A stretch of DNA of 64,000 bases from IMG/VR virus record IMGVR_UViG_3300026159_000398; one strand, 5' to 3'. The position numbers were made by a program, and so were the translations under genes. Below are positions 1 to 64,000 of this stretch, in pieces (position 1 is the stretch's first letter; every line of letters starts with the position of its first letter). Source of the DNA: a virus (taxonomy: Duplodnaviria > Caudoviricetes). A model generated the notes under the pieces. The model was not told the origin of the DNA, ran no database searches, and saw nothing but the letters and a program-made list of their open reading frames with translations.

Positions 1-3000
1 AGTCATCAACCAAGTTGACTTTAAATATTTTGGCGCAGTTTGCTGCAGTGTAGACCTTGATAAAAAGATCAGTACCGGTTTTTGCCAAAGTCATATTGGC
101 GTTATTTAAGTTAGCTGCACCAAGTATAACAATATTTTCGAGTTTGTTATAAAATGGAGCGCCAGTTGCGGCAAGATCAGATTTATTTCTTCTGACGTAA
201 TCAACAGCATTAGGAGTAGAAGCGTCTTGTTGAAGCAATCCTATTGTTGCATCACCATCGATAACAACATCGTGCCATGCAGTATTGGCTCCAGAAGTTG
301 CTGTAGCGACATACAACGATGTGTCAACAGTTACAGTCGAACCATTGGCGTATTGTGTTGTGTTTCCTATTGTGCCGTTGCTGTTAATAGGAATTTTGTA
401 CAACAAGCTTGTTCCAGATGGAGAAGCTCCACTTGGCATTGCAGCTATTGTCATAAACAAGAAGAATCCATCAGATGCAATTCCATGATATGTTTTTCCT
501 GCGGCTGATGTTGGCAAGTACCAAATACCACCAAAGTGAACTGAACGACCATCAAGCGTCAATTTGATAATTGCACCAGCGGCTGCAGCTCCAAGATTGG
601 TGATTAACCAATAACACTGATTTACTGGGTCATAAGTAAAACCAGCCATAGCGTGTGCAGATGGAACGATGTCTGCTAATTGATATTTAGCAACAACTTC
701 TGCCATATAAGTTTGGTGACGTGGTCTCCAATATCCTTGTTTGTATGCGAGAAGACTTGCTTCAATACCTTCTTTCCAGTTCAGATTTGAGCTACCATCA
801 TCCATGATATCTCCAGGTTTTGCTAATCCATGAATTGAATTAGCACTGGTGTTTTCTATGGATGTGAATGTATCAAGAATGTAGTTGCTTGTTTGAGAAA
901 CACGACCACCAAGAAATGATACAGAAGTCATCAATTCCATTACTTGACGAGTCAGTTCATCTGATTGACTTGAAAGATCATCACAACGTTTTGTGAGCGA
1001 CTGATTAACGTCGTAAAGAGCGAAGAAAGATGTTTTCGTTGTAAGAACAACAAGACCCTCAGTTACACCCAAACCATTGTTATCTTTGAAAGTCAACATG
1101 ATTGGTTGAGCGATATCAGGTTTGTTTTTGGTAATTTTACCAGCAACTGTTGCACTCAAGTAGTAGATGGTATTCTTTACAAGATTGTTGCCATCTTCAT
1201 CAGTTATATTTGGAACGTAAATATCCGTTAATGTACCAATATTGTTGATGTAACCAATACTGATGATCTTGAATTCAGTGTCGCTAATGCGCTCGATAAC
1301 CATTGCATCTCCAACATAGTGGAAGTTATCAGCGACAGCTTTACACCAACCAAATTGTGGGTTGATATTTGTATCATAGCGAACGACATCACCTGGTTGG
1401 AAATTGTAGTCACCAATTCCAGAACCTGAAGTCAATTGGTATGGAGATATGTTGATGATAGCTGTTGTGCTACCACTCATTGTAGCGGTTGCTGGGTTGA
1501 CCAATTGCTCAATGAGCATTTGGAGATTCCAGATTTCACCATTCATTCTTTCATGGTGAACATCATCTGTCCATATAGCACCAGTAAGAATGCTATTGTA
1601 GTAATATGTTAGCCAAATATCTTCTGGTTGTTCAGCTAATGAAGTGTTGAATGAGATAATACCATTCAAAACGTCGACATAAGCATGACCACTTGTTGTT
1701 GGTTCCGCGTATGCAGCGCCTTCTAGATTGTGTGCTTCAAGAACGAAAGAGCCAAGATTTCTTCCAACACCGTAATACAAGTTACGAGCTTCAGAATAAA
1801 CAGTAATGTCGCCAAATTTATCTTCGATCTTGAATACTTGGTCTCCATTGATCATCAATGGATATAAACCAGCATTTGAAATTACCGTAGCTTTAATGTA
1901 CGAGTTAAGTGTTTGTCCTTCGTTACCAGTTGATGGCGTAGTATCAGCCGCCCATGTCGTATCCATTGTTACGATATTTGGACGAATGCCATATTCCATG
2001 TAAGGAATATTTCTATCTTTGATACTTACACGCGCGAAGTACCATTGATTAAGATTAAGACGAATCTTAAATGGAAAATCTACTTTTGCATATCCACCAA
2101 AAGTTGCTGGTGGGTCTGGCATGTGGTAGAACAATCTATGCGAAGCGTATGGCGTTGCAAGATAAAAATCATCAATGTCAATATTGCCACCATAATAACT
2201 TCCAGCAGTCAATCCCAATGTTGCAAGAGCGCCAGTTCCTTCGGCTATTGTGAAGCCGTATGTGGTTCCAGTGTGCAAGCATTTAAAAGCGATGGTATCT
2301 TCTTTATAACGTTCTGCAATAACTCCACTAGCTCCAGCAGCGGCCAACTGTGCAGTAATATGAGCAATAGCCAATGTTAGAGTAGGACAGTTGACATTCA
2401 GTGTTATAGTCAAAACACCGGTTGTAGTTCCATTATAATCTTGGTTAATTGTGAATGTCTGATTAACTGCTGCCCAGTTATGTCCATTTGTAAGTGTGAC
2501 AGTTCCTTTAGCTTTGGCATATGTAGGTGAAACGTCTTGACCGTCTACAGGAGTTTCAAGTGGAGCATTGATACCTTGACCAGCATCTGGGTCAAAGAGA
2601 TTTGTTCCAACGGTTCCAGCAGCCAAAAGAATACTTGATTTGCTACCAGCGATATTTGATGTACAACGAATATCTCCATCTACAATTTCAAAGAGACACA
2701 TAGTTGAAAGATCAACTGCTACGTGAGGACCAGCAGGAGCAACATAGCGATATACTTGGCCCAAATTACCATTCAAAACATCAAGCAAGTTGCCAAATGT
2801 GAATGGGCTTCCAAGACCTGTAATTGAGAAGAAATATTCTTCTGTGCTTCCTCCATCAACAGTCAATGTAAAATAAAATGGTTCAGGAGCGGCTGGGAGT
2901 AATCCAGTACTCAGACCAGAAACAATTCCAACCAATCCAAATTCTTGATAACCGTATGTAGCATCATGATATGGAAGAGAAGAAATACCAGTATGAGTTG

Positions 3001-4834
3001 AATATGGATATTGTTCTGCGTAATCAATTTGATTATCTGCAGTTTGTGCGTTCAAAAAGTCTGATGTGATATCAGTACCAACAAGAGCAATTGTTGATGC
3101 TTTAAAAATCAGAATCTTAGATGTCGTATCAGGAGTAATAGGAAGTGTTTGAATCTTAATGACATGACTATCATCACCAACTGCAACGTCAGTAATCATA
3201 GAAACTTCATACTGACCTTTTCCCGCTACGATGTAAATAAAATCTCCAGCCATTGGTGGGTCAAATGGAGATGGAGAAGTAAAGTCTTTGTTGTTTGCTG
3301 TGAGTTGTGTAAAATCAGTATAAACATCAAAGTCAAGAGTCAATGTAGTATAAAGTCCTGCTACGCTGACTGTTGTAATTGAGCATTGACCAAAGTTATT
3401 TGCATCAACAAAATATTGTGCAGTGTAGATATGAAGTTCAAGACCTTCTTCAGTACGTTTGTTACCATCAACTACGATTGTCAAAGAACGAAGTTCAATG
3501 TCTGTTGCGGCTGCGTAGTCATCAAGAATTTCTGTCATTCTAAACGGGAATGTCAGTAAATCTCCACGAGCAAGATCAGCACGGAATTGAACGTCAGGAG
3601 TTTGTGGGTCTATACGACCAGATGGGTCAAGGTGACAAATGGTTTCAAGATCATATTCAAAACGAGTGTAGTTATATTGTGCAGCACTTGTTCCAGTATA
3701 AAGATCGAGAGGAGTTCCATCTGGTTTTGTAAATTGGACCGTGTCATGCAGTGAAGAATAAAATCCGCCAAGGACTTTTTCAAATGCTTGAGTATGAATG
3801 AGGTGTGCGGTTTCTTTAAAACCGCCAAACTCAAATACTTGATCGTGTTCAACATACTTAAAAGTTCCAGCATCATTCTTAAATAACACTGACCACAATG
3901 GATATGTATCTTTTGTGGTTGTGATAGTTTTAGAGAGAAGAGTATGTCTTGCTGGAATAGAATCAGTTTCTTCTCCTTCAATGTATTCCAAGTAAGGAAC
4001 TAATTCAGGATTTGCAGTGTCTTTGAAAACAATACGAATAAGGTCGCGTCTGTACCAGTTTAATGTATGAACAATTGGAGCATCAAACACAGAAGTTTCT
4101 GCGAGTTCATACACACTGTAGACTGAATTGCTTTCGTGTAATTTTGCCGCTCCACCAGTAATTGTATTCTCTTTGAGATTGCCAGTGTATGTTCCAGCTG
4201 TTATTCCCAATGTAGCTAATGCGTTTGGTGAACCAGTAGCTAGAACAAATCCATTATAGTCAGGGGTGTTGATAACAGCAGGGTCAGTTTCAACGAGGCC
4301 ACGAATATAAATGCGATTGTATGCATCTACTCTTGCTTCAACATATTCATCAATGTCTTGAGCAATAAATTGTGTGTTGATTGCAGCGGCCACAGCTGCA
4401 GCATCTGCGCAATTTGTTGAAAGAGTTATAGTTTTGACTGCGCCTAAAGAACCATTACTACGAATTTGTATTGTGAAGTTTTGTGATACAGAACTCCAAT
4501 CATGACCACTTGTAAGAACTACAGTTCCATCGGCTTCTGATGAATATCTAAATGTGTAATCAAATTGGTAATTTGGAGATGGAAGAATACCTTCGCAAAT
4601 AACACGGTTGATACCATTGATTTCATTATTGATAGAGTTGTCGTTCTCTATCAAGTCAATCAACATATCCAAAATGCCTTGCGTAGTAATGTCTGCTGCG
4701 TAAGGAATGGCACGCAACAACTGTCCATCATCGGTTCCACTTCCAATTGCTGTGCTTAAAAGACCGCGAGCAAGCGGAACGTAGTATGTAGAATTACCTA
4801 CGATTTTGTAAATCTTATTTCGCAAAGTAGCCAT
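1..4834 (-). CDS. Very large (>1600 aa) tail-fibre/baseplate-attached structural protein, truncated by the left edge
   Basis: ATG at 4834 (MATLRNKIYKIVGNSTYYVPL) with SD GAAGG. Open in the stretches I translated, including the window edge (..KVYTAANCAKIFKVNLVDD); no stop-terminated ORF in this frame appears in the track. Thr/Gly/Asp-rich with an internally repeated module; follows baseplate genes. Confidence 0.7.
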   Translation of the reverse strand, partial: MATLRNKIYKIVGNSTYYVPLARGLLSTAIGSGTDDGQLLRAIPYAADITTQGILDMLIDLIENDNSINNEINGINRVICEGILPSPNYQFDYTFRYSSEADGTVVLTSGHDWSSVSQNFTIQIRSNGSLGAVKTITLSTNCADAAAVAAAINTQFIAQDIDEYVEARVDAYNRIYIRGLVETDPAVINTPDYNGFVLATGSPNALATLGITAGTYTGNLKENTITGGAAKLHESNSVYSVYELAETSVFDAPIVHTLNWYRRDLIRIVFKDTANPELVPYLEYIEGEETDSIPARHTLLSKTITTTKDTYPLWSVLFKNDAGTFKYVEHDQVFEFGGFKETAHLIHTQAFEKVLGGFYSSLHDTVQFTKPDGTPLDLYTGTSAAQYNYTRFEYDLETICHLDPSGRIDPQTPDVQFRADLARGDLLTFPFRMTEILDDYAAATDIELRSLTIVVDGNKRTEEGLELHIYTAQYFVDANNFGQCSITTVSVAGLYTTLTLDFDVYTDFTQLTANNKDFTSPSPFDPPMAGDFIYIVAGKGQYEVSMITDVAVGDDSHVIKIQTLPITPDTTSKILIFKASTIALVGTDITSDFLNAQTADNQIDYAEQYPYSTHTGISSLPYHDATYGYQEFGLVGIVSGLSTGLLPAAPEPFYFTLTVDGGSTEEYFFSITGLGSPFTFGNLLDVLNGNLGQVYRYVAPAGPHVAVDLSTMCLFEIVDGDIRCTSNIAGSKSSILLAAGTVGTNLFDPDAGQGINAPLETPVDGQDVSPTYAKAKGTVTLTNGHNWAAVNQTFTINQDYNGTTTGVLTITLNVNCPTLTLAIAHITAQLAAAGASGVIAERYKEDTIAFKCLHTGTTYGFTIAEGTGALATLGLTAGSYYGGNIDIDDFYLATPYASHRLFYHMPDPPATFGGYAKVDFPFKIRLNLNQWYFARVSIKDRNIPYMEYGIRPNIVTMDTTWAADTTPSTGNEGQTLNSYIKATVISNAGLYPLMINGDQVFKIEDKFGDITVYSEARNLYYGVGRNLGSFVLEAHNLEGAAYAEPTTSGHAYVDVLNGIISFNTSLAEQPEDIWLTYYYNSILTGAIWTDDVHHERMNGEIWNLQMLIEQLVNPATATMSGSTTAIINISPYQLTSGSGIGDYNFQPGDVVRYDTNINPQFGWCKAVADNFHYVGDAMVIERISDTEFKIISIGYINNIGTLTDIYVPNITDEDGNNLVKNTIYYLSATVAGKITKNKPDIAQPIMLTFKDNNGLGVTEGLVVLTTKTSFFALYDVNQSLTKRCDDLSSQSDELTRQVMELMTSVSFLGGRVSQTSNYILDTFTSIENTSANSIHGLAKPGDIMDDGSSNLNWKEGIEASLLAYKQGYWRPRHQTYMAEVVAKYQLADIVPSAHAMAGFTYDPVNQCYWLITNLGAAAAGAIIKLTLDGRSVHFGGIWYLPTSAAGKTYHGIASDGFFLFMTIAAMPSGASPSGTSLLYKIPINSNGTIGNTTQYANGSTVTVDTSLYVATATSGANTAWHDVVIDGDATIGLLQQDASTPNAVDYVRRNKSDLAATGAPFYNKLENIVILGAANLNNANMTLAKTGTDLFIKVYTAANCAKIFKVNLVDD

Positions 4835-4853
4835 TATTATTTACCTTCTATTT

Positions 4854-6128
4854 TTATCCGATTGGAGCAAGAACGGTCCAAGAAATAAAGAATGCTGTCA
4901 ATGGGTTTTTATCGAAGTTATATGCAGCATCCAAGAATAATGCAGAAAACATATCATCTCTTCCATTAAACAAGAATGCTTCACGATATTTGACATATTG
5001 AGTAGCAAGAGTTGTAACACCGTTGCCATATTGACCAGCCATATTTACAGAGAATGTTGCACTGTAATCATCAACAAAGTCAACATCACCATCGCGATAT
5101 TCAACATCAGAAAGAACTGGATAATAATCTCCAGCTGTCATGTTGTTATAACGAGTAGAGAGTGTTGTTCCTTGACCGACGTTAAAACCATCGCGAGGAA
5201 CCACTGAGTTAATGACATTATAAGTTCCACGATCGTATGAGATAACGATTCTTGTATAACGTGAACCATAACCAGCAACTTCTTCAAGTTGGAATTTCCA
5301 TGTGTTGTCATTGTAGTCATAGAAAAGAAATGTCTTTGAAGAATCTCCAGCTGTAATTAAGTTAGCGCAGTTTGGAACAGCATTGTAAGTATCAGTACGA
5401 GCAGCTGGTGCCATGACTTCATTAGAAGCAACTGTAGCTTCAGTAACAACAATATGAGGATTGATAGCACCTCTTGTATAAGAGTGAACATCAGTCAGTG
5501 TTGTTGGGTCGTAGAAGTAAATTGTTTCAAGAAGCGTAAGTCCATTGAAAAGTTCGACTTTTAATGTATTATGCGAAGGAGGATTATCTTGAAGAAGTCC
5601 ACCGCCGGTTGTTGCATTTCTTATTGGGAAAATCTTGATGTTGGATGTGCTTCCAACAACATAGTTACCAGCAATATTCTGAATTTCGTATGCTACAGAA
5701 GCGACTGCTTCTCCAGAAATAGTGTCATTCACACTACCACCTGCATAGCGAGTTCCTGGAGTTCCAGTTACTGGTGTACATGCGCGAACTGAAGGCTCTG
5801 TCAAACTGTAATAAAGAAGCTTGCTTGGAGTTCCAGAAGAAAGATTGTTGCTGAATCGCATGCGAGAAATTTTGAGGTCGGCTGGAGCAATTTGTCCTAT
5901 ATGAGGAGACTGTCCTTGGGAAATGAGGCGAATCAAATTGCTTTTTGATTGATTGACCAATGTGTTGCATTTACCAAGAGATTGGCCTCTGACGCCTGTG
6001 CGAATGTCATAAGGAATTATCTCTGCGTATCCGCGCAGTGGTCCCATATCATCAACAAGTTTGGATGGATTTTCACCTTTACGAAAAGCTTTATTCCATG
6101 CTTTGCTTAATATTCTCATCTTTTTCAT
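4854..6128 (-). CDS. Baseplate/tail-fibre attachment structural protein
   Basis: 424 aa; C-terminus (YREAFLFNG..MFS..KNP..FFISWTV) resembles tail-collar/baseplate proteins; lies between wedge and fibre genes. Confidence 0.5.
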   Translation of the reverse strand: MKKMRILSKAWNKAFRKGENPSKLVDDMGPLRGYAEIIPYDIRTGVRGQSLGKCNTLVNQSKSNLIRLISQGQSPHIGQIAPADLKISRMRFSNNLSSGTPSKLLYYSLTEPSVRACTPVTGTPGTRYAGGSVNDTISGEAVASVAYEIQNIAGNYVVGSTSNIKIFPIRNATTGGGLLQDNPPSHNTLKVELFNGLTLLETIYFYDPTTLTDVHSYTRGAINPHIVVTEATVASNEVMAPAARTDTYNAVPNCANLITAGDSSKTFLFYDYNDNTWKFQLEEVAGYGSRYTRIVISYDRGTYNVINSVVPRDGFNVGQGTTLSTRYNNMTAGDYYPVLSDVEYRDGDVDFVDDYSATFSVNMAGQYGNGVTTLATQYVKYREAFLFNGRDDMFSALFLDAAYNFDKNPLTAFFISWTVLAPIG

Positions 6129-6242
6129 GTGTCACCTTGTATTGTTTAATTGAAAAGGAAGAATCATTCAATTTACTTAAATTATCTTTAAAAGTAAAGT
6201 CATCCTTTTCTAAATTTTTCTTAAATAATAATGATAATAAAT

Positions 6243-6815
6243 TCATTGTTGCAACTCCGGTAATTCTTGTTCGGTAATAACCATGAATTTACCACCGTAT
6301 AAGTTTTTTGCGGCATTCAATTTAGCTTGAGTTTTCAAATCTTTTAATTGCCATGATGCTTTTAGTTCTACAATACTATTTTCTCTTGGCAAATAAAAAT
6401 CAGGATAATAGTAATGCTCGTTATCTTCAAAAACATATTTTACTCTAAATTGTTTATTGTCTGCTCTGTCATAAGGAATTTTATATTCATCAAGAAACTT
6501 CATGAAATTAAGTTCGTAAGAAGATTGGTAATGAATTCCATTGTGGATACCATTTTTACTTTTGAGTCGTTTGTTATTTGGTTGCCAAGACTCACATAAT
6601 TTTTGCTGGTGTTCTTTAGAACGTTTCTTACCTTTAAGACTATTACTTAATTTTTGTTTATGTTCTTCTGAAAGTGGTTTATGATTTTTACCCAAACAAG
6701 CTTTACTTAAGTTTTGTTTATGTTCTTCAGAAAATGGCAAACGTTTTTTTCCTAAAAATGCTTTACGTATTTTTTGTTTAGTTTTTTCTGATTGTTTGTA
6801 ACCTTTTGGTGGCAC
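6243..6815 (-). CDS. Free-standing homing endonuclease: N-terminal NUMOD3-like repeats plus PD-(D/E)XK (TnsA-like) nuclease
   Basis: Repeats SEEHKQNLS/SEEHKQKLS; nuclease motif YQSSYE...YYPDFYLP...VELK; GTG start. Confidence 0.75.
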   Translation of the reverse strand: MPPKGYKQSEKTKQKIRKAFLGKKRLPFSEEHKQNLSKACLGKNHKPLSEEHKQKLSNSLKGKKRSKEHQQKLCESWQPNNKRLKSKNGIHNGIHYQSSYELNFMKFLDEYKIPYDRADNKQFRVKYVFEDNEHYYYPDFYLPRENSIVELKASWQLKDLKTQAKLNAAKNLYGGKFMVITEQELPELQQ

Positions 6816-6832
6816 GTTAATTACCTATACAG

Positions 6833-6842
6833 AATTATATTA
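6833..6842 (-). promoter_or_regulatory. Candidate promoter motif TAATATAATT
   Basis: Same motif recurs upstream of several genes; here just upstream of the SD of the 6243-6815 gene. Confidence 0.45.
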
Positions 6843-8786
6843 CATAGTTAAGTAAATATTCACAATGCGCTGTGCCATGGCAGCGGTGATTGAATATGTG
6901 GTCGCAAGATATGCAAGTGTGTCTGCAATAGTATGAGTTTGCAGATAGCTGGAATACAAATCACCAACATTTTCTATATTAAGTACTTGTAAATCATTTT
7001 CATTAAATATAACACCTCTGTCATAACGTATTCCAATAGAATCTGCTTCAGCATCATCATATTCATAAATGGTGTCATATTTCAATGGTTGTTCAAGAAA
7101 ATCTTGAAGTTCTACAAATCCACCAAATACAACAGCATCTGTCATTGGACGAAGGTGTTCAATCAATAATCCACGGTTGTCGCCAAAATTTGTAGCACTT
7201 AATGAAGTTCCATGCCATGGTCCTTCATAATCATGATCCAAATTAGTAGGGTCTCCAACTGGCATTACCCAATATGGAATTCCTGGATTTACTGGTGTAA
7301 CAGACAAGGGAGTCATTGTAGTAAAAACATCGGCTTCATTGAGGTAGAATCCACATAATGCAATATAATTTGCTACATAGAAACTGGTAATTTCATCTCT
7401 CAAAATATATTCAGGAGCTTCTCCAACTGTTGTTGTCAAAAATTCTCCAGGATATGTGGTACCATCAATCTCTGTTGAAATAAGACTGATTTTAAACATT
7501 GTCTGAAGATATTCAATATGATTTGGTTTTAGCCATTCAAGATATTGAAGCATCAATACACGTTCGTAATCGGCGTGTTCAGATGATGGGTGACTCAATA
7601 AGTCTGCTTTTAATGAAATAATTGGGCGAACATAAACAGATTTTTGGCAGTAATTGTATTTATTGCCAGGACTAACATCTTTTCTTGGGTCAATATGAGG
7701 AACTTGAATATTGTCAACTGGAGTTCCGTCTGTCGTATAAGCAAAGAACGTAGAATTTTCCAAGTCGTCTGGATTTATTTCAATCAAATTACCATCAGCG
7801 TCAAACCAGTGTTCGAGCATTTCAATGTCATATCCCATGGCTCCAAAAAATAATTCATACGCCAATTTGGTTCCACGAGCTTTGATGAGGTCCATCAAGT
7901 TGACAAGCAACTCGCGATACATTTTATTGTACGCATATTCCCACTTGGTGCCATCATACATTGCTTTCTTTTCAAATCCGAATGATCGACCGACAATATT
8001 TAAAAATTTATCTTTGATTTGAGAATGATCATTGATGCCTTGAATGTCTGCTTGATATGCATAGAGAATATCAAACAACTCGAACATCGTTTTCAGCAAT
8101 ATTTGGAAGCGAGTATTCTTTTGATAAATATTATAGTCGAATGTTGTGAGACCCGCGAGAGCAAAATTGTCTCTTAAGAATCCTTCGTAAATCAAAATTT
8201 CTTGTTTGACAACAAGATCTGAATAATAAGCTCCTATTTGGCATGTGCCAATGGCAAGCATATATAACTTGTAGACATTTGATTCTACTCTTGCAAACGC
8301 ATTGCGGTCAAAAACATTCACATGTAAATTGACATTTGATGCGGCCAAATATGTGAAACTATCTTCGCTGAAATATAATGCTACTTTAAAATCATACGAC
8401 GTATTGGCTATATCCAAAAAACTGGGTTGTCTTACGTCGTTTTTGAAATAATGTATTTGAAGTTTTGGATATTCGGCTTCTTGAAAAATTAAAAATTGTT
8501 CGTTGACTTCCAGATGTGTTCCATCTGCGGTTATAAATACTGCATCAACAGTAAATGTTCCAACACCTAATGGGTATAACCAACGTTTAGATGCAGCCAC
8601 TGTGTAAGTAGCAATAGAACCATGATTGCTGATTGTAAGATTAGGGTCAGTAACTGGAATTTCAGTTTCAGTCGAAGGATTGGTGCACAAAAATACCTTG
8701 AACTCGTAAGGAGAGTTCTTGATATTAAGAAAGCTTAATTGTGCTACTTCATTGTAGTAAGTTACAATCTTGAGTTTAGGGTACAT
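6840..8786 (-). CDS. Baseplate wedge protein (gp7/P2 gpI-like)
   Basis: Motif KFLNIVGRSFGF...YRELLVNLMDLIKARGTKLAYELFF...LKPNHI typical of the gpI/gp7 core; adjacent to the gp6-like gene. Confidence 0.6.
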   Translation of the reverse strand: MYPKLKIVTYYNEVAQLSFLNIKNSPYEFKVFLCTNPSTETEIPVTDPNLTISNHGSIATYTVAASKRWLYPLGVGTFTVDAVFITADGTHLEVNEQFLIFQEAEYPKLQIHYFKNDVRQPSFLDIANTSYDFKVALYFSEDSFTYLAASNVNLHVNVFDRNAFARVESNVYKLYMLAIGTCQIGAYYSDLVVKQEILIYEGFLRDNFALAGLTTFDYNIYQKNTRFQILLKTMFELFDILYAYQADIQGINDHSQIKDKFLNIVGRSFGFEKKAMYDGTKWEYAYNKMYRELLVNLMDLIKARGTKLAYELFFGAMGYDIEMLEHWFDADGNLIEINPDDLENSTFFAYTTDGTPVDNIQVPHIDPRKDVSPGNKYNYCQKSVYVRPIISLKADLLSHPSSEHADYERVLMLQYLEWLKPNHIEYLQTMFKISLISTEIDGTTYPGEFLTTTVGEAPEYILRDEITSFYVANYIALCGFYLNEADVFTTMTPLSVTPVNPGIPYWVMPVGDPTNLDHDYEGPWHGTSLSATNFGDNRGLLIEHLRPMTDAVVFGGFVELQDFLEQPLKYDTIYEYDDAEADSIGIRYDRGVIFNENDLQVLNIENVGDLYSSYLQTHTIADTLAYLATTYSITAAMAQRIVNIYLTM

Positions 8787-8787
8787 A

Positions 8788-11700
8788 TTATGCCTTCAAT
8801 TCTTCAGAAACTGCGCTAACCAAAATTTTATATTTATCAGAAAGTCCAGACAATTGTGTCTTACTGTTTTCCAATAGTCTCAATTGTTCATAAAGCTCTT
8901 CACTTACGAATTTGTATTTATATTGAGTTACTGTTGTAAATGGAGAATCTGTATCTTCATTATTGTTGATAGTAATATCAATTATGCCGTATGTTGAAGC
9001 AATTTTTGCAATTGAATTTTTGATGATTTGTTTTGTCATCAGTGAACCAATTGTGTGCTCATGATTTTGATTTGCATAATCGAAGTCAAGGTTAAGTTGC
9101 TGTTTTGCTGCATCAACCGCTTCAGCTACACCATAACCACGTTTTACTGTGAGTGAAACTAAAATTGGTCGTGGTTCAAAAGTAACTTTCTTAATGATAT
9201 TCTCAAGACCAATAAGACGTTTGCTTGTGTTGTTTAAAACTGCAATAAGACTTGCAGCTTCACCTTCTGGATAATATGGGTTTGGTTCATAATCAATTGC
9301 TACAGTTTCGTACGTCTTTTTGTGATAATGAATTTTGAGGTATGCAAATGTTGCATATCCTTTGACATAGTATGTTATTCCAGAATTTAGAACTCCATCA
9401 ATGAACTTAAATACGATAGCACGATTTGCGCGCTCATATCTATTACCTGGATTTCCTCCATTGGTATAAGTCATATCAACAACGCTTTCAACTGTTTCAG
9501 GTGTTTCAAAAGTATTGTTAATGAGACTATCTTCGATATTGAGAATCTTGGCACTTTCTACAACACTTAATAATCCTAAAGCGTCTCTGTGAATGAATTT
9601 TACCACAATACTATCTCCAATAGAAATGGTATTGTTTTGGTCTGAAGTCATAGTCAGAGTCACAACTGCTCCAGTGCTTGAAGTAATGTCGTATGTGTAA
9701 TTACCACTTGATTCAAGAAATTCTATTGGAGTAAATTCAGTATCTTCTTCATAAACACCAGGAGATGTTTCAATCAATCTAACAATATCAACACGATAAA
9801 TTGTTGGATATGCGGAATCATACACTGGAGTAGTCACGTTGTTCAAAAAGTTGATAGTAATTTTGGCTGCATCATAATCAAATTTACTTACAGTGGTGTC
9901 ATTGAAAATAATTGGAGTTACATTATCAATTGTACCATTGGTGTCTTGTAATGAAGAAATATTTGCGAATGTAAGCGTCTCAAGTAGATTATCGCCCGAG
10001 TCATACGCTTCAACGGTCATACTTTCGGCTTCAAAGAGACGATACAAATACCCATCTTCATCGGTCAAAATAATATTGATAGATGGTCCAGTAACAGAAG
10101 CGTGATTGACGACAATACCCAATGAATCATGTAATCTCGTTTCAGTTACTTCATAATCTTGTTTGAAATTCAATGTCAAAATATTATCATTGTATTTGTA
10201 TGTGTTGCCAAGATCAAATACCAAACCAGTTTCATTTGTTGGGCGATAATTTTTCTTCTCAAAGCCAAGAAATAAATAAATATTATATTGCGGATCTGAT
10301 ACCGTATCAAGAGTTCCATTATCGCGAATAGTGATTTTTGAACTTGAACCAGTTAATGGCGAATTGATTGTGATTGTTCCAAGTGCGCCATTATTTATAT
10401 TGGCTGTGTAAGTGACAAACTGGTAATTAACATAAGAACCAAATATTGTTCCAGCGTTTGCAGCAATGTCAGCTACGATTGCGGCTTGAAGTTCTTCTGC
10501 ATATTCTTTGTAAGTCTTGATTCCTGTTGTCATGATGATTGTGAAAATATAAGGAAAGACATCATAATCAATTGAGAATACCAGCTTATCGTTTCTTCCA
10601 TAAGCATTATTCACAACTAGAATAGTACTGAATTCATTTGAGGTTACTGTTGCATGTTCAGTAAGCGCTGAACTTGATGAGTAACCCTGATTTTTTTGGT
10701 CAGTAACGTAATTTGAATTAAACACAACCGAGTCAACAATGCGGCCATTGATGTCGTATGCATAGGCTCTTAAAGAACCAGACAGAGGATATTTATTTTC
10801 TGGAATGTACGAAACGTATGTCATTCCATTGATGTCAGGATAAACAAAGTCTGTTACTTCCTCACCTTCTACGACTTCACCATGCGCACCAACAACATTA
10901 CAGAAAGTCTGCAGTGCTGCTAAAAATTTTACGTTGTATGTATCAGCTGTATCAGAAGTCTCGACATCTGGAAATTCAAAATTAGCAAAATTTCTGATTG
11001 GTACTATACGATGGAATGCATGAAGTATAGGAACATTTTCAAATGTTGGGTCGTCTGTATAAAGAGGTGACAGAAGTTCATGTTTAATAACACGAGAATA
11101 CAAAGCTGTTTGAGCATCTGTAGCATCAATAATTGTTTTATCGCGTCCAAAACGGTATGGTGCAAAAATTTGTGCTCTAAAGAGATCTTCACGATCTGCG
11201 CCACCAGTAGCATCATTGGCGTTTGTCAATGTGGCAGTAAGAATACGCCCGCCGCTGATGTTAATTGCAAGTTTGTAGTTAATCATTCCAGAATTAACAT
11301 TGGTTCTTTCACCACCACCAGATCTTCCAAAGACGCGAATGTATTTTCCAATGTGTTCATCTTCAAAAGCACCACCAAAAGATTCGTTACCAAACAGAAT
11401 CTTTGCAGAGCCATCATAATTGTATTTTACCGTCCAGTGAGGAGCGCCACTTGATGTTGATTCTGGGAAATAAGGTTCAATATAAACTGGTTCAACAACA
11501 AAGCTGTCAGTGTATGGCAATTCTACTCTTGCACCAGCAGCAGTAATAAAGAAAACACGAATTGAATTATCAATGATGTCAGTATCGGCAATATTGATCA
11601 CGAAGTTTTCTTTCATCTCTGCAGTAATTTCATATTCATACGCAAATGTAGTTCCAGCATATGCCATTACCACAAAGTAATCTCTGAATTCTACAGTAGG

Positions 11701-12174
11701 AGTTACAACGATATTATCAAAATAATTAAATTTGCCATCATTATCTTTCTTAATCAATTCAAATGAAACACGTTCGCCATTTGGGTTTGTACCATAAACG
11801 GTTTGGAATTTTGGAATGACTATGGTTTCATTAAGAAGATCATTTTCAATTATGGCTTGTAATTCAACTTCAGAACCTGTGCACTGTTGCAAATCAACAC
11901 GCATATCCATGAGGTTGTCGTTAATAGCTTGTGGAGAAAATGCTTGATTGAGAAACTTTTCTTTTAATTGGTGATTAGCACTCTTAGCGTTTTTCTTGGC
12001 CAAAAAGACGCCCATTTCCATAATCATTTGGAATGCATTTTGAAATAAATCTCCATCATAGATGGTATTCCAATTGGGGTCTAATTGGATTTTTGTAATA
12101 ATGTCGTCTTTCCAGTCCTGAGTAGAACTGCCAACGAGGTTTGGAGATGCTATCTTGTCGAGGGGGCGTAACAT
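8788..12174 (-). CDS. Baseplate wedge subunit (T4 gp6 / baseplate-J like) with large insertions
   Basis: KILFGNESFGG..., SGGGERTN, ATGGADREDLFRAQIFAP..., IIDATD are J/gp6 motifs; 1128 aa. Confidence 0.8.
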   Translation of the reverse strand: MLRPLDKIASPNLVGSSTQDWKDDIITKIQLDPNWNTIYDGDLFQNAFQMIMEMGVFLAKKNAKSANHQLKEKFLNQAFSPQAINDNLMDMRVDLQQCTGSEVELQAIIENDLLNETIVIPKFQTVYGTNPNGERVSFELIKKDNDGKFNYFDNIVVTPTVEFRDYFVVMAYAGTTFAYEYEITAEMKENFVINIADTDIIDNSIRVFFITAAGARVELPYTDSFVVEPVYIEPYFPESTSSGAPHWTVKYNYDGSAKILFGNESFGGAFEDEHIGKYIRVFGRSGGGERTNVNSGMINYKLAINISGGRILTATLTNANDATGGADREDLFRAQIFAPYRFGRDKTIIDATDAQTALYSRVIKHELLSPLYTDDPTFENVPILHAFHRIVPIRNFANFEFPDVETSDTADTYNVKFLAALQTFCNVVGAHGEVVEGEEVTDFVYPDINGMTYVSYIPENKYPLSGSLRAYAYDINGRIVDSVVFNSNYVTDQKNQGYSSSSALTEHATVTSNEFSTILVVNNAYGRNDKLVFSIDYDVFPYIFTIIMTTGIKTYKEYAEELQAAIVADIAANAGTIFGSYVNYQFVTYTANINNGALGTITINSPLTGSSSKITIRDNGTLDTVSDPQYNIYLFLGFEKKNYRPTNETGLVFDLGNTYKYNDNILTLNFKQDYEVTETRLHDSLGIVVNHASVTGPSINIILTDEDGYLYRLFEAESMTVEAYDSGDNLLETLTFANISSLQDTNGTIDNVTPIIFNDTTVSKFDYDAAKITINFLNNVTTPVYDSAYPTIYRVDIVRLIETSPGVYEEDTEFTPIEFLESSGNYTYDITSSTGAVVTLTMTSDQNNTISIGDSIVVKFIHRDALGLLSVVESAKILNIEDSLINNTFETPETVESVVDMTYTNGGNPGNRYERANRAIVFKFIDGVLNSGITYYVKGYATFAYLKIHYHKKTYETVAIDYEPNPYYPEGEAASLIAVLNNTSKRLIGLENIIKKVTFEPRPILVSLTVKRGYGVAEAVDAAKQQLNLDFDYANQNHEHTIGSLMTKQIIKNSIAKIASTYGIIDITINNNEDTDSPFTTVTQYKYKFVSEELYEQLRLLENSKTQLSGLSDKYKILVSAVSEELKA

Positions 12175-12175
12175 T

Positions 12176-12805
12176 TTATGCCTCTTTTATTTTCTTTTTA
12201 TATGGTCCTCGTGGACCAAATTTGCGGCCAGTTAATGCAAAACTAATTTTCTTTTTTTGTTCTTCGGACATTGGTTTATGTGTACGATTCTTTAATGTTT
12301 CACTAATTTTTGCTTTTACTTCAACAGAACGTTTTTTTCCTTTATTACCTAAACCAATTTTAATTTTTGTTTCTGCAGAAGGTTCTCCGCGTAATTTTCC
12401 CGTGAGTGCTTGACTAATTTTAGGACGTTTTTGTCCAGTATTAGATGCACTTTGTTTTTTAATTGATTCTAATGAACGTTTATGTCCTATTAACGACATT
12501 CGAATTTTTTGTTTTGTAGTTTCTAAATGTTGCTTTTTATGACCTTCACCGCCAGCCGTTATATTATAACCATAAATAGGATTTTGTGAATCATAAAATT
12601 TAATACATTCTTGTTCCGCGATGTTTAATTCTTCTTTGGTCTCGCAATAACCAAGAATTCTTTTCTCTAATAAATGAGATCGTTTTTTAATGACATTTTT
12701 AATAATTTTTCCAGAACCTAAATAATTAGCCTTTTTGTTGGTTTGTTGACCTACATAAACTTTATTATTGTAATGATCTATTGTTAAATAAATTAAGCCA
12801 CCCAT
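12176..12805 (-). CDS. GIY-YIG homing endonuclease with NUMOD3-like repeats
   Basis: GLIY...KVYVGQ...YLGSG...E..CI...YGYNITAGGEG. Confidence 0.9.
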   Translation of the reverse strand: MGGLIYLTIDHYNNKVYVGQQTNKKANYLGSGKIIKNVIKKRSHLLEKRILGYCETKEELNIAEQECIKFYDSQNPIYGYNITAGGEGHKKQHLETTKQKIRMSLIGHKRSLESIKKQSASNTGQKRPKISQALTGKLRGEPSAETKIKIGLGNKGKKRSVEVKAKISETLKNRTHKPMSEEQKKKISFALTGRKFGPRGPYKKKIKEA

Positions 12806-12813
12806 AATTCACC

Positions 12814-13182
12814 TTAACTTAATACGAAGACTTTGTGTACAAGAGATTCGTATGATTGTTCTTTAGTTTGATCTGCAAAATGCCATGCTAGATAAATAAT
12901 AATTCCGACAGTCGCGCCATCAGGAACGATATCGCAGCCAACGGCTTCAAGCACAATTCTAGGTTCGTAGTTTTGAATAAGATTGGTCGCCTCTTGAATG
13001 ACTGCGATGGCTGTTTTTTCTACAGCGCCTTCATCGAGATAATCAAGAATACGTGAACCTTTATTCAGGCCGTTAATTGACGTGCCTAATTCTGTGAACA
13101 AAAGACGTTCCAATGTGGCGTGCATTAAGACTTCATTGGCAGCAATCTTTATATCGTTTTCAGTAATTATTAAACCTTGCAC
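12814..13182 (-). CDS. Baseplate wedge gp25-like (sheath initiator)
   Basis: LERLLFTELGT...GSRILDYLDE...IQNYEPRIVL matches the GPW/gp25 pattern; 122 aa. Confidence 0.8.
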   Translation of the reverse strand: MQGLIITENDIKIAANEVLMHATLERLLFTELGTSINGLNKGSRILDYLDEGAVEKTAIAVIQEATNLIQNYEPRIVLEAVGCDIVPDGATVGIIIYLAWHFADQTKEQSYESLVHKVFVLS

Positions 13183-13796
13183 TCTGTTTTCCTTTTTAAT
13201 CTATCTTGAATTACCATTGTTGAACAATTCAACATTTTTGCTATTTCTCGCATCGTTTTATTTTGTGATCGTAATTTTTTAATTTCTTCTACAGATATAT
13301 TCTTAAAACGAGGATGTTTAGTCCCTCTTCTTTTACTACATTTTTCTTTAAAAATATTTAATTTATTGTTCGCTTCTTCTTGACCGTATTTTTCAATCCA
13401 AACATCACGAACAGATTTTCCATACATTGGATTATTTTTACCAATAGAATTATTGATTCGTTTTAATTTGCCTTCATCAGATAACCTGGAAAAAGTATCG
13501 CCACCATTACCACCATCTGTATGATTATATAATTCATGTTGCGAGTTCATTGCAGCAATAAAAAATTTTTCCATTTCGTTTAATTCTTCTTCAGAACTAC
13601 ATATAAATATCTTATTCCAAATGAAGTTTTCTTTTCCATATTTTCTTATTGAATATTCTAAATGAATCAATCTTGCTTTATCTGAAGAACATTTTGCCAT
13701 ATATTCATGTTCTTGTCTACGTTTCTCAAGTCCATGTTTGGCTCGACCAACATAAAACTTACCAGTTATAATATTTTCGACTAAATAGATTTCCAT
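13170..13796 (-). CDS. GIY-YIG homing endonuclease with C-terminal HTH
   Basis: EIYLVEN..GKFYVG...R..EH...SIRKYGKENF...YNHTDGG; C-terminal MREIAKMLNCS. Confidence 0.9.
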   Translation of the reverse strand: MEIYLVENIITGKFYVGRAKHGLEKRRQEHEYMAKCSSDKARLIHLEYSIRKYGKENFIWNKIFICSSEEELNEMEKFFIAAMNSQHELYNHTDGGNGGDTFSRLSDEGKLKRINNSIGKNNPMYGKSVRDVWIEKYGQEEANNKLNIFKEKCSKRRGTKHPRFKNISVEEIKKLRSQNKTMREIAKMLNCSTMVIQDRLKRKTECKV

Positions 13797-16700
13797 TACT
13801 TAAAGATTTTCTTAAAAATACTTAGAGCATTATTACGAATAGTGTTAATTTCATCTTTGGCGTCTTCGACTTTACCACCAGTTACTTTAACTTTCTCAGC
13901 CGCCAGAGCATAAAGATCTGTAGCTGAAGAGGTAAAAGACTGTGTTGTTGGCATTCCAAAACAAATTAAAAAGCCACCATAAAACATCTTTTCATTTGGA
14001 TTGAATTCTTCTTCATTTTGTGCAAGAAGTTCTGCAGTTTTTTCGTTAATGAAACTTTCGGTAAGAGTGTTCAATATAGAGTCACAATATGTTAATTCAG
14101 ATTGTGCAATTTCTCGTAGAATTTCTGCTGCTTCCAATCTGCCACCTGAATTAGTAATTTTGGCCGTTGCGTTTTGAACACGACTTGTTATTGGAAAAGT
14201 TTTATCATATCCTTCTTCGAGTTCCAACTCATTATATGTCTGAGTATATGTTGCATCATTCTGACTTGGCATTGTATCAGCTACTAAAGATGCAACCAAA
14301 TTATTGATGGCTGTGTTTTGAGTAGTTATATAATCTTGAAGAGTAGCATCCAATCCTTCTTTAATAAGACGATAATATTCAGCTTGTCTCCAGTGTGTAT
14401 AAGCATTCAAGAGAAGTTTATTTAATTCTTGAGTTTCAATGACACCATTATCATACGTTGCTTGATTTTCTTCTGCTAAAGTTATGTTGGCTTGTTGAAC
14501 AAGAATATCCGCTTGATAACCAGCAATTTGGCCATTTTTAGTTGTGATATCGTCTTCTGCATCACTTATCAACCCTTCTAGTTCAGCAATTCGTGCAGCA
14601 TGTCCAGTTGGGTCAACGGCTTCCCAATAGGTTTTTTCAGCAGTCCAATCAGCTATTTGACCATTTAAAGTTGCAATTTCATTTTGTCTTAATGCAATAT
14701 TTGCATTATCGGCATCAATGGCGTCATTGTAACCATCGACTGCATCAAGATATGCTTGGTAAACAATTTCACGATCAGCTTTAGAAGTTGTTAGTGAACC
14801 TTGCAAAGTACTTATTTGAAGATCATAAATAACCAAGTCATCTTCATTTTCAACAGGATTGGCTGTCACAAATGCAGTTACCGTGTCTCTAGCTTCGGTG
14901 TAACGGTCCAATAATGTCGTATATTCAATATCATGTTCTGATTTTAATTGAATCAAAAGATTCTTTTGAGCAACCAAAGCAGCACGTTGTTGTGTGTAAT
15001 CTGGAATAGTTGGACCGTATGGGTCATTATATTGTGCATCAAGAGCGTCTATTTGAGCTTGAGTACTGGCTTGCGCCTCAGCATTAACAACATTAAATGC
15101 AGATGTAGATGCCAATTCTGCAGTGAATAAAGTAATTTGAGTATCTATCCAAGAACGGCTTCCAGTGGCCGCTATTTCAGCATCGTAAAGATCTGCATAA
15201 CTTGCTATGACAGCATCTTGTGCTTCAATTTCAGCTTCTGTTTCTGCAACTAATGCATCATAATTGGATGCGGCTTTTGCAGTCTCAAATGCTTGAGTTT
15301 CTGTTTGAATGACATTCAAATTAGATTGTTTTACTGTTACAGCTAAATAATTTTCATTTGCAACATTATATTGATCAGCCGCAATTCCTCTATCTTGAGT
15401 AACTTGTTGTTTGTATTTACCAACGTTGTTAATCATTTCAGGAATAGTTGACGCATTTTGTGTAATTGCAAGAACGGCTTCAGGATTATTGGACAATTCA
15501 AACGCTTTGAGAACTTTTGTAATGTTGGTTCTTACGGTTGTAAATGGCTTGGTTTTCTTGAGTGCTTCAATAACTCCAGGAACTCCGTCATTTGTGTCGA
15601 AGTTCAGAATAAATCCTTGCGAAAGCGTCAACAAAGCATCGATCAATTTATTCAATTGCTCGATGATATTAAGAATATGTTCTGCGAATGCGACCCATTG
15701 TTTAATAGTTGTAATAACTGAATCGATATTATCAAAAATAGATGAAGTCAATGGAATATTAATTTTAAAGCCACGCATTCTATCAAGAAGCAATTCAATG
15801 TAGCGGAAAATATCTCTCAAGAATATGTCGAGCGTCACACCAAAGAAATTAGGTTCTTCACCATAACTGGCAACGTCTTGAGGAAAATCAAAATCAGCGC
15901 CAACTTTCTTTAATAGTTGACCATAATGTTTTTCTGCATCTTTAAAACCATCAAACGAAGTCAATGAGGAACTGGCAGCACTTTGAACAATATCAGGAAT
16001 AACTTTAAAACCATCAAACGAAGTCAATGAGGAACTGGCAGCACTTTGAACAATATCAGGAATAACTTTCATTGCTGCCCAAACATCTTTTACAGCGTCA
16101 AGAGATGGAACACAGAAGCCAACAATAACCACTTTCATGTAGTCGCCTTCACTGAATAATGGGCGACCAGATTCGAACACAGCCGGAAAATCACTCTTTG
16201 TTAATGTGGTTATTTTAGGAGTCGAATTATGATGAAGATCTTCTACTTGTTTTCCTGCTGCAGCGTCCTCAATTGTTCTATTCATTAGTGCGAGCACTGG
16301 TTTTCCAGGTTTGTCATTGGGGTCAACAAATGCTTCACAAATAACGTTAATCCATTCGTAATATGTTTCAGGTTTATATTTCCATAAGAAGATCAATTCA
16401 AGAATATCACGAATTTGTTTATTATATGCTTCGTAATATTCAGCTGGCAAATCACGAATAGTTTTTTCAAAATCTTTGAATATAAAAAGCTCATATTCAC
16501 TTGGCTTTTGGCCTTTTTTAATTTTTTCTAGAACACCATTTAATTGAATTTTATATTGTTTTAGACCGGTCTTTTCATCATCTGGTATTTTATTTATTGC
16601 ATCAAGCAACATTTGGTATGAAGAAGCCAATGAAGCTTGTTGATCTGTTATTTTTGAATAAGAAGAAAGTTCACCTTTCCACCATTCATTACCATTTAAA

Positions 16701-17041
16701 AAACTATCATCAGCATACTGAACTGGAAATTCTTGAAAATGGTATGAGAATAAATCAAGACCATAAACACCGGTAGAGCGCACACTATCCATCAACGATT
16801 CTACTGTATTGATGAACGAATCAAGAAAAGCTAATACTCCTCTATCTGCAATTGACTCAATCAATTTAAGAATTTGCATGAATGATTGAACATTATTGAG
16901 AATATCATCAACAGTGTCCATGATTTCTTTAACTGAATCAAGACCACTTTGAACTGATGAAGTTACTTGACGAACTTGGCGAAGTGAAGCACTATCAAGA
17001 AGGTTAAATGTTTTCCATTGAGGAACAGGAGCGTTAGCCAT
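13796..17041 (-). CDS. Large baseplate-region structural protein with long acidic coiled coil
   Basis: Probable start MANAPVPQW (SD AGGAG); long A/Q/E/D-rich heptad-like central region; lies between gp5-like and gp25-like genes. Confidence 0.55.
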   Translation of the reverse strand: MANAPVPQWKTFNLLDSASLRQVRQVTSSVQSGLDSVKEIMDTVDDILNNVQSFMQILKLIESIADRGVLAFLDSFINTVESLMDSVRSTGVYGLDLFSYHFQEFPVQYADDSFLNGNEWWKGELSSYSKITDQQASLASSYQMLLDAINKIPDDEKTGLKQYKIQLNGVLEKIKKGQKPSEYELFIFKDFEKTIRDLPAEYYEAYNKQIRDILELIFLWKYKPETYYEWINVICEAFVDPNDKPGKPVLALMNRTIEDAAAGKQVEDLHHNSTPKITTLTKSDFPAVFESGRPLFSEGDYMKVVIVGFCVPSLDAVKDVWAAMKVIPDIVQSAASSSLTSFDGFKVIPDIVQSAASSSLTSFDGFKDAEKHYGQLLKKVGADFDFPQDVASYGEEPNFFGVTLDIFLRDIFRYIELLLDRMRGFKINIPLTSSIFDNIDSVITTIKQWVAFAEHILNIIEQLNKLIDALLTLSQGFILNFDTNDGVPGVIEALKKTKPFTTVRTNITKVLKAFELSNNPEAVLAITQNASTIPEMINNVGKYKQQVTQDRGIAADQYNVANENYLAVTVKQSNLNVIQTETQAFETAKAASNYDALVAETEAEIEAQDAVIASYADLYDAEIAATGSRSWIDTQITLFTAELASTSAFNVVNAEAQASTQAQIDALDAQYNDPYGPTIPDYTQQRAALVAQKNLLIQLKSEHDIEYTTLLDRYTEARDTVTAFVTANPVENEDDLVIYDLQISTLQGSLTTSKADREIVYQAYLDAVDGYNDAIDADNANIALRQNEIATLNGQIADWTAEKTYWEAVDPTGHAARIAELEGLISDAEDDITTKNGQIAGYQADILVQQANITLAEENQATYDNGVIETQELNKLLLNAYTHWRQAEYYRLIKEGLDATLQDYITTQNTAINNLVASLVADTMPSQNDATYTQTYNELELEEGYDKTFPITSRVQNATAKITNSGGRLEAAEILREIAQSELTYCDSILNTLTESFINEKTAELLAQNEEEFNPNEKMFYGGFLICFGMPTTQSFTSSATDLYALAAEKVKVTGGKVEDAKDEINTIRNNALSIFKKIFK
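15940..16069. repeat. Exact in-frame 63-bp tandem duplication
   Basis: KVIPDIVQSAASSSLTSFDGF encoded twice with identical DNA; CTTT at the junctions. Confidence 0.95.
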
Positions 17042-17285
17042 TGGCGTGCTCCTTTGCAAACTTCAATGCTTCTTCATATTCCTTTTTTGCAGTTTCTATA
17101 TTTTTTGGGTTCTTATCGCGATATTCATGCATATCATGGATTCTCTTACCGTTTTCTAGCAAGTCTTCCACAGCAGATCCAAGATGTTTTACTTTTACCT
17201 TCTGTACAATCAACATCTTCTCAATACCTCGCGTTAATTGTTGTAACGCGTTTGATAATTCATAAAGGGCATTATTATTGTCCAC
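17034..17285 (-). CDS. Hypothetical protein (probable GTG start)
   Basis: Fills the gap between neighbours and overlaps both; GGAG upstream of the GTG. Confidence 0.5.
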   Translation of the reverse strand: MDNNNALYELSNALQQLTRGIEKMLIVQKVKVKHLGSAVEDLLENGKRIHDMHEYRDKNPKNIETAKKEYEEALKFAKEHANG

Positions 17286-18543
17286 TACACATCTCTCCAG
17301 CATGAGGAATACCAAGAATAGGACAAAACTGAACTGCACAAAATGGTCCAGTCCCTGTTGGCACAACTGTTTTTGGTCCTGCTTTTATAATGTTTGCAGG
17401 ACTCAAATCAAGTTGTGGCGTCGTAGTTTTTATCAAAACTTGGCCAGTAATTTCAACATTGGCAGTAGCATCCAATTTAAATGAAGTTTTTGTCTTCATG
17501 TCAATATCCATTGTGGCATCTACAATGAATTTCATTTTTGGTTTATTTTCAATGTTCATGTCAGTGATCATTGTGGCTGCGCCCTTTGATAATTCAAGAG
17601 AAGCAGAAACTCCAGAAAAGTTTTTGATCTTCAATGACATTGCTTTCACGAGCATTTCAGAATACAACGCCGATGCTGGTTTTCTTCCGGCATAAACAGA
17701 CAATGAATTGATTTCAGAAAGACAGTTTATTTCAATGTCTCCGCCACCTGTACTTGCAATCAAATCACCTTGCGCAACATTAAGTTTAAATGATGTCATA
17801 CTGCCAGAACCAGGTGTGGCCCCACCAACAAACATTCCACTACAAACATTCACTGTAAGAGCACCAGCATCTAAAACCATCATACTTCCAATGCTGATTT
17901 TAGATTCTACTGCTTTCAATAAAAACTTATTTACACCACCAAACTTCTTAAAGAAGTCTGATTCACCTGAATTATAGAGTCCACCAGTTACATAGAGATT
18001 ATTTTTGCATGTAAGATGGATATCACCACCACTTACGAACTTTATTGGTCCAGCAGTTTCAAATGAAGCTTCAGTGTCGGATAATTTAAACTTTGATCTT
18101 TTAGTGGTAACTTTGAATTCAGAATTTGTGAAGTCTAAATGACTATTTCCTGTTGCGATATTAAGACTATTTTTGGTAGCAAGAAAACTTGCTCCAGGGT
18201 TTACAATTGAAATTACATTATCATTGACCTTAACGAATGCATTATTCTTATCGTTCGCAAGAAAGATTTCACCAGGTTTTTGTTCAACTGTTTTTGTGCG
18301 AACATCTTGAACAACATCTTGGATAGCTCCCAACCAAAACATATTTTGGCGATCACCACCAATAATCAATACCAACCCTTGAGTATTAACTTTAGGAATT
18401 CTAGCTCCGCTAAACACAACTGCATTAAATAGTGTATCTGATGTTTCACCACTATTGATCATTACAGACACAAGATTATTTGAAATAGCACTCTTTACTG
18501 TTGCATATTCAATTATTCCTGCTTTTGAACCCATTCCTGACAT
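17275..18543 (-). CDS. Baseplate central spike (gp5/gpV-like) with Cys/His tip
   Basis: N-terminal OB-fold-like region (IPKVNTQGLVLIIGGDRQNMFWLG), beta-strand-rich body, C-terminal GPFCAVQFCPILGIPHAG. Confidence 0.7.
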   Translation of the reverse strand: MSGMGSKAGIIEYATVKSAISNNLVSVMINSGETSDTLFNAVVFSGARIPKVNTQGLVLIIGGDRQNMFWLGAIQDVVQDVRTKTVEQKPGEIFLANDKNNAFVKVNDNVISIVNPGASFLATKNSLNIATGNSHLDFTNSEFKVTTKRSKFKLSDTEASFETAGPIKFVSGGDIHLTCKNNLYVTGGLYNSGESDFFKKFGGVNKFLLKAVESKISIGSMMVLDAGALTVNVCSGMFVGGATPGSGSMTSFKLNVAQGDLIASTGGGDIEINCLSEINSLSVYAGRKPASALYSEMLVKAMSLKIKNFSGVSASLELSKGAATMITDMNIENKPKMKFIVDATMDIDMKTKTSFKLDATANVEITGQVLIKTTTPQLDLSPANIIKAGPKTVVPTGTGPFCAVQFCPILGIPHAGEMCSGQ

Positions 18544-18854
18544 TAAATAACACCTACTGCTATCAAAGCATTGCGATCGAGATAATTTATTTCTCGGCCT
18601 GCGTAATATTCACTTATGCCATTTGTAAAGTGATTTATACAATCCAGAACCCAATCGAGTGATTGGTCACCAACCAGGCTGAACATAAGTTTATCGGGAC
18701 GATATTGCTCTTCTGGTTTAATTATATGCTTTTTAAAGTAGTTTTTATACGCAGAAAAGTCAGGAGTGTATGCAATTCCAAATACATCAATAAATTTTTC
18801 GTCTATATCATCAAAGATACGAAATTGTGTTGCGTAATCGAAATAATTAGCCAT
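18543..18854 (-). CDS. Baseplate wedge gp53-like (LysM-like)
   Basis: YRPDKLMFSLVGDQSLDWVLDCIN matches the gp53 RPD..A...YG....W pattern; probable start MANYFDY. Confidence 0.7.
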   Translation of the reverse strand: MANYFDYATQFRIFDDIDEKFIDVFGIAYTPDFSAYKNYFKKHIIKPEEQYRPDKLMFSLVGDQSLDWVLDCINHFTNGISEYYAGREINYLDRNALIAVGVI

Positions 18855-19659
18855 TGTAGTTACGTACTCCACCGAGTGTTCGTTTTACATTTACTTGAGA
18901 ATAATCTTGAGAAATTTCTTTATACGCAAAACATGAGTTACCGACTTTGGTCATGAATATTTTATCACCACTTAATGCTTGCCACATAGGATATGAACTT
19001 CTTAATTCAATGGTGATTTTACGAAGCATAGGAAGTCCAGTAATAATATCAAACGGTGGTATTGTTTCGATGTTAATGTCTTTCATAATAACAGGCATCG
19101 ATCTGAAAATGTTTCCAATGTTTAAAAGCAATTTTGGAGGAGGCATAAATCCATTGGTATATGTAGGGAACACCAATGATTCAAGTTTCTTTTGGATTCC
19201 TTCGATGCGCTCAAGAGACCAATATGTTCTAAGATCTGTATTGAGACGAGTTTCAGCTAGGTATTGTAGAACTATTTGGAAGTCTTGTGCATTGCTATTA
19301 GCATAAACACTGATGCCCTCAAAACGACCAATGATTTCAGAATAGTCTGTGTAGTTGGCTGTCTTTTTCCAGTCAGGAATTTTCTCAACATACTGGAATG
19401 GTATTTGTAAATCGCTAGTACGAATAGATGTATTGCGCGATTGGAATGAGCGATCCCAGTCATTTATAACTAATCCAAACATAAAAGCATTTGGATTTAT
19501 CATTGAACCAGTTTTGTGGTAACTCGTGTCCCAATATTTTCCAAGCACACTGAGACCACCAAGTTGTTGAAGTTGTTCAATGCGATCTTTAAACTCTGTA
19601 GTATTTTGAATTTGTGCAATTTTGTTTTGCACATCAGCGATGTTGGCTATATCAATCAT
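18847..19659 (-). CDS. Tail tube initiator / baseplate-tube junction protein
   Basis: EIIGRFE...LVFPTY...PPPKLLLNIG...VIMKDINIE typical of contractile tube initiators; lies between tape measure and gp53-like genes. Confidence 0.65.
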   Translation of the reverse strand: MIDIANIADVQNKIAQIQNTTEFKDRIEQLQQLGGLSVLGKYWDTSYHKTGSMINPNAFMFGLVINDWDRSFQSRNTSIRTSDLQIPFQYVEKIPDWKKTANYTDYSEIIGRFEGISVYANSNAQDFQIVLQYLAETRLNTDLRTYWSLERIEGIQKKLESLVFPTYTNGFMPPPKLLLNIGNIFRSMPVIMKDINIETIPPFDIITGLPMLRKITIELRSSYPMWQALSGDKIFMTKVGNSCFAYKEISQDYSQVNVKRTLGGVRNYNG

Positions 19660-19661
19660 AA

Positions 19662-22388
19662 TTAACTCGTTTTAACAGAGAATGATGTCAAGCCATAACT
19701 TCCAACAAATGTTTTAAAGAAGTCGGCTTCAGATGTCTTAGTACTCTTTGCAAGCAATTCTTTTGTGGCTGCAGTTCCTGCTCCTGTGTTATTCGCAGTT
19801 TTCTTTTCTTCTTCAAGAGATTTCTTCTTAAGAGCCTTAGAAGCTTTGGCTTCATTAAGAATCTCTTGCAACAATAATGCATGAGTATGAAGATCTCGGC
19901 CAGAACCAGTTGTAGCACTTGCGGTTGCTCTAATGACATCGGCTGTGCTTCCTTCAAGACCATATTTGGCAGCTGTTTTGAATTTCTTACCAAGACGTTC
20001 CATTGTATCAAGTTCTGCGGCTTTGGATTTATATGTTGCTTTAGAAATTCCGCCAATACTTTTTGGCAGATAACTTCTTATTTTCCAGATAGCACGTTCA
20101 ATAAGAGTCTGGAATCCAAAGAAGAAATTAAACAAAGGAATTTCCAAATATTTACCAACAACCATTTTAATTTTATGGCCAACTTTTTGAAACTCATCGG
20201 ATATTTTCTTTCCCATTTGACTCCAAGTTTTTGCTTCAAAAACGCTAGAAAGACTTTTGGTAAACTTGTCCCATCCTTCTGCCCATGTGGTATGGTTTTG
20301 GGCTTGTTTATCTGCTATTTTTTCGAGGTTGGCAATTTCTTTTGCTGTTAATTTTTCTCCAGCTTTTTTCTTTTTATCAATTGAAGTCATGAATTGTTGA
20401 TCTGTTTGACTTAATGCTTTATCTGAGAAAGCTTCAAATGCATGCAACATCAATCCAGCTGGAGCTGTCATTGGGTTGGTGAGCATTATGTTCTTCATGT
20501 TTTTGCCAAGAATTGGCGTAATTTTTGTATTAAAAATCGAGTCAATCATTGGAGCAATTCCCAATGTCATGAGACCAGCTTGTGCACCGCCTAATTTTTC
20601 TGCTGTTGTTGCTTTTGGACCCATAGCTTTAAAGCCTTGATATCCACCCATCAGTGCAGAAATAATCAATCCAATTGGACCAGCGGCTTTTGCAGCAGTT
20701 CCTAATCCAGCTCCAAATAATCCACCAGCTTTTGTTCCTAATCCACCAAGCATTTTGCCAAGATTTCCAATTCCTGGAATTCCTTTAATAACTCCAAGAT
20801 TCTTTAGTGTACTAGCAAAAGTTACCATTGTACCAATGCCACTACCAATGCCACTAATTGCTTTGCCGCCAACAAGTGCACTCATTAAGAATGGGTGTTC
20901 TTTAAATAATTGGAAGAAAATTGTGATGGCACCTTTTATAACTTCTTTCATTACTTTCATAATAACTGGCATGTTTTTATGAATAGCATCCATCAATACT
21001 TTGACTAGGTTGTTAATTGATTTACCTATAGCATCACCAATATTTCCTTTGCCCGTGATGGCATCCATGACTGGAGTGATAGCATCAAACACCTTTGACA
21101 TGCCATCAGCAATCCAACCTACTACCTTTTGAAGTGTAGTTGTGATTGCTGGAATATATTTTTGCAGACGACTATACGCTTGCATAACAAAGTTAATCAT
21201 TGGAGAAAGAATCTTCATTCTCAAGAACATAATTTGTTCATCAAAACGTGCAGCATCTGCTTGGGCGCGCTTTTGTTTTTCTTGTGCGGCTTTTTCGCCT
21301 TCGGCTTGTGATTTATATTCTTCAATAACAGTGCGCATTTGAGCACTTGACGCACTTGCCATTTTCATAGCAATTTCAGGCGGTAATCCAATTCCTTTGG
21401 CATAACGGAATCTAGCCAATGGATTAGAGATACCTTGAATTTCTTGAGAAAGTTTAGGAAGGTTGGTGAGTAATTTATCAAAGAAAGTTTCTTTACCACC
21501 GGCAGTTTCCATCATCTTGAATTGTTCTTCTATTGAAATACCAAGACGACGTAACAATCCAGAGGTTTCGTCAAAACGATCAGGATCAAGAAGTTTGTCA
21601 ATAAAACTTGTAGCAGTTTGAGCATTGACACCAAATTTTACAAGAGCGCCACTTGCCATTGTAATACCTTTGGTTAATGCTTTTGCTCCTGCTTCTCCAT
21701 CCTTACTTAGTGCACCTAATCTATTTTGTGCTTCAATAACAGTTCCCATGAACTGCTCCATTTGAGCAGTTGTAGAACCAAAAGCCTTTTGAGCAGCTAA
21801 AACCGATGATACAACTTCACGAGAGCCCTGGACAGAAACATTCCAGTAGTTATGAAGTTCGCCAGTTAATTGTCCCATTTTTTCGGCAGAAATACCAGAG
21901 GCTTGATGCAAATTAGAAATGAAGGTTGTTAAGTTCTCCATTGCTGGACCAACCTGCATACCAGCATTGGCCAATGAATTCATAGAACCTTTAATAGTAG
22001 CCAATGAAGCAATTGAATTGCTCCATGAATTCATCATGACGTTCCATGCGCCACTTACACTTCCGCTTGCATCGGAAAGATTCTTTAATTCATTCTGCAT
22101 ACCAAGAATAGTTTTATTCATATCCCATGCAGCATGAATCAGAGAAGTAAAACCAAGCGTGACGCCACCAGTAATCATTGGGAATTTACCCAATAGACCA
22201 TTGACTTTATTTAAGCCACCTTGCAGCGCACCAATAGCCTTATTTAATTGAGCTTGAACTTTACCGAATTTATCGGCTTTGTCAGCTGCTCCAGTAGCGC
22301 CTTTTATGTACTTATTTATCTCGCTATTGGCTTTATTGAGACTATCGTTGCTGAATACGGTTTTTATATTTAATACGACATCGGACAT
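19662..22388 (-). CDS. Tape measure protein
   Basis: 908 aa, helical, A/G/M-rich with Gly-rich hydrophobic segments; position in the tail module. Confidence 0.75.
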   Translation of the reverse strand: MSDVVLNIKTVFSNDSLNKANSEINKYIKGATGAADKADKFGKVQAQLNKAIGALQGGLNKVNGLLGKFPMITGGVTLGFTSLIHAAWDMNKTILGMQNELKNLSDASGSVSGAWNVMMNSWSNSIASLATIKGSMNSLANAGMQVGPAMENLTTFISNLHQASGISAEKMGQLTGELHNYWNVSVQGSREVVSSVLAAQKAFGSTTAQMEQFMGTVIEAQNRLGALSKDGEAGAKALTKGITMASGALVKFGVNAQTATSFIDKLLDPDRFDETSGLLRRLGISIEEQFKMMETAGGKETFFDKLLTNLPKLSQEIQGISNPLARFRYAKGIGLPPEIAMKMASASSAQMRTVIEEYKSQAEGEKAAQEKQKRAQADAARFDEQIMFLRMKILSPMINFVMQAYSRLQKYIPAITTTLQKVVGWIADGMSKVFDAITPVMDAITGKGNIGDAIGKSINNLVKVLMDAIHKNMPVIMKVMKEVIKGAITIFFQLFKEHPFLMSALVGGKAISGIGSGIGTMVTFASTLKNLGVIKGIPGIGNLGKMLGGLGTKAGGLFGAGLGTAAKAAGPIGLIISALMGGYQGFKAMGPKATTAEKLGGAQAGLMTLGIAPMIDSIFNTKITPILGKNMKNIMLTNPMTAPAGLMLHAFEAFSDKALSQTDQQFMTSIDKKKKAGEKLTAKEIANLEKIADKQAQNHTTWAEGWDKFTKSLSSVFEAKTWSQMGKKISDEFQKVGHKIKMVVGKYLEIPLFNFFFGFQTLIERAIWKIRSYLPKSIGGISKATYKSKAAELDTMERLGKKFKTAAKYGLEGSTADVIRATASATTGSGRDLHTHALLLQEILNEAKASKALKKKSLEEEKKTANNTGAGTAATKELLAKSTKTSEADFFKTFVGSYGLTSFSVKTS

Positions 22389-22440
22389 GTTTTATACCAT
22401 TATAAGTATTTTGACAATCTGGCAGTTCTAATAATAAATT

Positions 22441-25323
22441 TTATTCACCCATATAAGCTTTTTGTTTATCTGAACCATAGATTATAGTTTTCATTTGATT
22501 TGTATATTCTGGTGAGACTGTTCCATCACCGACACCATCACTTCTTATTTGGAATTTTGTAGTAAATTTACCAGCTGAAATTTCATGTGTTATTCCTTCT
22601 ATTTTATACAATCCTGTCAAAATTGACAGAGTACCGTCAATATTGATGACTTTTATGAAAGTCCAATAAGAAAGTGTGTGCATAAATGCAAATGTCGGGT
22701 CACCAAGAAATTCAATATCACCTTTGGCTTCCACGCCAGAAGTCATCATTGCGGCACGAATATTTTGCACTTCGCGCTTTCTTTCTAGCATGTTATAATA
22801 ATCACCTGAATACACACGAGAGTGTTGATAATCTTGAATTGTCACGTTAATTGGATATGCGGCCGTTCTAGCAGGAGATGTTGATGCCAGTTTTGCCGCA
22901 GGGTCTAATGCCAATAATTCATTAAGTTTATCTTTAAGTTGACTCAATTCATTGGCGGACAATGAGTTGCGCAATGGTGCATTAAGATCTTTTGATTTTG
23001 ATTTATCTTTAGCAAGATCTGTTGCTTCTTGAAGTAATTTAGTCTTTTTTGTCTGTGCTTGACTTGAAATAAAATATTGACCACGATCTGTAGTTCCAGC
23101 AACGCGAGCACTACTTGCAACACTTATAGCGGCTTGAAATGAATCTCGTTCAACAGCAAATGAAATAACATCAGGAAAATTGATTTCCCAACATGTTGGT
23201 TCTCCTGGATTAAACATTCCTTCGTATTCACCACCAATCCTGTATGAGAATACTTGAGCAATCATTTGAGAACCAATGTCTGCACCGAATACTTGCGCTG
23301 ATGTAATCTTTATTGTCAACATATTAATGAGATAGTATTTGTCTGTAGTGATTAAGTTTCTTTGTGCTTTTGCATTCTCAATAAGTTGTTGTGTTGAAGT
23401 CAATAAAGAATCTGTTGGAGTAATAGTTGTTGCTTTTGTTTTTGTTTTTATGATAACATCTTTGCTATCACTCTTAATAGAACTTGATAATCTGTCTCGA
23501 TCGGAAATTGGAGTTTCTGTTTTCTTTACGGTTTGTTCAAGATATTTTTGGCGAAGTTCAAGAGCTTGAATCCAAATATCTATGTTTTTGCGGGCCATTT
23601 TGCCATCAAGATACATAACGTTGCACTGAAGTGGCAATGGAATAAACCCTTGAGTTGCGATTGTTTTCTTTTCTGCATCGTCAATTTCGAATTGTAATCC
23701 ACGACTTGGGTTTTTCTTGTCAATTGGGGTATATTTGACAAACATTTTAGCAAAAATCATATTCAAAAATACTTCCCATTTTGTGGATAAAGTCAACGAT
23801 ACGTCAATTGCATTTATAAAAAACGCTTCATCTTCAGGTTTTCCGCCTTGAGCTTTACGAAATACGTACGGTTTTTTATCACGTGCTGCTTTGAAATATT
23901 CTTGTGGCATCAAAGCATTCTGAAGATCAGCATTGTAGTCCCATAATTCTATATACATGTTTTGCTGGTCTTCTGGATTTGTTTTATTTAATTGCGTATA
24001 AATATAATTGGACACATACACATATAAATAATATGGATGAATTTTGAAACAATTGTGAATTGCTGTGCCAGTTTTAGTAAAATAATTAGTAAAAAGTCTT
24101 TGTTCGGCTGAAAGAGTCAATTCACCGTCGATTTTAGAGCGATACTCCGTATGATAAAGTGAAACAGTTTTTTTACTTATAGCATTATCAGCAAGCGCCT
24201 CTATTCCAACATCAGGAGGATTTACAACCTCTTCCATTAAATCATAGATATCAACAAACTTAGGATTATAAAAATGCATTTTATGATTGATGACATAATT
24301 GATGCGGTCTTTGTTCATGTTTTTCTGGTACACAAAAGCATCAAAAATGCTTCCATAATATTTGGCTGCAACTTCAATAATATCTGCAGTTAACTTTACA
24401 TCCATGAGGCCACGATTATACAAGAAAAAACCGAGTTGTTGAATAGCTTTTGTGGCTGTATCTTTGGTATCATTCTTTCTTAATTTGTCAAAGACTAAAC
24501 GAAATAGTCTATTGAGTTCTTCAAAGCAAAGAGTCGTAGCAGGAAATGGGCCAAAAATTTCAAAAGGAGAAGCGCCTCTAAAAACAATTGAAGAAGCATT
24601 TTCAGCATTACATGTGATTGTAGTTTCAGGAAGACCCAAATTATTGAATGTTGTTTTCATTGTTTGAACAACAGCAATAACTTTATTAGTGAAAGCAATT
24701 TTATCCCAGTCTTTTAATCCATTAGGAACATTGTCGGGATTGTGTGACCATCCAAATTCTATTTCAAGGCGAACCCATGATGGATTATTCTCACTGCCAG
24801 CACCATTCAAAACAGTATTAAGAGATGCCAATTGCATACTGAGATACTCGGTAATTTCTTGTTTAGGGTCTATAAAAACCAATTCAACAATACCAGAACT
24901 TCCACTGTCTGCAGTACCGCCAACATTATATTTAAAAGTAACTAAATGATTGTTGGTATCATTAAAAATTCTAAAGCGTCTTTCTTGTGGAAGATCATTC
25001 AGGGTTTTACGATTTTGGAATAATACAACCAAATCAACATTAAGAATTGGCGATAATTGATCAAGATAGAACGCAGGCTTTTTAAACAGTGGTGCTGATT
25101 TAACAAAGTCTTTTTTCTTTTGGACGCGTTTGGTTAATTCTTGTTTTGCTTCTTCAAGAAATTGTGCTTGCTTTTGTTCATCAGCAGTTGGCGTTTTTGC
25201 TGGCGGTGTTTTTGTTTTTGGAGCAGACGCGGCAGCAGTAAGCGCATCCACATAAGCTTGAAGATCAGCTATGGTTGCGAATTTAGTTTTGATTGCGTTT
25301 GTAGTTGAAGGGTTAGTTGCCAT
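22441..25323 (-). CDS. Baseplate hub protein (gp27/gpD-like)
   Basis: LEIEFGWS near the N-terminus; C-terminal IEFLGDPTF...LTGLYKIEGITHEISAGKFTTKF. Confidence 0.7.
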   Translation of the reverse strand: MATNPSTTNAIKTKFATIADLQAYVDALTAAASAPKTKTPPAKTPTADEQKQAQFLEEAKQELTKRVQKKKDFVKSAPLFKKPAFYLDQLSPILNVDLVVLFQNRKTLNDLPQERRFRIFNDTNNHLVTFKYNVGGTADSGSSGIVELVFIDPKQEITEYLSMQLASLNTVLNGAGSENNPSWVRLEIEFGWSHNPDNVPNGLKDWDKIAFTNKVIAVVQTMKTTFNNLGLPETTITCNAENASSIVFRGASPFEIFGPFPATTLCFEELNRLFRLVFDKLRKNDTKDTATKAIQQLGFFLYNRGLMDVKLTADIIEVAAKYYGSIFDAFVYQKNMNKDRINYVINHKMHFYNPKFVDIYDLMEEVVNPPDVGIEALADNAISKKTVSLYHTEYRSKIDGELTLSAEQRLFTNYFTKTGTAIHNCFKIHPYYLYVYVSNYIYTQLNKTNPEDQQNMYIELWDYNADLQNALMPQEYFKAARDKKPYVFRKAQGGKPEDEAFFINAIDVSLTLSTKWEVFLNMIFAKMFVKYTPIDKKNPSRGLQFEIDDAEKKTIATQGFIPLPLQCNVMYLDGKMARKNIDIWIQALELRQKYLEQTVKKTETPISDRDRLSSSIKSDSKDVIIKTKTKATTITPTDSLLTSTQQLIENAKAQRNLITTDKYYLINMLTIKITSAQVFGADIGSQMIAQVFSYRIGGEYEGMFNPGEPTCWEINFPDVISFAVERDSFQAAISVASSARVAGTTDRGQYFISSQAQTKKTKLLQEATDLAKDKSKSKDLNAPLRNSLSANELSQLKDKLNELLALDPAAKLASTSPARTAAYPINVTIQDYQHSRVYSGDYYNMLERKREVQNIRAAMMTSGVEAKGDIEFLGDPTFAFMHTLSYWTFIKVINIDGTLSILTGLYKIEGITHEISAGKFTTKFQIRSDGVGDGTVSPEYTNQMKTIIYGSDKQKAYMGE

Positions 25324-25952
25324 TATTTATATCCTATTCCACCTAAATCATCTGGAGAACTTGGGCCTTCATCGCCACCTGGTTCTTGAGCATCTGAAGT
25401 CACAGGAGTAATTGTTGGTTGTGTAGTTGCCATTGTAGGTTGTGATGTTGGGTATGTCGGACTAATTTTAGCCAAATTAGCTTGTAAATCAGCAACATCA
25501 ATTCCGCGTAATGTGTACATATTTATCATGCGAACAAGAAGATCTCGCTTTGCCTCTTGCAACATATTTGGATTATAGACTCGAAGATCTGCGTCTGAAA
25601 AATCTTCTTTCTTATTGAGTCCATAATTGAATAATGTGGCACGAGTAATTGCACTATGAAAGTACGTGCGATAACAATGCTTGATTTGATCTCGTAAATA
25701 TGATGTGAATATTCTGTACAAAACCTGTCCAGAATACTTGGAGGCTGTAGGTATTTTTGATAATCGAACAATGGTGTGAACTATTCGAGCTTTATCAAGA
25801 GTACTCAATTGACGTGCGCCAAGATTCAGCGCATGAACTTTATCAAGGACGGGATTGGCGAATAATATAAAAAGATATATTCTATCTGGATTGGTTTTCC
25901 ATCGAGCATAACTTATAGAATAAAGCGCGCCCGTACGCATAAAAAAAGCCAT
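25323..25952 (-). CDS. Putative DNA end protector (T4 gp2-like)
   Basis: GALYSISY...VHALNL...LYRIF...HCYRTY follows the gp2 motif order; recognised by eye only. Confidence 0.45.
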   Translation of the reverse strand: MAFFMRTGALYSISYARWKTNPDRIYLFILFANPVLDKVHALNLGARQLSTLDKARIVHTIVRLSKIPTASKYSGQVLYRIFTSYLRDQIKHCYRTYFHSAITRATLFNYGLNKKEDFSDADLRVYNPNMLQEAKRDLLVRMINMYTLRGIDVADLQANLAKISPTYPTSQPTMATTQPTITPVTSDAQEPGGDEGPSSPDDLGGIGYK

Positions 25953-26000
25953 TATTTTTCCTCTAATAAATTATATTCATAAGTTTTAATAAATTGTGTC

Positions 26001-26010
26001 TAATATAATT
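26001..26010 (+). promoter_or_regulatory. Candidate promoter TAATATAATT (divergent copy at 25969-25978, minus strand)
   Basis: 8 nt upstream of leader RNA copy 1. Confidence 0.5.
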
Positions 26011-26018
26011 ATAATATC

Positions 26019-26104
26019 AGAAGGACAAAGGGTAGCTCCCTGGCTGGTTGCTCTAATCAACCAGCCTCACTTCTATATTTATAATTATATTAGAGGTAAT
26101 TATC
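26019..26104 (+). ncRNA. Structured leader RNA, copy 1 (three-way junction plus kissing loop on the SD)
   Basis: P1 AGAAG/CTTCT; P2 AGGG-TAGCT-CCCT; P3 GGCTGGTTG-CTCTAAT-CAACCAGCC; P4 ATAATTAT-ATTAGAG-GTAATTAT; L3 CTCTAAT is complementary to L4 ATTAGAG. Confidence 0.85.
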
Positions 26105-26773
26105 ATGTCTTATGGTTATATTTATCTGATCAAAGATCATTTTACTAACAAAGTTTATATTGGCAGACGAAAAGGCCATGAATCAAAATCTTTAAATTAT
26201 TTTGGTTCTGGCAAAATTATACACAACATTCTTCATAAAAGAAAACATCATCTTTCTAAAATTGTTCTTGGTTATTGTGAATCTAAAGAGGAGCTTATCA
26301 ACTTAGAAACACAATGTATTGAATTTTTTAACGCTACCAATAAGTTATATGGGTATAATTTAAAATCGACTGGTAATGATGGAGGAGCAATAAGATTCGG
26401 TCCACATTCTGAACAATCGAAACAAAAAATGCGTAAACCAAAATCTAAACAAGCTAGACGAAATATGAAATTAGCACAAAATAAAAATATTAAATTAAAA
26501 CAATTAAATAGTAAACTACTTTGGTCCACTACAACTTACAGATATCAACAAACAAAAGCTTTACAAAAATCTTGGGATGAACATCCAGAACGAAAAAAAC
26601 AATTTTCTAAAATATTTTCTGGCAAAAATAATCCAGCTAATATCAAAATTGATACACAACAAATATTAAAATTATATAATTCTGGTATTAGTATGAGAAA
26701 ATTATCTAAAATGTTTAATTGCACGCATCCAACAATAAGCAAAAGAATTAAAAATCCAGAAAAATATCTTTAG
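26105..26773 (+). CDS. GIY-YIG homing endonuclease (antisense to the late operon)
   Basis: YGYIY...KVYIG...YFGSG...YGYN; NUMOD-like region and C-terminal HTH. Confidence 0.9.
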   Translation: MSYGYIYLIKDHFTNKVYIGRRKGHESKSLNYFGSGKIIHNILHKRKHHLSKIVLGYCESKEELINLETQCIEFFNATNKLYGYNLKSTGNDGGAIRFGPHSEQSKQKMRKPKSKQARRNMKLAQNKNIKLKQLNSKLLWSTTTYRYQQTKALQKSWDEHPERKKQFSKIFSGKNNPANIKIDTQQILKLYNSGISMRKLSKMFNCTHPTISKRIKNPEKYL

Positions 26774-26784
26774 AGCACCACCAT

Positions 26785-26816
26785 AAAAAACCTCTTAATA
26801 TATTTTATTAAGAGGT
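26785..26816 (-). terminator. Intrinsic terminator
   Basis: ACCTCTTAATA/TATTAAGAGGT stem with an A-run on the left (U-tail on minus strand), between convergent genes. Confidence 0.7.
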
Positions 26817-26842
26817 CATGAGTTTTTCTACAATATTTTCGT

Positions 26843-27043
26843 TTATCTAGGCCATTTCTTTGATTGCTCGTAACCAGAGTCATAGCCTTTCTTTGCCATG
26901 ACAGAACCGTACGTGATAATTAAATCTAACAAATCATTTGAATTATTAGGTAATTGTTCGCGAATAGTTCTTAATAATCCATCGGGGTCATTGCTGTCTC
27001 TTTTATCTGCTTCGAGATATTGGCTTAATCGTGATTTACTCAT
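26843..27043 (-). CDS. Small protein with capsid-targeting-like N-terminus (putative internal head protein)
   Basis: Starts MSKSRLSQYLEA. Confidence 0.6.
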   Translation of the reverse strand: MSKSRLSQYLEADKRDSNDPDGLLRTIREQLPNNSNDLLDLIITYGSVMAKKGYDSGYEQSKKWPR

Positions 27044-27058
27044 TTGTTTTTTCCTTGA

Positions 27059-27424
27059 TTAAAATTTCATAGTAGCTAATTCTAAATCTTTTCTATTTAT
27101 TTTTTCAACTGATTCTTCTTTATCAATATTGGCTTTCAGATAAATATCGTATCCCATTTCATCTCTGAGTGCTAATGCCAATTCTTCTTTTTTTAATCCT
27201 GTTTTTTCCGAGTCGAATAAGTACAAATATTTAGGTTTGCTACCATTATCGGTTGTATAGTTGCCACCCATTTCTTGAATGAATTGATACAATCTTTCAT
27301 CATAAGAAAGACCGCGAGTTTCATAGTCGCCATATTCTATTTTGACAGCAAGGTACTTTCCAGTTATTCCAAAGGTGTCTTTTTTCGACTTTACTTCTTC
27401 AAGATATTTTTGTAATTGACTCAT
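27059..27424 (-). CDS. Putative internal head protein
   Basis: Starts MSQLQKYLEE. Confidence 0.6.
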   Translation of the reverse strand: MSQLQKYLEEVKSKKDTFGITGKYLAVKIEYGDYETRGLSYDERLYQFIQEMGGNYTTDNGSKPKYLYLFDSEKTGLKKEELALALRDEMGYDIYLKANIDKEESVEKINRKDLELATMKF

Positions 27425-27711
27425 GCGAGCTCCATCATGTATTTTGCTTGAATTTCTGGTGCAAGAAACGGACAGTGTTTATAATCTTCTGCACATTCCC
27501 AACAAAGAAAATCAGGTTCCCAAAAATACCATCTGAATTTTTCAAACTTGAACATCCTTTTTCCGGCGATATCAGCAACTGAAATTTGTTCAAGGTTTTT
27601 AACTAACGCATTGACCAAAGTTTCAGTCTTGAAATGATCGCGCAAAAAGAAAACATCAAGATTTGAATGACTTAAATAACAACGGTTCTTATAAATTATC
27701 ACAGTATTCAT
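27421..27711 (-). CDS. Hypothetical protein, probably a leaderless early gene
   Basis: No targeting motif and no SD; ATG 5 nt downstream of a sigma70-type -10. Confidence 0.55.
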   Translation of the reverse strand: MNTVIIYKNRCYLSHSNLDVFFLRDHFKTETLVNALVKNLEQISVADIAGKRMFKFEKFRWYFWEPDFLCWECAEDYKHCPFLAPEIQAKYMMELA

Positions 27712-27716
27712 AATTT

Positions 27717-27745
27717 ATCGTACTATTAAATGTTATTTTTGTAAA
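27717..27745 (-). promoter_or_regulatory. Sigma70-type (early) promoter
   Basis: TTTACA-17 bp-TACGAT preceded by ATAAAAGTA, like the copies at 47618 and 48241. Confidence 0.65.
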
Positions 27746-27750
27746 TACTT

Positions 27751-28152
27751 TTATTTCAAATATTGAGTGATATTTCCGGAAAGTATGATCTGTCCGCTTT
27801 GAATATCGAGCTCAATAACGCCATTCGTAAATGGAATTCCTACGCCTTTGTATTTTGCAAGGAAAGTATTCACTGCTTCTGGGGTAATTTTCCATGCTTG
27901 GTTTTCTGGTGATTTTAGAAGACCATCGAAAAGACTTTTCGCGGCTGTATCATTCAAGAAGTTGATTGTCATTGTTTGATCGCCAACTTTAACTTCTTTT
28001 GTTTTGCCTGTTGTGGCACCATCAGCCTTTATAGATGCGACAGCTTTTCCTGCGCTTTTAGAACCTTTGTAAAGCGATATTTGATTTGGGTTTGGCATCG
28101 CCACATCAAATGGTGCTTCACTTAATTGCTTGAGATATTCATGTAGTTGCAT
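27751..28152 (-). CDS. Putative internal head protein
   Basis: Starts MQLHEYLKQLSEA. Confidence 0.55.
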   Translation of the reverse strand: MQLHEYLKQLSEAPFDVAMPNPNQISLYKGSKSAGKAVASIKADGATTGKTKEVKVGDQTMTINFLNDTAAKSLFDGLLKSPENQAWKITPEAVNTFLAKYKGVGIPFTNGVIELDIQSGQIILSGNITQYLK

Positions 28153-29675
28153 TATCGTTTTGCTCCTTTATGGCCTTCGCCACTTTGGTATTTTTGCATG
28201 ATTGAAACAGCCGCCCAACGATGCCAAATTTCTACAGGAGAATCTGACATGGCGAATTTAACAACATCAGTAAAAGTACGGAAGTCCATCTTTTCAACAC
28301 GTTTTGATGGAACAACTTTATCTTTTATGAATTTCAAAGCTTCACGCTTATGACTTTCTGAAGCTCCCGTAATTTCAATGTATTTCATGACGCCTTCAAT
28401 ACGTTTGACAATTTCATCTAGACTCAAACTAACTTCAACTGTCATGGCACGAGACTTAATAGCGCCAGGAATTTGGTGTAAGTATTTGTTGCTAATGAAA
28501 ATTACACGACCATCAAAGTTAAATCTATTTGGGAGAATAGCATTTCCTTTTGTTGGTGACGATGCACGAATACGTTGAACTTCCCAAACTTTTTGCGCGT
28601 GTTGACTTGACAACATAGCTTCGATATTGACTTTCTTTTTGAGTAACTCATCAATAACATCTTGTGGGATATCTTCAACTAATTCATATTTAAGAATTGT
28701 TTCATATAATAGTGGGTCAACTGTATTATTGCTTAGATAACTGATTTCAGTTTCTTTTCCGGAGTCAAGAGCGCCTTTAAGCATATTGACGCAGTCTCTA
28801 TCATCAAGAAGACTATCAAGGTCATCAAATACAATAATTTTGTTGGGGTCGTTGTTAACGAAAAGAACCTTATACAATGCAGATGCTGAAGTGATGGCAC
28901 CAGTAAAAAATTGGTGGTTCGTTCCTTTTAGTTCGTTTTTAACTGTGAAGGTTTTTCCAATACCTGGGTCACCTGTAATAAGGATAGATTTGTTAATGCC
29001 ATCTTTTACTTTCTTAATTGCATCTTCCATGAGAGCGAAGATTTCTTTTGAATTAAGAGGTTCATCAAAAAGTTCTGACCATTCATCAGGTTCTTTAGCT
29101 GGAAGTTTTTCAGCTGGCGCTGATGAAACATTGACAGTTTTTCCAGATTTTTGTGCGCGATATTCAGCACTAAGCTGTTTCATTAATGCAGTATCGCCAG
29201 CTTCTTTAGCGCGTTTATAACGAGCAGACAAAGAATTTGGGTCTGCTGTTCTTGCCATTTCAGTAAAGAACTCTTCAGTAATTGGTTCCTCATCGGGAGA
29301 TGTGGTTACTAATTGAACTTTGCCTTTACGACCATTATGAATAACTTCATCAATAAGAGTCACAACTTCAGTGATATTTAAATCACTTGTGTTAGCTGTA
29401 AATTGTGGATTGACTGCTGGAGCGAGCCAGAAGTCTATGCTGTCAATGTGAGCACTTTGATTATTTGTTTTCCAATTGAGACGGAATGCGTGTTTGGCGT
29501 CATCAAGCATGAACATTGTTCCATACACAACACCTTGGCCTTCTTTCTCAATTAACATGGTGCCATGTTGAACATAAACTTTCTCATTAAATTTACGTTC
29601 AATACGACTTTTAAGAATATCTACAACACGGCCAGATTTTTGTTCAGCCACAGCTTCAAAATATTTCTTAAGCAT
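28152..29675 (-). CDS. AAA+ ATPase with capsid-targeting-like N-terminus
   Basis: Walker A GDPGIGKT, Walker B IIVFDD, VIFISN, AIKSR; starts MLKKYFEA. Confidence 0.8.
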   Translation of the reverse strand: MLKKYFEAVAEQKSGRVVDILKSRIERKFNEKVYVQHGTMLIEKEGQGVVYGTMFMLDDAKHAFRLNWKTNNQSAHIDSIDFWLAPAVNPQFTANTSDLNITEVVTLIDEVIHNGRKGKVQLVTTSPDEEPITEEFFTEMARTADPNSLSARYKRAKEAGDTALMKQLSAEYRAQKSGKTVNVSSAPAEKLPAKEPDEWSELFDEPLNSKEIFALMEDAIKKVKDGINKSILITGDPGIGKTFTVKNELKGTNHQFFTGAITSASALYKVLFVNNDPNKIIVFDDLDSLLDDRDCVNMLKGALDSGKETEISYLSNNTVDPLLYETILKYELVEDIPQDVIDELLKKKVNIEAMLSSQHAQKVWEVQRIRASSPTKGNAILPNRFNFDGRVIFISNKYLHQIPGAIKSRAMTVEVSLSLDEIVKRIEGVMKYIEITGASESHKREALKFIKDKVVPSKRVEKMDFRTFTDVVKFAMSDSPVEIWHRWAAVSIMQKYQSGEGHKGAKR

Positions 29676-29689
29676 GATTCTATTTTCTC

Positions 29690-30046
29690 CTATACATCTG
29701 GAGTTGCGACCATTTTGCCTTTGGTCTGAGGATTTTGTACAAAATCCGAAGGAGGAGTTTTATCTGGCGCATATTTGGCGCTGCCATCTCTCTTAAGAAC
29801 TTCAAGAACTCCTTTAGCGATTTCAGGATATTGTTTTGCAAAATCTTGAACAGATACATTTACTGGATTTCCATTAATAGTTCCTTTTATTAAATTACCT
29901 GCTAATTCAAGATCGTATGTTGTTGCAACAGTTCCAGACATTCCTTTTCCTGTTGTAAGTTCTTTGCTAGAACCGATTGGAGTTGGCGAACCACCTTCCA
30001 TTCTTTCAGTATAAACTTTTTCCATGTATGTGTCAAATTTGCTCAT
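29690..30046 (-). CDS. Putative internal head protein
   Basis: Starts MSKFDTYMEK. Confidence 0.6.
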   Translation of the reverse strand: MSKFDTYMEKVYTERMEGGSPTPIGSSKELTTGKGMSGTVATTYDLELAGNLIKGTINGNPVNVSVQDFAKQYPEIAKGVLEVLKRDGSAKYAPDKTPPSDFVQNPQTKGKMVATPDV

Positions 30047-30232
30047 TTACATTGCCTTTTCCATTATATATTTAAACTCTTTAAATGTGATTTTATTCTG
30101 TTTTATCCAACCCCAAATTATTTTTAATTTGGCATCATAATCATCATGAAATTTACGTAACTTCTCGACGTATTGTTCAGCTAATGCTTCAGAAAATTTT
30201 TCACCTTCAAGATATTCTTCTAATCTACTCAT
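30047..30232 (-). CDS. Putative internal head protein
   Basis: Starts MSRLEEYLEG. Confidence 0.6.
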   Translation of the reverse strand: MSRLEEYLEGEKFSEALAEQYVEKLRKFHDDYDAKLKIIWGWIKQNKITFKEFKYIMEKAM

Positions 30233-30522
30233 TGAGGACCTCCATAGATATTTGGGTTTGCAATTGAGACATCGTTGTTTTTCTTTTCTCTTGGAATGTC
30301 TCGAATGCTTGTCGTCTGTTTTTTACTATCGTCTTCTTTACTCGCTCTTGGTGGAATTAAAATCCATTTCATTTTCTCTCCACATTCTGGACAACCGTTT
30401 TTAAATGGTTGCTTTTGAAGTCTTCTGCATTTAGAACACATATACAATGGTTCCGTTGCATCTATTGTATCAGGTGGTTGAATTCCTTGATAGTCATCGA
30501 GATATTGTTCAAATTTTCTCAT
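30229..30522 (-). CDS. Putative internal head protein with zinc ribbon
   Basis: Starts MRKFEQYLDD; CSKC...CPECG. Confidence 0.6.
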   Translation of the reverse strand: MRKFEQYLDDYQGIQPPDTIDATEPLYMCSKCRRLQKQPFKNGCPECGEKMKWILIPPRASKEDDSKKQTTSIRDIPREKKNNDVSIANPNIYGGPQ

Positions 30523-30904
30523 TACACTCCATCCACAAAATTGGCACTAGGAGAAATTGGTTTACCTGCATCTGGCTTTTGTGGAGCGCTTACCTTTTGA
30601 TCCCAATCTTCTCCTTTCACCGGATTAACTACTTTTTTTTTGTAAGGTTACGGATGATAGAGTCCAATGGTTTGCTGCCCATTGGGCCGGCATTAAACTT
30701 CTCGAGAGTGAGAATGATATCTTTCTGTTCGTCTTCGCCACCCTTCTCATATTTGGCAGTAATTTCGCGTTCCAATTGATGCATACGGTCTCTTTGAATA
30801 ATCATGAGACTGTCGGAATTCAAATAGTTGACATAATCACGAACCATCTCAACTAATTGAGATTCATTAAATATTTGAACGTCTTCCATGAATTTGCTGA
30901 GCAT
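30522..30904 (-). CDS. Putative internal head protein; 91-aa ORF extends to 30522 through a -1 shift in an A9 run
   Basis: Starts MLSKFMED; ACA AAA AAA AAG TAG; the -1 frame reads VVNPVKGEDWDQ...FVDGV to a TAATG overlap with the next gene. Confidence 0.55.
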
Positions 30905-30918
30905 AATGTCCTCTATAG

Positions 30919-30957
30919 AATTATATTACTATTTTGTGCTTTTTGCTTAATATAATT
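30919..30957. promoter_or_regulatory. Divergent pair of TAATATAATT motifs
   Basis: Minus copy 30919-30928, plus copy 30948-30957, between divergent genes. Confidence 0.5.
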
Positions 30958-30961
30958 TTAT

Positions 30962-31444
30962 ATGAAACGCAAAAAACAGCATAAAGTTTATGGTCGTAAT
31001 ACCAAAAAACGAACCATCAAAAAGGCTCTCAAATCATATACAAATCAAGAAACTGGTGAACGTAAAGAATCTTCAATTGAACAAAAAGTCCGTTTGTTTC
31101 TCGAGTCTGCTAATATTCCACATCAGCCAGAAAAGTTTATTGAACATGCTTTTTATGACTTTTTGGTTACTGACGGACTTAATTATACATTCCTTATAGA
31201 ATGTGATGGATGGTGGCACGGTCTTGATTCTAATGGTGAGCCGCTTCCATCAAATAAATTATTAAAAATTCATAAAAAGAATCAACGTAATGATAAACGT
31301 AAAGATAAAATTGCTCAAAAACTTGGGATTCCTTTAATACGACTCAAAGAATCCGACATCAAGAATAATTTTCAAGATATCAAAAAAACTATTCAAAATG
31401 AAATAGAGCGACAAATATATTTTAAACAGAGAGGACAGGACTGA
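30962..31444 (+). CDS. DUF559/Vsr-like endonuclease
   Basis: SSIEQKV...YDFLV...IECDG.WHG...NDKRKDKIAQKLGIPLIRLKESDI. Confidence 0.75.
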   Translation: MKRKKQHKVYGRNTKKRTIKKALKSYTNQETGERKESSIEQKVRLFLESANIPHQPEKFIEHAFYDFLVTDGLNYTFLIECDGWWHGLDSNGEPLPSNKLLKIHKKNQRNDKRKDKIAQKLGIPLIRLKESDIKNNFQDIKKTIQNEIERQIYFKQRGQD

Positions 31445-31511
31445 TCATCTTGATTCAGTACTCCAACTATTGAATCTTACTCTCTGAAATAATTATGTTG
31501 GAGATAATTAT
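31427..31511 (+). ncRNA. Structured leader RNA, copy 2
   Basis: P1 CAGAGAG/CTCTCTG; P2 AGGA-CTGATCA-TCTT; P3 GATTCAGTA-CTCCAAC-TATTGAATC; P4 ATAATTAT-GTTGGAG-ATAATTAT; L3 and L4 complementary. Confidence 0.85.
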
Positions 31512-32094
31512 GCCTACTGGATATATTTATCAAATCATTAACACTTCAAATTTCCATTCTTATATTGGTTACACTAATAATTTCATTTCTAGAATGAATC
31601 GCCATTATAATTGTCGTGGCAATTCTTTAATTTATCGTACATTTAGAAAACATGGTGTTGATAATTTTATTGTAAGAATTCTTGAACAACCATTAATTCA
31701 AAATTTACCAGAACGAGAAAAGTATTGGATTAACTTTTTTGATACATACCAAAATGGGTACAATATGACTCCTGGCGGCGATGGTGGTCCGACAACAAGA
31801 GGCAAAAAAAAGAAACCGCATAGTCTTCAAACAAAACAAAAAATGAGTGAAGATCGAAAAGGTAAATTACGCACTAAAGAATCTAAACAAAAACAAAGTG
31901 AAAGCTTAAAGGGTAATAAAAACCCTAGATTTATTTTTCTTTCCGATACACAAATCAATCAAATTATAAATTTTTATGAAAAACAAAAGTTGACTATAAA
32001 AGAAATTTCAGTTCAAATTAAAATTTCACAATACAAAATTAGACGTCTTTTAAAAGAACAAGATATTTACTTCGATTCACGGAATCCGAGATAA
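31510..32094 (+). CDS. GIY-YIG homing endonuclease
   Basis: Start reassigned to MPTGYIYQ (after SD GGAG); SYIG...R..RH...RKHGVDNF...EKYWI...GYNMTPGG. Confidence 0.9.
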   Translation: MPTGYIYQIINTSNFHSYIGYTNNFISRMNRHYNCRGNSLIYRTFRKHGVDNFIVRILEQPLIQNLPEREKYWINFFDTYQNGYNMTPGGDGGPTTRGKKKKPHSLQTKQKMSEDRKGKLRTKESKQKQSESLKGNKNPRFIFLSDTQINQIINFYEKQKLTIKEISVQIKISQYKIRRLLKEQDIYFDSRNPR

Positions 32095-32205
32095 ATTTTG
32101 ACTTTAAACATGTACAGGAGAAAATTCAAGATGAGATCAATCGCCAAATCAATTAAAGACACCATAATATTTTGTGTAAAAGTGTTTTCTTGGGCTATAA
32201 AAAAA

Positions 32206-32505
32206 TCATTTTCCTGATTTTTCATGTTCAATTTCTTTCTCCATTGCTTCAAGTTTGTCGTAATATGAGACTGGCCATGATTCTGCAATATGGTCAAGAG
32301 CAATACGTTCTGAAATTTCTTTATTATTTGTGTGCTCAAATTCTACTTTTATACCTTTTTCCAATTCTTTAAGAAATTGTTCTTGTGGTTGAAAATCTTC
32401 TTTTGATTTTCCGCTAGCAATAAATTTTCCTGCGGCAACGAAGTCTGCTTTGAAATCGACGTTTAATTCTTTTACGTCTTCAATGTATTCTCTAAATGTC
32501 TTCAT
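32206..32505 (-). CDS. Putative internal head protein with DUF5661-like motif
   Basis: Probable start MKTFREYIED; GIKVEFEHT...IALDHIAE...YYDKLEAME. Confidence 0.65.
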   Translation of the reverse strand: MKTFREYIEDVKELNVDFKADFVAAGKFIASGKSKEDFQPQEQFLKELEKGIKVEFEHTNNKEISERIALDHIAESWPVSYYDKLEAMEKEIEHEKSGK

Positions 32506-32680
32506 TATATTCACCAGTTTCTGGGTTTTTTTGTATAGTTCTTTTAAATCCACATTGAGTACATTTAAATGTTGTTCCAAATGTGTTGTCCATCGTTTTT
32601 TTATTTTTAGCACCACATTTTTGGCAAAATTCATTTGAAGATTTTTTTACATCTTCAAGATATTCTTTAAATGTCTTCAT
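32492..32680 (-). CDS. Putative internal head protein with zinc ribbon
   Basis: Probable start MKTFKEYLED; CQKCG...CTQCG. Confidence 0.65.
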   Translation of the reverse strand: MKTFKEYLEDVKKSSNEFCQKCGAKNKKTMDNTFGTTFKCTQCGFKRTIQKNPETGEYNEDI

Positions 32681-32997
32681 TTCTTTGGTACCCATTTGGA
32701 AAAATGTTCATCGCATTGTTCGCACATTTTTGTCAATGCATTTTCACGTAAACACGTTTTGCAACTCTTTTTAGCTGATTGTGGAATATTAACTTTGGCC
32801 TCAAGATAATCCTTTTCCTCGTTTCTTTCTTGAAAAGCTTGTGTCATATAATGACCAAAATTATTTTCTTCTTGGATTGATTTATCCCATCCTTTTTCCC
32901 AAATCCATTTCCATTTTTCAGGAGTATTGGCTTTTGTTTTATAAATGCCTCTTTTGGCATAAATCATCTTTTGTTGTTGTCTACTTTTTGGTGGCAT
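32677..32997 (-). CDS. Small basic hypothetical protein with CxxC pair
   Basis: MPPKSRQQQKMIYAKRG; internal DYLEA; CKTC...CEQC. Confidence 0.55.
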   Translation of the reverse strand: MPPKSRQQQKMIYAKRGIYKTKANTPEKWKWIWEKGWDKSIQEENNFGHYMTQAFQERNEEKDYLEAKVNIPQSAKKSCKTCLRENALTKMCEQCDEHFSKWVPKK

Positions 32998-33009
32998 AAT
33001 ATACTTCCG

Positions 33010-33246
33010 TTATTTTAAATAACCTTCAAATTTTCCTGGTTGTCTATGAATTTTATTAGCTTGATCAATTATAGCATCAAGATTATTTTTATTCTTTTTA
33101 ATCCACATTGGAAATGTCTCATCCAATTTTCCATGCGCCATCAAATAGTAATAAAGATTTCGAAGCAATTCATATTCTTCTGTGTCTTCTTGAGAAAGAT
33201 TTTCATCTTTATATGGGTCGCTTGTGTAACGTTCAGATATTTGCAT
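33010..33246 (-). CDS. Hypothetical protein
   Basis: TAATG coupling to the upstream gene. Confidence 0.55.
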   Translation of the reverse strand: MQISERYTSDPYKDENLSQEDTEEYELLRNLYYYLMAHGKLDETFPMWIKKNKNNLDAIIDQANKIHRQPGKFEGYLK

Positions 33247-34054
33247 TATTTTACTCTTTTAGTAAAGTGTTTTTGCATTCCTTCATGAATATAATCTGCT
33301 GCCCAACCAGCGACGTCTTCAATACCTTCAGATTTCAAAAATGCTTTTTCTTTCTTGGTATCTAGGTCAAAGTCGTGTCTTGACGCATACATGTCATACG
33401 CAACATCCCATGCAGCAGAACCAGCCCATTGGTTGAATTGGTCTTCCATATCTTCTTTGCTGAGTTTTTGTTGTTCAAGTTCGTATAATTGGTCACCAGC
33501 CATGTCAAAACCCATGCTTTCCATGGCTTTTTTGATTTTATCTATTGACATTCCTTTAAATTTTGCTTTGTCTTCTTTTTCTCTGCGTGCTTTGTCACGT
33601 TGCCAAGATCTTTCAAGTTTTTCATCATCTTCAACTTCTTTAAGACGTTTAGATATTTATTTGCAACACCTTCAGTTTTACGTTCTTCTTTGGCAAATTC
33701 TTCCTTATCTTTGGCTTTTTCTTTTGCTCGACGTTCAGGTTTTACAGTGGTCTTACTGAGGTATTTTTTCATCAATGGACTCCAACCTTCACGAGCATCC
33801 ATTGCTTCCCATGCTTCACAAGTACTGACAATGTCTTTAAGTTCTGCAAGAGAATCACCAGCAGAAATAAAAAGATCTTCAGTAACAGGATGGTAGACGT
33901 CATCGCGCGCCACGACAGCATCAAGATCTGCATCTTTGGCTATCTCATCAAGCCATTTGAGCATCTCATCTTTGCTTTCAAATGTCGGGACCTTTATGGT
34001 CTCATTAAGTCCAGAGCTTTTGGCTCGCTCAAAATATTCTTTAAACTTTCCCAT
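33246..34054 (-). CDS. Putative internal head protein split by a 1-nt frameshift (ORFs 33542-34054 and 33246-33551)
   Basis: Starts MGKFKEYFER; adding one A near 33655 gives a continuous ..NKISKRLKEVEDDEKLERSWQRDKARREKEDKAKFKGMSIDK.. (810 nt). Confidence 0.55.
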
Positions 34055-34293
34055 TAGTTAACCTCATATTCATGTACTAAACCGGCTATTTTGTTTGCTC
34101 TATATGATTTATATCGCTGATTATTAAATTTTTCATCAATGAGTGTTTCTGCATATTTTAAAGCAGCTTCTTTATTAAAGAAAATTTTATCTATAAAATC
34201 AGAAAGAAATGCATTATCTCTTTCAGCATATTGGTTTTCTACGATATAAATTTTATTTTTTGTTTCTTCTAAATATTCTTTAAATTGTCCCAT
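34054..34293 (-). CDS. Putative internal head protein
   Basis: Probable start MGQFKEYLEE. Confidence 0.65.
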   Translation of the reverse strand: MGQFKEYLEETKNKIYIVENQYAERDNAFLSDFIDKIFFNKEAALKYAETLIDEKFNNQRYKSYRANKIAGLVHEYEVN

Positions 34294-34730
34294 TAGGCTC
34301 TCTCCATTGTTCCTTGACGACCACATTCTGGGCACTCTACCCAATCCCAATCTTCTTCGTCTATTTCATCATCAGGAATATTATGTTCTTTTGGGTCAAG
34401 TTCATCAAAATGCCCACATTTACTGCATTTCAATGTTATTTTTTGTGATGCTTCTTCGGTAATTGGCTTCCAATTACCAAGTTTTCCTGGCTTGCATTTC
34501 TCGCATGTAGTTTCGTCTTGCTCATTTTTGTGTGTTGCAGTTTCGCCACAAAACATGCATTTACCTGATGACGCACGATTCGTCATGGTTTTTTCTATTG
34601 CATTATTTTTAGCTTGTCGTGACGCTTCTAAATATTCTTTAAATTTACTCATATAATTCTCCTTATTTTTTAAGCCATTCTTCGACTCGATCTTTGACAC
34701 AGACTCTAAATATTCTTTAAATTTACTCAT
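34293..34730 (-). CDS. Putative internal head protein with duplicated targeting peptide and two zinc ribbons
   Basis: MSKFKEYLES...MSKFKEYLEA (second ATG at 34652 has SD AAGGAG); CMFCG/CEKC and CSKCG/CPECG. Confidence 0.65.
   Translation of the reverse strand: MSKFKEYLESVSKIESKNGLKNKENYMSKFKEYLEASRQAKNNAIEKTMTNRASSGKCMFCGETATHKNEQDETTCEKCKPGKLGNWKPITEEASQKITLKCSKCGHFDELDPKEHNIPDDEIDEEDWDWVECPECGRQGTMERA
34627..34730. repeat. 26-bp identical direct repeat encoding MSKFKEYLE
   Basis: TCTAAATATTCTTTAAATTTACTCAT at 34627-34652 and 34705-34730. Confidence 0.9.
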
Positions 34731-35287
34731 TATTTTTTACCTCTATAAATTCCAGGTATTTCACGTTTCATCATGCCCATACCTTCTTTAATTGACTCAA
34801 TTACTTTATCTGCCCCAGGCTGACCAGCTCCAACAAATATTCCGTCAGGAGTATAATCACGAACTTCGTTTACGCCTTTAATTTTTTTTTGCGTAGCGTA
34901 AGAACCATCAGGATTTTTCATAGTCATTTGTGGGCCGCCTGATGCATGTTCATACTCAAACTTGCCGCCTTTCTTGCGTTTAAGTTTTCGAATTGTACCA
35001 ACATGATTAGGTGCTACAAAATTCGCAGTTGAAATTGTAGAACCACCAGCTGGAGCAGCTTCTTCAACATATTCACCCTTTTGAATTTTATCAAGGCGAT
35101 GTTGCACCGAACGAAGTTCTTGATTATAAAGAGCTTCATCACCACGATGAAATGGATTTCCTTCCCAAATGATTTCAGATTCTTTTTCATCAACAATAGC
35201 CAATTGAATATGATGTTGATCATATTCAAATGTTTTTATTGTTAATTTGTTTTGTGCAATTTCAAGATATTCTTTGAATCTGCTCAT
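34730..35287 (-). CDS. Putative internal head protein
   Basis: Starts MSRFKEYLEI; internal EYVEEA. Confidence 0.65.
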   Translation of the reverse strand: MSRFKEYLEIAQNKLTIKTFEYDQHHIQLAIVDEKESEIIWEGNPFHRGDEALYNQELRSVQHRLDKIQKGEYVEEAAPAGGSTISTANFVAPNHVGTIRKLKRKKGGKFEYEHASGGPQMTMKNPDGSYATQKKIKGVNEVRDYTPDGIFVGAGQPGADKVIESIKEGMGMMKREIPGIYRGKK

Positions 35288-35288
35288 T

Positions 35289-35504
35289 TTATTGTTCCTT
35301 TATTTCATATGAATCATCGTTTCTCATAGACTGATATTCATATTCATGATCAATCCATTTCTCTGCTTCGTTTTCTGTGTCAAAAGAAATAACAGGAATA
35401 GTGTATACATCATCATAATCTTTTACTTTTCTGACAACTAGAAACTTTTTATCTAGATTATTTTCATTTTTGACACTTTCCATATATTCTTTAAATCTAC
35501 TCAT
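35289..35504 (-). CDS. Putative internal head protein
   Basis: Starts MSRFKEYMES. Confidence 0.65.
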   Translation of the reverse strand: MSRFKEYMESVKNENNLDKKFLVVRKVKDYDDVYTIPVISFDTENEAEKWIDHEYEYQSMRNDDSYEIKEQ

Positions 35505-35737
35505 TTTTGTTTTCCTTCATGTGTATCGTGCGAATAATTTTTCCAAGCGGGGCATTCTTTACCGTCTTTTGTGCAATACATTTTATTATTCTTTTTGGAA
35601 TGCTTGCAGATGTTCCAGTAAATGTCAGCTTCGTCATCTTTGTTTTTGGCTATTTTGGCACCTTTATCACATTTAGAATAATCAGGCTGAAATTTTGAAA
35701 GTTGAACTGTTTCTAAATATTGATTGAACTTATTCAT
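35501..35737 (-). CDS. Putative internal head protein, Cys-containing
   Basis: Probable start MNKFNQYLET. Confidence 0.6.
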   Translation of the reverse strand: MNKFNQYLETVQLSKFQPDYSKCDKGAKIAKNKDDEADIYWNICKHSKKNNKMYCTKDGKECPAWKNYSHDTHEGKQK

Positions 35738-35924
35738 GAGCTGCATACTCCATTATTTCATTTGCTGCCTGCTCAATTTTAGCAAGTACTTGAATTCCAG
35801 GAAAGCTTAAATCTTCATTATCACGAAGTGTATTACAATAACGTTGAATGAGGTCTGCAGCTTTGGCAATACTATTAGCCTGCATCTCATCCATTTTTTC
35901 GAAATATTCTTTAAATTTACTCAT
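35730..35924 (-). CDS. Putative internal head protein
   Basis: Starts MSKFKEYFEK. Confidence 0.65.
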   Translation of the reverse strand: MSKFKEYFEKMDEMQANSIAKAADLIQRYCNTLRDNEDLSFPGIQVLAKIEQAANEIMEYAAHE

Positions 35925-36166
35925 TACTTAATTCCTTTTGATTTTAACCAACGCTTTATGCCATGAGGATATCCATCATTGATTTCGGCGTTTGATTTAC
36001 ACATTGAATGATTGATTTTATTAAACCACTTTTTGCGACTTTCTTCTGACATATCTTTGTACTGAGGAAGCTCACTAAAAAGTTTGAACATTTTTTCCGC
36101 AGACATTCTATTAGCACCGGGTATTCGTTGCTTTGCTGCTTCAAGATATTGGTTAAATTTACTCAT
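35924..36166 (-). CDS. Putative internal head protein
   Basis: Starts MSKFNQYLEA. Confidence 0.65.
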   Translation of the reverse strand: MSKFNQYLEAAKQRIPGANRMSAEKMFKLFSELPQYKDMSEESRKKWFNKINHSMCKSNAEINDGYPHGIKRWLKSKGIK

Positions 36167-36168
36167 TG

Positions 36169-36930
36169 TTATTCATCCTCTAATTCGTTGATTTCCATAT
36201 GCAAAAAATTTCTCCAGTAAAAACCAAAGATATCCTTGAGAATTGGATCAATTTTATAACTTAATTCTTCATCTGTTTTTGGGATTGTAAAGTGGAAAAG
36301 AAATTCGTCACCTTCTTTTAATAAAATAACATCAACATTGAATTTCTTAATCATGGCGGCTTTAATTTTGTTTGCGTCGGTTCTAGTCATCTTTTTATTG
36401 CCGGCCCACAATTTTTTCTGACGAATCAACATTTCATAATATTGAGATGGGACTTCAGATTTTTTACCACCCATGTATTTGTCACCACGCATCTGACGTC
36501 CTTCATAACCAGCTTGGTCATGGCGTCCAGTCAATAATTCTTCCATCGCATAGTCAGGTTCCATAGTAAGCCATTCAGCAGCTTCATCAGCATCTTGGAA
36601 CATGTAGTAAGCCATGATATCGAGAAGTTTTCCACGAACTTTGCCACCATCTGAAGTTTCCCAAACTGTGAGGGTTTTATTTGGGTAATATGCGTAACCA
36701 CCGCCACTGAGACCTGCGCCTTTCTTCAATTCAGGAGTAAGTGCAAGAATAACATCATAAAGATCATCAACTGAAAATCCTTCAACAGCGCGTGACATCA
36801 TAATTTCTTTGATGACTCGTGGAGAACCGTAAGCACGCAATTGTTCAATGGCGTCTTTTATTACTTCGGCGTCGTATTCTTGTGGTTGACGCTTTTTAAG
36901 TGCCTCAAGATATGTATGTAATCTTCCCAT
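36169..36930 (-). CDS. Putative internal head protein
   Basis: Probable start MGRLHTYLEA. Confidence 0.6.
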   Translation of the reverse strand: MGRLHTYLEALKKRQPQEYDAEVIKDAIEQLRAYGSPRVIKEIMMSRAVEGFSVDDLYDVILALTPELKKGAGLSGGGYAYYPNKTLTVWETSDGGKVRGKLLDIMAYYMFQDADEAAEWLTMEPDYAMEELLTGRHDQAGYEGRQMRGDKYMGGKKSEVPSQYYEMLIRQKKLWAGNKKMTRTDANKIKAAMIKKFNVDVILLKEGDEFLFHFTIPKTDEELSYKIDPILKDIFGFYWRNFLHMEINELEDE

Positions 36931-36931
36931 G

Positions 36932-37144
36932 TTATTTTCCCATTTCACGAACTAATGTGGATATGCGAATCATATCCATTGTTTCAATACCATGTTTCTT
37001 TTGGAATTCTTTAATGACCACGGAAGGCGGTACATCAGCTTTGTCAATTTCTTTATTGAGTTGCTTTGCTAATTTCTTATGTTCTTCTGGAGTCAATCTA
37101 TGCTTTCCAGTTGCCATTCCCATATAATCACTGAATTTGCTCAT
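36932..37144 (-). CDS. Putative internal head protein
   Basis: Probable start MSKFSDYMG (SD GAGG). Confidence 0.55.
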   Translation of the reverse strand: MSKFSDYMGMATGKHRLTPEEHKKLAKQLNKEIDKADVPPSVVIKEFQKKHGIETMDMIRISTLVREMGK

Positions 37145-37835
37145 TTGTTTTTTCCTCATTTAAAAATATATTACTCTTTTCGAACAAAGCAACCTTGTTA
37201 TTTCTGACGAAGTCTTTAAATTCTTCAACGTACCATGTATCACTGAAGCCAATAGACTGAAGTCTTTCTGGCGGGGTGTACTTGACTTTTACCATGGCCA
37301 ATGAATTCAATCCAGGAAAAACTTTCTCGAAATAAGTTTTGTTGTATACAATCCAGTTGCCTTGGTCTGTAATTTTCATGAACAAGAAACTGAGAGGCTC
37401 ACGCATTGGACGAGGATATTTTTCTTTGAAACAAAGGTAGGTCTCTGTGTCATAGCATATTTCATAGAGCCAACGTTCCAATTTTGCAGGTAGTTGTCCT
37501 TTTTCTAATTTCTTAAACGGAAAACCTGCATAATTCTTTGATTCAATGATGTAGCGGAATTTCAATTCGTATGGTGGGTAAATGTCTCCAATCATGCTCT
37601 CGAGTTGTTGTTCATTATACTTGTAGACTCGATCACGATTGGTCATACCAGTTCTGGCACCACTGTTGGGTATTCTTATAAATGAAAGTCCTGATTCTTC
37701 AGTCAAGAAATTCGCACAAAAACGCTCGCCATTTTTTCCTTTACGAATTGCAGAGCGAGCAACATCGCTTCTAGATTTTCCAGACTTTGTAGTCTTTGGC
37801 GCAAGCTTTTCAAATTTCTCGACATTCAAATTCAT
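37128..37835 (-). CDS. Holliday junction resolvase-like PD-(D/E)XK nuclease
   Basis: KGKNGER..ANFL...FIRIPNSGA...GDI...IESKNY is an Hjc-type motif set. Confidence 0.75.
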   Translation of the reverse strand: MNLNVEKFEKLAPKTTKSGKSRSDVARSAIRKGKNGERFCANFLTEESGLSFIRIPNSGARTGMTNRDRVYKYNEQQLESMIGDIYPPYELKFRYIIESKNYAGFPFKKLEKGQLPAKLERWLYEICYDTETYLCFKEKYPRPMREPLSFLFMKITDQGNWIVYNKTYFEKVFPGLNSLAMVKVKYTPPERLQSIGFSDTWYVEEFKDFVRNNKVALFEKSNIFLNEEKTNEQIQ

Positions 37836-38056
37836 ACTTTATCCTCTCTCACATTTGGGTCCTTTAGTTGTGGAAACACTCTTGGAGCGTCCATCAACGA
37901 AAGACAATCTTCTGCTTCTTTAATGATTTGTTCTAAATAATAAATAATATCATTACGCTTCATTTTTTCGCCGTCGCGAATGATAATTTCTGCTGATTTA
38001 ATTAAAATTGAAATTCTAGATAAAACTGCCTTCGGTATAGATTGTAGTGCTCTCAT
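37832..38056 (-). CDS. Hypothetical protein
   Basis: ATGA overlaps with both neighbours. Confidence 0.55.
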   Translation of the reverse strand: MRALQSIPKAVLSRISILIKSAEIIIRDGEKMKRNDIIYYLEQIIKEAEDCLSLMDAPRVFPQLKDPNVREDKV

Positions 38057-38313
38057 AGTATTGCTATTGCCTCATTCTCTTTCTGAAACATTGCAAATTT
38101 TCGTGAATCCATCATATCACGAATCCAATCATTCATTCTATTAACAATATCTTCGCGAACCAATAATTCTTGTCTTTTATCAAGAGGTATAAGTCTAAAT
38201 TTATTTATTTCAGTTATGATTTCGGTTGGAGTATCACCTTGAATAAATAAATTCTCATACTCATAATCAATCACGACCTCCATTGATTCAGTTTGAGTTG
38301 TAAAAACTAGCAT
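38053..38313 (-). CDS. Hypothetical protein
   Basis: SD AGGAG; operon packing. Confidence 0.6.
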   Translation of the reverse strand: MLVFTTQTESMEVVIDYEYENLFIQGDTPTEIITEINKFRLIPLDKRQELLVREDIVNRMNDWIRDMMDSRKFAMFQKENEAIAIL

Positions 38314-38321
38314 GGGGTCTC

Positions 38322-39095
38322 CTACGAAAGTTTATCTTTTGCTTTCTCCGTGATATTTTCAAGCTTATGAACAAATGATTTTGGATTTACGAATGTCTTT
38401 TTGATAATTTCATTTTTAATTTGTTCTTTGACTTCCATAATTTCATTCTTTTCAAGCTCACCACTGAGTTTGAAGCGAATCTGTCTTGGCTGCCAAAGTG
38501 AAGTAACAATTTTGACTGCGGCACGGTCAGTATCAGGAGATTTATCTGCATTGACTGTGTTTAAAATTTTACGGCCAGAAACCGGATTAGAAAGTTCCAA
38601 AACAAAAATAATAGAACCATCTTCTTGACCTTCTTCAAAATAGCCACGAAGCAAATAAAAATTTGCACTATGACCTTTAAAATCAAATTGTTTAAAGTAT
38701 GGATTTTGAATGGTATTATTGATGAGCCACTTTTTTGATTTGGTAAAGTTGCCATCAATCCATTTGTTCCACGGCTTAAATGGGTGATTTAATTTAACAG
38801 AAAAGAATTTAGTTCCAGCTTGATTGCGAAGGTCAAAAAAACCTGTCAGAATTTTTGGTGGCAGGTTTGTATTGGTTAATTCTTCACCATCAACCATGAA
38901 ATATTTTTCAAGAATATTTTCGAATGCGGTCCCAAGTTCTTTGGTGTCTTTTCCTGCTTTCAATTTCATGTAGAGTGAATGATAAATAACCGTATTGGCG
39001 TGCATTTTTTCTTGCTTTGAAAGTGATCGTAAAGACATGGCACCGCCAGATACACCCATTCTGGCGTCTTCAATGTATGTTAAATATTCTTTCAT
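38322..39095 (-). CDS. Hypothetical protein with targeting-like N-terminus
   Basis: Starts MKEYLTYIEDA; 257 aa. Confidence 0.6.
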   Translation of the reverse strand: MKEYLTYIEDARMGVSGGAMSLRSLSKQEKMHANTVIYHSLYMKLKAGKDTKELGTAFENILEKYFMVDGEELTNTNLPPKILTGFFDLRNQAGTKFFSVKLNHPFKPWNKWIDGNFTKSKKWLINNTIQNPYFKQFDFKGHSANFYLLRGYFEEGQEDGSIIFVLELSNPVSGRKILNTVNADKSPDTDRAAVKIVTSLWQPRQIRFKLSGELEKNEIMEVKEQIKNEIIKKTFVNPKSFVHKLENITEKAKDKLS

Positions 39096-39349
39096 CTTTC
39101 CATCTCTTGATCAATAAGTTGTTGACGATATGCACGATGACGCTTTTTAATGGCATCACGTTTTGCAAAATGTTCCTTTTCTGCTTCTTTGGGATCTTTT
39201 TGAATTGTTTGTGATGAACCAAACCCAGTACAAGTTGGACATTGATAACGTGTACTATAAATATTATCATGTTCTATTTTCATATCTTGACCACATTTGG
39301 CACATTGTTTTGATTTTACAACTTCAAGATATTGTTCAAATTTATTCAT
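39092..39349 (-). CDS. Putative internal head protein with zinc ribbon
   Basis: Starts MNKFEQYLEV; CAKCG...CPTC. Confidence 0.65.
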   Translation of the reverse strand: MNKFEQYLEVVKSKQCAKCGQDMKIEHDNIYSTRYQCPTCTGFGSSQTIQKDPKEAEKEHFAKRDAIKKRHRAYRQQLIDQEMER

Positions 39350-39687
39350 GACATATTGTCCATTAGGATGATGGTTTTGCCTTGATCTTTTGCTTGTTGA
39401 ATAGCTTCGGTCATTGAGAAACTTTCATTTGGTTTTCCATAATACATTGCGTCTTTATTGTCATGAAGCCAACGTTGCATCAAGAGACTTTTGCGAGTGT
39501 ATTCATCAGAACCAATTTTAGTAGCTGATTTTACAGCAATGTCCACGTCTTTGACGTACTTTGTAGTCTCAATAAACTTATTGAAGTCCCACATGCCAAC
39601 AATTTTGATGCCATCACGCACAGTGTATGGAGGAAAATCAGGCTTCTTGGCTTTTGCAGCCTCAAAATAGTCATTAAAACGTGACAT
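39346..39687 (-). CDS. Putative internal head protein
   Basis: Starts MSRFNDYFEA. Confidence 0.65.
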   Translation of the reverse strand: MSRFNDYFEAAKAKKPDFPPYTVRDGIKIVGMWDFNKFIETTKYVKDVDIAVKSATKIGSDEYTRKSLLMQRWLHDNKDAMYYGKPNESFSMTEAIQQAKDQGKTIILMDNMS

Positions 39688-39845
39688 TATTTTTTTTCCT
39701 TATTTTCTTTGTTTTCACGAACGAGTTTGGACAGACTTGATTCTTCAACGAAAACTTTGTCACTCATACCAACGAGAACTTCGTTAGTCTTTTTGTCAAG
39801 GTCTTCTTTTTTATGTCCAAAGTATCTTACAGCATTCCACAACAT
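39687..39845 (-). CDS. Small hypothetical protein (52 aa, below track cutoff)
   Basis: SD AAGGAG; MLWNAVRYFGHKKEDL...; TAATG coupling. Confidence 0.6.
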   Translation of the reverse strand: MLWNAVRYFGHKKEDLDKKTNEVLVGMSDKVFVEESSLSKLVRENKENKEKK

Positions 39846-39857
39846 AGTCTTTACTCC

Positions 39858-40709
39858 TTAGATAATATCGTCTTCTTTTGCTGCCTTGACGAGGTCTTGC
39901 ATGCTTTTGAATATATTTAATTGTTTAGTTAATAGTTCTTGCTTTTTTTTCTTCTGCGCGCGATCGTATGCAATGATTCCAGCAAACGTGAGAGGCACCC
40001 AGTTCTTTTTGGCTTTGGCTTTTAGCAATCCACCAAAATCATTTATAACCACTTTAATGGTTCTGTCACCTGCCCAGGTAATTTCTTTTTTAAGTGACGT
40101 GACATTCTCAATACCAATTGCATTGCTCAATTGCTTTGAAAGTGCAGAACCTCTGCCCATCATTTCAGAAATAGTTTTTAAGACTTCCTTCTGAATATCA
40201 AATGAACGTTCATATATGAGAATGTATGGCAACGGTTTTTCAAAATAAATCTCTGCTGTTTCTCTAGTAATATTATTTCCTGAATGCTTGACATGAATGT
40301 AACCATTGCTGACATAACGATCAAGAATACTTTTCATTCTGAATCCAACTTCAGCATCAATCAAAAGGAATGGCAATTTATCAGATGACATTTTGCAGCG
40401 CACATCTATTATTTTCCATGAATACAAATCGTATGGAACTTCGAACCACCCTTTGGTATGAAAAATATTGAGGATGTCTTTTTTATCAGAATCAGTCAAA
40501 TTCGATTTGATGTAGGCTTTCATTTTCTGAAGCTGATAAAGTTGGTTGATGTTGAGTTCAGTGTACCACAAAAGTTCATTGAATTCTTTCACACAATGTT
40601 GTTCGATCTTTTTTGAGGTCGTCTGAACTTCCAAAAAAACGGGGTAGGTCACTATCCCGTTCTCAATTCGCTTCGTGGCCGATTTGATGTTGTATTGGTT
40701 TAGCTTCAC
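39858..40709 (-). CDS. Hypothetical protein
   Basis: 283-aa ORF in operon. Confidence 0.65.
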   Translation of the reverse strand: MKLNQYNIKSATKRIENGIVTYPVFLEVQTTSKKIEQHCVKEFNELLWYTELNINQLYQLQKMKAYIKSNLTDSDKKDILNIFHTKGWFEVPYDLYSWKIIDVRCKMSSDKLPFLLIDAEVGFRMKSILDRYVSNGYIHVKHSGNNITRETAEIYFEKPLPYILIYERSFDIQKEVLKTISEMMGRGSALSKQLSNAIGIENVTSLKKEITWAGDRTIKVVINDFGGLLKAKAKKNWVPLTFAGIIAYDRAQKKKKQELLTKQLNIFKSMQDLVKAAKEDDII

Positions 40710-41206
40710 AGCTCAAAGACCTCATAAACTCCTTGTGAATCATGAAGGACGTTGAAGTTCGTGCAGTAATGAACATCAATGTCCCAATCCTCAGTTACTT
40801 CGTCAATCCATTTACAAAAATGGCCATCCACGTCATAATTGTTAAAATTAAAACAATAGTGACATGTATGAGGAAGAGAACCGCTATTAAGCACATAAAG
40901 AACAAGCTCTTTGAGAGCTGCCACAATTTTTGCATATTGAGCATCCCTGATTATATCATCTGCAGTTGTTAATGAAGTTATATTTAAGGTGCCATTTCCG
41001 AGGGTCATGGCGTTTGTAATGACGTTGGTTATACTTGAGGTTGAAGCTCCGACGGTGATCACGAGACCATTGGAAGCTGTGTATGTGGTGCCGCCTGAGA
41101 TGTGAGTGAGCATGTCAGCCCAGAAAGGAGCATCGAACTCGAGCAATTGGAAGACAAGACCCTTAACAAAACGGGTAATTTTGAATTTCAAGTGTACAGT
41201 TAACAT
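40706..41206 (-). CDS. Hypothetical protein with C-terminal Cys cluster
   Basis: CHYC...C...C; SD GAGG. Confidence 0.65.
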   Translation of the reverse strand: MLTVHLKFKITRFVKGLVFQLLEFDAPFWADMLTHISGGTTYTASNGLVITVGASTSSITNVITNAMTLGNGTLNITSLTTADDIIRDAQYAKIVAALKELVLYVLNSGSLPHTCHYCFNFNNYDVDGHFCKWIDEVTEDWDIDVHYCTNFNVLHDSQGVYEVFEL

Positions 41207-41250
41207 AGTTGCCTCTTTAAATATATTACACGAATATTAAAAAGAAGGCA

Positions 41251-41808
41251 TTAAATAACCATTATGCCATTCAAAATCAATCCTTCCTCAGGATTGCTGG
41301 CGATAATATAACGCGAAAGATTCTTTAATTCGTTTTGATAAATAAGATTATTGTGTGCTGTGGTCGCGTCAAGTGGAGCATCAGGCGCCTCAACGATCGT
41401 CATGAGCATGCTCGTGTACGCGACAGTTGAATAATAATACCCTTCTGTTTTATTGTCAAAACAAAGAATTTCGGTTTCTTCTGGAATGATGTCAAAGAAG
41501 TCAATTGGTTGAACTTCATCTGTATCTTCGTCGGGTGAGATGAATCTGACTGGCTCCTCATCGAAGCTTTGATAGACTAGAGAAAGGCCATCTTCGGTGG
41601 TAATTATTTTGATGTCTTTTTCCTGAAGGATATGCATCTTGTCCTTCGGAATCATTCGAATACTCAAAGCATCAGTATAAAAATTTACTGCTGAAAAATT
41701 GAGATTGAATTTAGTTACACGGTTTCCTTTGCGACTTGTATTTAAAAAAGAAAACACTTCATAATTGTCGTCGGTTATTTTGACGCTGTCTTTAGTCCTG
41801 ATAAACAT
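41251..41808 (-). CDS. Hypothetical protein
   Basis: 185 aa; SD GAGG. Confidence 0.65.
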   Translation of the reverse strand: MFIRTKDSVKITDDNYEVFSFLNTSRKGNRVTKFNLNFSAVNFYTDALSIRMIPKDKMHILQEKDIKIITTEDGLSLVYQSFDEEPVRFISPDEDTDEVQPIDFFDIIPEETEILCFDNKTEGYYYSTVAYTSMLMTIVEAPDAPLDATTAHNNLIYQNELKNLSRYIIASNPEEGLILNGIMVI

Positions 41809-41821
41809 GATATCCTCGAGC

Positions 41822-42187
41822 TCATAATATAGAATCCTCTTTCATCAATTGTTGTAGTTGTTTTGTGAGCTCTGTGTTTATCTGTAATTCTCTTTTTGTT
41901 TGTCGTAATTCTCCTGCTTCAAATAAATCGTTTTTGAAGTCAGGGTCCAGCTTAAAAAAGAATTTATTAAAGGCTTTTGAATTAGCCAAATATTCTTTCG
42001 GTGCTATATATAAAGAAGCGTATGTTTCGCTGACAATTCCATTCCAACCGAAAAAAAGATAATTTTCAAAGGTTGGTTTGATATTTTTTTCTTGGCAGAA
42101 CCGCTTCATCTGACGGTCAAACTTCTGGATTTTCAAAATCCTTAGTTTATTACTCCAACCAAATGTAGGCGCAACGCTTGCATTCAT
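41822..42187 (-). CDS. Hypothetical protein
   Basis: 121-aa ORF at the head of the minus-strand unit. Confidence 0.6.
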   Translation of the reverse strand: MNASVAPTFGWSNKLRILKIQKFDRQMKRFCQEKNIKPTFENYLFFGWNGIVSETYASLYIAPKEYLANSKAFNKFFFKLDPDFKNDLFEAGELRQTKRELQINTELTKQLQQLMKEDSIL

Positions 42188-42398
42188 AGTTAATTATATA
42201 TAACTGCTGCTTTTATGTTTAGGAAAAAGCCGCCCTCTTAAGTATTTAGTATAATGGGCAACTCACCTTTACAGAGTTATTATAGTTTATTTTTGTTGGT
42301 TTCATTTAGGAAAAGTGCGAATTTTTTCTCACTTTTTTTCTAAATAAAATGGCTATGAAAATTATACAATTCTCTATATAAAGAAAGGAGTAAGAACT

Positions 42399-43454
42399 TT
42401 GAAAATTGGCATGATAGCCGACCTCCACATGAATCTTTTCAGGAGGTTTAACCCGTTTTTCGTTCATGTTGAAGCCGCAGTTGATGAGTTTGTTCGCCTT
42501 TGTAAAGAGAAGGAAGTTCAAACGATAGTAATTCCAGGTGATTTTTTCCATACGAAATATCAGCTTTCTACTGAAGCTCTCATCAAAGCAAATAAAATTC
42601 TTCAGAAACTTTTAGACGCCGCTTGGGACCCTCATGTAAAGGTCATTATTATTCGTGGCAATCATGATTCTGCTTCATCAGCCGAACTTGATGTCAACTT
42701 GTGTGAGAATTATCGAAAAGTTCCAGGTGTCATAGTCGTCAATGATTATCAGCGAATTCCAATGGAAGATTGTTTTTTACATTGTATCGCATATTTCGAA
42801 GGTGATGAACTGAAGCAAAAGGTTTTTGACTGTAATTCTGGAAAACCAGCCAGTGATTGGAATAAAAAGAATATTTTGTTCGGCCATTTTGCTGTCGCTG
42901 GTTTTAAGATGAATCAGGATTATGAAGACAAACATGGACTGGACCAAGTTAATTTGCTTGATGCGTTCACAAAAGTCTTTTTGGGACACTTCCACGGCTA
43001 TCAAAATAGAGGGAATACGTATTACATTTCAGCGCCGTTGCAATCAAAACACGGTGATGAGACGTCACAACACGGCTTTTTGTTCTACGACACCTCCAGT
43101 GACATTGTGGAATTTGTTGAAAATAAACTATCACCTTCTTTTATAACATTGCCTCTGGTCAAACAGAGTGTCAAAGACGCTTTAACACTGAAGAACCATT
43201 ATATTCGATTTATTGTCAGCAAGCATGTTTCTCGTGACTTACTCACATCAGTTCGTCAGAAACTGCTCGTTAACAATTATGACGTCGAATATAAGTTCAA
43301 CATAAAGGACGATGTCCTTCAGTTCACATCGATGGAAGGCTTCATAGATTTGAAGCACTATTCGATTGATGAACTCTTCACAGTATACCTACAAGACATA
43401 CAACTACCTACAGATACGACAATTCAAGAATTGCTCAATGCAATTTTGTCGTAG
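42399..43454 (+). CDS. Recombination endonuclease, metallophosphoesterase subunit (T4 gp47 / SbcD / Mre11-like)
   Basis: DLH, GDFFH, GNHD, FGH and LGHFH motifs. Confidence 0.9.
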   Translation: MKIGMIADLHMNLFRRFNPFFVHVEAAVDEFVRLCKEKEVQTIVIPGDFFHTKYQLSTEALIKANKILQKLLDAAWDPHVKVIIIRGNHDSASSAELDVNLCENYRKVPGVIVVNDYQRIPMEDCFLHCIAYFEGDELKQKVFDCNSGKPASDWNKKNILFGHFAVAGFKMNQDYEDKHGLDQVNLLDAFTKVFLGHFHGYQNRGNTYYISAPLQSKHGDETSQHGFLFYDTSSDIVEFVENKLSPSFITLPLVKQSVKDALTLKNHYIRFIVSKHVSRDLLTSVRQKLLVNNYDVEYKFNIKDDVLQFTSMEGFIDLKHYSIDELFTVYLQDIQLPTDTTIQELLNAILS

Positions 43455-43513
43455 TTTATATTTACAAAAATAACAACAATTATTTCAGAGGTCAATAAAT
43501 ATAATTATATACA

Positions 43514-43600
43514 GGAAGGACAGAGGGTAGCTCCCTTGACTCAGTACCCGAATTACTGAGTCTTACTTCCGATCTTATAATTATATTCGGGATAATTATC
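43514..43600 (+). ncRNA. Structured leader RNA, copy 3
   Basis: P1 GGAAG/CTTCC; P2 AGGG-TAGCT-CCCT; P3 GACTCAGTA-CCCGAAT-TACTGAGTC; P4 ATAATTAT-ATTCGGG-ATAATTAT; AAATATAATT at 43497-43506 upstream. Confidence 0.85.
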
Positions 43601-44134
43601 ATGTCATACGGCTACATTTATCTCATTAGAGACCATTTCACAAATAAAGTTTATGTTGGGCAAAAGAAAGGAGCACCAGAAAGTACTCAAAATTATTTTG
43701 GTTCTGGTCGTATTATTACAAATATTATTGCTCAAAGAAAACATTTATTAGAAAAAATTATTCTTGGTTATTGTGAATCGATGGATGAACTTAATAATGC
43801 TGAAAAATTATGTATTGAGTTTTTTCAAAGCAATAACAGAATTTATGGTTATAATTTAACAAATGGTGGTGAAGGATTTTCTGGATATCATTTTTCAGAT
43901 GAACATAAAAAACATTTGAGAAAAAATAAAAAGATGCCTCCACGATCAATTGAACATCAACGTAAATTAAATGAATCACATACAGGTAAAAAACGAGGAC
44001 CATTATCTGAAGAACATAAGCAAAAATTACGTGATGCTAAAATCAATTATGTTCCATGGAATAATGGAAAACATCTTTCAGAAGAACATAAAAGAAAAAT
44101 TAGTGAGTCAAATAAAAGGAGTAAAAATAAATGA
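43601..44134 (+). CDS. GIY-YIG homing endonuclease with NUMOD3-like repeats, between gp47 and gp46
   Basis: YGYIY...KVYVGQ...YFGSG...YGYNLTNGGEG; SEEHKQKL/SEEHKRKIS. Confidence 0.9.
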   Translation: MSYGYIYLIRDHFTNKVYVGQKKGAPESTQNYFGSGRIITNIIAQRKHLLEKIILGYCESMDELNNAEKLCIEFFQSNNRIYGYNLTNGGEGFSGYHFSDEHKKHLRKNKKMPPRSIEHQRKLNESHTGKKRGPLSEEHKQKLRDAKINYVPWNNGKHLSEEHKRKISESNKRSKNK

Positions 44135-46053
44135 TCATTCCTCTTCATGTGGAGTTCGAGAACTTTCTTTCGTTCCAGAAATTTCAGAAATTCGATTTTC
44201 AACCACAAGGAATTCACTATATTTATGGTATCAATCACGATGCCGATATAGACCATAATGATTTTACAGCCGATTCGTACAACGTTGGTGTAGGAAAATC
44301 TTCACTGGCGTTGGCACTGCAATACGCTTTTTATGGTGATATCCAGCGAAAAGTCAACAAAGACCAGATAATCAACAAATCTTCCAAAAAGAATTTATAT
44401 GTTGGATTGGAATTTGAAGTCACATCCACTGGTGTCAAATATCAAATAAAGCGCTACAGACGCCATGATGAATTTAAGAATCGATTATTCTTATTTGTTT
44501 GGAATGGAAAGAAATGGGATGACATCTCAGGTGTTGATCTTACTCAAACACAAGAATTCATTGACAAGATTATCATACTGGATATCCGAACTTTTGAGAA
44601 GACTTCATTAATGACTCGCGAAGACAAATTCCAGTTTCTTGAGCTTCCAACTCTGAATCGTGGCCAGATATTCGAGAACATCAGTCAAATAAATAAGTTC
44701 AAAGATTATTGGATTAAAGCCAAAGGACGACTGAAGACGTATGAAGATGCTTTGGTTGACATCAATAACAATATTCTCACAGAGACGACAATCATCAGGC
44801 GTGACAAGCAGTATATTGAAGAGATGAAAGAGAAAGATGAAGAGCGTCGTGATGAACTTCAAAATGAAATTGACGATCTTCAACTGGAATTGGATGAGAT
44901 TATTTCAATTGACATGTCTTTTGACGAAATAATCAGCAATATTGATTCATTTAAAAAGGTATTAAAGGCTCGTGATGAACTTGATGAGAAAATTTCCGCA
45001 TCTGAAGAATACAGAAAAATGTACGAACGAGAGATTAAATCACTCTCGCAAGACGTACAAGATCTTGAAAAAGAATTTGAAGGATGCAAAAATAAAGTTG
45101 ATAACTTTAAACCCAAGAAATGCCATAATTGTGGTGCGGTTCAAGAACAAGCACAATATGAAAAAGAGTACAACGAACTTGTCAACAGACGCGAATCTGT
45201 TTCAAATAAATTGGACTCAAAACGCAAGCTTCTTCAAAACACGCAAGACCGTATGTCTAAAGCCAATGAAATGTATGACCAACTTTATGCTGAAAGAACG
45301 AATAAAACTCATGAATTGGATAAAAGCATTCTTCCTGAATTCATAAAAGTCGCCATCATGGGCGATGATAACGACACAATTACAAATATTAAGACATTAA
45401 ACACAACAATTCAAACTAAAAAATCTGTATTAGCATCAATTGATAGTAAAGATGCGATCAACAAACTTCAAAAGGAAATTAAAGACCATCTGTATATTTT
45501 GAAAGATTGGAATGACAAGAAAAAAGACAATTTGAAGCAGCAATCGATTTACCAATTCTGGCTCAATGTGCTCGACTTCAAATCAGAAAATTCCTTAAAA
45601 CAATTCGTCATCACACAGATCATTCCGTTGTTTAACAATTTCGTGCAGCAAATGATTGATGTAGTTTATAAAGGCAATTTGATTATTTCATTTGATAATT
45701 TCTTTAATGAGACAATCTATTATCAAGGCGAAGAGTGGAAGTATGATGAACTCAGCACAGGCGAAAAGATGAAGTTGAATTTCTGCATCAACCTCGCCAT
45801 CTTCGACCTGACTCGCGTGAATCTTGATAGTTGCAGTGTAATTTTTATGGATGAAATTTTCACGAACGTTGACACACCAACAGTTATTGAATTTTTAGAC
45901 ATCATTCGTGAACGTTATGCTCAAGCGAATGGAATCTACATCATCAGCCATGAGCAGAAAGTCAAAGACAATTTAAAACCGAATTCTACTATTCTCATTG
46001 AGAAGAGAGACAGGGTTTCTGAAATTACTGAAATAAATACATTCAAGGAGTGA
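44131..46053 (+). CDS. Recombination ATPase subunit (T4 gp46 / SbcC / Rad50-like)
   Basis: FENFLSF, NVGVGKSS, coiled coil with CHNCG hook, LSTGEK signature, MDE, IISH. Confidence 0.92.
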   Translation: MIIPLHVEFENFLSFQKFQKFDFQPQGIHYIYGINHDADIDHNDFTADSYNVGVGKSSLALALQYAFYGDIQRKVNKDQIINKSSKKNLYVGLEFEVTSTGVKYQIKRYRRHDEFKNRLFLFVWNGKKWDDISGVDLTQTQEFIDKIIILDIRTFEKTSLMTREDKFQFLELPTLNRGQIFENISQINKFKDYWIKAKGRLKTYEDALVDINNNILTETTIIRRDKQYIEEMKEKDEERRDELQNEIDDLQLELDEIISIDMSFDEIISNIDSFKKVLKARDELDEKISASEEYRKMYEREIKSLSQDVQDLEKEFEGCKNKVDNFKPKKCHNCGAVQEQAQYEKEYNELVNRRESVSNKLDSKRKLLQNTQDRMSKANEMYDQLYAERTNKTHELDKSILPEFIKVAIMGDDNDTITNIKTLNTTIQTKKSVLASIDSKDAINKLQKEIKDHLYILKDWNDKKKDNLKQQSIYQFWLNVLDFKSENSLKQFVITQIIPLFNNFVQQMIDVVYKGNLIISFDNFFNETIYYQGEEWKYDELSTGEKMKLNFCINLAIFDLTRVNLDSCSVIFMDEIFTNVDTPTVIEFLDIIRERYAQANGIYIISHEQKVKDNLKPNSTILIEKRDRVSEITEINTFKE

Positions 46054-46056
46054 GTA

Positions 46057-46383
46057 ATGAAATTAAAAAAGAAAGCAAAGAAAGAACCAACAAAACAAGA
46101 ACTGATGGAAAGACTCTTTCTTGGCAAGAAAGTCATCAACGTCAAAGAAGATTTGAATTGGAGTACCATAAATCTTGAGTTAAATGACGGAACTCTGGTC
46201 ACAATCAAAGGCAGTTCACTCTCAATTTATTGGGGCGTAGCTGAAGATCGCATCGAAGATCTTAAAACAAGAATTGAACATGGCGAACAAGATGTCAACG
46301 AAAAGAAAACCGAAGTTGCAAGAATAGAAGCCATAGTAGGAGAATACAATGCCACGCAACATAGCACCAAAAAGAAAGCATAA
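46057..46383 (+). CDS. Hypothetical protein
   Basis: SD AAGGAG; follows gp46. Confidence 0.6.
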   Translation: MKLKKKAKKEPTKQELMERLFLGKKVINVKEDLNWSTINLELNDGTLVTIKGSSLSIYWGVAEDRIEDLKTRIEHGEQDVNEKKTEVARIEAIVGEYNATQHSTKKKA

Positions 46384-46741
46384 TGTCTATAATGGCCTTG
46401 ATGCGCGCGTCAAGAAAATTCGCGAAGCTGAAAAGGATTATGCAGAAAAAATTCTTGATGAGATGAGAGAAGCAGGTCGGCCAAAGAAAGGTCAGAGGTA
46501 TATTGAGCTTGAATCGATCATGAAGTTGCCTGTTGGCACGACTGAAAAAGAAATTCTTGGCAAGGTTGTCGTCAATGATGATCATACACCTAATGGTATA
46601 ATTTCATCTGCAAAAAAAGATGGAAGAGCCAAGAAAGGATTCCAGATGTGGCGTGTGACGTCGCAAATTACTGATGAGAAATTCATCAAAGCATTTTCAC
46701 AAATACCAGCATTCAAGAAGAAAATAAAGGTGATGAAGTGA
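46349..46741 (+). CDS. Hypothetical basic protein
   Basis: SD AGGAG; 130 aa. Confidence 0.6.
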   Translation: MPRNIAPKRKHNVYNGLDARVKKIREAEKDYAEKILDEMREAGRPKKGQRYIELESIMKLPVGTTEKEILGKVVVNDDHTPNGIISSAKKDGRAKKGFQMWRVTSQITDEKFIKAFSQIPAFKKKIKVMK

Positions 46742-46755
46742 GAGAATAAAAGGAT

Positions 46756-46774
46756 GGCCCCGTGTTAGGGGGCC
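46756..46774. terminator. Possible terminator hairpin between convergent genes
   Basis: GGCCCC-GTGTTAG-GGGGCC; poor U-tail. Confidence 0.4.
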
Positions 46775-46803
46775 TAGAGTTATAGGAGTAAAAACAATGA
46801 GAA

Positions 46804-47583
46804 CTAGCAGGGCAGCAGGTACCCTTCCTTGATATAGTAGCGGAGGTTTTCGATGGACATGTAAGTGTCAGACCACTTGTCCCAATCTATGTTCATATTG
46901 CGTTCCTTCCGATATTCATGCTTGTAGCCGTTAATTACATGCAGATTCTTCCGGCCCATCTTGGTGATCTTGAGACCGGTGTCCTTATTGGCATAGAACC
47001 GGCGGCCTTGGCTGAAACGCTTGAGAACCAGGAATTCAGCACCTTCAAAGATAGCAGCGTCGGCGGCATCCACCTTTTTGGCTTCTTCGGCATCCTTGAG
47101 TGCCCTCTTCAGATCGCTCTCAGTATGAAGAGCTTCTTCCCAACCTAGGTCGTGCTTGTACTGACGAAGGGTCACTATGCGATTCATGATCATATTAACA
47201 ATCAGACCACCATCCTTCATGTCGTTGGCGAGAACGCCGAGCAGTTTGAGATACTCGAGGATTTCGCGGTCTGCGGCCGTGCAGTCAGAAGAGGACCAGC
47301 TTAGCTTGGGTACTATAGTAGGAACTTCATCCCTTGTGTAAGTCGTCCGCTTTTCGTACGTATAGATGTCGATGTCGTAAGTCCAGCTAGAATCAGGCTT
47401 GGGCATCATGAAACGAGTCCGTTCAACTTCCCAGACAACTTGACAATCTTCAAAGCCCATGGCTTTTATAGTGGCAGTCAGATCGGCGGTGGCATCTGCG
47501 TAAAACTTCTTCAGCAACGCCCGCTTTTCTTCAACGATGGCATTTTGCTTTTCAAGTAAATTTTGTATCGTGGCTATTTCCAT
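46804..47583 (-). CDS. Hypothetical early protein with elevated GC
   Basis: 259 aa; SD AAGGAG; downstream of an early-type promoter. Confidence 0.7.
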   Translation of the reverse strand: MEIATIQNLLEKQNAIVEEKRALLKKFYADATADLTATIKAMGFEDCQVVWEVERTRFMMPKPDSSWTYDIDIYTYEKRTTYTRDEVPTIVPKLSWSSSDCTAADREILEYLKLLGVLANDMKDGGLIVNMIMNRIVTLRQYKHDLGWEEALHTESDLKRALKDAEEAKKVDAADAAIFEGAEFLVLKRFSQGRRFYANKDTGLKITKMGRKNLHVINGYKHEYRKERNMNIDWDKWSDTYMSIENLRYYIKEGYLLPC

Positions 47584-47611
47584 TGTTTAACTCCTTTTTA
47601 TTTTTGGTTAC

Positions 47612-47656
47612 AATAATATCATAACATTAAAAAAGGTTTTTGTAAATACTTTTATT
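47612..47656 (-). promoter_or_regulatory. Sigma70-type early promoter (repeat copy A)
   Basis: TTTACA-17 bp-TATGAT with extended -10 TG; 43/45 identical to 48235-48279. Confidence 0.8.
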
Positions 47657-47870
47657 CGTATACTCTTTTCAATTCGATAAATCCGTTCCAACCCAACCCA
47701 TTCAGCTTCCCGCTATTATACTTTGCATGATACTTTTTGCCATTGTCTGCGGTAACATCAGCTTGGCCGCCATTGGTCATCCAAATGTTTTTTAACGTTT
47801 GGTATTCAAGGCTGAAATACTTATTAATTTCTCTCAAGGTATAAAGTCTTCTAGGTACTTTCGAATCCAT
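47652..47870 (-). CDS. Small hypothetical early protein
   Basis: SD GGAG; 72 aa. Confidence 0.6.
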   Translation of the reverse strand: MDSKVPRRLYTLREINKYFSLEYQTLKNIWMTNGGQADVTADNGKKYHAKYNSGKLNGLGWNGFIELKRVYE

Positions 47871-47873
47871 GAT

Positions 47874-48050
47874 TTACTCCATATCCATGATGAAATACTT
47901 GAGAGCTTCGAATTGAGCGTTGATCGCTTCGTCCTTCGTGACATTGTACGCAGCCATGAAGTCCTTGTCGTCGTGAGTCTTGGCATATTCAACTATCAAC
48001 TGAAGATTCGCAACTCTATCGAGTAAAAAGTTCTTGCTTTTCTTGGTCAT
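47874..48050 (-). CDS. Small hypothetical early protein (58 aa)
   Basis: SD AAGGAG; MTKKSKNFLLDRVANLQ... Confidence 0.6.
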   Translation of the reverse strand: MTKKSKNFLLDRVANLQLIVEYAKTHDDKDFMAAYNVTKDEAINAQFEALKYFIMDME

Positions 48051-48060
48051 TGTTGGCTCC

Positions 48061-48207
48061 TTATATCATCACGAAATAGTTGAAGCCGTGTTCTTGATAA
48101 TAGGCTTTGAGGCGGCCAAAAAAACGAGCAGTTATATAAGCCTTACCATTTTCAGCGTAAGCTATCACTTGGCCGTTCCGAGTTTTTCTTACTTTTAAGT
48201 TATTCAT
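48061..48207 (-). CDS. Small hypothetical early protein (48 aa)
   Basis: SD TAAGGAG; MNNLKVRKTRNGQVIAY... Confidence 0.55.
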   Translation of the reverse strand: MNNLKVRKTRNGQVIAYAENGKAYITARFFGRLKAYYQEHGFNYFVMI

Positions 48208-48234
48208 TGCTCACTCCTTATTAACTTTGTTTGT

Positions 48235-48279
48235 AATAATATCATAACATTAAAAGTGGTTTTTGTAAATACTTTTATT
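48235..48279 (-). promoter_or_regulatory. Sigma70-type early promoter (repeat copy B)
   Basis: TTTACA-17 bp-TATGAT with extended -10 TG. Confidence 0.8.
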
Positions 48280-48380
48280 ATTGAAAAATTGTAAATTTTT
48301 TTTCCTTAAAATAAATATAATTATATAGCCGCACCGCATAGGGCGGCATAACACATCAAACACTCATTGGAGGTTTTATT

Positions 48381-48839
48381 ATGACGTATCTTGATCAACT
48401 TTTTGACGAGGTATTTGATTCTTTTTTTACTTTTCCTGAACGATCAAGACAATTGTTAACTCAAATGTCACGTTCAGAATCACAGCCTCTTGAAAAACGC
48501 TTTCCTTCTCACCCTGTTTCAAACATCTATCTTGAAAAAGATGGAAAAGCCATCTTTGAAATTGCTGTTCCAGGTTTTGACAAAGAAGATATCAAGGTAG
48601 AATTTCTTGATGGGCTTCTTACTGTTAAAGCCCAAAGACAAGAAGAAATGGGCGATAAAGATGAACGTATGTATTTTTGTCAGCGACTGGCTCGTAGAAA
48701 TTTTGAAATTTCATATAAGCTACCAACAGCAGCTGACACAGAAAAGATTGAAAGCGAAATGAAAAATGGAATCTTGAAAATCACGATTCCAGTTAAAGAG
48801 GAAGAAAAGAAAATTCCAAAACAAATTCCAATTCAATAA
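48381..48839 (+). CDS. Small heat-shock protein (Hsp20/alpha-crystallin)
   Basis: NIY...EIAVPGFDKEDIKV...LLTV...F..SYKLP...MKNGILKITIP. Confidence 0.92.
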   Translation: MTYLDQLFDEVFDSFFTFPERSRQLLTQMSRSESQPLEKRFPSHPVSNIYLEKDGKAIFEIAVPGFDKEDIKVEFLDGLLTVKAQRQEEMGDKDERMYFCQRLARRNFEISYKLPTAADTEKIESEMKNGILKITIPVKEEEKKIPKQIPIQ

Positions 48840-48851
48840 TCATGAGAACGA

Positions 48852-48872
48852 GGGCCCTGCAAAACAGGGCCC
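48852..48872 (+). terminator. Hairpin after hsp20
   Basis: GGGCCCTG-CAAAA-CAGGGCCC. Confidence 0.6.
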
Positions 48873-48893
48873 GACTTATGTTCACATACACAC

Positions 48894-48924
48894 AAAAAAA
48901 GCTCCTCTTTTTTAAGGAGGAGCT
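48894..48924 (-). terminator. Intrinsic terminator after the tail tube gene
   Basis: GCTCCT...AGGAGC stem preceded by A7 on the plus strand. Confidence 0.65.
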
Positions 48925-48958
48925 CAGGAAAATATGAGAACTATATGAAATAATCCGC

Positions 48959-49675
48959 TTATGCTGTACCCAAGATGGCCCCTGCATTTTGATAACGTTC
49001 GAGCGGATTAGCTGCTGTGTAATTGTATGTGTAAATTTCAGCAGGATAGATGTTGTCACATGCAAATTCAACATTGACTTTTCTGAATTCACCAGCCGCA
49101 GCATCGTGGTCTGGCATATTGACGTTGACCGGATAGAGGTTTACGATTTCATACTTTTGAAGGTATGGAGGACCACCATGCTCGTCGCAATATTCATCAG
49201 AATATCCAGGAGCGTCAGGTCCATAGACATAAAAGTTTGCAATTGGGAGAACATAGTCTTGTTTGAATCCAATCGCACCAGTTCTCTTATCACCAACGAA
49301 AGCTCTCCAAAGCTGCATGATAGCAGACGTAGAACCATTGACGTAGTCAACGAAGTCTACGTTGAACATATCCATTGGCGCAAATTTTGTGACAGTCTTG
49401 AATTGGTCGTTGAAACGAGGAATTTCAGCGACTTCCAATTTTGGAAGTGGCAAGTTCGATTTGATCAACGAAATTTCGACTGAAGTTGCTGGGTCTCCAC
49501 CAAGAGCGTTCTTGACTGCATTATAAAATGTCTGAACGCCGAACAAAGGGGAGATCGGAGCTTTATTTAACAATAGATCTGTAAGGCCAATGAATCTCAA
49601 CGAGAAACGGTTTGTGTTGATTGTTTGTTCGTTATATACCTTCTTTATCCTGAAGATGTTGCCTTTGCCGGCCAT
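48959..49675 (-). CDS. Tail tube protein (gp19-like)
   Basis: NRFSLRF...LP...F.D...QLWR...G..GFKQDY...NLYPVNV...VNVEFACD; downstream of the sheath gene. Confidence 0.85.
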   Translation of the reverse strand: MAGKGNIFRIKKVYNEQTINTNRFSLRFIGLTDLLLNKAPISPLFGVQTFYNAVKNALGGDPATSVEISLIKSNLPLPKLEVAEIPRFNDQFKTVTKFAPMDMFNVDFVDYVNGSTSAIMQLWRAFVGDKRTGAIGFKQDYVLPIANFYVYGPDAPGYSDEYCDEHGGPPYLQKYEIVNLYPVNVNMPDHDAAAGEFRKVNVEFACDNIYPAEIYTYNYTAANPLERYQNAGAILGTA

Positions 49676-49783
49676 ACTAAATACCTCTTAATTTTCGAAA
49701 ATAGAGTAATTACTACATTTATTTTACGTTCATAATGAAAAAGATACTATTTTTTTCTCGTTAATTAAATATAATTCTATATA

Positions 49784-49870
49784 CGGAAGGACAAGCAGGC
49801 ATGCCTGATAAGTTGTCACCTCAATTTATCTAACTTCCGCTACATTTTTTATAATTAAGGTGATAATTAT
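49784..49870 (+). ncRNA. Structured leader RNA, copy 4 (6-nt kissing loops)
   Basis: P1 CGGAAG/CTTCCG; P2 region AGG-CATG-CCT; P3 GATAAGTTG-TCACCT-CAATTTATC; P4 ATAATTA-AGGTGA-TAATTAT; AAATATAATT at 49767-49776. Confidence 0.85.
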
Positions 49871-50453
49871 GAACCAACCGTACGGCTACATTTATTTAAT
49901 TTACGATCATTTTCATAATCATTGTTATATTGGGCAGAAAAAAGGTTTAGTAGAAAAAACAACAGATTATTTTGGTTCAGGAAAAATCATTTTTTCAATT
50001 ATCAAAAAACGTAAACATCATTTAGAAAAACGAATTCTTGGTTATTGTGAAACAAAAGAAGAATTAGATGAGGCAGAAAAAGTATGTGTAGAATTTTATC
50101 AAAGTAATGATAGAAGATATGGTTATAACATTACTACTGGTGGTTCTGGTGGAAGTTTTAAAGGAATAAATAAAGGCAGAAATTTTTCCAACGAACATAA
50201 AAGCAAATTAAGTCAAAAACGCAGATTAAGAATTATTTCTGGAGCAACTAAACACAAAATTAGTGAATCATTAAAAGGTAAACAAAACAATCTTTGGACA
50301 GAAGAAAGTAGAAAAAGAAATAGTAACTCTCATTTAGGCAACCAAAATAAATTAGGTTGTAAATTAAGCCCAGAATCTCGTCAAAGAATTAGTCAATCGC
50401 AACTTGGCAAAAAGCGAGGACCATACAAAAAGAGCCTAGATCAAAAAATCTAG
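49869..50453 (+). CDS. GIY-YIG homing endonuclease, antisense, between sheath and tube genes
   Basis: Start reassigned to MNQPYGYIY; CYIGQ...YFGSG...YGYNITTGG; NUMOD3-like repeats. Confidence 0.9.
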   Translation: MNQPYGYIYLIYDHFHNHCYIGQKKGLVEKTTDYFGSGKIIFSIIKKRKHHLEKRILGYCETKEELDEAEKVCVEFYQSNDRRYGYNITTGGSGGSFKGINKGRNFSNEHKSKLSQKRRLRIISGATKHKISESLKGKQNNLWTEESRKRNSNSHLGNQNKLGCKLSPESRQRISQSQLGKKRGPYKKSLDQKI

Positions 50454-50466
50454 GCTCTTTGTTTTA
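50427..50466. terminator. Bidirectional intrinsic terminator
   Basis: AAAGAGCCTAGAT/ATCTAGGCTCTTT with A- and T-rich flanks, between convergent genes. Confidence 0.75.
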
Positions 50467-50481
50467 CAATATTTTATTTAG

Positions 50482-53400
50482 CTAAAATTGTACTATAACC
50501 TGTGTATCACGCATCACGCTGATAACTTTGATCTTTTCAATCTTCTTGATTGGTGTCCAAACGATCATTGAGATCATACCGCTACTTGCTTCAATAATTG
50601 CAGGGTCAGCATCAATCATTGCAGGGTCGGTAATAACTGCCCAATCTTTATCAATACCTTCTTCTGGTTTAATCGCTTGAGCGTTAATAAGAGGAGTGAT
50701 AATGTCTTTCTTAATAACAGCTTCAAATTCGTCTCTCGTATCTTTTGTGATAGGGAGGTAGAAGAAGTCAGGAACGATATTCATCAGCATGCGTTTCATG
50801 AACAATGAAACTCTCATGACGCCGATACGATTGTATGCGTTCTTTGTTCTTTGAGTCGTCTTCTGACCGTCAATGAAGAATCCTTGTTTGTTTGTGTAAA
50901 CGATTGGGTTGATATTGTTTCCAATATTGTCATCGTATGCACGACCTTTATCTTCTTCTGTAAGGTAAATTGCTATATCGTTGACATTTGCAAGAGGAGC
51001 AAATTTACCAGCAGCTGGAGTATATTGGTTGAATTCACGGTCAACAGCAACAATCGCAGGAACGGCTACTCGTGAAGGTGGCATCCATTGTTCGCTTGTA
51101 ACTGTAGAAGCTGTGTCAACCAAAACCCATGGGAAGTAAGTAACAAGGTACTTAGAATCCAATGTCATATTAAGAATGCTTGGAAGATCACCATTGTGCC
51201 AGTAAATCATTTGGTCGATAGAACCAAGCAACTTACCTGCTACAGTTTCAGGTGGGTCAACAACACCGAAGCAGTCTTTGCGGTATTCGCAAATTTCTTG
51301 GATTTTTGCAATAACGATTGCTGTGCTGTTTCCAGTTACGCAAAGCATGTCAACATCAAAGATGTCCATGTTTTTGTATTCGTTAAGAGCTGCAGAATAC
51401 TGAGCATCAGTTACTGCGTTGCTGATACCTGAAGTACCACCATTCAATTGATATGTTCCATCAGGAATTGGGTCAATTGTAGTTGGTGAACCAACAGGAA
51501 GAGTATAAGTAACGTAGTTCTGAAGTCTTGTGTCATTGTTGATCAAAGTTCCGAAGAACGTATTAGCTGCAACAGTAGAACTGTAATTCGTGATACGAGC
51601 AATCAAAGATGTGTCATTCCAGAATTCCATGTAAGGAATTCCATTTGAAGAACCTTTGATCATCTTGATGTTGTTGCCATCAGTACCAGTGTACTTAGCA
51701 GTCAGTGTACCCATATTCAGAGAAGCAGCTTCGCCTGCGTAAACGATATCTGTGTAGTCATAAGCTGCATCATTATCTTTTACTGCGAGGAAGTCAAGAA
51801 GATTTCCATTTTGTGCGTAGCGATAAACGCCAACGAACAAGTTGTCGATAGTCATCGCAGTAGCGGCTGCAACTGTACCGACTCTGAAAATCAGTGAGTA
51901 AGTTCCAGCAGCTTTTGAGTAGAATCCAAGTCTTATAGTTCCAGTTGTTGCAGGAACAGCTTGACTTGCGATTGTTACGCCATTATTGTCAACAATGTCA
52001 GCCTTAATGTTTGTAGCTGCGGCTGGAGCAGCTGACAATGTAAAATACATTTCCATGTATGTGTATGCTGGAGCTGTGAAGTGAACACCTGCTCCGCTTG
52101 TTGCGATTGCAGCTGAAGTTGTAGTAACAACCAAGTTTGCAGTTCCAAGAGCTGCAGAAACTCCAACTACTGGGCTAAGAGCAGCAGCAGGAGTTGTAGT
52201 CGTTGGTGTAGTACCTGGAGTAATGAGAATATCTCCACTTCCATTGATTGTAACTGTTGCTGCGCTCCATGTTCCTTCAGCTGCTCTTACTGCTGTTTGC
52301 ATGATTGCAAGTACTTGTGTCCAAGTATAACTTACACCAGCTGCCAAAACAGTAGAAACATCAACTGCTGAAACGTTAGGAGTTCCAGTTGCCAATGAGA
52401 ACTTATAAGTTCCTGCTGGTAGTGGGCAATGATCAGAACCAACGATACCATCACCGCTGAAAACTATTGTACAAGAATCAGTTCCAGCTGTGTAAGTAAT
52501 TGTTTGACCAGAGAAAAAGTCAAGAGAAACTTTCAAATCATCACTGAGAGTTGTGTATGAAGGAGAACCAGCGGCGAAGTCACCACCATTATCTGTACCA
52601 AGAAGGTTTAGAGCGGTTTCCATTCCATCGGTCAGCAAGTTTTGAGTAGGTTGGTCTTTGATTTCAATTGTGTAAGAAGAACCTTGATCGTTAGTTTGTA
52701 TTTCAAATTTACCAGAAGTTCCAAGGAAAGCAGTCGCATTAGCAGTGATTGCTGCATTGATTGCAGTTACAATAGCTTCTGCACTTGTATTAGCAGAAGT
52801 TGAAGTGCTTGGGTTCGTTGCTGTTACACTTGGAAAAACAACTGGGAAGCTCGTAATTCTTATAGAAGAACTTGCACCATATTCGTTGCTATTGATTGAG
52901 ATGGCGTCTGTTCCACTTTTACGAATGATGTTTTTTGGGTCGTAACCAGTCATACCAGTTACAGTACCAATAACTTGTTTCTTAAGAGCGTAAATCAGTT
53001 TGTCGATGTATGACATAACTGTCGCGCCAGTTAATCCACCGTAATTTTCGTCAGTTACTGCACCAACGCCTGTGAGCTTGCACAGAATGTCGCTTGAAGA
53101 ACTGATGATATATTGGTATGCAACACCATCAACAAACAATTCAATGTAGTCGCCTGCTGTAAAATTTGCAGCAGTCAGAGATTCGCTTGTGATTGCAGAA
53201 CAACGTGCACTCTTTGAAAGAGTTACAGTAGTGTCTCCACCACCATTCAATTCAACAACGAAGATATTGTCTGAGTCGTTGACTTTCAGTGATTTACCAG
53301 AAATGGCTTCTGCACCAACAAACTTGGCTGCAACAGCGGCTTTAGCAAGCAGTTTAGAAGCTGCAGTGTCAGAACCGTCTGTGATACGTGTGAAGAAGCA

Positions 53401-53655
53401 AGAAGGAACTACACCAAGAACAGCGGCTGCTGTTATGCCTGAATAATCTTTTGCCTCGACGTCGCGATTGACTTCAGAACCAAAATAGCTCTTGAAGTTT
53501 TTTATGATTTGTGTAGGAACGTTGACTGGTCCCCAGTTTGCAACTCCGACGAATGCAACTTTTGTACCAGTAATTCTGTCTACTAAAGTGGTAACTTCGA
53601 CACGTTCTTCGTATCCAAAGCCTTTACCAATTATATCGTTTACAGTTTCAGACAT
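50482..53655 (-). CDS. Tail sheath protein (gp18-like) with large insertion
   Basis: FVGVANWGPVNVP; CEYRKDCFGVVDPP; YFPWV; WMPPS; INPIV...DGQKT...NRIGVMR. Confidence 0.92.
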   Translation of the reverse strand: MSETVNDIIGKGFGYEERVEVTTLVDRITGTKVAFVGVANWGPVNVPTQIIKNFKSYFGSEVNRDVEAKDYSGITAAAVLGVVPSCFFTRITDGSDTAASKLLAKAAVAAKFVGAEAISGKSLKVNDSDNIFVVELNGGGDTTVTLSKSARCSAITSESLTAANFTAGDYIELFVDGVAYQYIISSSSDILCKLTGVGAVTDENYGGLTGATVMSYIDKLIYALKKQVIGTVTGMTGYDPKNIIRKSGTDAISINSNEYGASSSIRITSFPVVFPSVTATNPSTSTSANTSAEAIVTAINAAITANATAFLGTSGKFEIQTNDQGSSYTIEIKDQPTQNLLTDGMETALNLLGTDNGGDFAAGSPSYTTLSDDLKVSLDFFSGQTITYTAGTDSCTIVFSGDGIVGSDHCPLPAGTYKFSLATGTPNVSAVDVSTVLAAGVSYTWTQVLAIMQTAVRAAEGTWSAATVTINGSGDILITPGTTPTTTTPAAALSPVVGVSAALGTANLVVTTTSAAIATSGAGVHFTAPAYTYMEMYFTLSAAPAAATNIKADIVDNNGVTIASQAVPATTGTIRLGFYSKAAGTYSLIFRVGTVAAATAMTIDNLFVGVYRYAQNGNLLDFLAVKDNDAAYDYTDIVYAGEAASLNMGTLTAKYTGTDGNNIKMIKGSSNGIPYMEFWNDTSLIARITNYSSTVAANTFFGTLINNDTRLQNYVTYTLPVGSPTTIDPIPDGTYQLNGGTSGISNAVTDAQYSAALNEYKNMDIFDVDMLCVTGNSTAIVIAKIQEICEYRKDCFGVVDPPETVAGKLLGSIDQMIYWHNGDLPSILNMTLDSKYLVTYFPWVLVDTASTVTSEQWMPPSRVAVPAIVAVDREFNQYTPAAGKFAPLANVNDIAIYLTEEDKGRAYDDNIGNNINPIVYTNKQGFFIDGQKTTQRTKNAYNRIGVMRVSLFMKRMLMNIVPDFFYLPITKDTRDEFEAVIKKDIITPLINAQAIKPEEGIDKDWAVITDPAMIDADPAIIEASSGMISMIVWTPIKKIEKIKVISVMRDTQVIVQF

Positions 53656-53670
53656 GTAAGTTCTCCTTGA

Positions 53671-53847
53671 TTATATTTCTTCAATAGTGATTAGTTTCTT
53701 TGCTTGAAGCGCTTTTAGACTTTGAGGAATTTCATCCATTTGAATTGTGATCGACTGTCCTTTCTTTGGTATGACGACTGATTGCGTAGGGCTTACAGGA
53801 ACAGGAGTCGAAACATACAATTTACTCGTTATTTTAAAAGTTTTCAT
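53671..53847 (-). CDS. Small protein upstream of the sheath gene (58 aa)
   Basis: SD GGAGG; MKTFKITSKLYVSTPVP...KLITIEEI. Confidence 0.6.
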   Translation of the reverse strand: MKTFKITSKLYVSTPVPVSPTQSVVIPKKGQSITIQMDEIPQSLKALQAKKLITIEEI

Positions 53848-53913
53848 TAGTCCTCCGAATATAATGCGTTCGATAATATATTAAAAGATTTGGTTGAATA
53901 ATAACGCAAAAAA

Positions 53914-54648
53914 TTAGTGTCCAGTTGCAATTTCATCTTTGATGACATCAACAACATTATCACCATCATAAACTTGCATTTCTGAGCCAATATAAATTTT
54001 GTCATAAACTGGAACTCTGTATACATTGAAGGGAACAATCGTATGAGCGCTAATTGTAAAAGTAGTTTTGATTGCGTCACGTGTTTCCTTCATTTCCAAA
54101 CCTTCAATATTGGTTTCGTTCGCAATATTGTCAGAAAGTTTCAAAGGCATCAGCAAATAACTAGTTTTGTCGTTAATGACCTTTTGACCATTGACTATCG
54201 ACGTGTCTGGAAAATACACCAATGACATTTCACCCAAAGGAAAACATTGGAGCAATTCATGAATGATACAATCACGTTCACGTAATGTGTTTGTCCAGAG
54301 GTTGAAACTCCATGTGACATCGTAGTGCATTGGTGCACGAGTCATCGCAACAGTCTTTGTTACAGGGTCATAAGAATCAGGGTCCCAAATATGGATGCCA
54401 ATTCTTTCGCGTGTTTTATCACGTTGATTTTCTGCTTCCCAGAAATTCAACATAGGAAGCACGATTTTATTATTAAATTTATTCTGAAGATAACGGAATG
54501 CCGCTCTTGGTGTTCCATAAACGATTTGCAAAGTCAATGGAGTCATTTCATTATTCCATTTGATCGTTTGAAAATGCACCTTGAAGAAGTCATACAGTTC
54601 AAGAACGTATATGCCCCAAAGATATTGTGGAAGTACTTCTTCTATCAT
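53914..54648 (-). CDS. Tail sheath stabiliser/terminator (gp15-like)
   Basis: IVYGTP...IVLPMLNF...PMHYDVTWSFNLWT...IIHELLQCF. Confidence 0.75.
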   Translation of the reverse strand: MIEEVLPQYLWGIYVLELYDFFKVHFQTIKWNNEMTPLTLQIVYGTPRAAFRYLQNKFNNKIVLPMLNFWEAENQRDKTRERIGIHIWDPDSYDPVTKTVAMTRAPMHYDVTWSFNLWTNTLRERDCIIHELLQCFPLGEMSLVYFPDTSIVNGQKVINDKTSYLLMPLKLSDNIANETNIEGLEMKETRDAIKTTFTISAHTIVPFNVYRVPVYDKIYIGSEMQVYDGDNVVDVIKDEIATGH

Positions 54649-55115
54649 TTAATTACGCCTTTCTCAAATCGTTTTTCAAACTTCGTATCGGCATTTGAAG
54701 GGTCGATATAAAAATCACTGAGATCTTTTTTATCTTTCTCTGTTAAATCGGCCCCAGTTTTATCTGCTAATAAAGAAAGAACCTCTTGGCTTATACCCAT
54801 ACCAGTTCCATGACATCCAGCAATGATAGCATTTCGTTCTGCTTTGCTGTTTGTCTGAATCGAAATATTGGTGATGGGTTTCTTTGGGTCGGGCTGCTCA
54901 ATAACCAACTGAGTATCAATTCGAGCAACGATTGGATCTTTTGATTTCGATTCTGATTTGACCACAATCGTTTCAAGTTGATCTTTTAATGACGCATATA
55001 AGTCTTGTGCAAATTGTTTTGTGCGTTCGCTAGCCGCCATTAAAAGTTCGTCACCAAACGCTTTCTTAAACTTCTCTAAATCTTTAGTGACTTGTTTTAG
55101 GTTATTGATTTCCAT
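54645..55115 (-). CDS. Hypothetical protein (neck region)
   Basis: Translationally coupled in the structural operon. Confidence 0.6.
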   Translation of the reverse strand: MEINNLKQVTKDLEKFKKAFGDELLMAASERTKQFAQDLYASLKDQLETIVVKSESKSKDPIVARIDTQLVIEQPDPKKPITNISIQTNSKAERNAIIAGCHGTGMGISQEVLSLLADKTGADLTEKDKKDLSDFYIDPSNADTKFEKRFEKGVIK

Positions 55116-55417
55116 TATAATTTATTTACGTCAATAGGAAATTGGCCAAACTCCATGACACCTTGTTGATACACGTTCTTAAGTTTATTGGCATTCTCTT
55201 TAACAATTTGAATATTGTTATTGTTGGCTGCATAAACTATTGCATCAATAAGTTTTTCTTGGGCCTCAATAAAAGTCTGAAACTTCGAGAACACTTTTTG
55301 AATGTGTTCTTTTGTATTCTCCTTTTGTTGAGCAGGTGCCTCAGTACCAAATTCATCCTCATCCCAATTGATAGGATTAAAGGCACTGACGCCAAGTTCG
55401 TGTTCTTTAGCTTTCAT
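55115..55417 (-). CDS. Hypothetical protein
   Basis: TAATG coupling on both sides. Confidence 0.6.
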   Translation of the reverse strand: MKAKEHELGVSAFNPINWDEDEFGTEAPAQQKENTKEHIQKVFSKFQTFIEAQEKLIDAIVYAANNNNIQIVKENANKLKNVYQQGVMEFGQFPIDVNKL

Positions 55418-55896
55418 TATTTCTCTGGTTTTTCTTCAGGAAGTTCTTCACCTTCAGGAGCGACTTCGCCACCTTCTTCTTCTTCTTCGCCACCTTCTTC
55501 AGGGTTTTCTTCTTCCTCTTCTTCTTCTTCTTCGCCTTCTTTTTCGAACTTGTAACCGTCAACGATTTCAAGTATCTTATTCATGTAGTCAGAAAACTCA
55601 TCGTCATCTTCTACACTGTCTTGAAGAACTTGAATGATATTAGATATCAGTTCGACTTTGGCGTCGTTGCTCATTGACTTCAGGTCGATATTTTTGAGCG
55701 TGTCGTCAGCTTCGTCCATATCGTCTTTGCCTTTCTCGTCTTTAGGAGCTTTGAAGTCCATAGTAACTTCTTCTTCTTTTTGCGTCTTGCCACCTTTATC
55801 ATCTTTATCTTCAGCAGCTTCCATGATAGGGGCGAGAGCGCCGCGTTTTCCATCCAACATTCCGTTGAATGCATCAAGAATTTGTTTTTCGTTCAT
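55417..55896 (-). CDS. Highly acidic protein, prohead core/scaffold-like
   Basis: Probable start MNEKQ (SD GGAG); poly-Glu tail; IMEA possible cleavage site. Confidence 0.5.
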   Translation of the reverse strand: MNEKQILDAFNGMLDGKRGALAPIMEAAEDKDDKGGKTQKEEEVTMDFKAPKDEKGKDDMDEADDTLKNIDLKSMSNDAKVELISNIIQVLQDSVEDDDEFSDYMNKILEIVDGYKFEKEGEEEEEEEEENPEEGGEEEEEGGEVAPEGEELPEEKPEK

Positions 55897-55946
55897 GAAT
55901 TTCTCCAATGTAAATTGTTTCTAATGATTATATATTAAACACGACT

Positions 55947-57107
55947 CTATAAAAGTCTATGTTTTCTTCCTAATTTTTGTCTTAATTTTGTGATATGAAA
56001 TACTATTTGGCTAGCCAATTCATCTTGAATTTCAGCATCGGTAGATTCTGCATCGAGACCGTATTCTTTGACGACATACGATTTGAGCCATGGATTTTCT
56101 TTAAGATATTGTTTAGCCAATGATTCGACTTTCTTATCGAACTCTTCGTATTCTGTTGGAACGCCACGTGTTTCTTCTGTGGCGCCATACATAAGTTTGA
56201 GAAAGTCACGATCATAATTCTCTTCTTTCTTGGCTTCCATTTTGCCTTTCTTTTTGTAGCCAATTCCTTTATTCAATTGACCAAGAACCTTTTCGCCACG
56301 TTTCATTTCTTCTGAACTGCGCAGTGTTCTGAAATACTTTTCAAGAGCGGCAATTGATGTTATGTCATGATCGCTTTCTGGCCACAGAATATTTCTATTT
56401 GCCTCAGAAATATTATCAGCGATAGTCCATAAAGTATCTTCAATACGTTTATCGAATTCATATTTATTAAGGGCTTTCTGTAATTCGGTTACAACTTTGC
56501 TGACTAAGCCACTCATAAATTTACTTGTGGATTCTTGTCCTTCGGTTTTAAAATTCAAAAATTGGCTTTCATCAAATTCATATTCAGCATCAGATTCACT
56601 GATTTGTTTTAAAGCATTAAGAGCTTTCAGTATCGCAGTTTCGATATGTGAAGAAGAACCCTTCAGAAATTCAGAAGCAAAAACGAATTTACCTTTACGA
56701 GCACCACTTTCCAGTTGTTTCGTAACTTCGGTTTGTCTTTCACCTTGAGAATGCAGGATGTTCTTCCAGATTTCTTTTGCTTTGGCGATCTTTTGTGCTT
56801 CAGATAATCCTTTGTCGCCGTTTGGTTTTATGAATTTTAAATCTTCTTTTTCAAAGGCATTATCATCTCCAAAGAGATTCAAGATTTCTTCAATGCTCCA
56901 TTTAGGCAGAAGTTCAGTGTTAGCAAGAGCCATAGCGACATATTTGCCAGTTTCACTGACAGTATTGCCAAGCTTATTTACCAAAGTAAGTTCCTTTGGA
57001 GGCTTTCTTGAATATTGTTTCGCTTTTGCAGCCAATTGAGACATAGGAATAATTTTGGCAGCTTTAGACGTTCTTTCGCCTTTTACCATTTCAAGATATT
57101 CTTTCAT
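55947..57107 (-). CDS. Putative internal head protein
   Basis: Starts MKEYLEM; helical and charged. Confidence 0.55.
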   Translation of the reverse strand: MKEYLEMVKGERTSKAAKIIPMSQLAAKAKQYSRKPPKELTLVNKLGNTVSETGKYVAMALANTELLPKWSIEEILNLFGDDNAFEKEDLKFIKPNGDKGLSEAQKIAKAKEIWKNILHSQGERQTEVTKQLESGARKGKFVFASEFLKGSSSHIETAILKALNALKQISESDAEYEFDESQFLNFKTEGQESTSKFMSGLVSKVVTELQKALNKYEFDKRIEDTLWTIADNISEANRNILWPESDHDITSIAALEKYFRTLRSSEEMKRGEKVLGQLNKGIGYKKKGKMEAKKEENYDRDFLKLMYGATEETRGVPTEYEEFDKKVESLAKQYLKENPWLKSYVVKEYGLDAESTDAEIQDELASQIVFHITKLRQKLGRKHRLL

Positions 57108-57643
57108 TATAGATACCCAATAAAATCCTTAATTGATTGTGGAACTTCAGCCATTGGTGTTTGTTCAGCATAAATGTGCCAGTTGAGATACTTCATATTG
57201 AAGTTGTCAAATGGAACTACAGAACCAATTGTATAAAATACGTTGCGGTAGTTTTGATCATCCACAACATAACTAATTCTAAAAATGTCGCCAGCAACTG
57301 GTTGAGTATGGTTGCAAAGTAGAAAATCATCGACGTTCGTCACGCCAGTTATTTCTTCGATTTGTTCAGCACCTAAGCGAGTCAACTCAACCAGAATTGG
57401 GTTGATTTCAATGAACATATAAACTCTATTAGGGTCTTTGAACGTATGAAGCGCAGTGCCTGATGATTTTTCACCATAAATAGTATCAAGTTGATCTTGA
57501 GAAGCTACAGTCGCCGTTCTATCAAGACTCCAATAATAAATCAATGGAGAGATTGCTCTTATAAAATCCGCGTCGATTGTAGAAGCGAGAGCGTACTCCG
57601 GGGACCTTGGCTCGAACACACGAGCATTATTAGGTCTATACAT
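57107..57643 (-). CDS. Head completion/neck protein (gp14-like)
   Basis: DTIYGE...F...G...PVAGDIF...FYTIGSV matches the gp14 pattern. Confidence 0.7.
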   Translation of the reverse strand: MYRPNNARVFEPRSPEYALASTIDADFIRAISPLIYYWSLDRTATVASQDQLDTIYGEKSSGTALHTFKDPNRVYMFIEINPILVELTRLGAEQIEEITGVTNVDDFLLCNHTQPVAGDIFRISYVVDDQNYRNVFYTIGSVVPFDNFNMKYLNWHIYAEQTPMAEVPQSIKDFIGYL

Positions 57644-58202
57644 GTCGAGCCTCCTTATTTAATTTAATCATGTTTATTTTACTTTGTTGTCTGCCACGCT
57701 CGCTTTTATTGTATGTAATAATTCTATTTTTTAATGATTCTCTTTCTTCATCACTAACAAATCTTTTTTTACCAAGTTTAGCTATAGAAAGTTTGTGTCT
57801 GGTTTCTAAAGATGCTTTAGTGCCTTTGTTGTGTGCCGGTTTTCCTTTTTTTGCTGCAGACATTTTTTGTCTTGCTTCTAATGACATTTTTCTGCCTTTT
57901 AATTTGGAACCATTACCACCATCACCACCAATAGTTTCATTATATCCATTTTTATAAGTATCAAATAATTGAATAAAATGTTTTTCAAGTTGTTTTAAAT
58001 CATCTTTATTATCTGATTCTTTAATAATTTCAAATTTTATATTCTCAATTCCATATTTTCTTAGAACGTTGACAATTGAACGTTTACAATTTGGAGTGTT
58101 GATTTCTCTTACATATCGAGAATGTAATCGTACTAAAGATGAAGTCCATTTTCCAATATAAACTTTATTATTATTTGGGTTAGTGTATTTATAAATAAAC
58201 AT
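57636..58202 (-). CDS. GIY-YIG homing endonuclease with NUMOD3-like repeats
   Basis: FIYKYTN..NKVYIG...RKYGIEN...EKHFI...GYNETIGG. Confidence 0.9.
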   Translation of the reverse strand: MFIYKYTNPNNNKVYIGKWTSSLVRLHSRYVREINTPNCKRSIVNVLRKYGIENIKFEIIKESDNKDDLKQLEKHFIQLFDTYKNGYNETIGGDGGNGSKLKGRKMSLEARQKMSAAKKGKPAHNKGTKASLETRHKLSIAKLGKKRFVSDEERESLKNRIITYNKSERGRQQSKINMIKLNKEARHV

Positions 58203-60127
58203 TACACACCTTGCATTTTAGTTTTGAATTTGTCGATCGCTCCCGCTACTTTATATGCTGCTTTGACTCCTTTTCCAGCAGAACTTAAATAAGCATTCTG
58301 CATAATTTTATGTAACGAGGTTTCATTAAATTGATTCAATGCTCTTTCTGTGTCGGCTTTGGCTTTGATTATCGCTTCGTTAATTTTGGTAGCATTTTTA
58401 TTTAATACAGTGGCGTTAAAAATTTCACTACTAAAATCAGTAGATTGTTTGCTGACATTAAACTGATTAAGTATATTTTTGAATTCATCGTTCTTTGCTT
58501 GTTTCAAAAGAACATCAACAATTTTATTAAATTTAGCCTGATCAGACAACTCGTTTAAATTGGTTGGAATTGCTGATGTAAAATTTTGTAGTAATTTGCC
58601 AAGTGATTTGAATTGACCACCAATACCCTTGGCTATTGTGTCAAGAACACCTTCTTCAAACACCTCTTCATTAAAGGTTTTATTAGAAACAACCAGCGAT
58701 TTGAAATGTTGGGCGAATGATGACAAGAAAGACATAACTGTTGCCATCGTAATCATTGCTACTGCCTGACGCATTGCATTGTTTTTTGCTACTGAGAGAG
58801 CATTAACATCTGGTTTTGTTTGTTGCTGCACCGGTTGTTGAGGTTGATCTTTTGGAGCAGCCTCTTTTTGTGATTGTTTTGTTGATGTTGTTGCCGGTTT
58901 TGCTGGTGCGCCAAGTTGTTGTTTTTGAGCTGATGGTAAATTTTTATTTAGTGCATCAGTTACAGCATCCAATTCACCCATTTCACGATAAAATTTGTGA
59001 TTTGGTAATCTTATTTTTGAAACATCTCCAAAGAAAACATGGTCATTAACCGTATCCATAAGTGTGCGTTCTTCTAGAGCTGGTTTAACAGAACCAATTG
59101 TTTGTCCTTGAAAGACTTTGTTTGCTGCTACATTAAGCATTTCAGTCAAAGAAGAAATTTTGCCGGATAATGTTTTATAAGCACCACCCATAATTTCATC
59201 TAATTTTCCAGTTTGTTTAAGAACATCCACAACATCAGAAGCTGATAAATCACCAGTAAAATTATTCGCTACCGTAGAACCAAATATTTTGGAGAATGTT
59301 TTTTCTTTATCATTCAGTACGCCATCAATCAATTTGGCAAATGTTTTAAATTTATCTGGACCATATCCAAGTTCAGCTAATTGATTGAAAAGAACTCCAT
59401 GAATTATTCTTCCGCCTCTATCAGAATCAAAGAATGTTTTTAGTGCGGTTTGTGGGTCATGAAAATCCTGCTTTACTCGTTCCTGAATATTTGAATAAGT
59501 ATCAGAAACGAATTTTTCTGCATCTTGCGCATCGGCAAGAGAATTTTTAAATTCTTGGCTACCAGTATTCATAGCGACAAGAATTTTATTTACTACACCA
59601 GCTTTAGAGGCACTCTTTGGAGTAGCTTCTTTTAATGCAGCCACAGAAAGAGGTTTTTCGCCATCACTGGTTTGAATTGATTTATCATAATCTGCAAGAA
59701 GTGTTGATTTCAGTTGAGGCGTTTCTTGCATTTGTTTAATGATGTCTTCATCTTTGACTGTCTTGCGCTTTTCAGCAAGTCCGTTTACAAGATAACTAAA
59801 CATTGCGGCACGAGAAAAATTATTTATTTCTCTTTTTAATGCAACGCCAACTTCATCTTTTGTTTTTGTTTCAGTTGGAGTTTCTGTTGGTTGTGTACCT
59901 TGCTCTAGACCTTGAATAATTGGATCTGCACCTCCAGCTGGGTCTGTTGGGTCTCCAGCAGGTTTTTCTGCTTCCATGAAGATTTTGAATGGGCGTTCGA
60001 AAGCAACATCCAAAAGTAGTTCATTGAACGTTTTGGTGTTCTTTTCAAGCTCCTCACGATACGGCTTGATTTGTTCTGCTTGCTTGAGGTGTTGTTCAAG
60101 AATCTCGTAATAGAATTTTTCAACCAT
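58202..60127 (-). CDS. Large hypothetical head-associated protein
   Basis: 641 aa between neck genes; IFMEA and FEEGVLD possible processing sites. Confidence 0.55.
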   Translation of the reverse strand: MVEKFYYEILEQHLKQAEQIKPYREELEKNTKTFNELLLDVAFERPFKIFMEAEKPAGDPTDPAGGADPIIQGLEQGTQPTETPTETKTKDEVGVALKREINNFSRAAMFSYLVNGLAEKRKTVKDEDIIKQMQETPQLKSTLLADYDKSIQTSDGEKPLSVAALKEATPKSASKAGVVNKILVAMNTGSQEFKNSLADAQDAEKFVSDTYSNIQERVKQDFHDPQTALKTFFDSDRGGRIIHGVLFNQLAELGYGPDKFKTFAKLIDGVLNDKEKTFSKIFGSTVANNFTGDLSASDVVDVLKQTGKLDEIMGGAYKTLSGKISSLTEMLNVAANKVFQGQTIGSVKPALEERTLMDTVNDHVFFGDVSKIRLPNHKFYREMGELDAVTDALNKNLPSAQKQQLGAPAKPATTSTKQSQKEAAPKDQPQQPVQQQTKPDVNALSVAKNNAMRQAVAMITMATVMSFLSSFAQHFKSLVVSNKTFNEEVFEEGVLDTIAKGIGGQFKSLGKLLQNFTSAIPTNLNELSDQAKFNKIVDVLLKQAKNDEFKNILNQFNVSKQSTDFSSEIFNATVLNKNATKINEAIIKAKADTERALNQFNETSLHKIMQNAYLSSAGKGVKAAYKVAGAIDKFKTKMQGV

Positions 60128-60137
60128 GGGAAATTCC

Positions 60138-60905
60138 TTAATTTTGTAATAGAGGCAGAGGTCTTTGCATTCCTTTTAATTCAGTCTCAAGTTTTTCTAT
60201 TGAGGCTGCTGCTTCTGTTTTTAAAGCTTCACCGTCTGCGGCCAAGTTTGTTCCTGTTGCATTGACACCACTAAACTTGCTTCTAATAGTACCAAGCATC
60301 ATCTTAGCACAAGCTAGAGCATATTTCTTTATCCAAATTTGCTCTTCAGCTTCAGACTCTGTTAATGTGCCTTTGTATAAAATGCCAACATCTGTGACTG
60401 GTTGATTGATAGGAAAGAGATAAATCTTGTTGTCCAAGATTTCCCACATCTTGTCAATGCCAACAATCTTCTTGATATCTTCAAGGCGTTGTAAATATGT
60501 ATAGTATAAAGGCAAATTAAACTGTGAAAAAATATTAAGAATACCCTGTTGGTTGAAAACAGGTATGACAGTTCCTTCGAATTCTCCGATAAAACCACCA
60601 GCTGCGATACCAGAACCAAGGCTATCAAAAAAGCTGGATGGAAATAGAATATCAACAATCATTTCTTTATTCAATCCAGTTGGAATATCAAATGGATTTG
60701 AAACAATCGTTTGATGAATAAGACGATAATCTACAGTTGCGTATCTATGATACATTGTCAAGGCGTCGATGATGGCAGTTCTGATATGTTCTTCTGTCAA
60801 TTCAACGCGTACAAGTGGATATCCTAAAGAATATAAAATATAATTCTTAAGATTGACGTAGTGATTGGTGTATTCAGCGGCGTTTACATCTTGATTTATA
60901 TACAT
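60138..60905 (-). CDS. Neck protein (gp13-like)
   Basis: LKNYILYSLGYPLVRVELTEEH..AI.DAL...WIKKYALA.AK..LG.IRSKF. Confidence 0.85.
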   Translation of the reverse strand: MYINQDVNAAEYTNHYVNLKNYILYSLGYPLVRVELTEEHIRTAIIDALTMYHRYATVDYRLIHQTIVSNPFDIPTGLNKEMIVDILFPSSFFDSLGSGIAAGGFIGEFEGTVIPVFNQQGILNIFSQFNLPLYYTYLQRLEDIKKIVGIDKMWEILDNKIYLFPINQPVTDVGILYKGTLTESEAEEQIWIKKYALACAKMMLGTIRSKFSGVNATGTNLAADGEALKTEAAASIEKLETELKGMQRPLPLLQN

Positions 60906-61570
60906 TTTAATCTCTCAGAAATAGTGCGATGTGAAGTATCAAATAATACGGCGATCTTTCTTAAACTATAACCTTCTTCACGAAGTTGTTTTATTTGATT
61001 GTTATTGATATCATTTCTAAATGCTGGATTTTTGTTTCCTTTGGCAACGCCTCTTTCTTTTCGTGTTTTACTAATTGCCTCACGCATTGTTTGATCATAT
61101 CCTCTATGGTTTTGTTTTCTCGATAAAGATCTTTTTTGTAACGATTCTTTAGATAAAACAACCGTTTTTCCTAAACGTGCTTTACTTAATTTTTGTTTGT
61201 GAGCTTCAGTTTTTGGACCAGTATATCCTTCGCCACCATTTGTTAAATTAGTTAACGGTCCTAAAACCAAGTCATTTCTGCCTATTTGAGAAATAAGTTG
61301 TTTTTCTAATTCTAAAGCATCTTGAAACAATAAATTTTCTTTAATATGAACAACAATAGGTCTCATTTCGCATGATAAGATTTTTTTTATTTTATTTGTT
61401 TTATGTTTATTTGGGTCGTTTTTTAAATTTGATTTTCTGAGATGTGCTGTATCTCGTGAACCACTTCCGACGCCAACATAAAATGGTTCAAAATCAAAAT
61501 AGTTTTCTTGATAACAAAAATTTCCGGGTTTTCGTGGGTCAAGATAAATGTAAATGTAGTGTTTATTCAT
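60896..61570 (-). CDS. GIY-YIG-family homing endonuclease with HTH
   Basis: YIYIYLDPRKPG...PFYVGVG..R...H...E..LI..IGR...LTNLTNGGEG; GYSLRKIA. Confidence 0.85.
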   Translation of the reverse strand: MNKHYIYIYLDPRKPGNFCYQENYFDFEPFYVGVGSGSRDTAHLRKSNLKNDPNKHKTNKIKKILSCEMRPIVVHIKENLLFQDALELEKQLISQIGRNDLVLGPLTNLTNGGEGYTGPKTEAHKQKLSKARLGKTVVLSKESLQKRSLSRKQNHRGYDQTMREAISKTRKERGVAKGNKNPAFRNDINNNQIKQLREEGYSLRKIAVLFDTSHRTISERLKCI

Positions 61571-61576
61571 TTTCCC

Positions 61577-62221
61577 TTATTGAGGTTGAATTTGCAGGCA
61601 CCAGCCTGATTTGTCTTTGTTTTTTGCAAAGAACGTGTCCCATGAATAGCGAACATTGAAGCCTGATGCTTCATATCCTGGAGATAATGCGTATCCGTAT
61701 GGGTCAAGAACAAAAACATCACGCGTTTCGTCATCGTAACCAACGCAGCAATTGATGTGACCAGCAACTTTATGACCATATTTGGCGTTTGCGCTGCTGA
61801 AGTTTCCACAAATGACTTGAGGAATATTGGCATTGTCAATCAATGCACAAACTTCTTCAAAAGAGATATGATCTGAAAATTCTGAATCATATCCAATCTT
61901 ATTCATTAAATCATCGAACATTTTTTCTTCTACTTTACCAACGAGCCATGATTTTTCAAAATAGTCTTTTGTCCATGGTCCAACAGCTTTCAGCATCCAT
62001 TGTTTTATGGAACTGGTTTTTGCCATTTTTGTCAAGTAGTCTTCTATTTGTTCTTCATCAATTCCAAGATCTCTTGTAGTTTTACCAGTCATAGTGAGAA
62101 TATAATCAATACACATTGCTACTGAGGTAGGAAAGCATGTAACAAATGGATTATATTTATTGTTTCTTTGCGTGTGGTAAAAATCGCTTAAAGCAACTTT
62201 AGTTACGTAGTGTGCACTCAT
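61577..62221 (-). CDS. C39-like cysteine peptidase
   Basis: Q...CFPTSVAM (catalytic Cys), GHINCCVGYD (His), LDPYG (Asp). Confidence 0.75.
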   Translation of the reverse strand: MSAHYVTKVALSDFYHTQRNNKYNPFVTCFPTSVAMCIDYILTMTGKTTRDLGIDEEQIEDYLTKMAKTSSIKQWMLKAVGPWTKDYFEKSWLVGKVEEKMFDDLMNKIGYDSEFSDHISFEEVCALIDNANIPQVICGNFSSANAKYGHKVAGHINCCVGYDDETRDVFVLDPYGYALSPGYEASGFNVRYSWDTFFAKNKDKSGWCLQIQPQ

Positions 62222-62304
62222 ATTGATTCTCCTGTAGATATATTTAATGAATTATAGAAAATGAGCATAAAAATTTACGTGTGTCTTTAATATAATTCTA
62301 TATC

Positions 62305-62386
62305 GGAAGGACAAGAACTGATCATTCTGACTCGGTACCTCGAATACCGAGTCTTACTTCCAACTTTTAATTATTCGAGGTAATTA
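62305..62386 (+). ncRNA. Structured leader RNA, copy 5
   Basis: P1 GGAAG/CTTCC; P2 AGAA-CTGATCA-TTCT; P3 GACTCGGTA-CCTCGAA-TACCGAGTC; P4 TAATTA-TTCGAGG-TAATTA; TAATATAATT at 62288-62297. Confidence 0.85.
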
Positions 62387-62925
62387 TGGGTCTCATCTAC
62401 GAAGCCACCAATCTCATCAATCATAAGCGCTATATTGGCCAAACAATTCAGACACTTGAGGAGCGTAAAGGAACTCATGAATATGATGCTGTTAATAGAC
62501 AACGTGATTTTGTTTTCTATAGAGCAATAAGAAAATATGGTTTCAATAATTTTCAATGGCGAATTATAGGATATTGCAAAACCAAAAAACAATTAGATAA
62601 AGCTGAAATTGCTTGCATTGAATTTTACCAAAGCAATAATCCGATTTATGGCTACAATAGTACTATTGGTGGTACTGGCGGAGCTATCAGGAGCGGAATG
62701 AAATGTTCAGATTCTATGAAAAGGAAAATTGGTGAGGCAAATAGAGGAAGAATAGTTGGAGAAGCAGAACGAGAAATGAAACGACAACAAATGTTAGGAA
62801 CTAAATTATCTGAAGAAACTAAAAGACGAATGAGTGAAGCGAGAAAAGGCCAAAAACGTTCTGAAGAATCAAAACAAAAAATGAGAGAAGCACAAAGACT
62901 TAGACGCCTTCGAGAACAACAGTAA
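62386..62925 (+). CDS. GIY-YIG homing endonuclease with NUMOD3-like repeats
   Basis: GLIY...KRYIGQT...R...H...AIRKYGFNNF...YGYNSTIGG. Confidence 0.9.
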   Translation: MGLIYEATNLINHKRYIGQTIQTLEERKGTHEYDAVNRQRDFVFYRAIRKYGFNNFQWRIIGYCKTKKQLDKAEIACIEFYQSNNPIYGYNSTIGGTGGAIRSGMKCSDSMKRKIGEANRGRIVGEAEREMKRQQMLGTKLSEETKRRMSEARKGQKRSEESKQKMREAQRLRRLREQQ

Positions 62926-62958
62926 AAAAAAAACCTCCAAGAAAACTTGGAGGTTTTT
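62924..62958. terminator. Bidirectional intrinsic terminator
   Basis: A-run-CCTCCAAG-AAAA-CTTGGAGG-T-run between the endonuclease and capsid genes. Confidence 0.8.
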
Positions 62959-62981
62959 AATTTCAAATATCAACTTAAATA

Positions 62982-64000
62982 TTACTGGAAGATAGTAGGC
63001 AGACCGTTGATTATCAGTCTCGCATACTGATATTCCCCCATGAGGATGTAGTTTTTAGCTTTTCCGCTATCGCCACGATCTTTGAAAGTTTTACCATAAC
63101 GAGTATAGTAAAGTTTCTTTGGGTTACCAGTATTTGGGTCAATCAAAGTAGGAGTTGCAGTGATTGGCAGATATGGGCAATACAGATATCCGCTATCAAT
63201 TGCGCTCGTTCCTTTGTAACCGATCAGAAGTTCGTTTTTAGGGAACTGTGGGTCTGAGTAAAACTTAATCTTTCCACCGAGTGAACCTTGGAATGCAAGG
63301 TCGCGGCCAGAGTAAGTAACGCCGGAGCCGACGAAACCAGGTACGCGATCAAGGAAAGAAAGTGTTGCTGGGTTACCAACAACGAAGTTACCAAATCCAC
63401 GACGACCAATGTTCCAAATTTCAGCACAAACTTTCTCGATCGCGTCGAGGATAGCTTTTTGTGCGTCATCGTAGTTAGCTACGATAGAAACTTGTGTACC
63501 ACCAGCTGTTGGCAGCTTTGTGAGGTCGATAGTCTTGGTAATTCCAGCCATCATACGAAGGTCGTTGATGATTTCGCGGTTGATTTCAGCCATGAGTTCT
63601 TGCTTCATCATATCCATGATTGCAGACTCAAGGTCGATACCATGCAACTTTTTGAGGTCGTAAGCAGCATCAAGAGTGAAGCTACCACGAAGTTGACGAC
63701 GAGTAAGACCAATGCTTTCTTGCGCGATTTCGAATTCAATTTCAGGAATCATTGATTCGTCTTCTGGCTTGTAGTCATAGTCCAAAGTCATCGTTGCAAC
63801 TGCTGTTCCACCAACTGTGAAAGCGTTGAGGTTAGTTATAGTTGCTGTCAGTGTACGAACGATTTGAGTTCCAGATGCGCTCATAACGATTGTCAGCGTA
63901 CCAGCATCAACTGCAGCCAGCGTATAAGTAGTTCCGTTGTAAACAACGTCACCAGTAATAGCTGTACCACTTGCTGTTCCAGCAGTGTTAAAGTCAGTTG
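62982..64000 (-). CDS. Major capsid protein (T4 gp23-like), 5' end outside the window
   Basis: RRQLRGSFTLDAAYDLKKLHGIDLES...AEINREII...GNFVV...GYKG...YCPYLP...TRYG; frame open to the right edge. Confidence 0.95.
   Translation of the reverse strand, partial: TDFNTAGTASGTAITGDVVYNGTTYTLAAVDAGTLTIVMSASGTQIVRTLTATITNLNAFTVGGTAVATMTLDYDYKPEDESMIPEIEFEIAQESIGLTRRQLRGSFTLDAAYDLKKLHGIDLESAIMDMMKQELMAEINREIINDLRMMAGITKTIDLTKLPTAGGTQVSIVANYDDAQKAILDAIEKVCAEIWNIGRRGFGNFVVGNPATLSFLDRVPGFVGSGVTYSGRDLAFQGSLGGKIKFYSDPQFPKNELLIGYKGTSAIDSGYLYCPYLPITATPTLIDPNTGNPKKLYYTRYGKTFKDRGDSGKAKNYILMGEYQYARLIINGLPTIFQ

Follow-up and report, generated by a model that had tools for sequence, protein, structure and literature searches.

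The window analysed here, a 64-kb stretch of phage DNA, contains five copies (c1-c5) of a folded leader of about 90 bases in front of homing-endonuclease genes, which raises the question of what such a structure does to the gene behind it. The initial annotation had proposed one fold common to the five, and every element of it can be read directly in each copy (5/5), with coordinates confirmed by script, in the order P1, GACA, P2, P3, a 3-nt linker, and P4, whose loop holds the Shine-Dalgarno (SD) sequence. All features given here lie on the plus strand. The leader of c1 (26019-26107) comprises P1 (26019-23/26070-74), GACA (26024-27), P2 (26029-32/26038-41), P3 (26042-50/26058-66) closed by the loop L3 (26051-57, CTCTAAT), the linker TCA (26067-69), and P4 (26081-88/26096-103), whose loop L4 (26089-95, ATTAGAG) contains the SD; the ATG is at 26105. 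In c2 (31427-31512) P1 has 7 bp (31427-33/31480-86), followed by P2 (31437-40/31448-51), P3 (31452-60/31468-76) with L3 CTCCAAC (31461-67), the linker TTA, and P4 (31489-96/31504-11) with L4 GTTGGAG (31497-503), before the ATG at 31510; the stop codon TGA (31442-44) of an upstream ORF (30962-31444) falls within P2. Copy c3 (43514-43603) has P1 (43514-18/43566-70), GACA, P2 (43523-27/43533-37), P3 (43538-46/43554-62) with L3 CCCGAAT (43547-53), TTA, and P4 (43577-84/43592-99) with L4 ATTCGGG (43585-91), and its ATG is at 43601. Copy c4 (49785-49871) has P1 (49785-89/49834-38), P2 (49796-99/49804-07), P3 (49808-15/49822-29) with L3 TCACCT (49816-21), and P4 (49851-57/49864-70) with L4 AGGTGA (49858-63), ahead of ATG 49869. 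A sixth P1 pair, C49784-G49839, is possible there and fits the earlier start coordinate, and P3 may alternatively have 9 bp with G49807-C49830. Finally, c5 (62305-62388) has P1 (62305-09/62357-61), P2 (62314-17/62325-28), P3 (62329-37/62345-53) with L3 CCTCGAA (62338-44), TTA, and P4 (62368-73/62381-86) with L4 TTCGAGG (62374-80), and its ATG is at 62386.

A covariance model, the check that had been suggested, was built from c1, c2, c3 and c5 (96, 84.7, 99 and 85.3 bits). It recovered the left-out c4 at 35.6 bits (E=4.5e-6), found no sixth site in the 64-kb window, and located three extra copies in the rest of the 205-kb phage record, for a genome total of eight. As claimed for the window, L3 and L4 are exact complements in every copy (5/5), with loop lengths of 7/7 in four and 6/6 in one, and the extra copies follow (CCTCAAC/GTTGAGG, CTCTACT/AGTAGAG and CTCGTAA/TTACGAG). 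Each of the eight genome copies thus has an L3 that complements that copy's SD loop exactly, through eight different sequences. When every L3 is set against every SD tail in an 8x8 table, the diagonal holds the full loop (7, 7, 7, 6, 7, 7, 7 and 7 nt) and the off-diagonal cells 2-5 nt; the chance of an own-loop match is 0.002-0.012 per copy.

The stems behave in the same way. Both sides change in 23 of 32 pairs (8/9 in P3), which none of 500 shuffles equalled, and 94.7% of pair cells are paired, against 35-50% in slid controls. Between c1 and c7, the most similar copies, the differences are minimal compensatory steps, both in the loops (CTCTAAT/ATTAGAG vs CTCTACT/AGTAGAG) and in P3 (GGCTGGTTG/CAACCAGCC vs GGCTGATTG/CAATCAGCC). 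The stems include at least 15 G-U cells, so an RNA of the sense strand fits, whereas the other strand would have A-C mismatches. Minimum-free-energy folding recovers P1-P4 in seven of the eight genome copies; in the lowest-energy fold of c1 the SD is paired instead with the 3' strand of P1, which we count against a lock. Copy-specific complementarity together with covariation that is hard to explain otherwise supports a structured leader whose P3 loop probably locks the SD, as had been proposed.

The proteins behind the five window leaders all carry GIY-YIG hallmarks in alignment, and Pfam supports GIY-YIG for c2 and c5 and NUMOD3 for c2-c5. The c1 gene (26105-26773) encodes 222 amino acids with GYIY..YIG, a conserved E, YGYN..GG and a C-terminal helix-turn-helix; its only Pfam matches are weak HTH ones. 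The other four are GIY-YIG plus NUMOD3 genes: c2 (31510-32094; Pfam GIY-YIG 8.4e-9, NUMOD3 8.8e-7), c3 (43601-44134) and c4 (49869-50453), both by alignment and Pfam NUMOD3, and c5 (62386-62925; Pfam and alignment). We took ATG 49869 as the start of the c4 gene; the mechanically listed GTG 49860 is in frame. The c3 gene is inserted between SbcD-like (42399-43454) and SbcC-like (44131-46053) genes. Related phages in other metagenomes lack c3 and c4 whole, that is, promoter, leader and gene. The c3 unit (43397-44127) is missing at a joint 43396->44128 in related contigs from runs X3 and X4, and in those from runs X2, X3 and X4, which belong to three studies, 66-69 other letters stand in place of the c4 unit (49676-50491; joints 49675->50492/50495). 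The view of promoter, RNA and endonuclease gene as one mobile unit therefore holds for c3 and c4; its promoter part does not extend to c2, which lacks its own box. In the other four window copies P1 is preceded at 9-11 nt by a promoter-like box: TAATATAATTATA in c1 (26001-26013; TATAAT 26004-26009, 9 nt before P1), AAATATAATTATA in c3 (43497-43509; TATAAT 43500-43505), AAATATAATTCTA in c4 (49767-49779; TATAAT 49770-49775) and TTAATATAATTCT in c5 (62288-62300; TATAAT 62291-62296). Across the whole 205-kb genome, no word is more enriched upstream of genes than this box, [GT]TAATATAATT[ACT]TA, which also precedes ordinary genes.

The three-way-junction core extends to many unrelated uncultured phage contigs and to the cultured Enterocloster phage CB457P1, and in nearly every case the P3 loop is complementary to the SD or its neighbourhood. 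Some members were found by patterns that specify neither L3 nor the tail, and in these too the complement covers or abuts the SD. Examples from the family are ccaatt/AATTGG-AGG, ccacat/ATGTGG-AGG, ccgctt/AAGCGG-AGG, ctgttc/GAACAG-GAG, cctaatt/AATTAGG-GAG, tttactc/GAGTAAA, ccgaca/TGTCGG-AGG, and CCTTTAT/ATAAAGG vs CCTTTAC/GTAAAGG. A parser counted 22 such cases, vs 1 in reversed-sequence controls. Two members count against a lock: in CB457P1 the sequence complementary to L3 is located some 16 nt upstream of the SD closest to the annotated start, and L192 requires one G-U to complete the pairing. P4, which is present in all five window copies as described, is limited to this phage lineage; most members beyond this phage and its relative G001 lack it, and in those the partner of L3 is a single-stranded SD region. 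The genes behind the leader are nucleases only, of GIY-YIG, TnsA-like PD-(D/E)xK and DUF723/DUF4379 zinc-ribbon types, so the leader is not, as the initial annotation had it, specific to GIY-YIG genes. This breadth also argues against the suggested autorepression by the endonuclease, because unrelated proteins would all need to recognise one conserved core. An Rfam search with the leader gave no match, which supports the earlier view that it belongs to no named family, and we found no description of it in a literature search.

We propose, with a probability of about 0.75 on the sequence evidence, that the leader is a cis-acting lock on the ribosome binding site of the homing endonuclease and moves with the nuclease cassette. 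Transcription would start at or just before P1, probably from the upstream box (which c2 lacks). The first 57 or so nucleotides would form a three-way junction of P1, J1/2 (GACA), P2, P3 and J3/1 (U-N-A) that presents the 6-7-nt L3, and L3, transcribed ahead of the SD, would pair with it once it emerges. In this phage P4 is a weak all-A/U hairpin that extends with its 3' arm to the start codon, and with the SD predicted to sit in its loop the outcome would be a loop-loop kiss of 6-7 bp; where P4 is missing, as in most relatives from other phages, it would be a plain pseudoknot. In both cases the 30S subunit would be excluded, presumably lowering translation and keeping production of the potentially harmful nuclease low. 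The cassette would be transferred as a single unit of promoter, leader and gene.

Sequestration of the ribosome binding site is an established control of T-even homing endonucleases; I-TevI, I-TevII, I-TevIII, segB and Aeh1 mobE have a sequestering hairpin with an embedded late promoter (PMC2988022). The leader resembles these in its predicted cis translational control of phage homing endonucleases through an SD hidden in RNA structure and, in this phage, in a promoter-like box within the SD hairpin, P4. It differs in that the SD lies in a hairpin loop instead of a stem, with its complement in the loop of a conserved junction that stands apart, about 35 nt further upstream, in that this junction core is common to unrelated nuclease families in distant phages, and in that the promoter stands directly before the whole leader, so that the cassette's own transcript would carry the lock. 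The initial annotation had missed that the 5' arm of P4 repeats the phage promoter box and is spaced from the SD as that box normally is.

It is possible, though we hold this tentatively, that T4-style timing by two promoters is overlaid on the lock, with which it is compatible. The 5' arm of P4 would be the second promoter. Transcripts from this inner box would start at the SD, without L3 and the P4 5' arm, and be translated; those from the upstream box or from read-through of a neighbour would include the complete leader and remain untranslated. Six of the eight copies have an unaltered TATAAT in the P4 5' arm (the exceptions are AATAAT in c2 and TTTAAT in c5), and in 7/8, these weaker hexamers included, the hexamer lies 5-7 nt before the SD, matching the TATAAT-N5-8-SD spacing of genuine boxes before ordinary and leader-less nuclease genes of this genome. 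In two of the latter, those at G000:19024 and 6173, an inverted repeat that sequesters the SD encloses the box, exactly the layout of I-TevI, I-TevII, I-TevIII, segB and mobE (PMC2988022). Against a second promoter, the conserved AATA immediately before the hexamer is missing from the inner box, the hexamers of c2 and c5 are weak, and in c4 the start would fall after the SD because hexamer and SD are only 2 nt apart. Moreover, most members in other phages have the box right before P1 and none between P1 and the SD; they lack P4 and still have the L3/SD pairing.

The conserved unpaired bases are GACA, the linker and, in most members, one or two mostly-U positions between P2 and P3. GACA and the UUA/UAA/UCA linker are kept across distant phages, in which all helices covary, and the P2 loops of 15 of 17 distinct hairpins contain a 4-6-nt palindrome (as high in 0 of 20000 random-loop trials), which only 5 of 22 L3 loops do. 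Each of these would suit a conditional switch in which the junction recognises an ion, a small molecule or a protein of host or phage, or associates with another copy of itself by way of the palindromic P2 loop. The L3/SD contact would form or open on binding, which would confine nuclease production to a certain state of the infected cell. Such a switch would also answer an apparent lack of economy: because the transcript that carries the lock would come from the promoter of the cassette itself, a permanent brake seems an expensive alternative to a weak SD. We nevertheless consider it rather unlikely. The conserved unpaired bases number only about eight, no conserved alternative pairing of L3 or P3 was seen, the downstream nucleases are of unrelated families without a metabolic link, and no Rfam riboswitch model matches even at E up to 10, so nothing speaks for the ligand sensing suggested earlier. 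Riboswitches do offer precedents for masking a ribosome binding site through a loop, in the cobalamin L5-L13 kissing loop and the preQ1-II/III, SAM-II, SAM-V and SAM/SAH pseudoknots. The leader shares with them a tertiary loop-loop or loop-tail contact and an aptamer-like structured domain upstream, but has no Rfam match, large conserved pocket, metabolic genes downstream or sign of a ligand. The purine riboswitch and type I/III hammerheads are three-way-junction RNAs with loop-loop contacts and likewise join three helices at a small junction that positions a hairpin loop for tertiary contact, but the leader lacks the CUGAUGA/GAAA core, the purine pocket and any Rfam match to them, and its contact partner lies outside the junction.

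Action in trans is more doubtful still. Here leader RNA, free or attached, would target further transcripts of its own gene, such as short ones from the inner box, by pairing L3 with their SD, and the L3/L4 "addresses", different in each copy, would keep the eight cassettes from interfering with one another. Antisense kissing complexes (ColE1 RNA I/RNA II, R1 CopA/CopT and IS10 RNA-OUT/RNA-IN) act in trans between transcripts of opposite strands, and in R1 and IS10 block translation of a mobile-element gene; they too have fully complementary 6-7-nt hairpin loops whose addresses differ between related elements. That each L3 matches only its own SD region would fit, as would a divergent sister form of the junction in G001, transcribed away from a GIY-YIG gene, whose P2 loop (..CACTCC) is complementary to the SD (GGAGTG) of that gene. 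However, only this form resembles a trans arrangement. In the leader both loops lie on one strand, 31-39 nt apart in 8/8 copies, so that intramolecular pairing should win; drift with compensation accounts for the loop diversity without addresses, and neither a separate short leader RNA nor a terminator after P1 is evident. A DNA-level element (cruciform, recombination site or homing site) or leftover similarity from gene duplication is very improbable: the hairpins are inverted repeats in DNA as well, the P2-loop palindromes resemble many protein-binding DNA sites and the copies are paralogues, but the stem G-T cells, a tertiary loop-loop contact meaningless in duplex DNA and always involving the SD, and compensatory changes between paralogues, the opposite of residual similarity, speak against both.

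Other nuclease genes of the same genome have no leader, and their SD is masked by a plain inverted repeat; SD masking is thus a common theme for the nuclease genes of this phage. The additional promoter-like box within P4 may supplement the proposed lock with timing of the T4 type, and the conserved junction (GACA and U-N-A) and palindromic P2 loops hint at a role beyond that of a scaffold.

The five leaders of the window (c1 to c5, at 26019, 31427, 43514, 49785 and 62305) share one order of parts, read directly from the sequence with every element checked by script. P1 is a stem of 5 bp, AGAAG/CTTCT or GGAAG/CTTCC, c2 being the exception with 7 bp (CAGAGAG/CTCTCTG); the junction strand that follows is GACA (J1/2), and then comes the short hairpin P2, whose loop lies at window 26033-37 in c1, 31441-47 in c2, 43528-32 in c3, 49800-03 in c4 and 62318-24 in c5. 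P3 has 9 bp and a 7-nt loop, L3 (in c4 a stem of 8-9 bp and a loop of 6 nt), and a 3-nt linker, TCA, TTA or TAA, leads into the 3' strand of P1. After a spacer of 2-12 nt follows P4, an all-A/T hairpin with arms (A)TAATTA(T), which holds the Shine-Dalgarno sequence (SD) in its loop, L4, and whose 3' arm extends to the ATG or overlaps it. The only conserved unpaired bases are GACA, U(U) and U-N-A. The initial annotation had described this fold in five copies and had written that L3 and L4 are exact complements in each; direct reading and the script check bear out the fold, the loops and the complementarity in all five. The five downstream proteins all carry GIY-YIG hallmarks in alignment, and Pfam places GIY-YIG in c2 and c5 and NUMOD3 in c2-c5.

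The complementarity of L3 and the SD clearly exceeds what chance would give. The covariance model that the initial annotation had proposed, trained on c1, c2, c3 and c5, recovered the left-out c4 at E=4.5e-6. With filters off it found no sixth leader site on either strand of the 64-kb window, and in the whole 205,232-base IMG/VR record (G000) it found three extra copies, c6 to c8, with L3/L4 pairs CCTCAAC/GTTGAGG, CTCTACT/AGTAGAG and CTCGTAA/TTACGAG. When each L3 is set against each SD tail in an 8x8 table, the diagonal holds the full loop (7,7,7,6,7,7,7,7) and the other cells hold 2-5; the probability that a random loop of the same composition finds its full complement somewhere in the tail is 0.002-0.012 per copy. 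L3 and its target lie 31-39 nt apart on the same strand in all eight copies. Standard pairs fill 94.7% of cells in a model-made alignment of nine sequences, and both sides have changed in 23 of its 32 pairs, a number reached by none of 500 shuffles; sliding the partner by 1-3 columns lowers pairing to 35-50%. Compensatory changes affect 8/9 pairs of P3 and 6/7 pairs of the L3/L4 helix; the cells left unpaired in this helix belong to three rows whose L4 the model misaligned, and inspection by eye shows these rows to be exactly complementary. At least 15 G-U cells in the stems fit a sense-strand RNA, not DNA or the antisense strand, which fixes the strand of the RNA. The closest copies, c1 and c7, differ in L3/L4 by a single compensatory step (CTCTAAT/ATTAGAG versus CTCTACT/AGTAGAG), and one P3 pair has gone from G-C to A-T. 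Energy minimisation alone returns P1-P4 in seven of the eight copies, and the L3:L4 duplexes, taken in isolation, have energies of -5.3 to -9.0 kcal/mol. By these computational measures the SD of the homing endonuclease gene is predicted to be sequestered by RNA structure, through an exact, covarying complement in L3 in 8/8 copies.

The same scaffold is present well beyond this phage. IMG/VR pattern scans that left L3 and the tail free, filtered by the covariance model and our own parser, recovered the core N-GAAG / GACA / P2 / U(U) / P3 / UUA / CUUC-N in many unrelated contigs, and whole-record searches gave further copies in two large contigs. Nearly every member has an L3 that exactly complements 5-7 nt lying at the SD or immediately 5' to it (ccaatt/AATTGG-AGG, ccacat/ATGTGG-AGG, ccgctt/AAGCGG-AGG, ctgttc/GAACAG-GAG, cctaatt/AATTAGG-GAG, tttactc/GAGTAAA and ccgaca/TGTCGG-AGG), and variants such as CCTTTAT/ATAAAGG versus CCTTTAC/GTAAAGG occur. 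The parser counted 22 such L3/SD complements against 1 in reversed-sequence controls. P4 is missing from most members outside G000 and G001, the latter another large phage contig. Downstream lie GIY-YIG nucleases, C2H2-finger plus TnsA-like nucleases, and DUF723/DUF4379 zinc-ribbon proteins; all that can be placed by Pfam or alignment, including all eight in G000, are homing-type nucleases of at least three families. A few downstream genes outside G000 have no Pfam match or stop early: some nuclease ORFs end after 24-55 codons in table 11 (L134 354-425; L166 2631-2717, minus strand; L146 10226-10390), and these may be decayed genes or belong to phages with a reassigned stop codon.

Among cultured phages, the Enterocloster phage CB457P1 (host Enterocloster bolteae) and four relatives have in common 19 identical bases of J1/2 and P2. 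CB457P1 carries a full leader copy before an I-TevI-like gene (28.1 bits, E=4e-4; L203 1495-1596 = OP172753.1 8657-8758), with P1 TAAATAA/TTATTTA and L3 CTGCAA; the complement TTGCAG stands 17 nt after P1, some 16 nt 5' of the SD that is closest to the annotated ATG. We did not find the leader in the cultured jumbo phages KP13-7, GAP32 and fHe-Yen9-04 despite related zinc-ribbon nucleases, and two weak model matches in the jumbo-phage set were rejected as a terminator and coding sequence. Megablast of window 25900-32200 against cultured phages gave no match, and the nuclease proteins share no more than 35% identity with known Seg-like enzymes. A loose DNA pattern with 14 fixed bases returned 80 loci, most of them not recognised as members (the model passed 2 at E up to 0.1), and tighter patterns worked; a conserved-P2 pattern gave 2 viral and 0 metagenome contigs, and a second metagenome scan mostly re-found viral contigs. 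Because a MAFFT alignment of 22 junctions was inconsistent in P2 and P3, we built no second, general model, so the breadth described here rests on the first covariance model (R1) and the parser.

Comparison of window 42400-51400 with DNA contigs from anaerobic-digester, biogas and wastewater runs shows two cassettes to be absent as wholes from related phages. Position 49675 is joined to 50492/50495 through 66-69 other letters in three runs from two studies, a joint that removes the promoter-like box, leader and gene of c4 together. In two runs of one study 43396 is joined to 44128, and the c3 cassette is missing from between SbcD-like and SbcC-like genes. At the c3 site, other contigs bear leaders that differ in P3 and L3 (loose ends 43538 and 43575), which suggests from sequence comparison that leader modules are exchanged there. 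The P3 of c7 is nearly that of c1, yet c7 precedes a TnsA-like nuclease, not a GIY-YIG gene. As a separate observation, the c8 nuclease gene is directly followed by an ORF resembling the middle part of a DnaE-type polymerase (L007 1596-3093 = G000:C1:184904-186401), and an ORF with a PHP-like N-terminus lies at G000:C1:180476-182035; the DnaE-type polymerase gene of this phage may be split by inserted elements.

Seven of the eight G000 copies have a box, [GT]TAATATAATT[ACT]TA, upstream of P1, and the perfect TATAAT within it ends 8-11 nt short of that stem. No other 8-mers are as enriched ahead of genes across the genome as the words of this box, which stands before ordinary genes too, so the box is most likely the phage's common promoter; replication-type genes such as a DnaE-like gene have it as well. 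A sigma-70 promoter scan of the box before c3 yielded no -35/-10 pair; if the box is active, it apparently needs no -35. RNA from the box would be expected to start at about P1. Another word family, AATAAAAGTATTTACAAAAA, is also enriched upstream of genes genome-wide (for example at window 48240-48300, genome about 79130) and may be another promoter class, with a -35-like TTTACA. The exception is c2, which lacks a promoter-like box of its own. Its leader overlaps the end of an upstream DUF2726/DUF5889-like ORF (30962-31444), whose stop TGA (31442-44) lies inside P2; ribosomes ending that ORF would open P1 and P2 (window 31427-31444), which could couple translation of both genes. In G001 and G002, a further large phage contig, the leader follows TATAAATA, the T4 late consensus, and in many contigs outside G000 TATAAATA or ATAAATA, the T4 late-promoter consensus, stands 6-12 nt before P1.

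Four further nuclease-type genes of G000, assigned by Pfam, lack the three-way-junction leader: window 6243-6815 (minus strand) and G000:C1:19024-19686, 35893-36555 and 6173-6850 (L205-L207). In two of the four the box is part of a simple inverted repeat that sequesters the SD (before 19024, for example, CCTCTTAAT-ataattt-ATTAAGAGG), the same layout as in I-TevI, I-TevII, I-TevIII, segB and mobE (PMC2988022). The window itself contains no tRNA genes. Elsewhere in G000, tRNA genes (Phe, Arg, Asn; L005 2160-2232 and 2318-2391, L205 40-114, L206 30-103) directly adjoin two cassettes, c6 and c7, and also the genes without a leader at 19024 and 6173, an arrangement that recalls segB in the T4 tRNA cluster.

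We favor the reading that the leader is a cis-acting lock on the SD that lowers nuclease translation, and on the sequence evidence we put its probability at roughly 0.75. L3 would be transcribed first and held out by the stable junction; it would then capture the SD as this emerges, keeping the 30S subunit off. In G000 the SD would be framed by P4 as well, making the contact a loop-loop kiss in which all 6-7 loop bases are paired. The ColE1 RNA I/RNA II complex is likewise a kiss with all loop bases paired. A cassette with its own promoter would thus give little translation of a nuclease that may do harm.

A rival reading makes the leader a conditional switch acting through the junction or the P2 loop. 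In its favor stand the conservation of GACA and U-N-A in the junction and the palindromes of the P2 loops; no conserved alternative pairing was noticed. Palindromes of at least 4 nt occur in the P2 loops of 15 of 17 distinct hairpins, and of 6 nt in 6 of 17, a frequency reached in 0 of 20000 random trials; among L3 loops 5 of 22 have one. The words include TGATCA, GCATGC, GTCGAC, TTGCAA, TCATGA, AGCT, GGCC, GCGC and TGCA, in the window copies and in relatives such as L158, L164, L146, L153 and L166. Loop-mediated dimerisation of the RNA could lie behind them, or a site that acts at the DNA level, or a mutation bias from template switching.

Action in trans is a further rival, and in its favor we count that every L3 fits its own SD only, and that a sister form, divergently transcribed in L183, exists in a 204-kb contig (L183, G001:C1:43228-43319, minus strand; also L185, L187, L189 and L191). 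The sister form has a longer P2 with a loop ending CTCC, and its junction is followed by TATTTATA, the reverse complement of TATAAATA. L183 is transcribed away from a neighboring GIY-YIG gene, whose SD, GGAGTG, is the complement of CACTCC in the P2 loop of L183; this points to a trans-acting version of the same scaffold. A match at c1 was also considered as a real contact and rejected. CCTCTAAT at window 25960-25967, 58 nt before c1, is identical to L4 of c1; read on the opposite strand, it forms the SD region ATTAGAGG of a divergent gene (25323-25952), with whose mRNA the c1 L3 could also pair; because the word occurs 16 times in the genome and the other copies show no such match, it is probably chance.

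The boldest reading would be a portable, "programmable" anti-ribosome-site adaptor common to homing endonucleases of many families, in which junction and P2 palindrome would sense RNA concentration by way of loop-loop dimers, a host or phage factor, or a small molecule, and the copy-specific L3 would free or capture the SD in cis or in trans. We regard this as unlikely. If true, every selfish nuclease would possess a timed switch with an address of its own.

A further rival is a possible inner promoter in P4, with T4-style timing, whose transcript would lack the inhibitory strand; its geometry in G000 is suggestive. There the core of the promoter-like box recurs in the 5' arm of P4, with TATAAT intact in six of eight copies. 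In seven of eight the hexamer, whether intact or weaker, is found 5-7 nt ahead of the SD (2 nt in c4), the geometry of genuine box-to-SD pairs elsewhere in this genome; however, in other phages most relatives lack the P4-arm TATAAT. That the nuclease represses its own synthesis is unlikely, since unrelated nucleases have the same core. The first interpretation of these leaders is partly supported: it stands for the L3/SD pairing, which covaries in 8/8 copies, and for the moving unit, with c3 and c4 absent whole, and not for autorepression.

The cis lock differs from the systems it most resembles. The initial annotation had not recognised a named family, and the whole window gave 0 matches at gathering thresholds in Rfam 15 (4227 models); c3 alone, searched at E up to 10, drew only unrelated matches near E=1 (MCS4, SdsR, snoRNAs, a miRNA) and none from riboswitch, ribozyme or RF02996 int-alpA models. 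Masking of the SD in T-even homing endonuclease genes has already been described (PMC2988022). The T-even hairpin is a single stem-loop with the SD in its stem, whereas here the SD lies in the P4 loop, or in single strand in relatives, and is bound by the P3 loop of a three-way junction. Riboswitches are tied to the metabolism or transport of one compound, whereas the genes downstream here are homing-type nucleases. ColE1, R1 and IS10 antisense RNAs are separate opposite-strand transcripts; here L3 and its target are on one strand in 8/8 copies. Three-way-junction ribozymes (hammerhead, twister-sister) have conserved catalytic cores, whereas this junction conserves GACA / U / U-N-A only, and Rfam ribozyme models gave no match. 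The full-text papers searched, a coverage that leaves subscription journals outside, contain no description of the leader; in a large phage survey of candidate structured RNAs (PMC10690425), homing endonucleases come up in a reference and nowhere else. What is known, then, is SD masking of homing endonuclease genes; the structure and the tertiary contact are new, as is their range over nuclease families and phages.

The leader would be a well-founded new RNA family, in which covariation includes a tertiary contact, rarely so clear from sequence. It would provide an annotation marker for homing endonuclease cassettes and their borders in phage genomes, and possibly a tool for tuning translation, as a small natural part with a re-addressable loop. 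The copy in cultured CB457P1 makes it testable at the bench. Homing endonucleases must be made sparingly and in a timely manner, or they harm the genome that carries them. To our knowledge, the only RNA control described for them so far is the T-even hairpin-plus-late-promoter device. The leader would be a distinct and more elaborate control, in which a conserved junction carries a loop matched to the ribosome binding site of each gene, across unrelated nuclease families and many phages.
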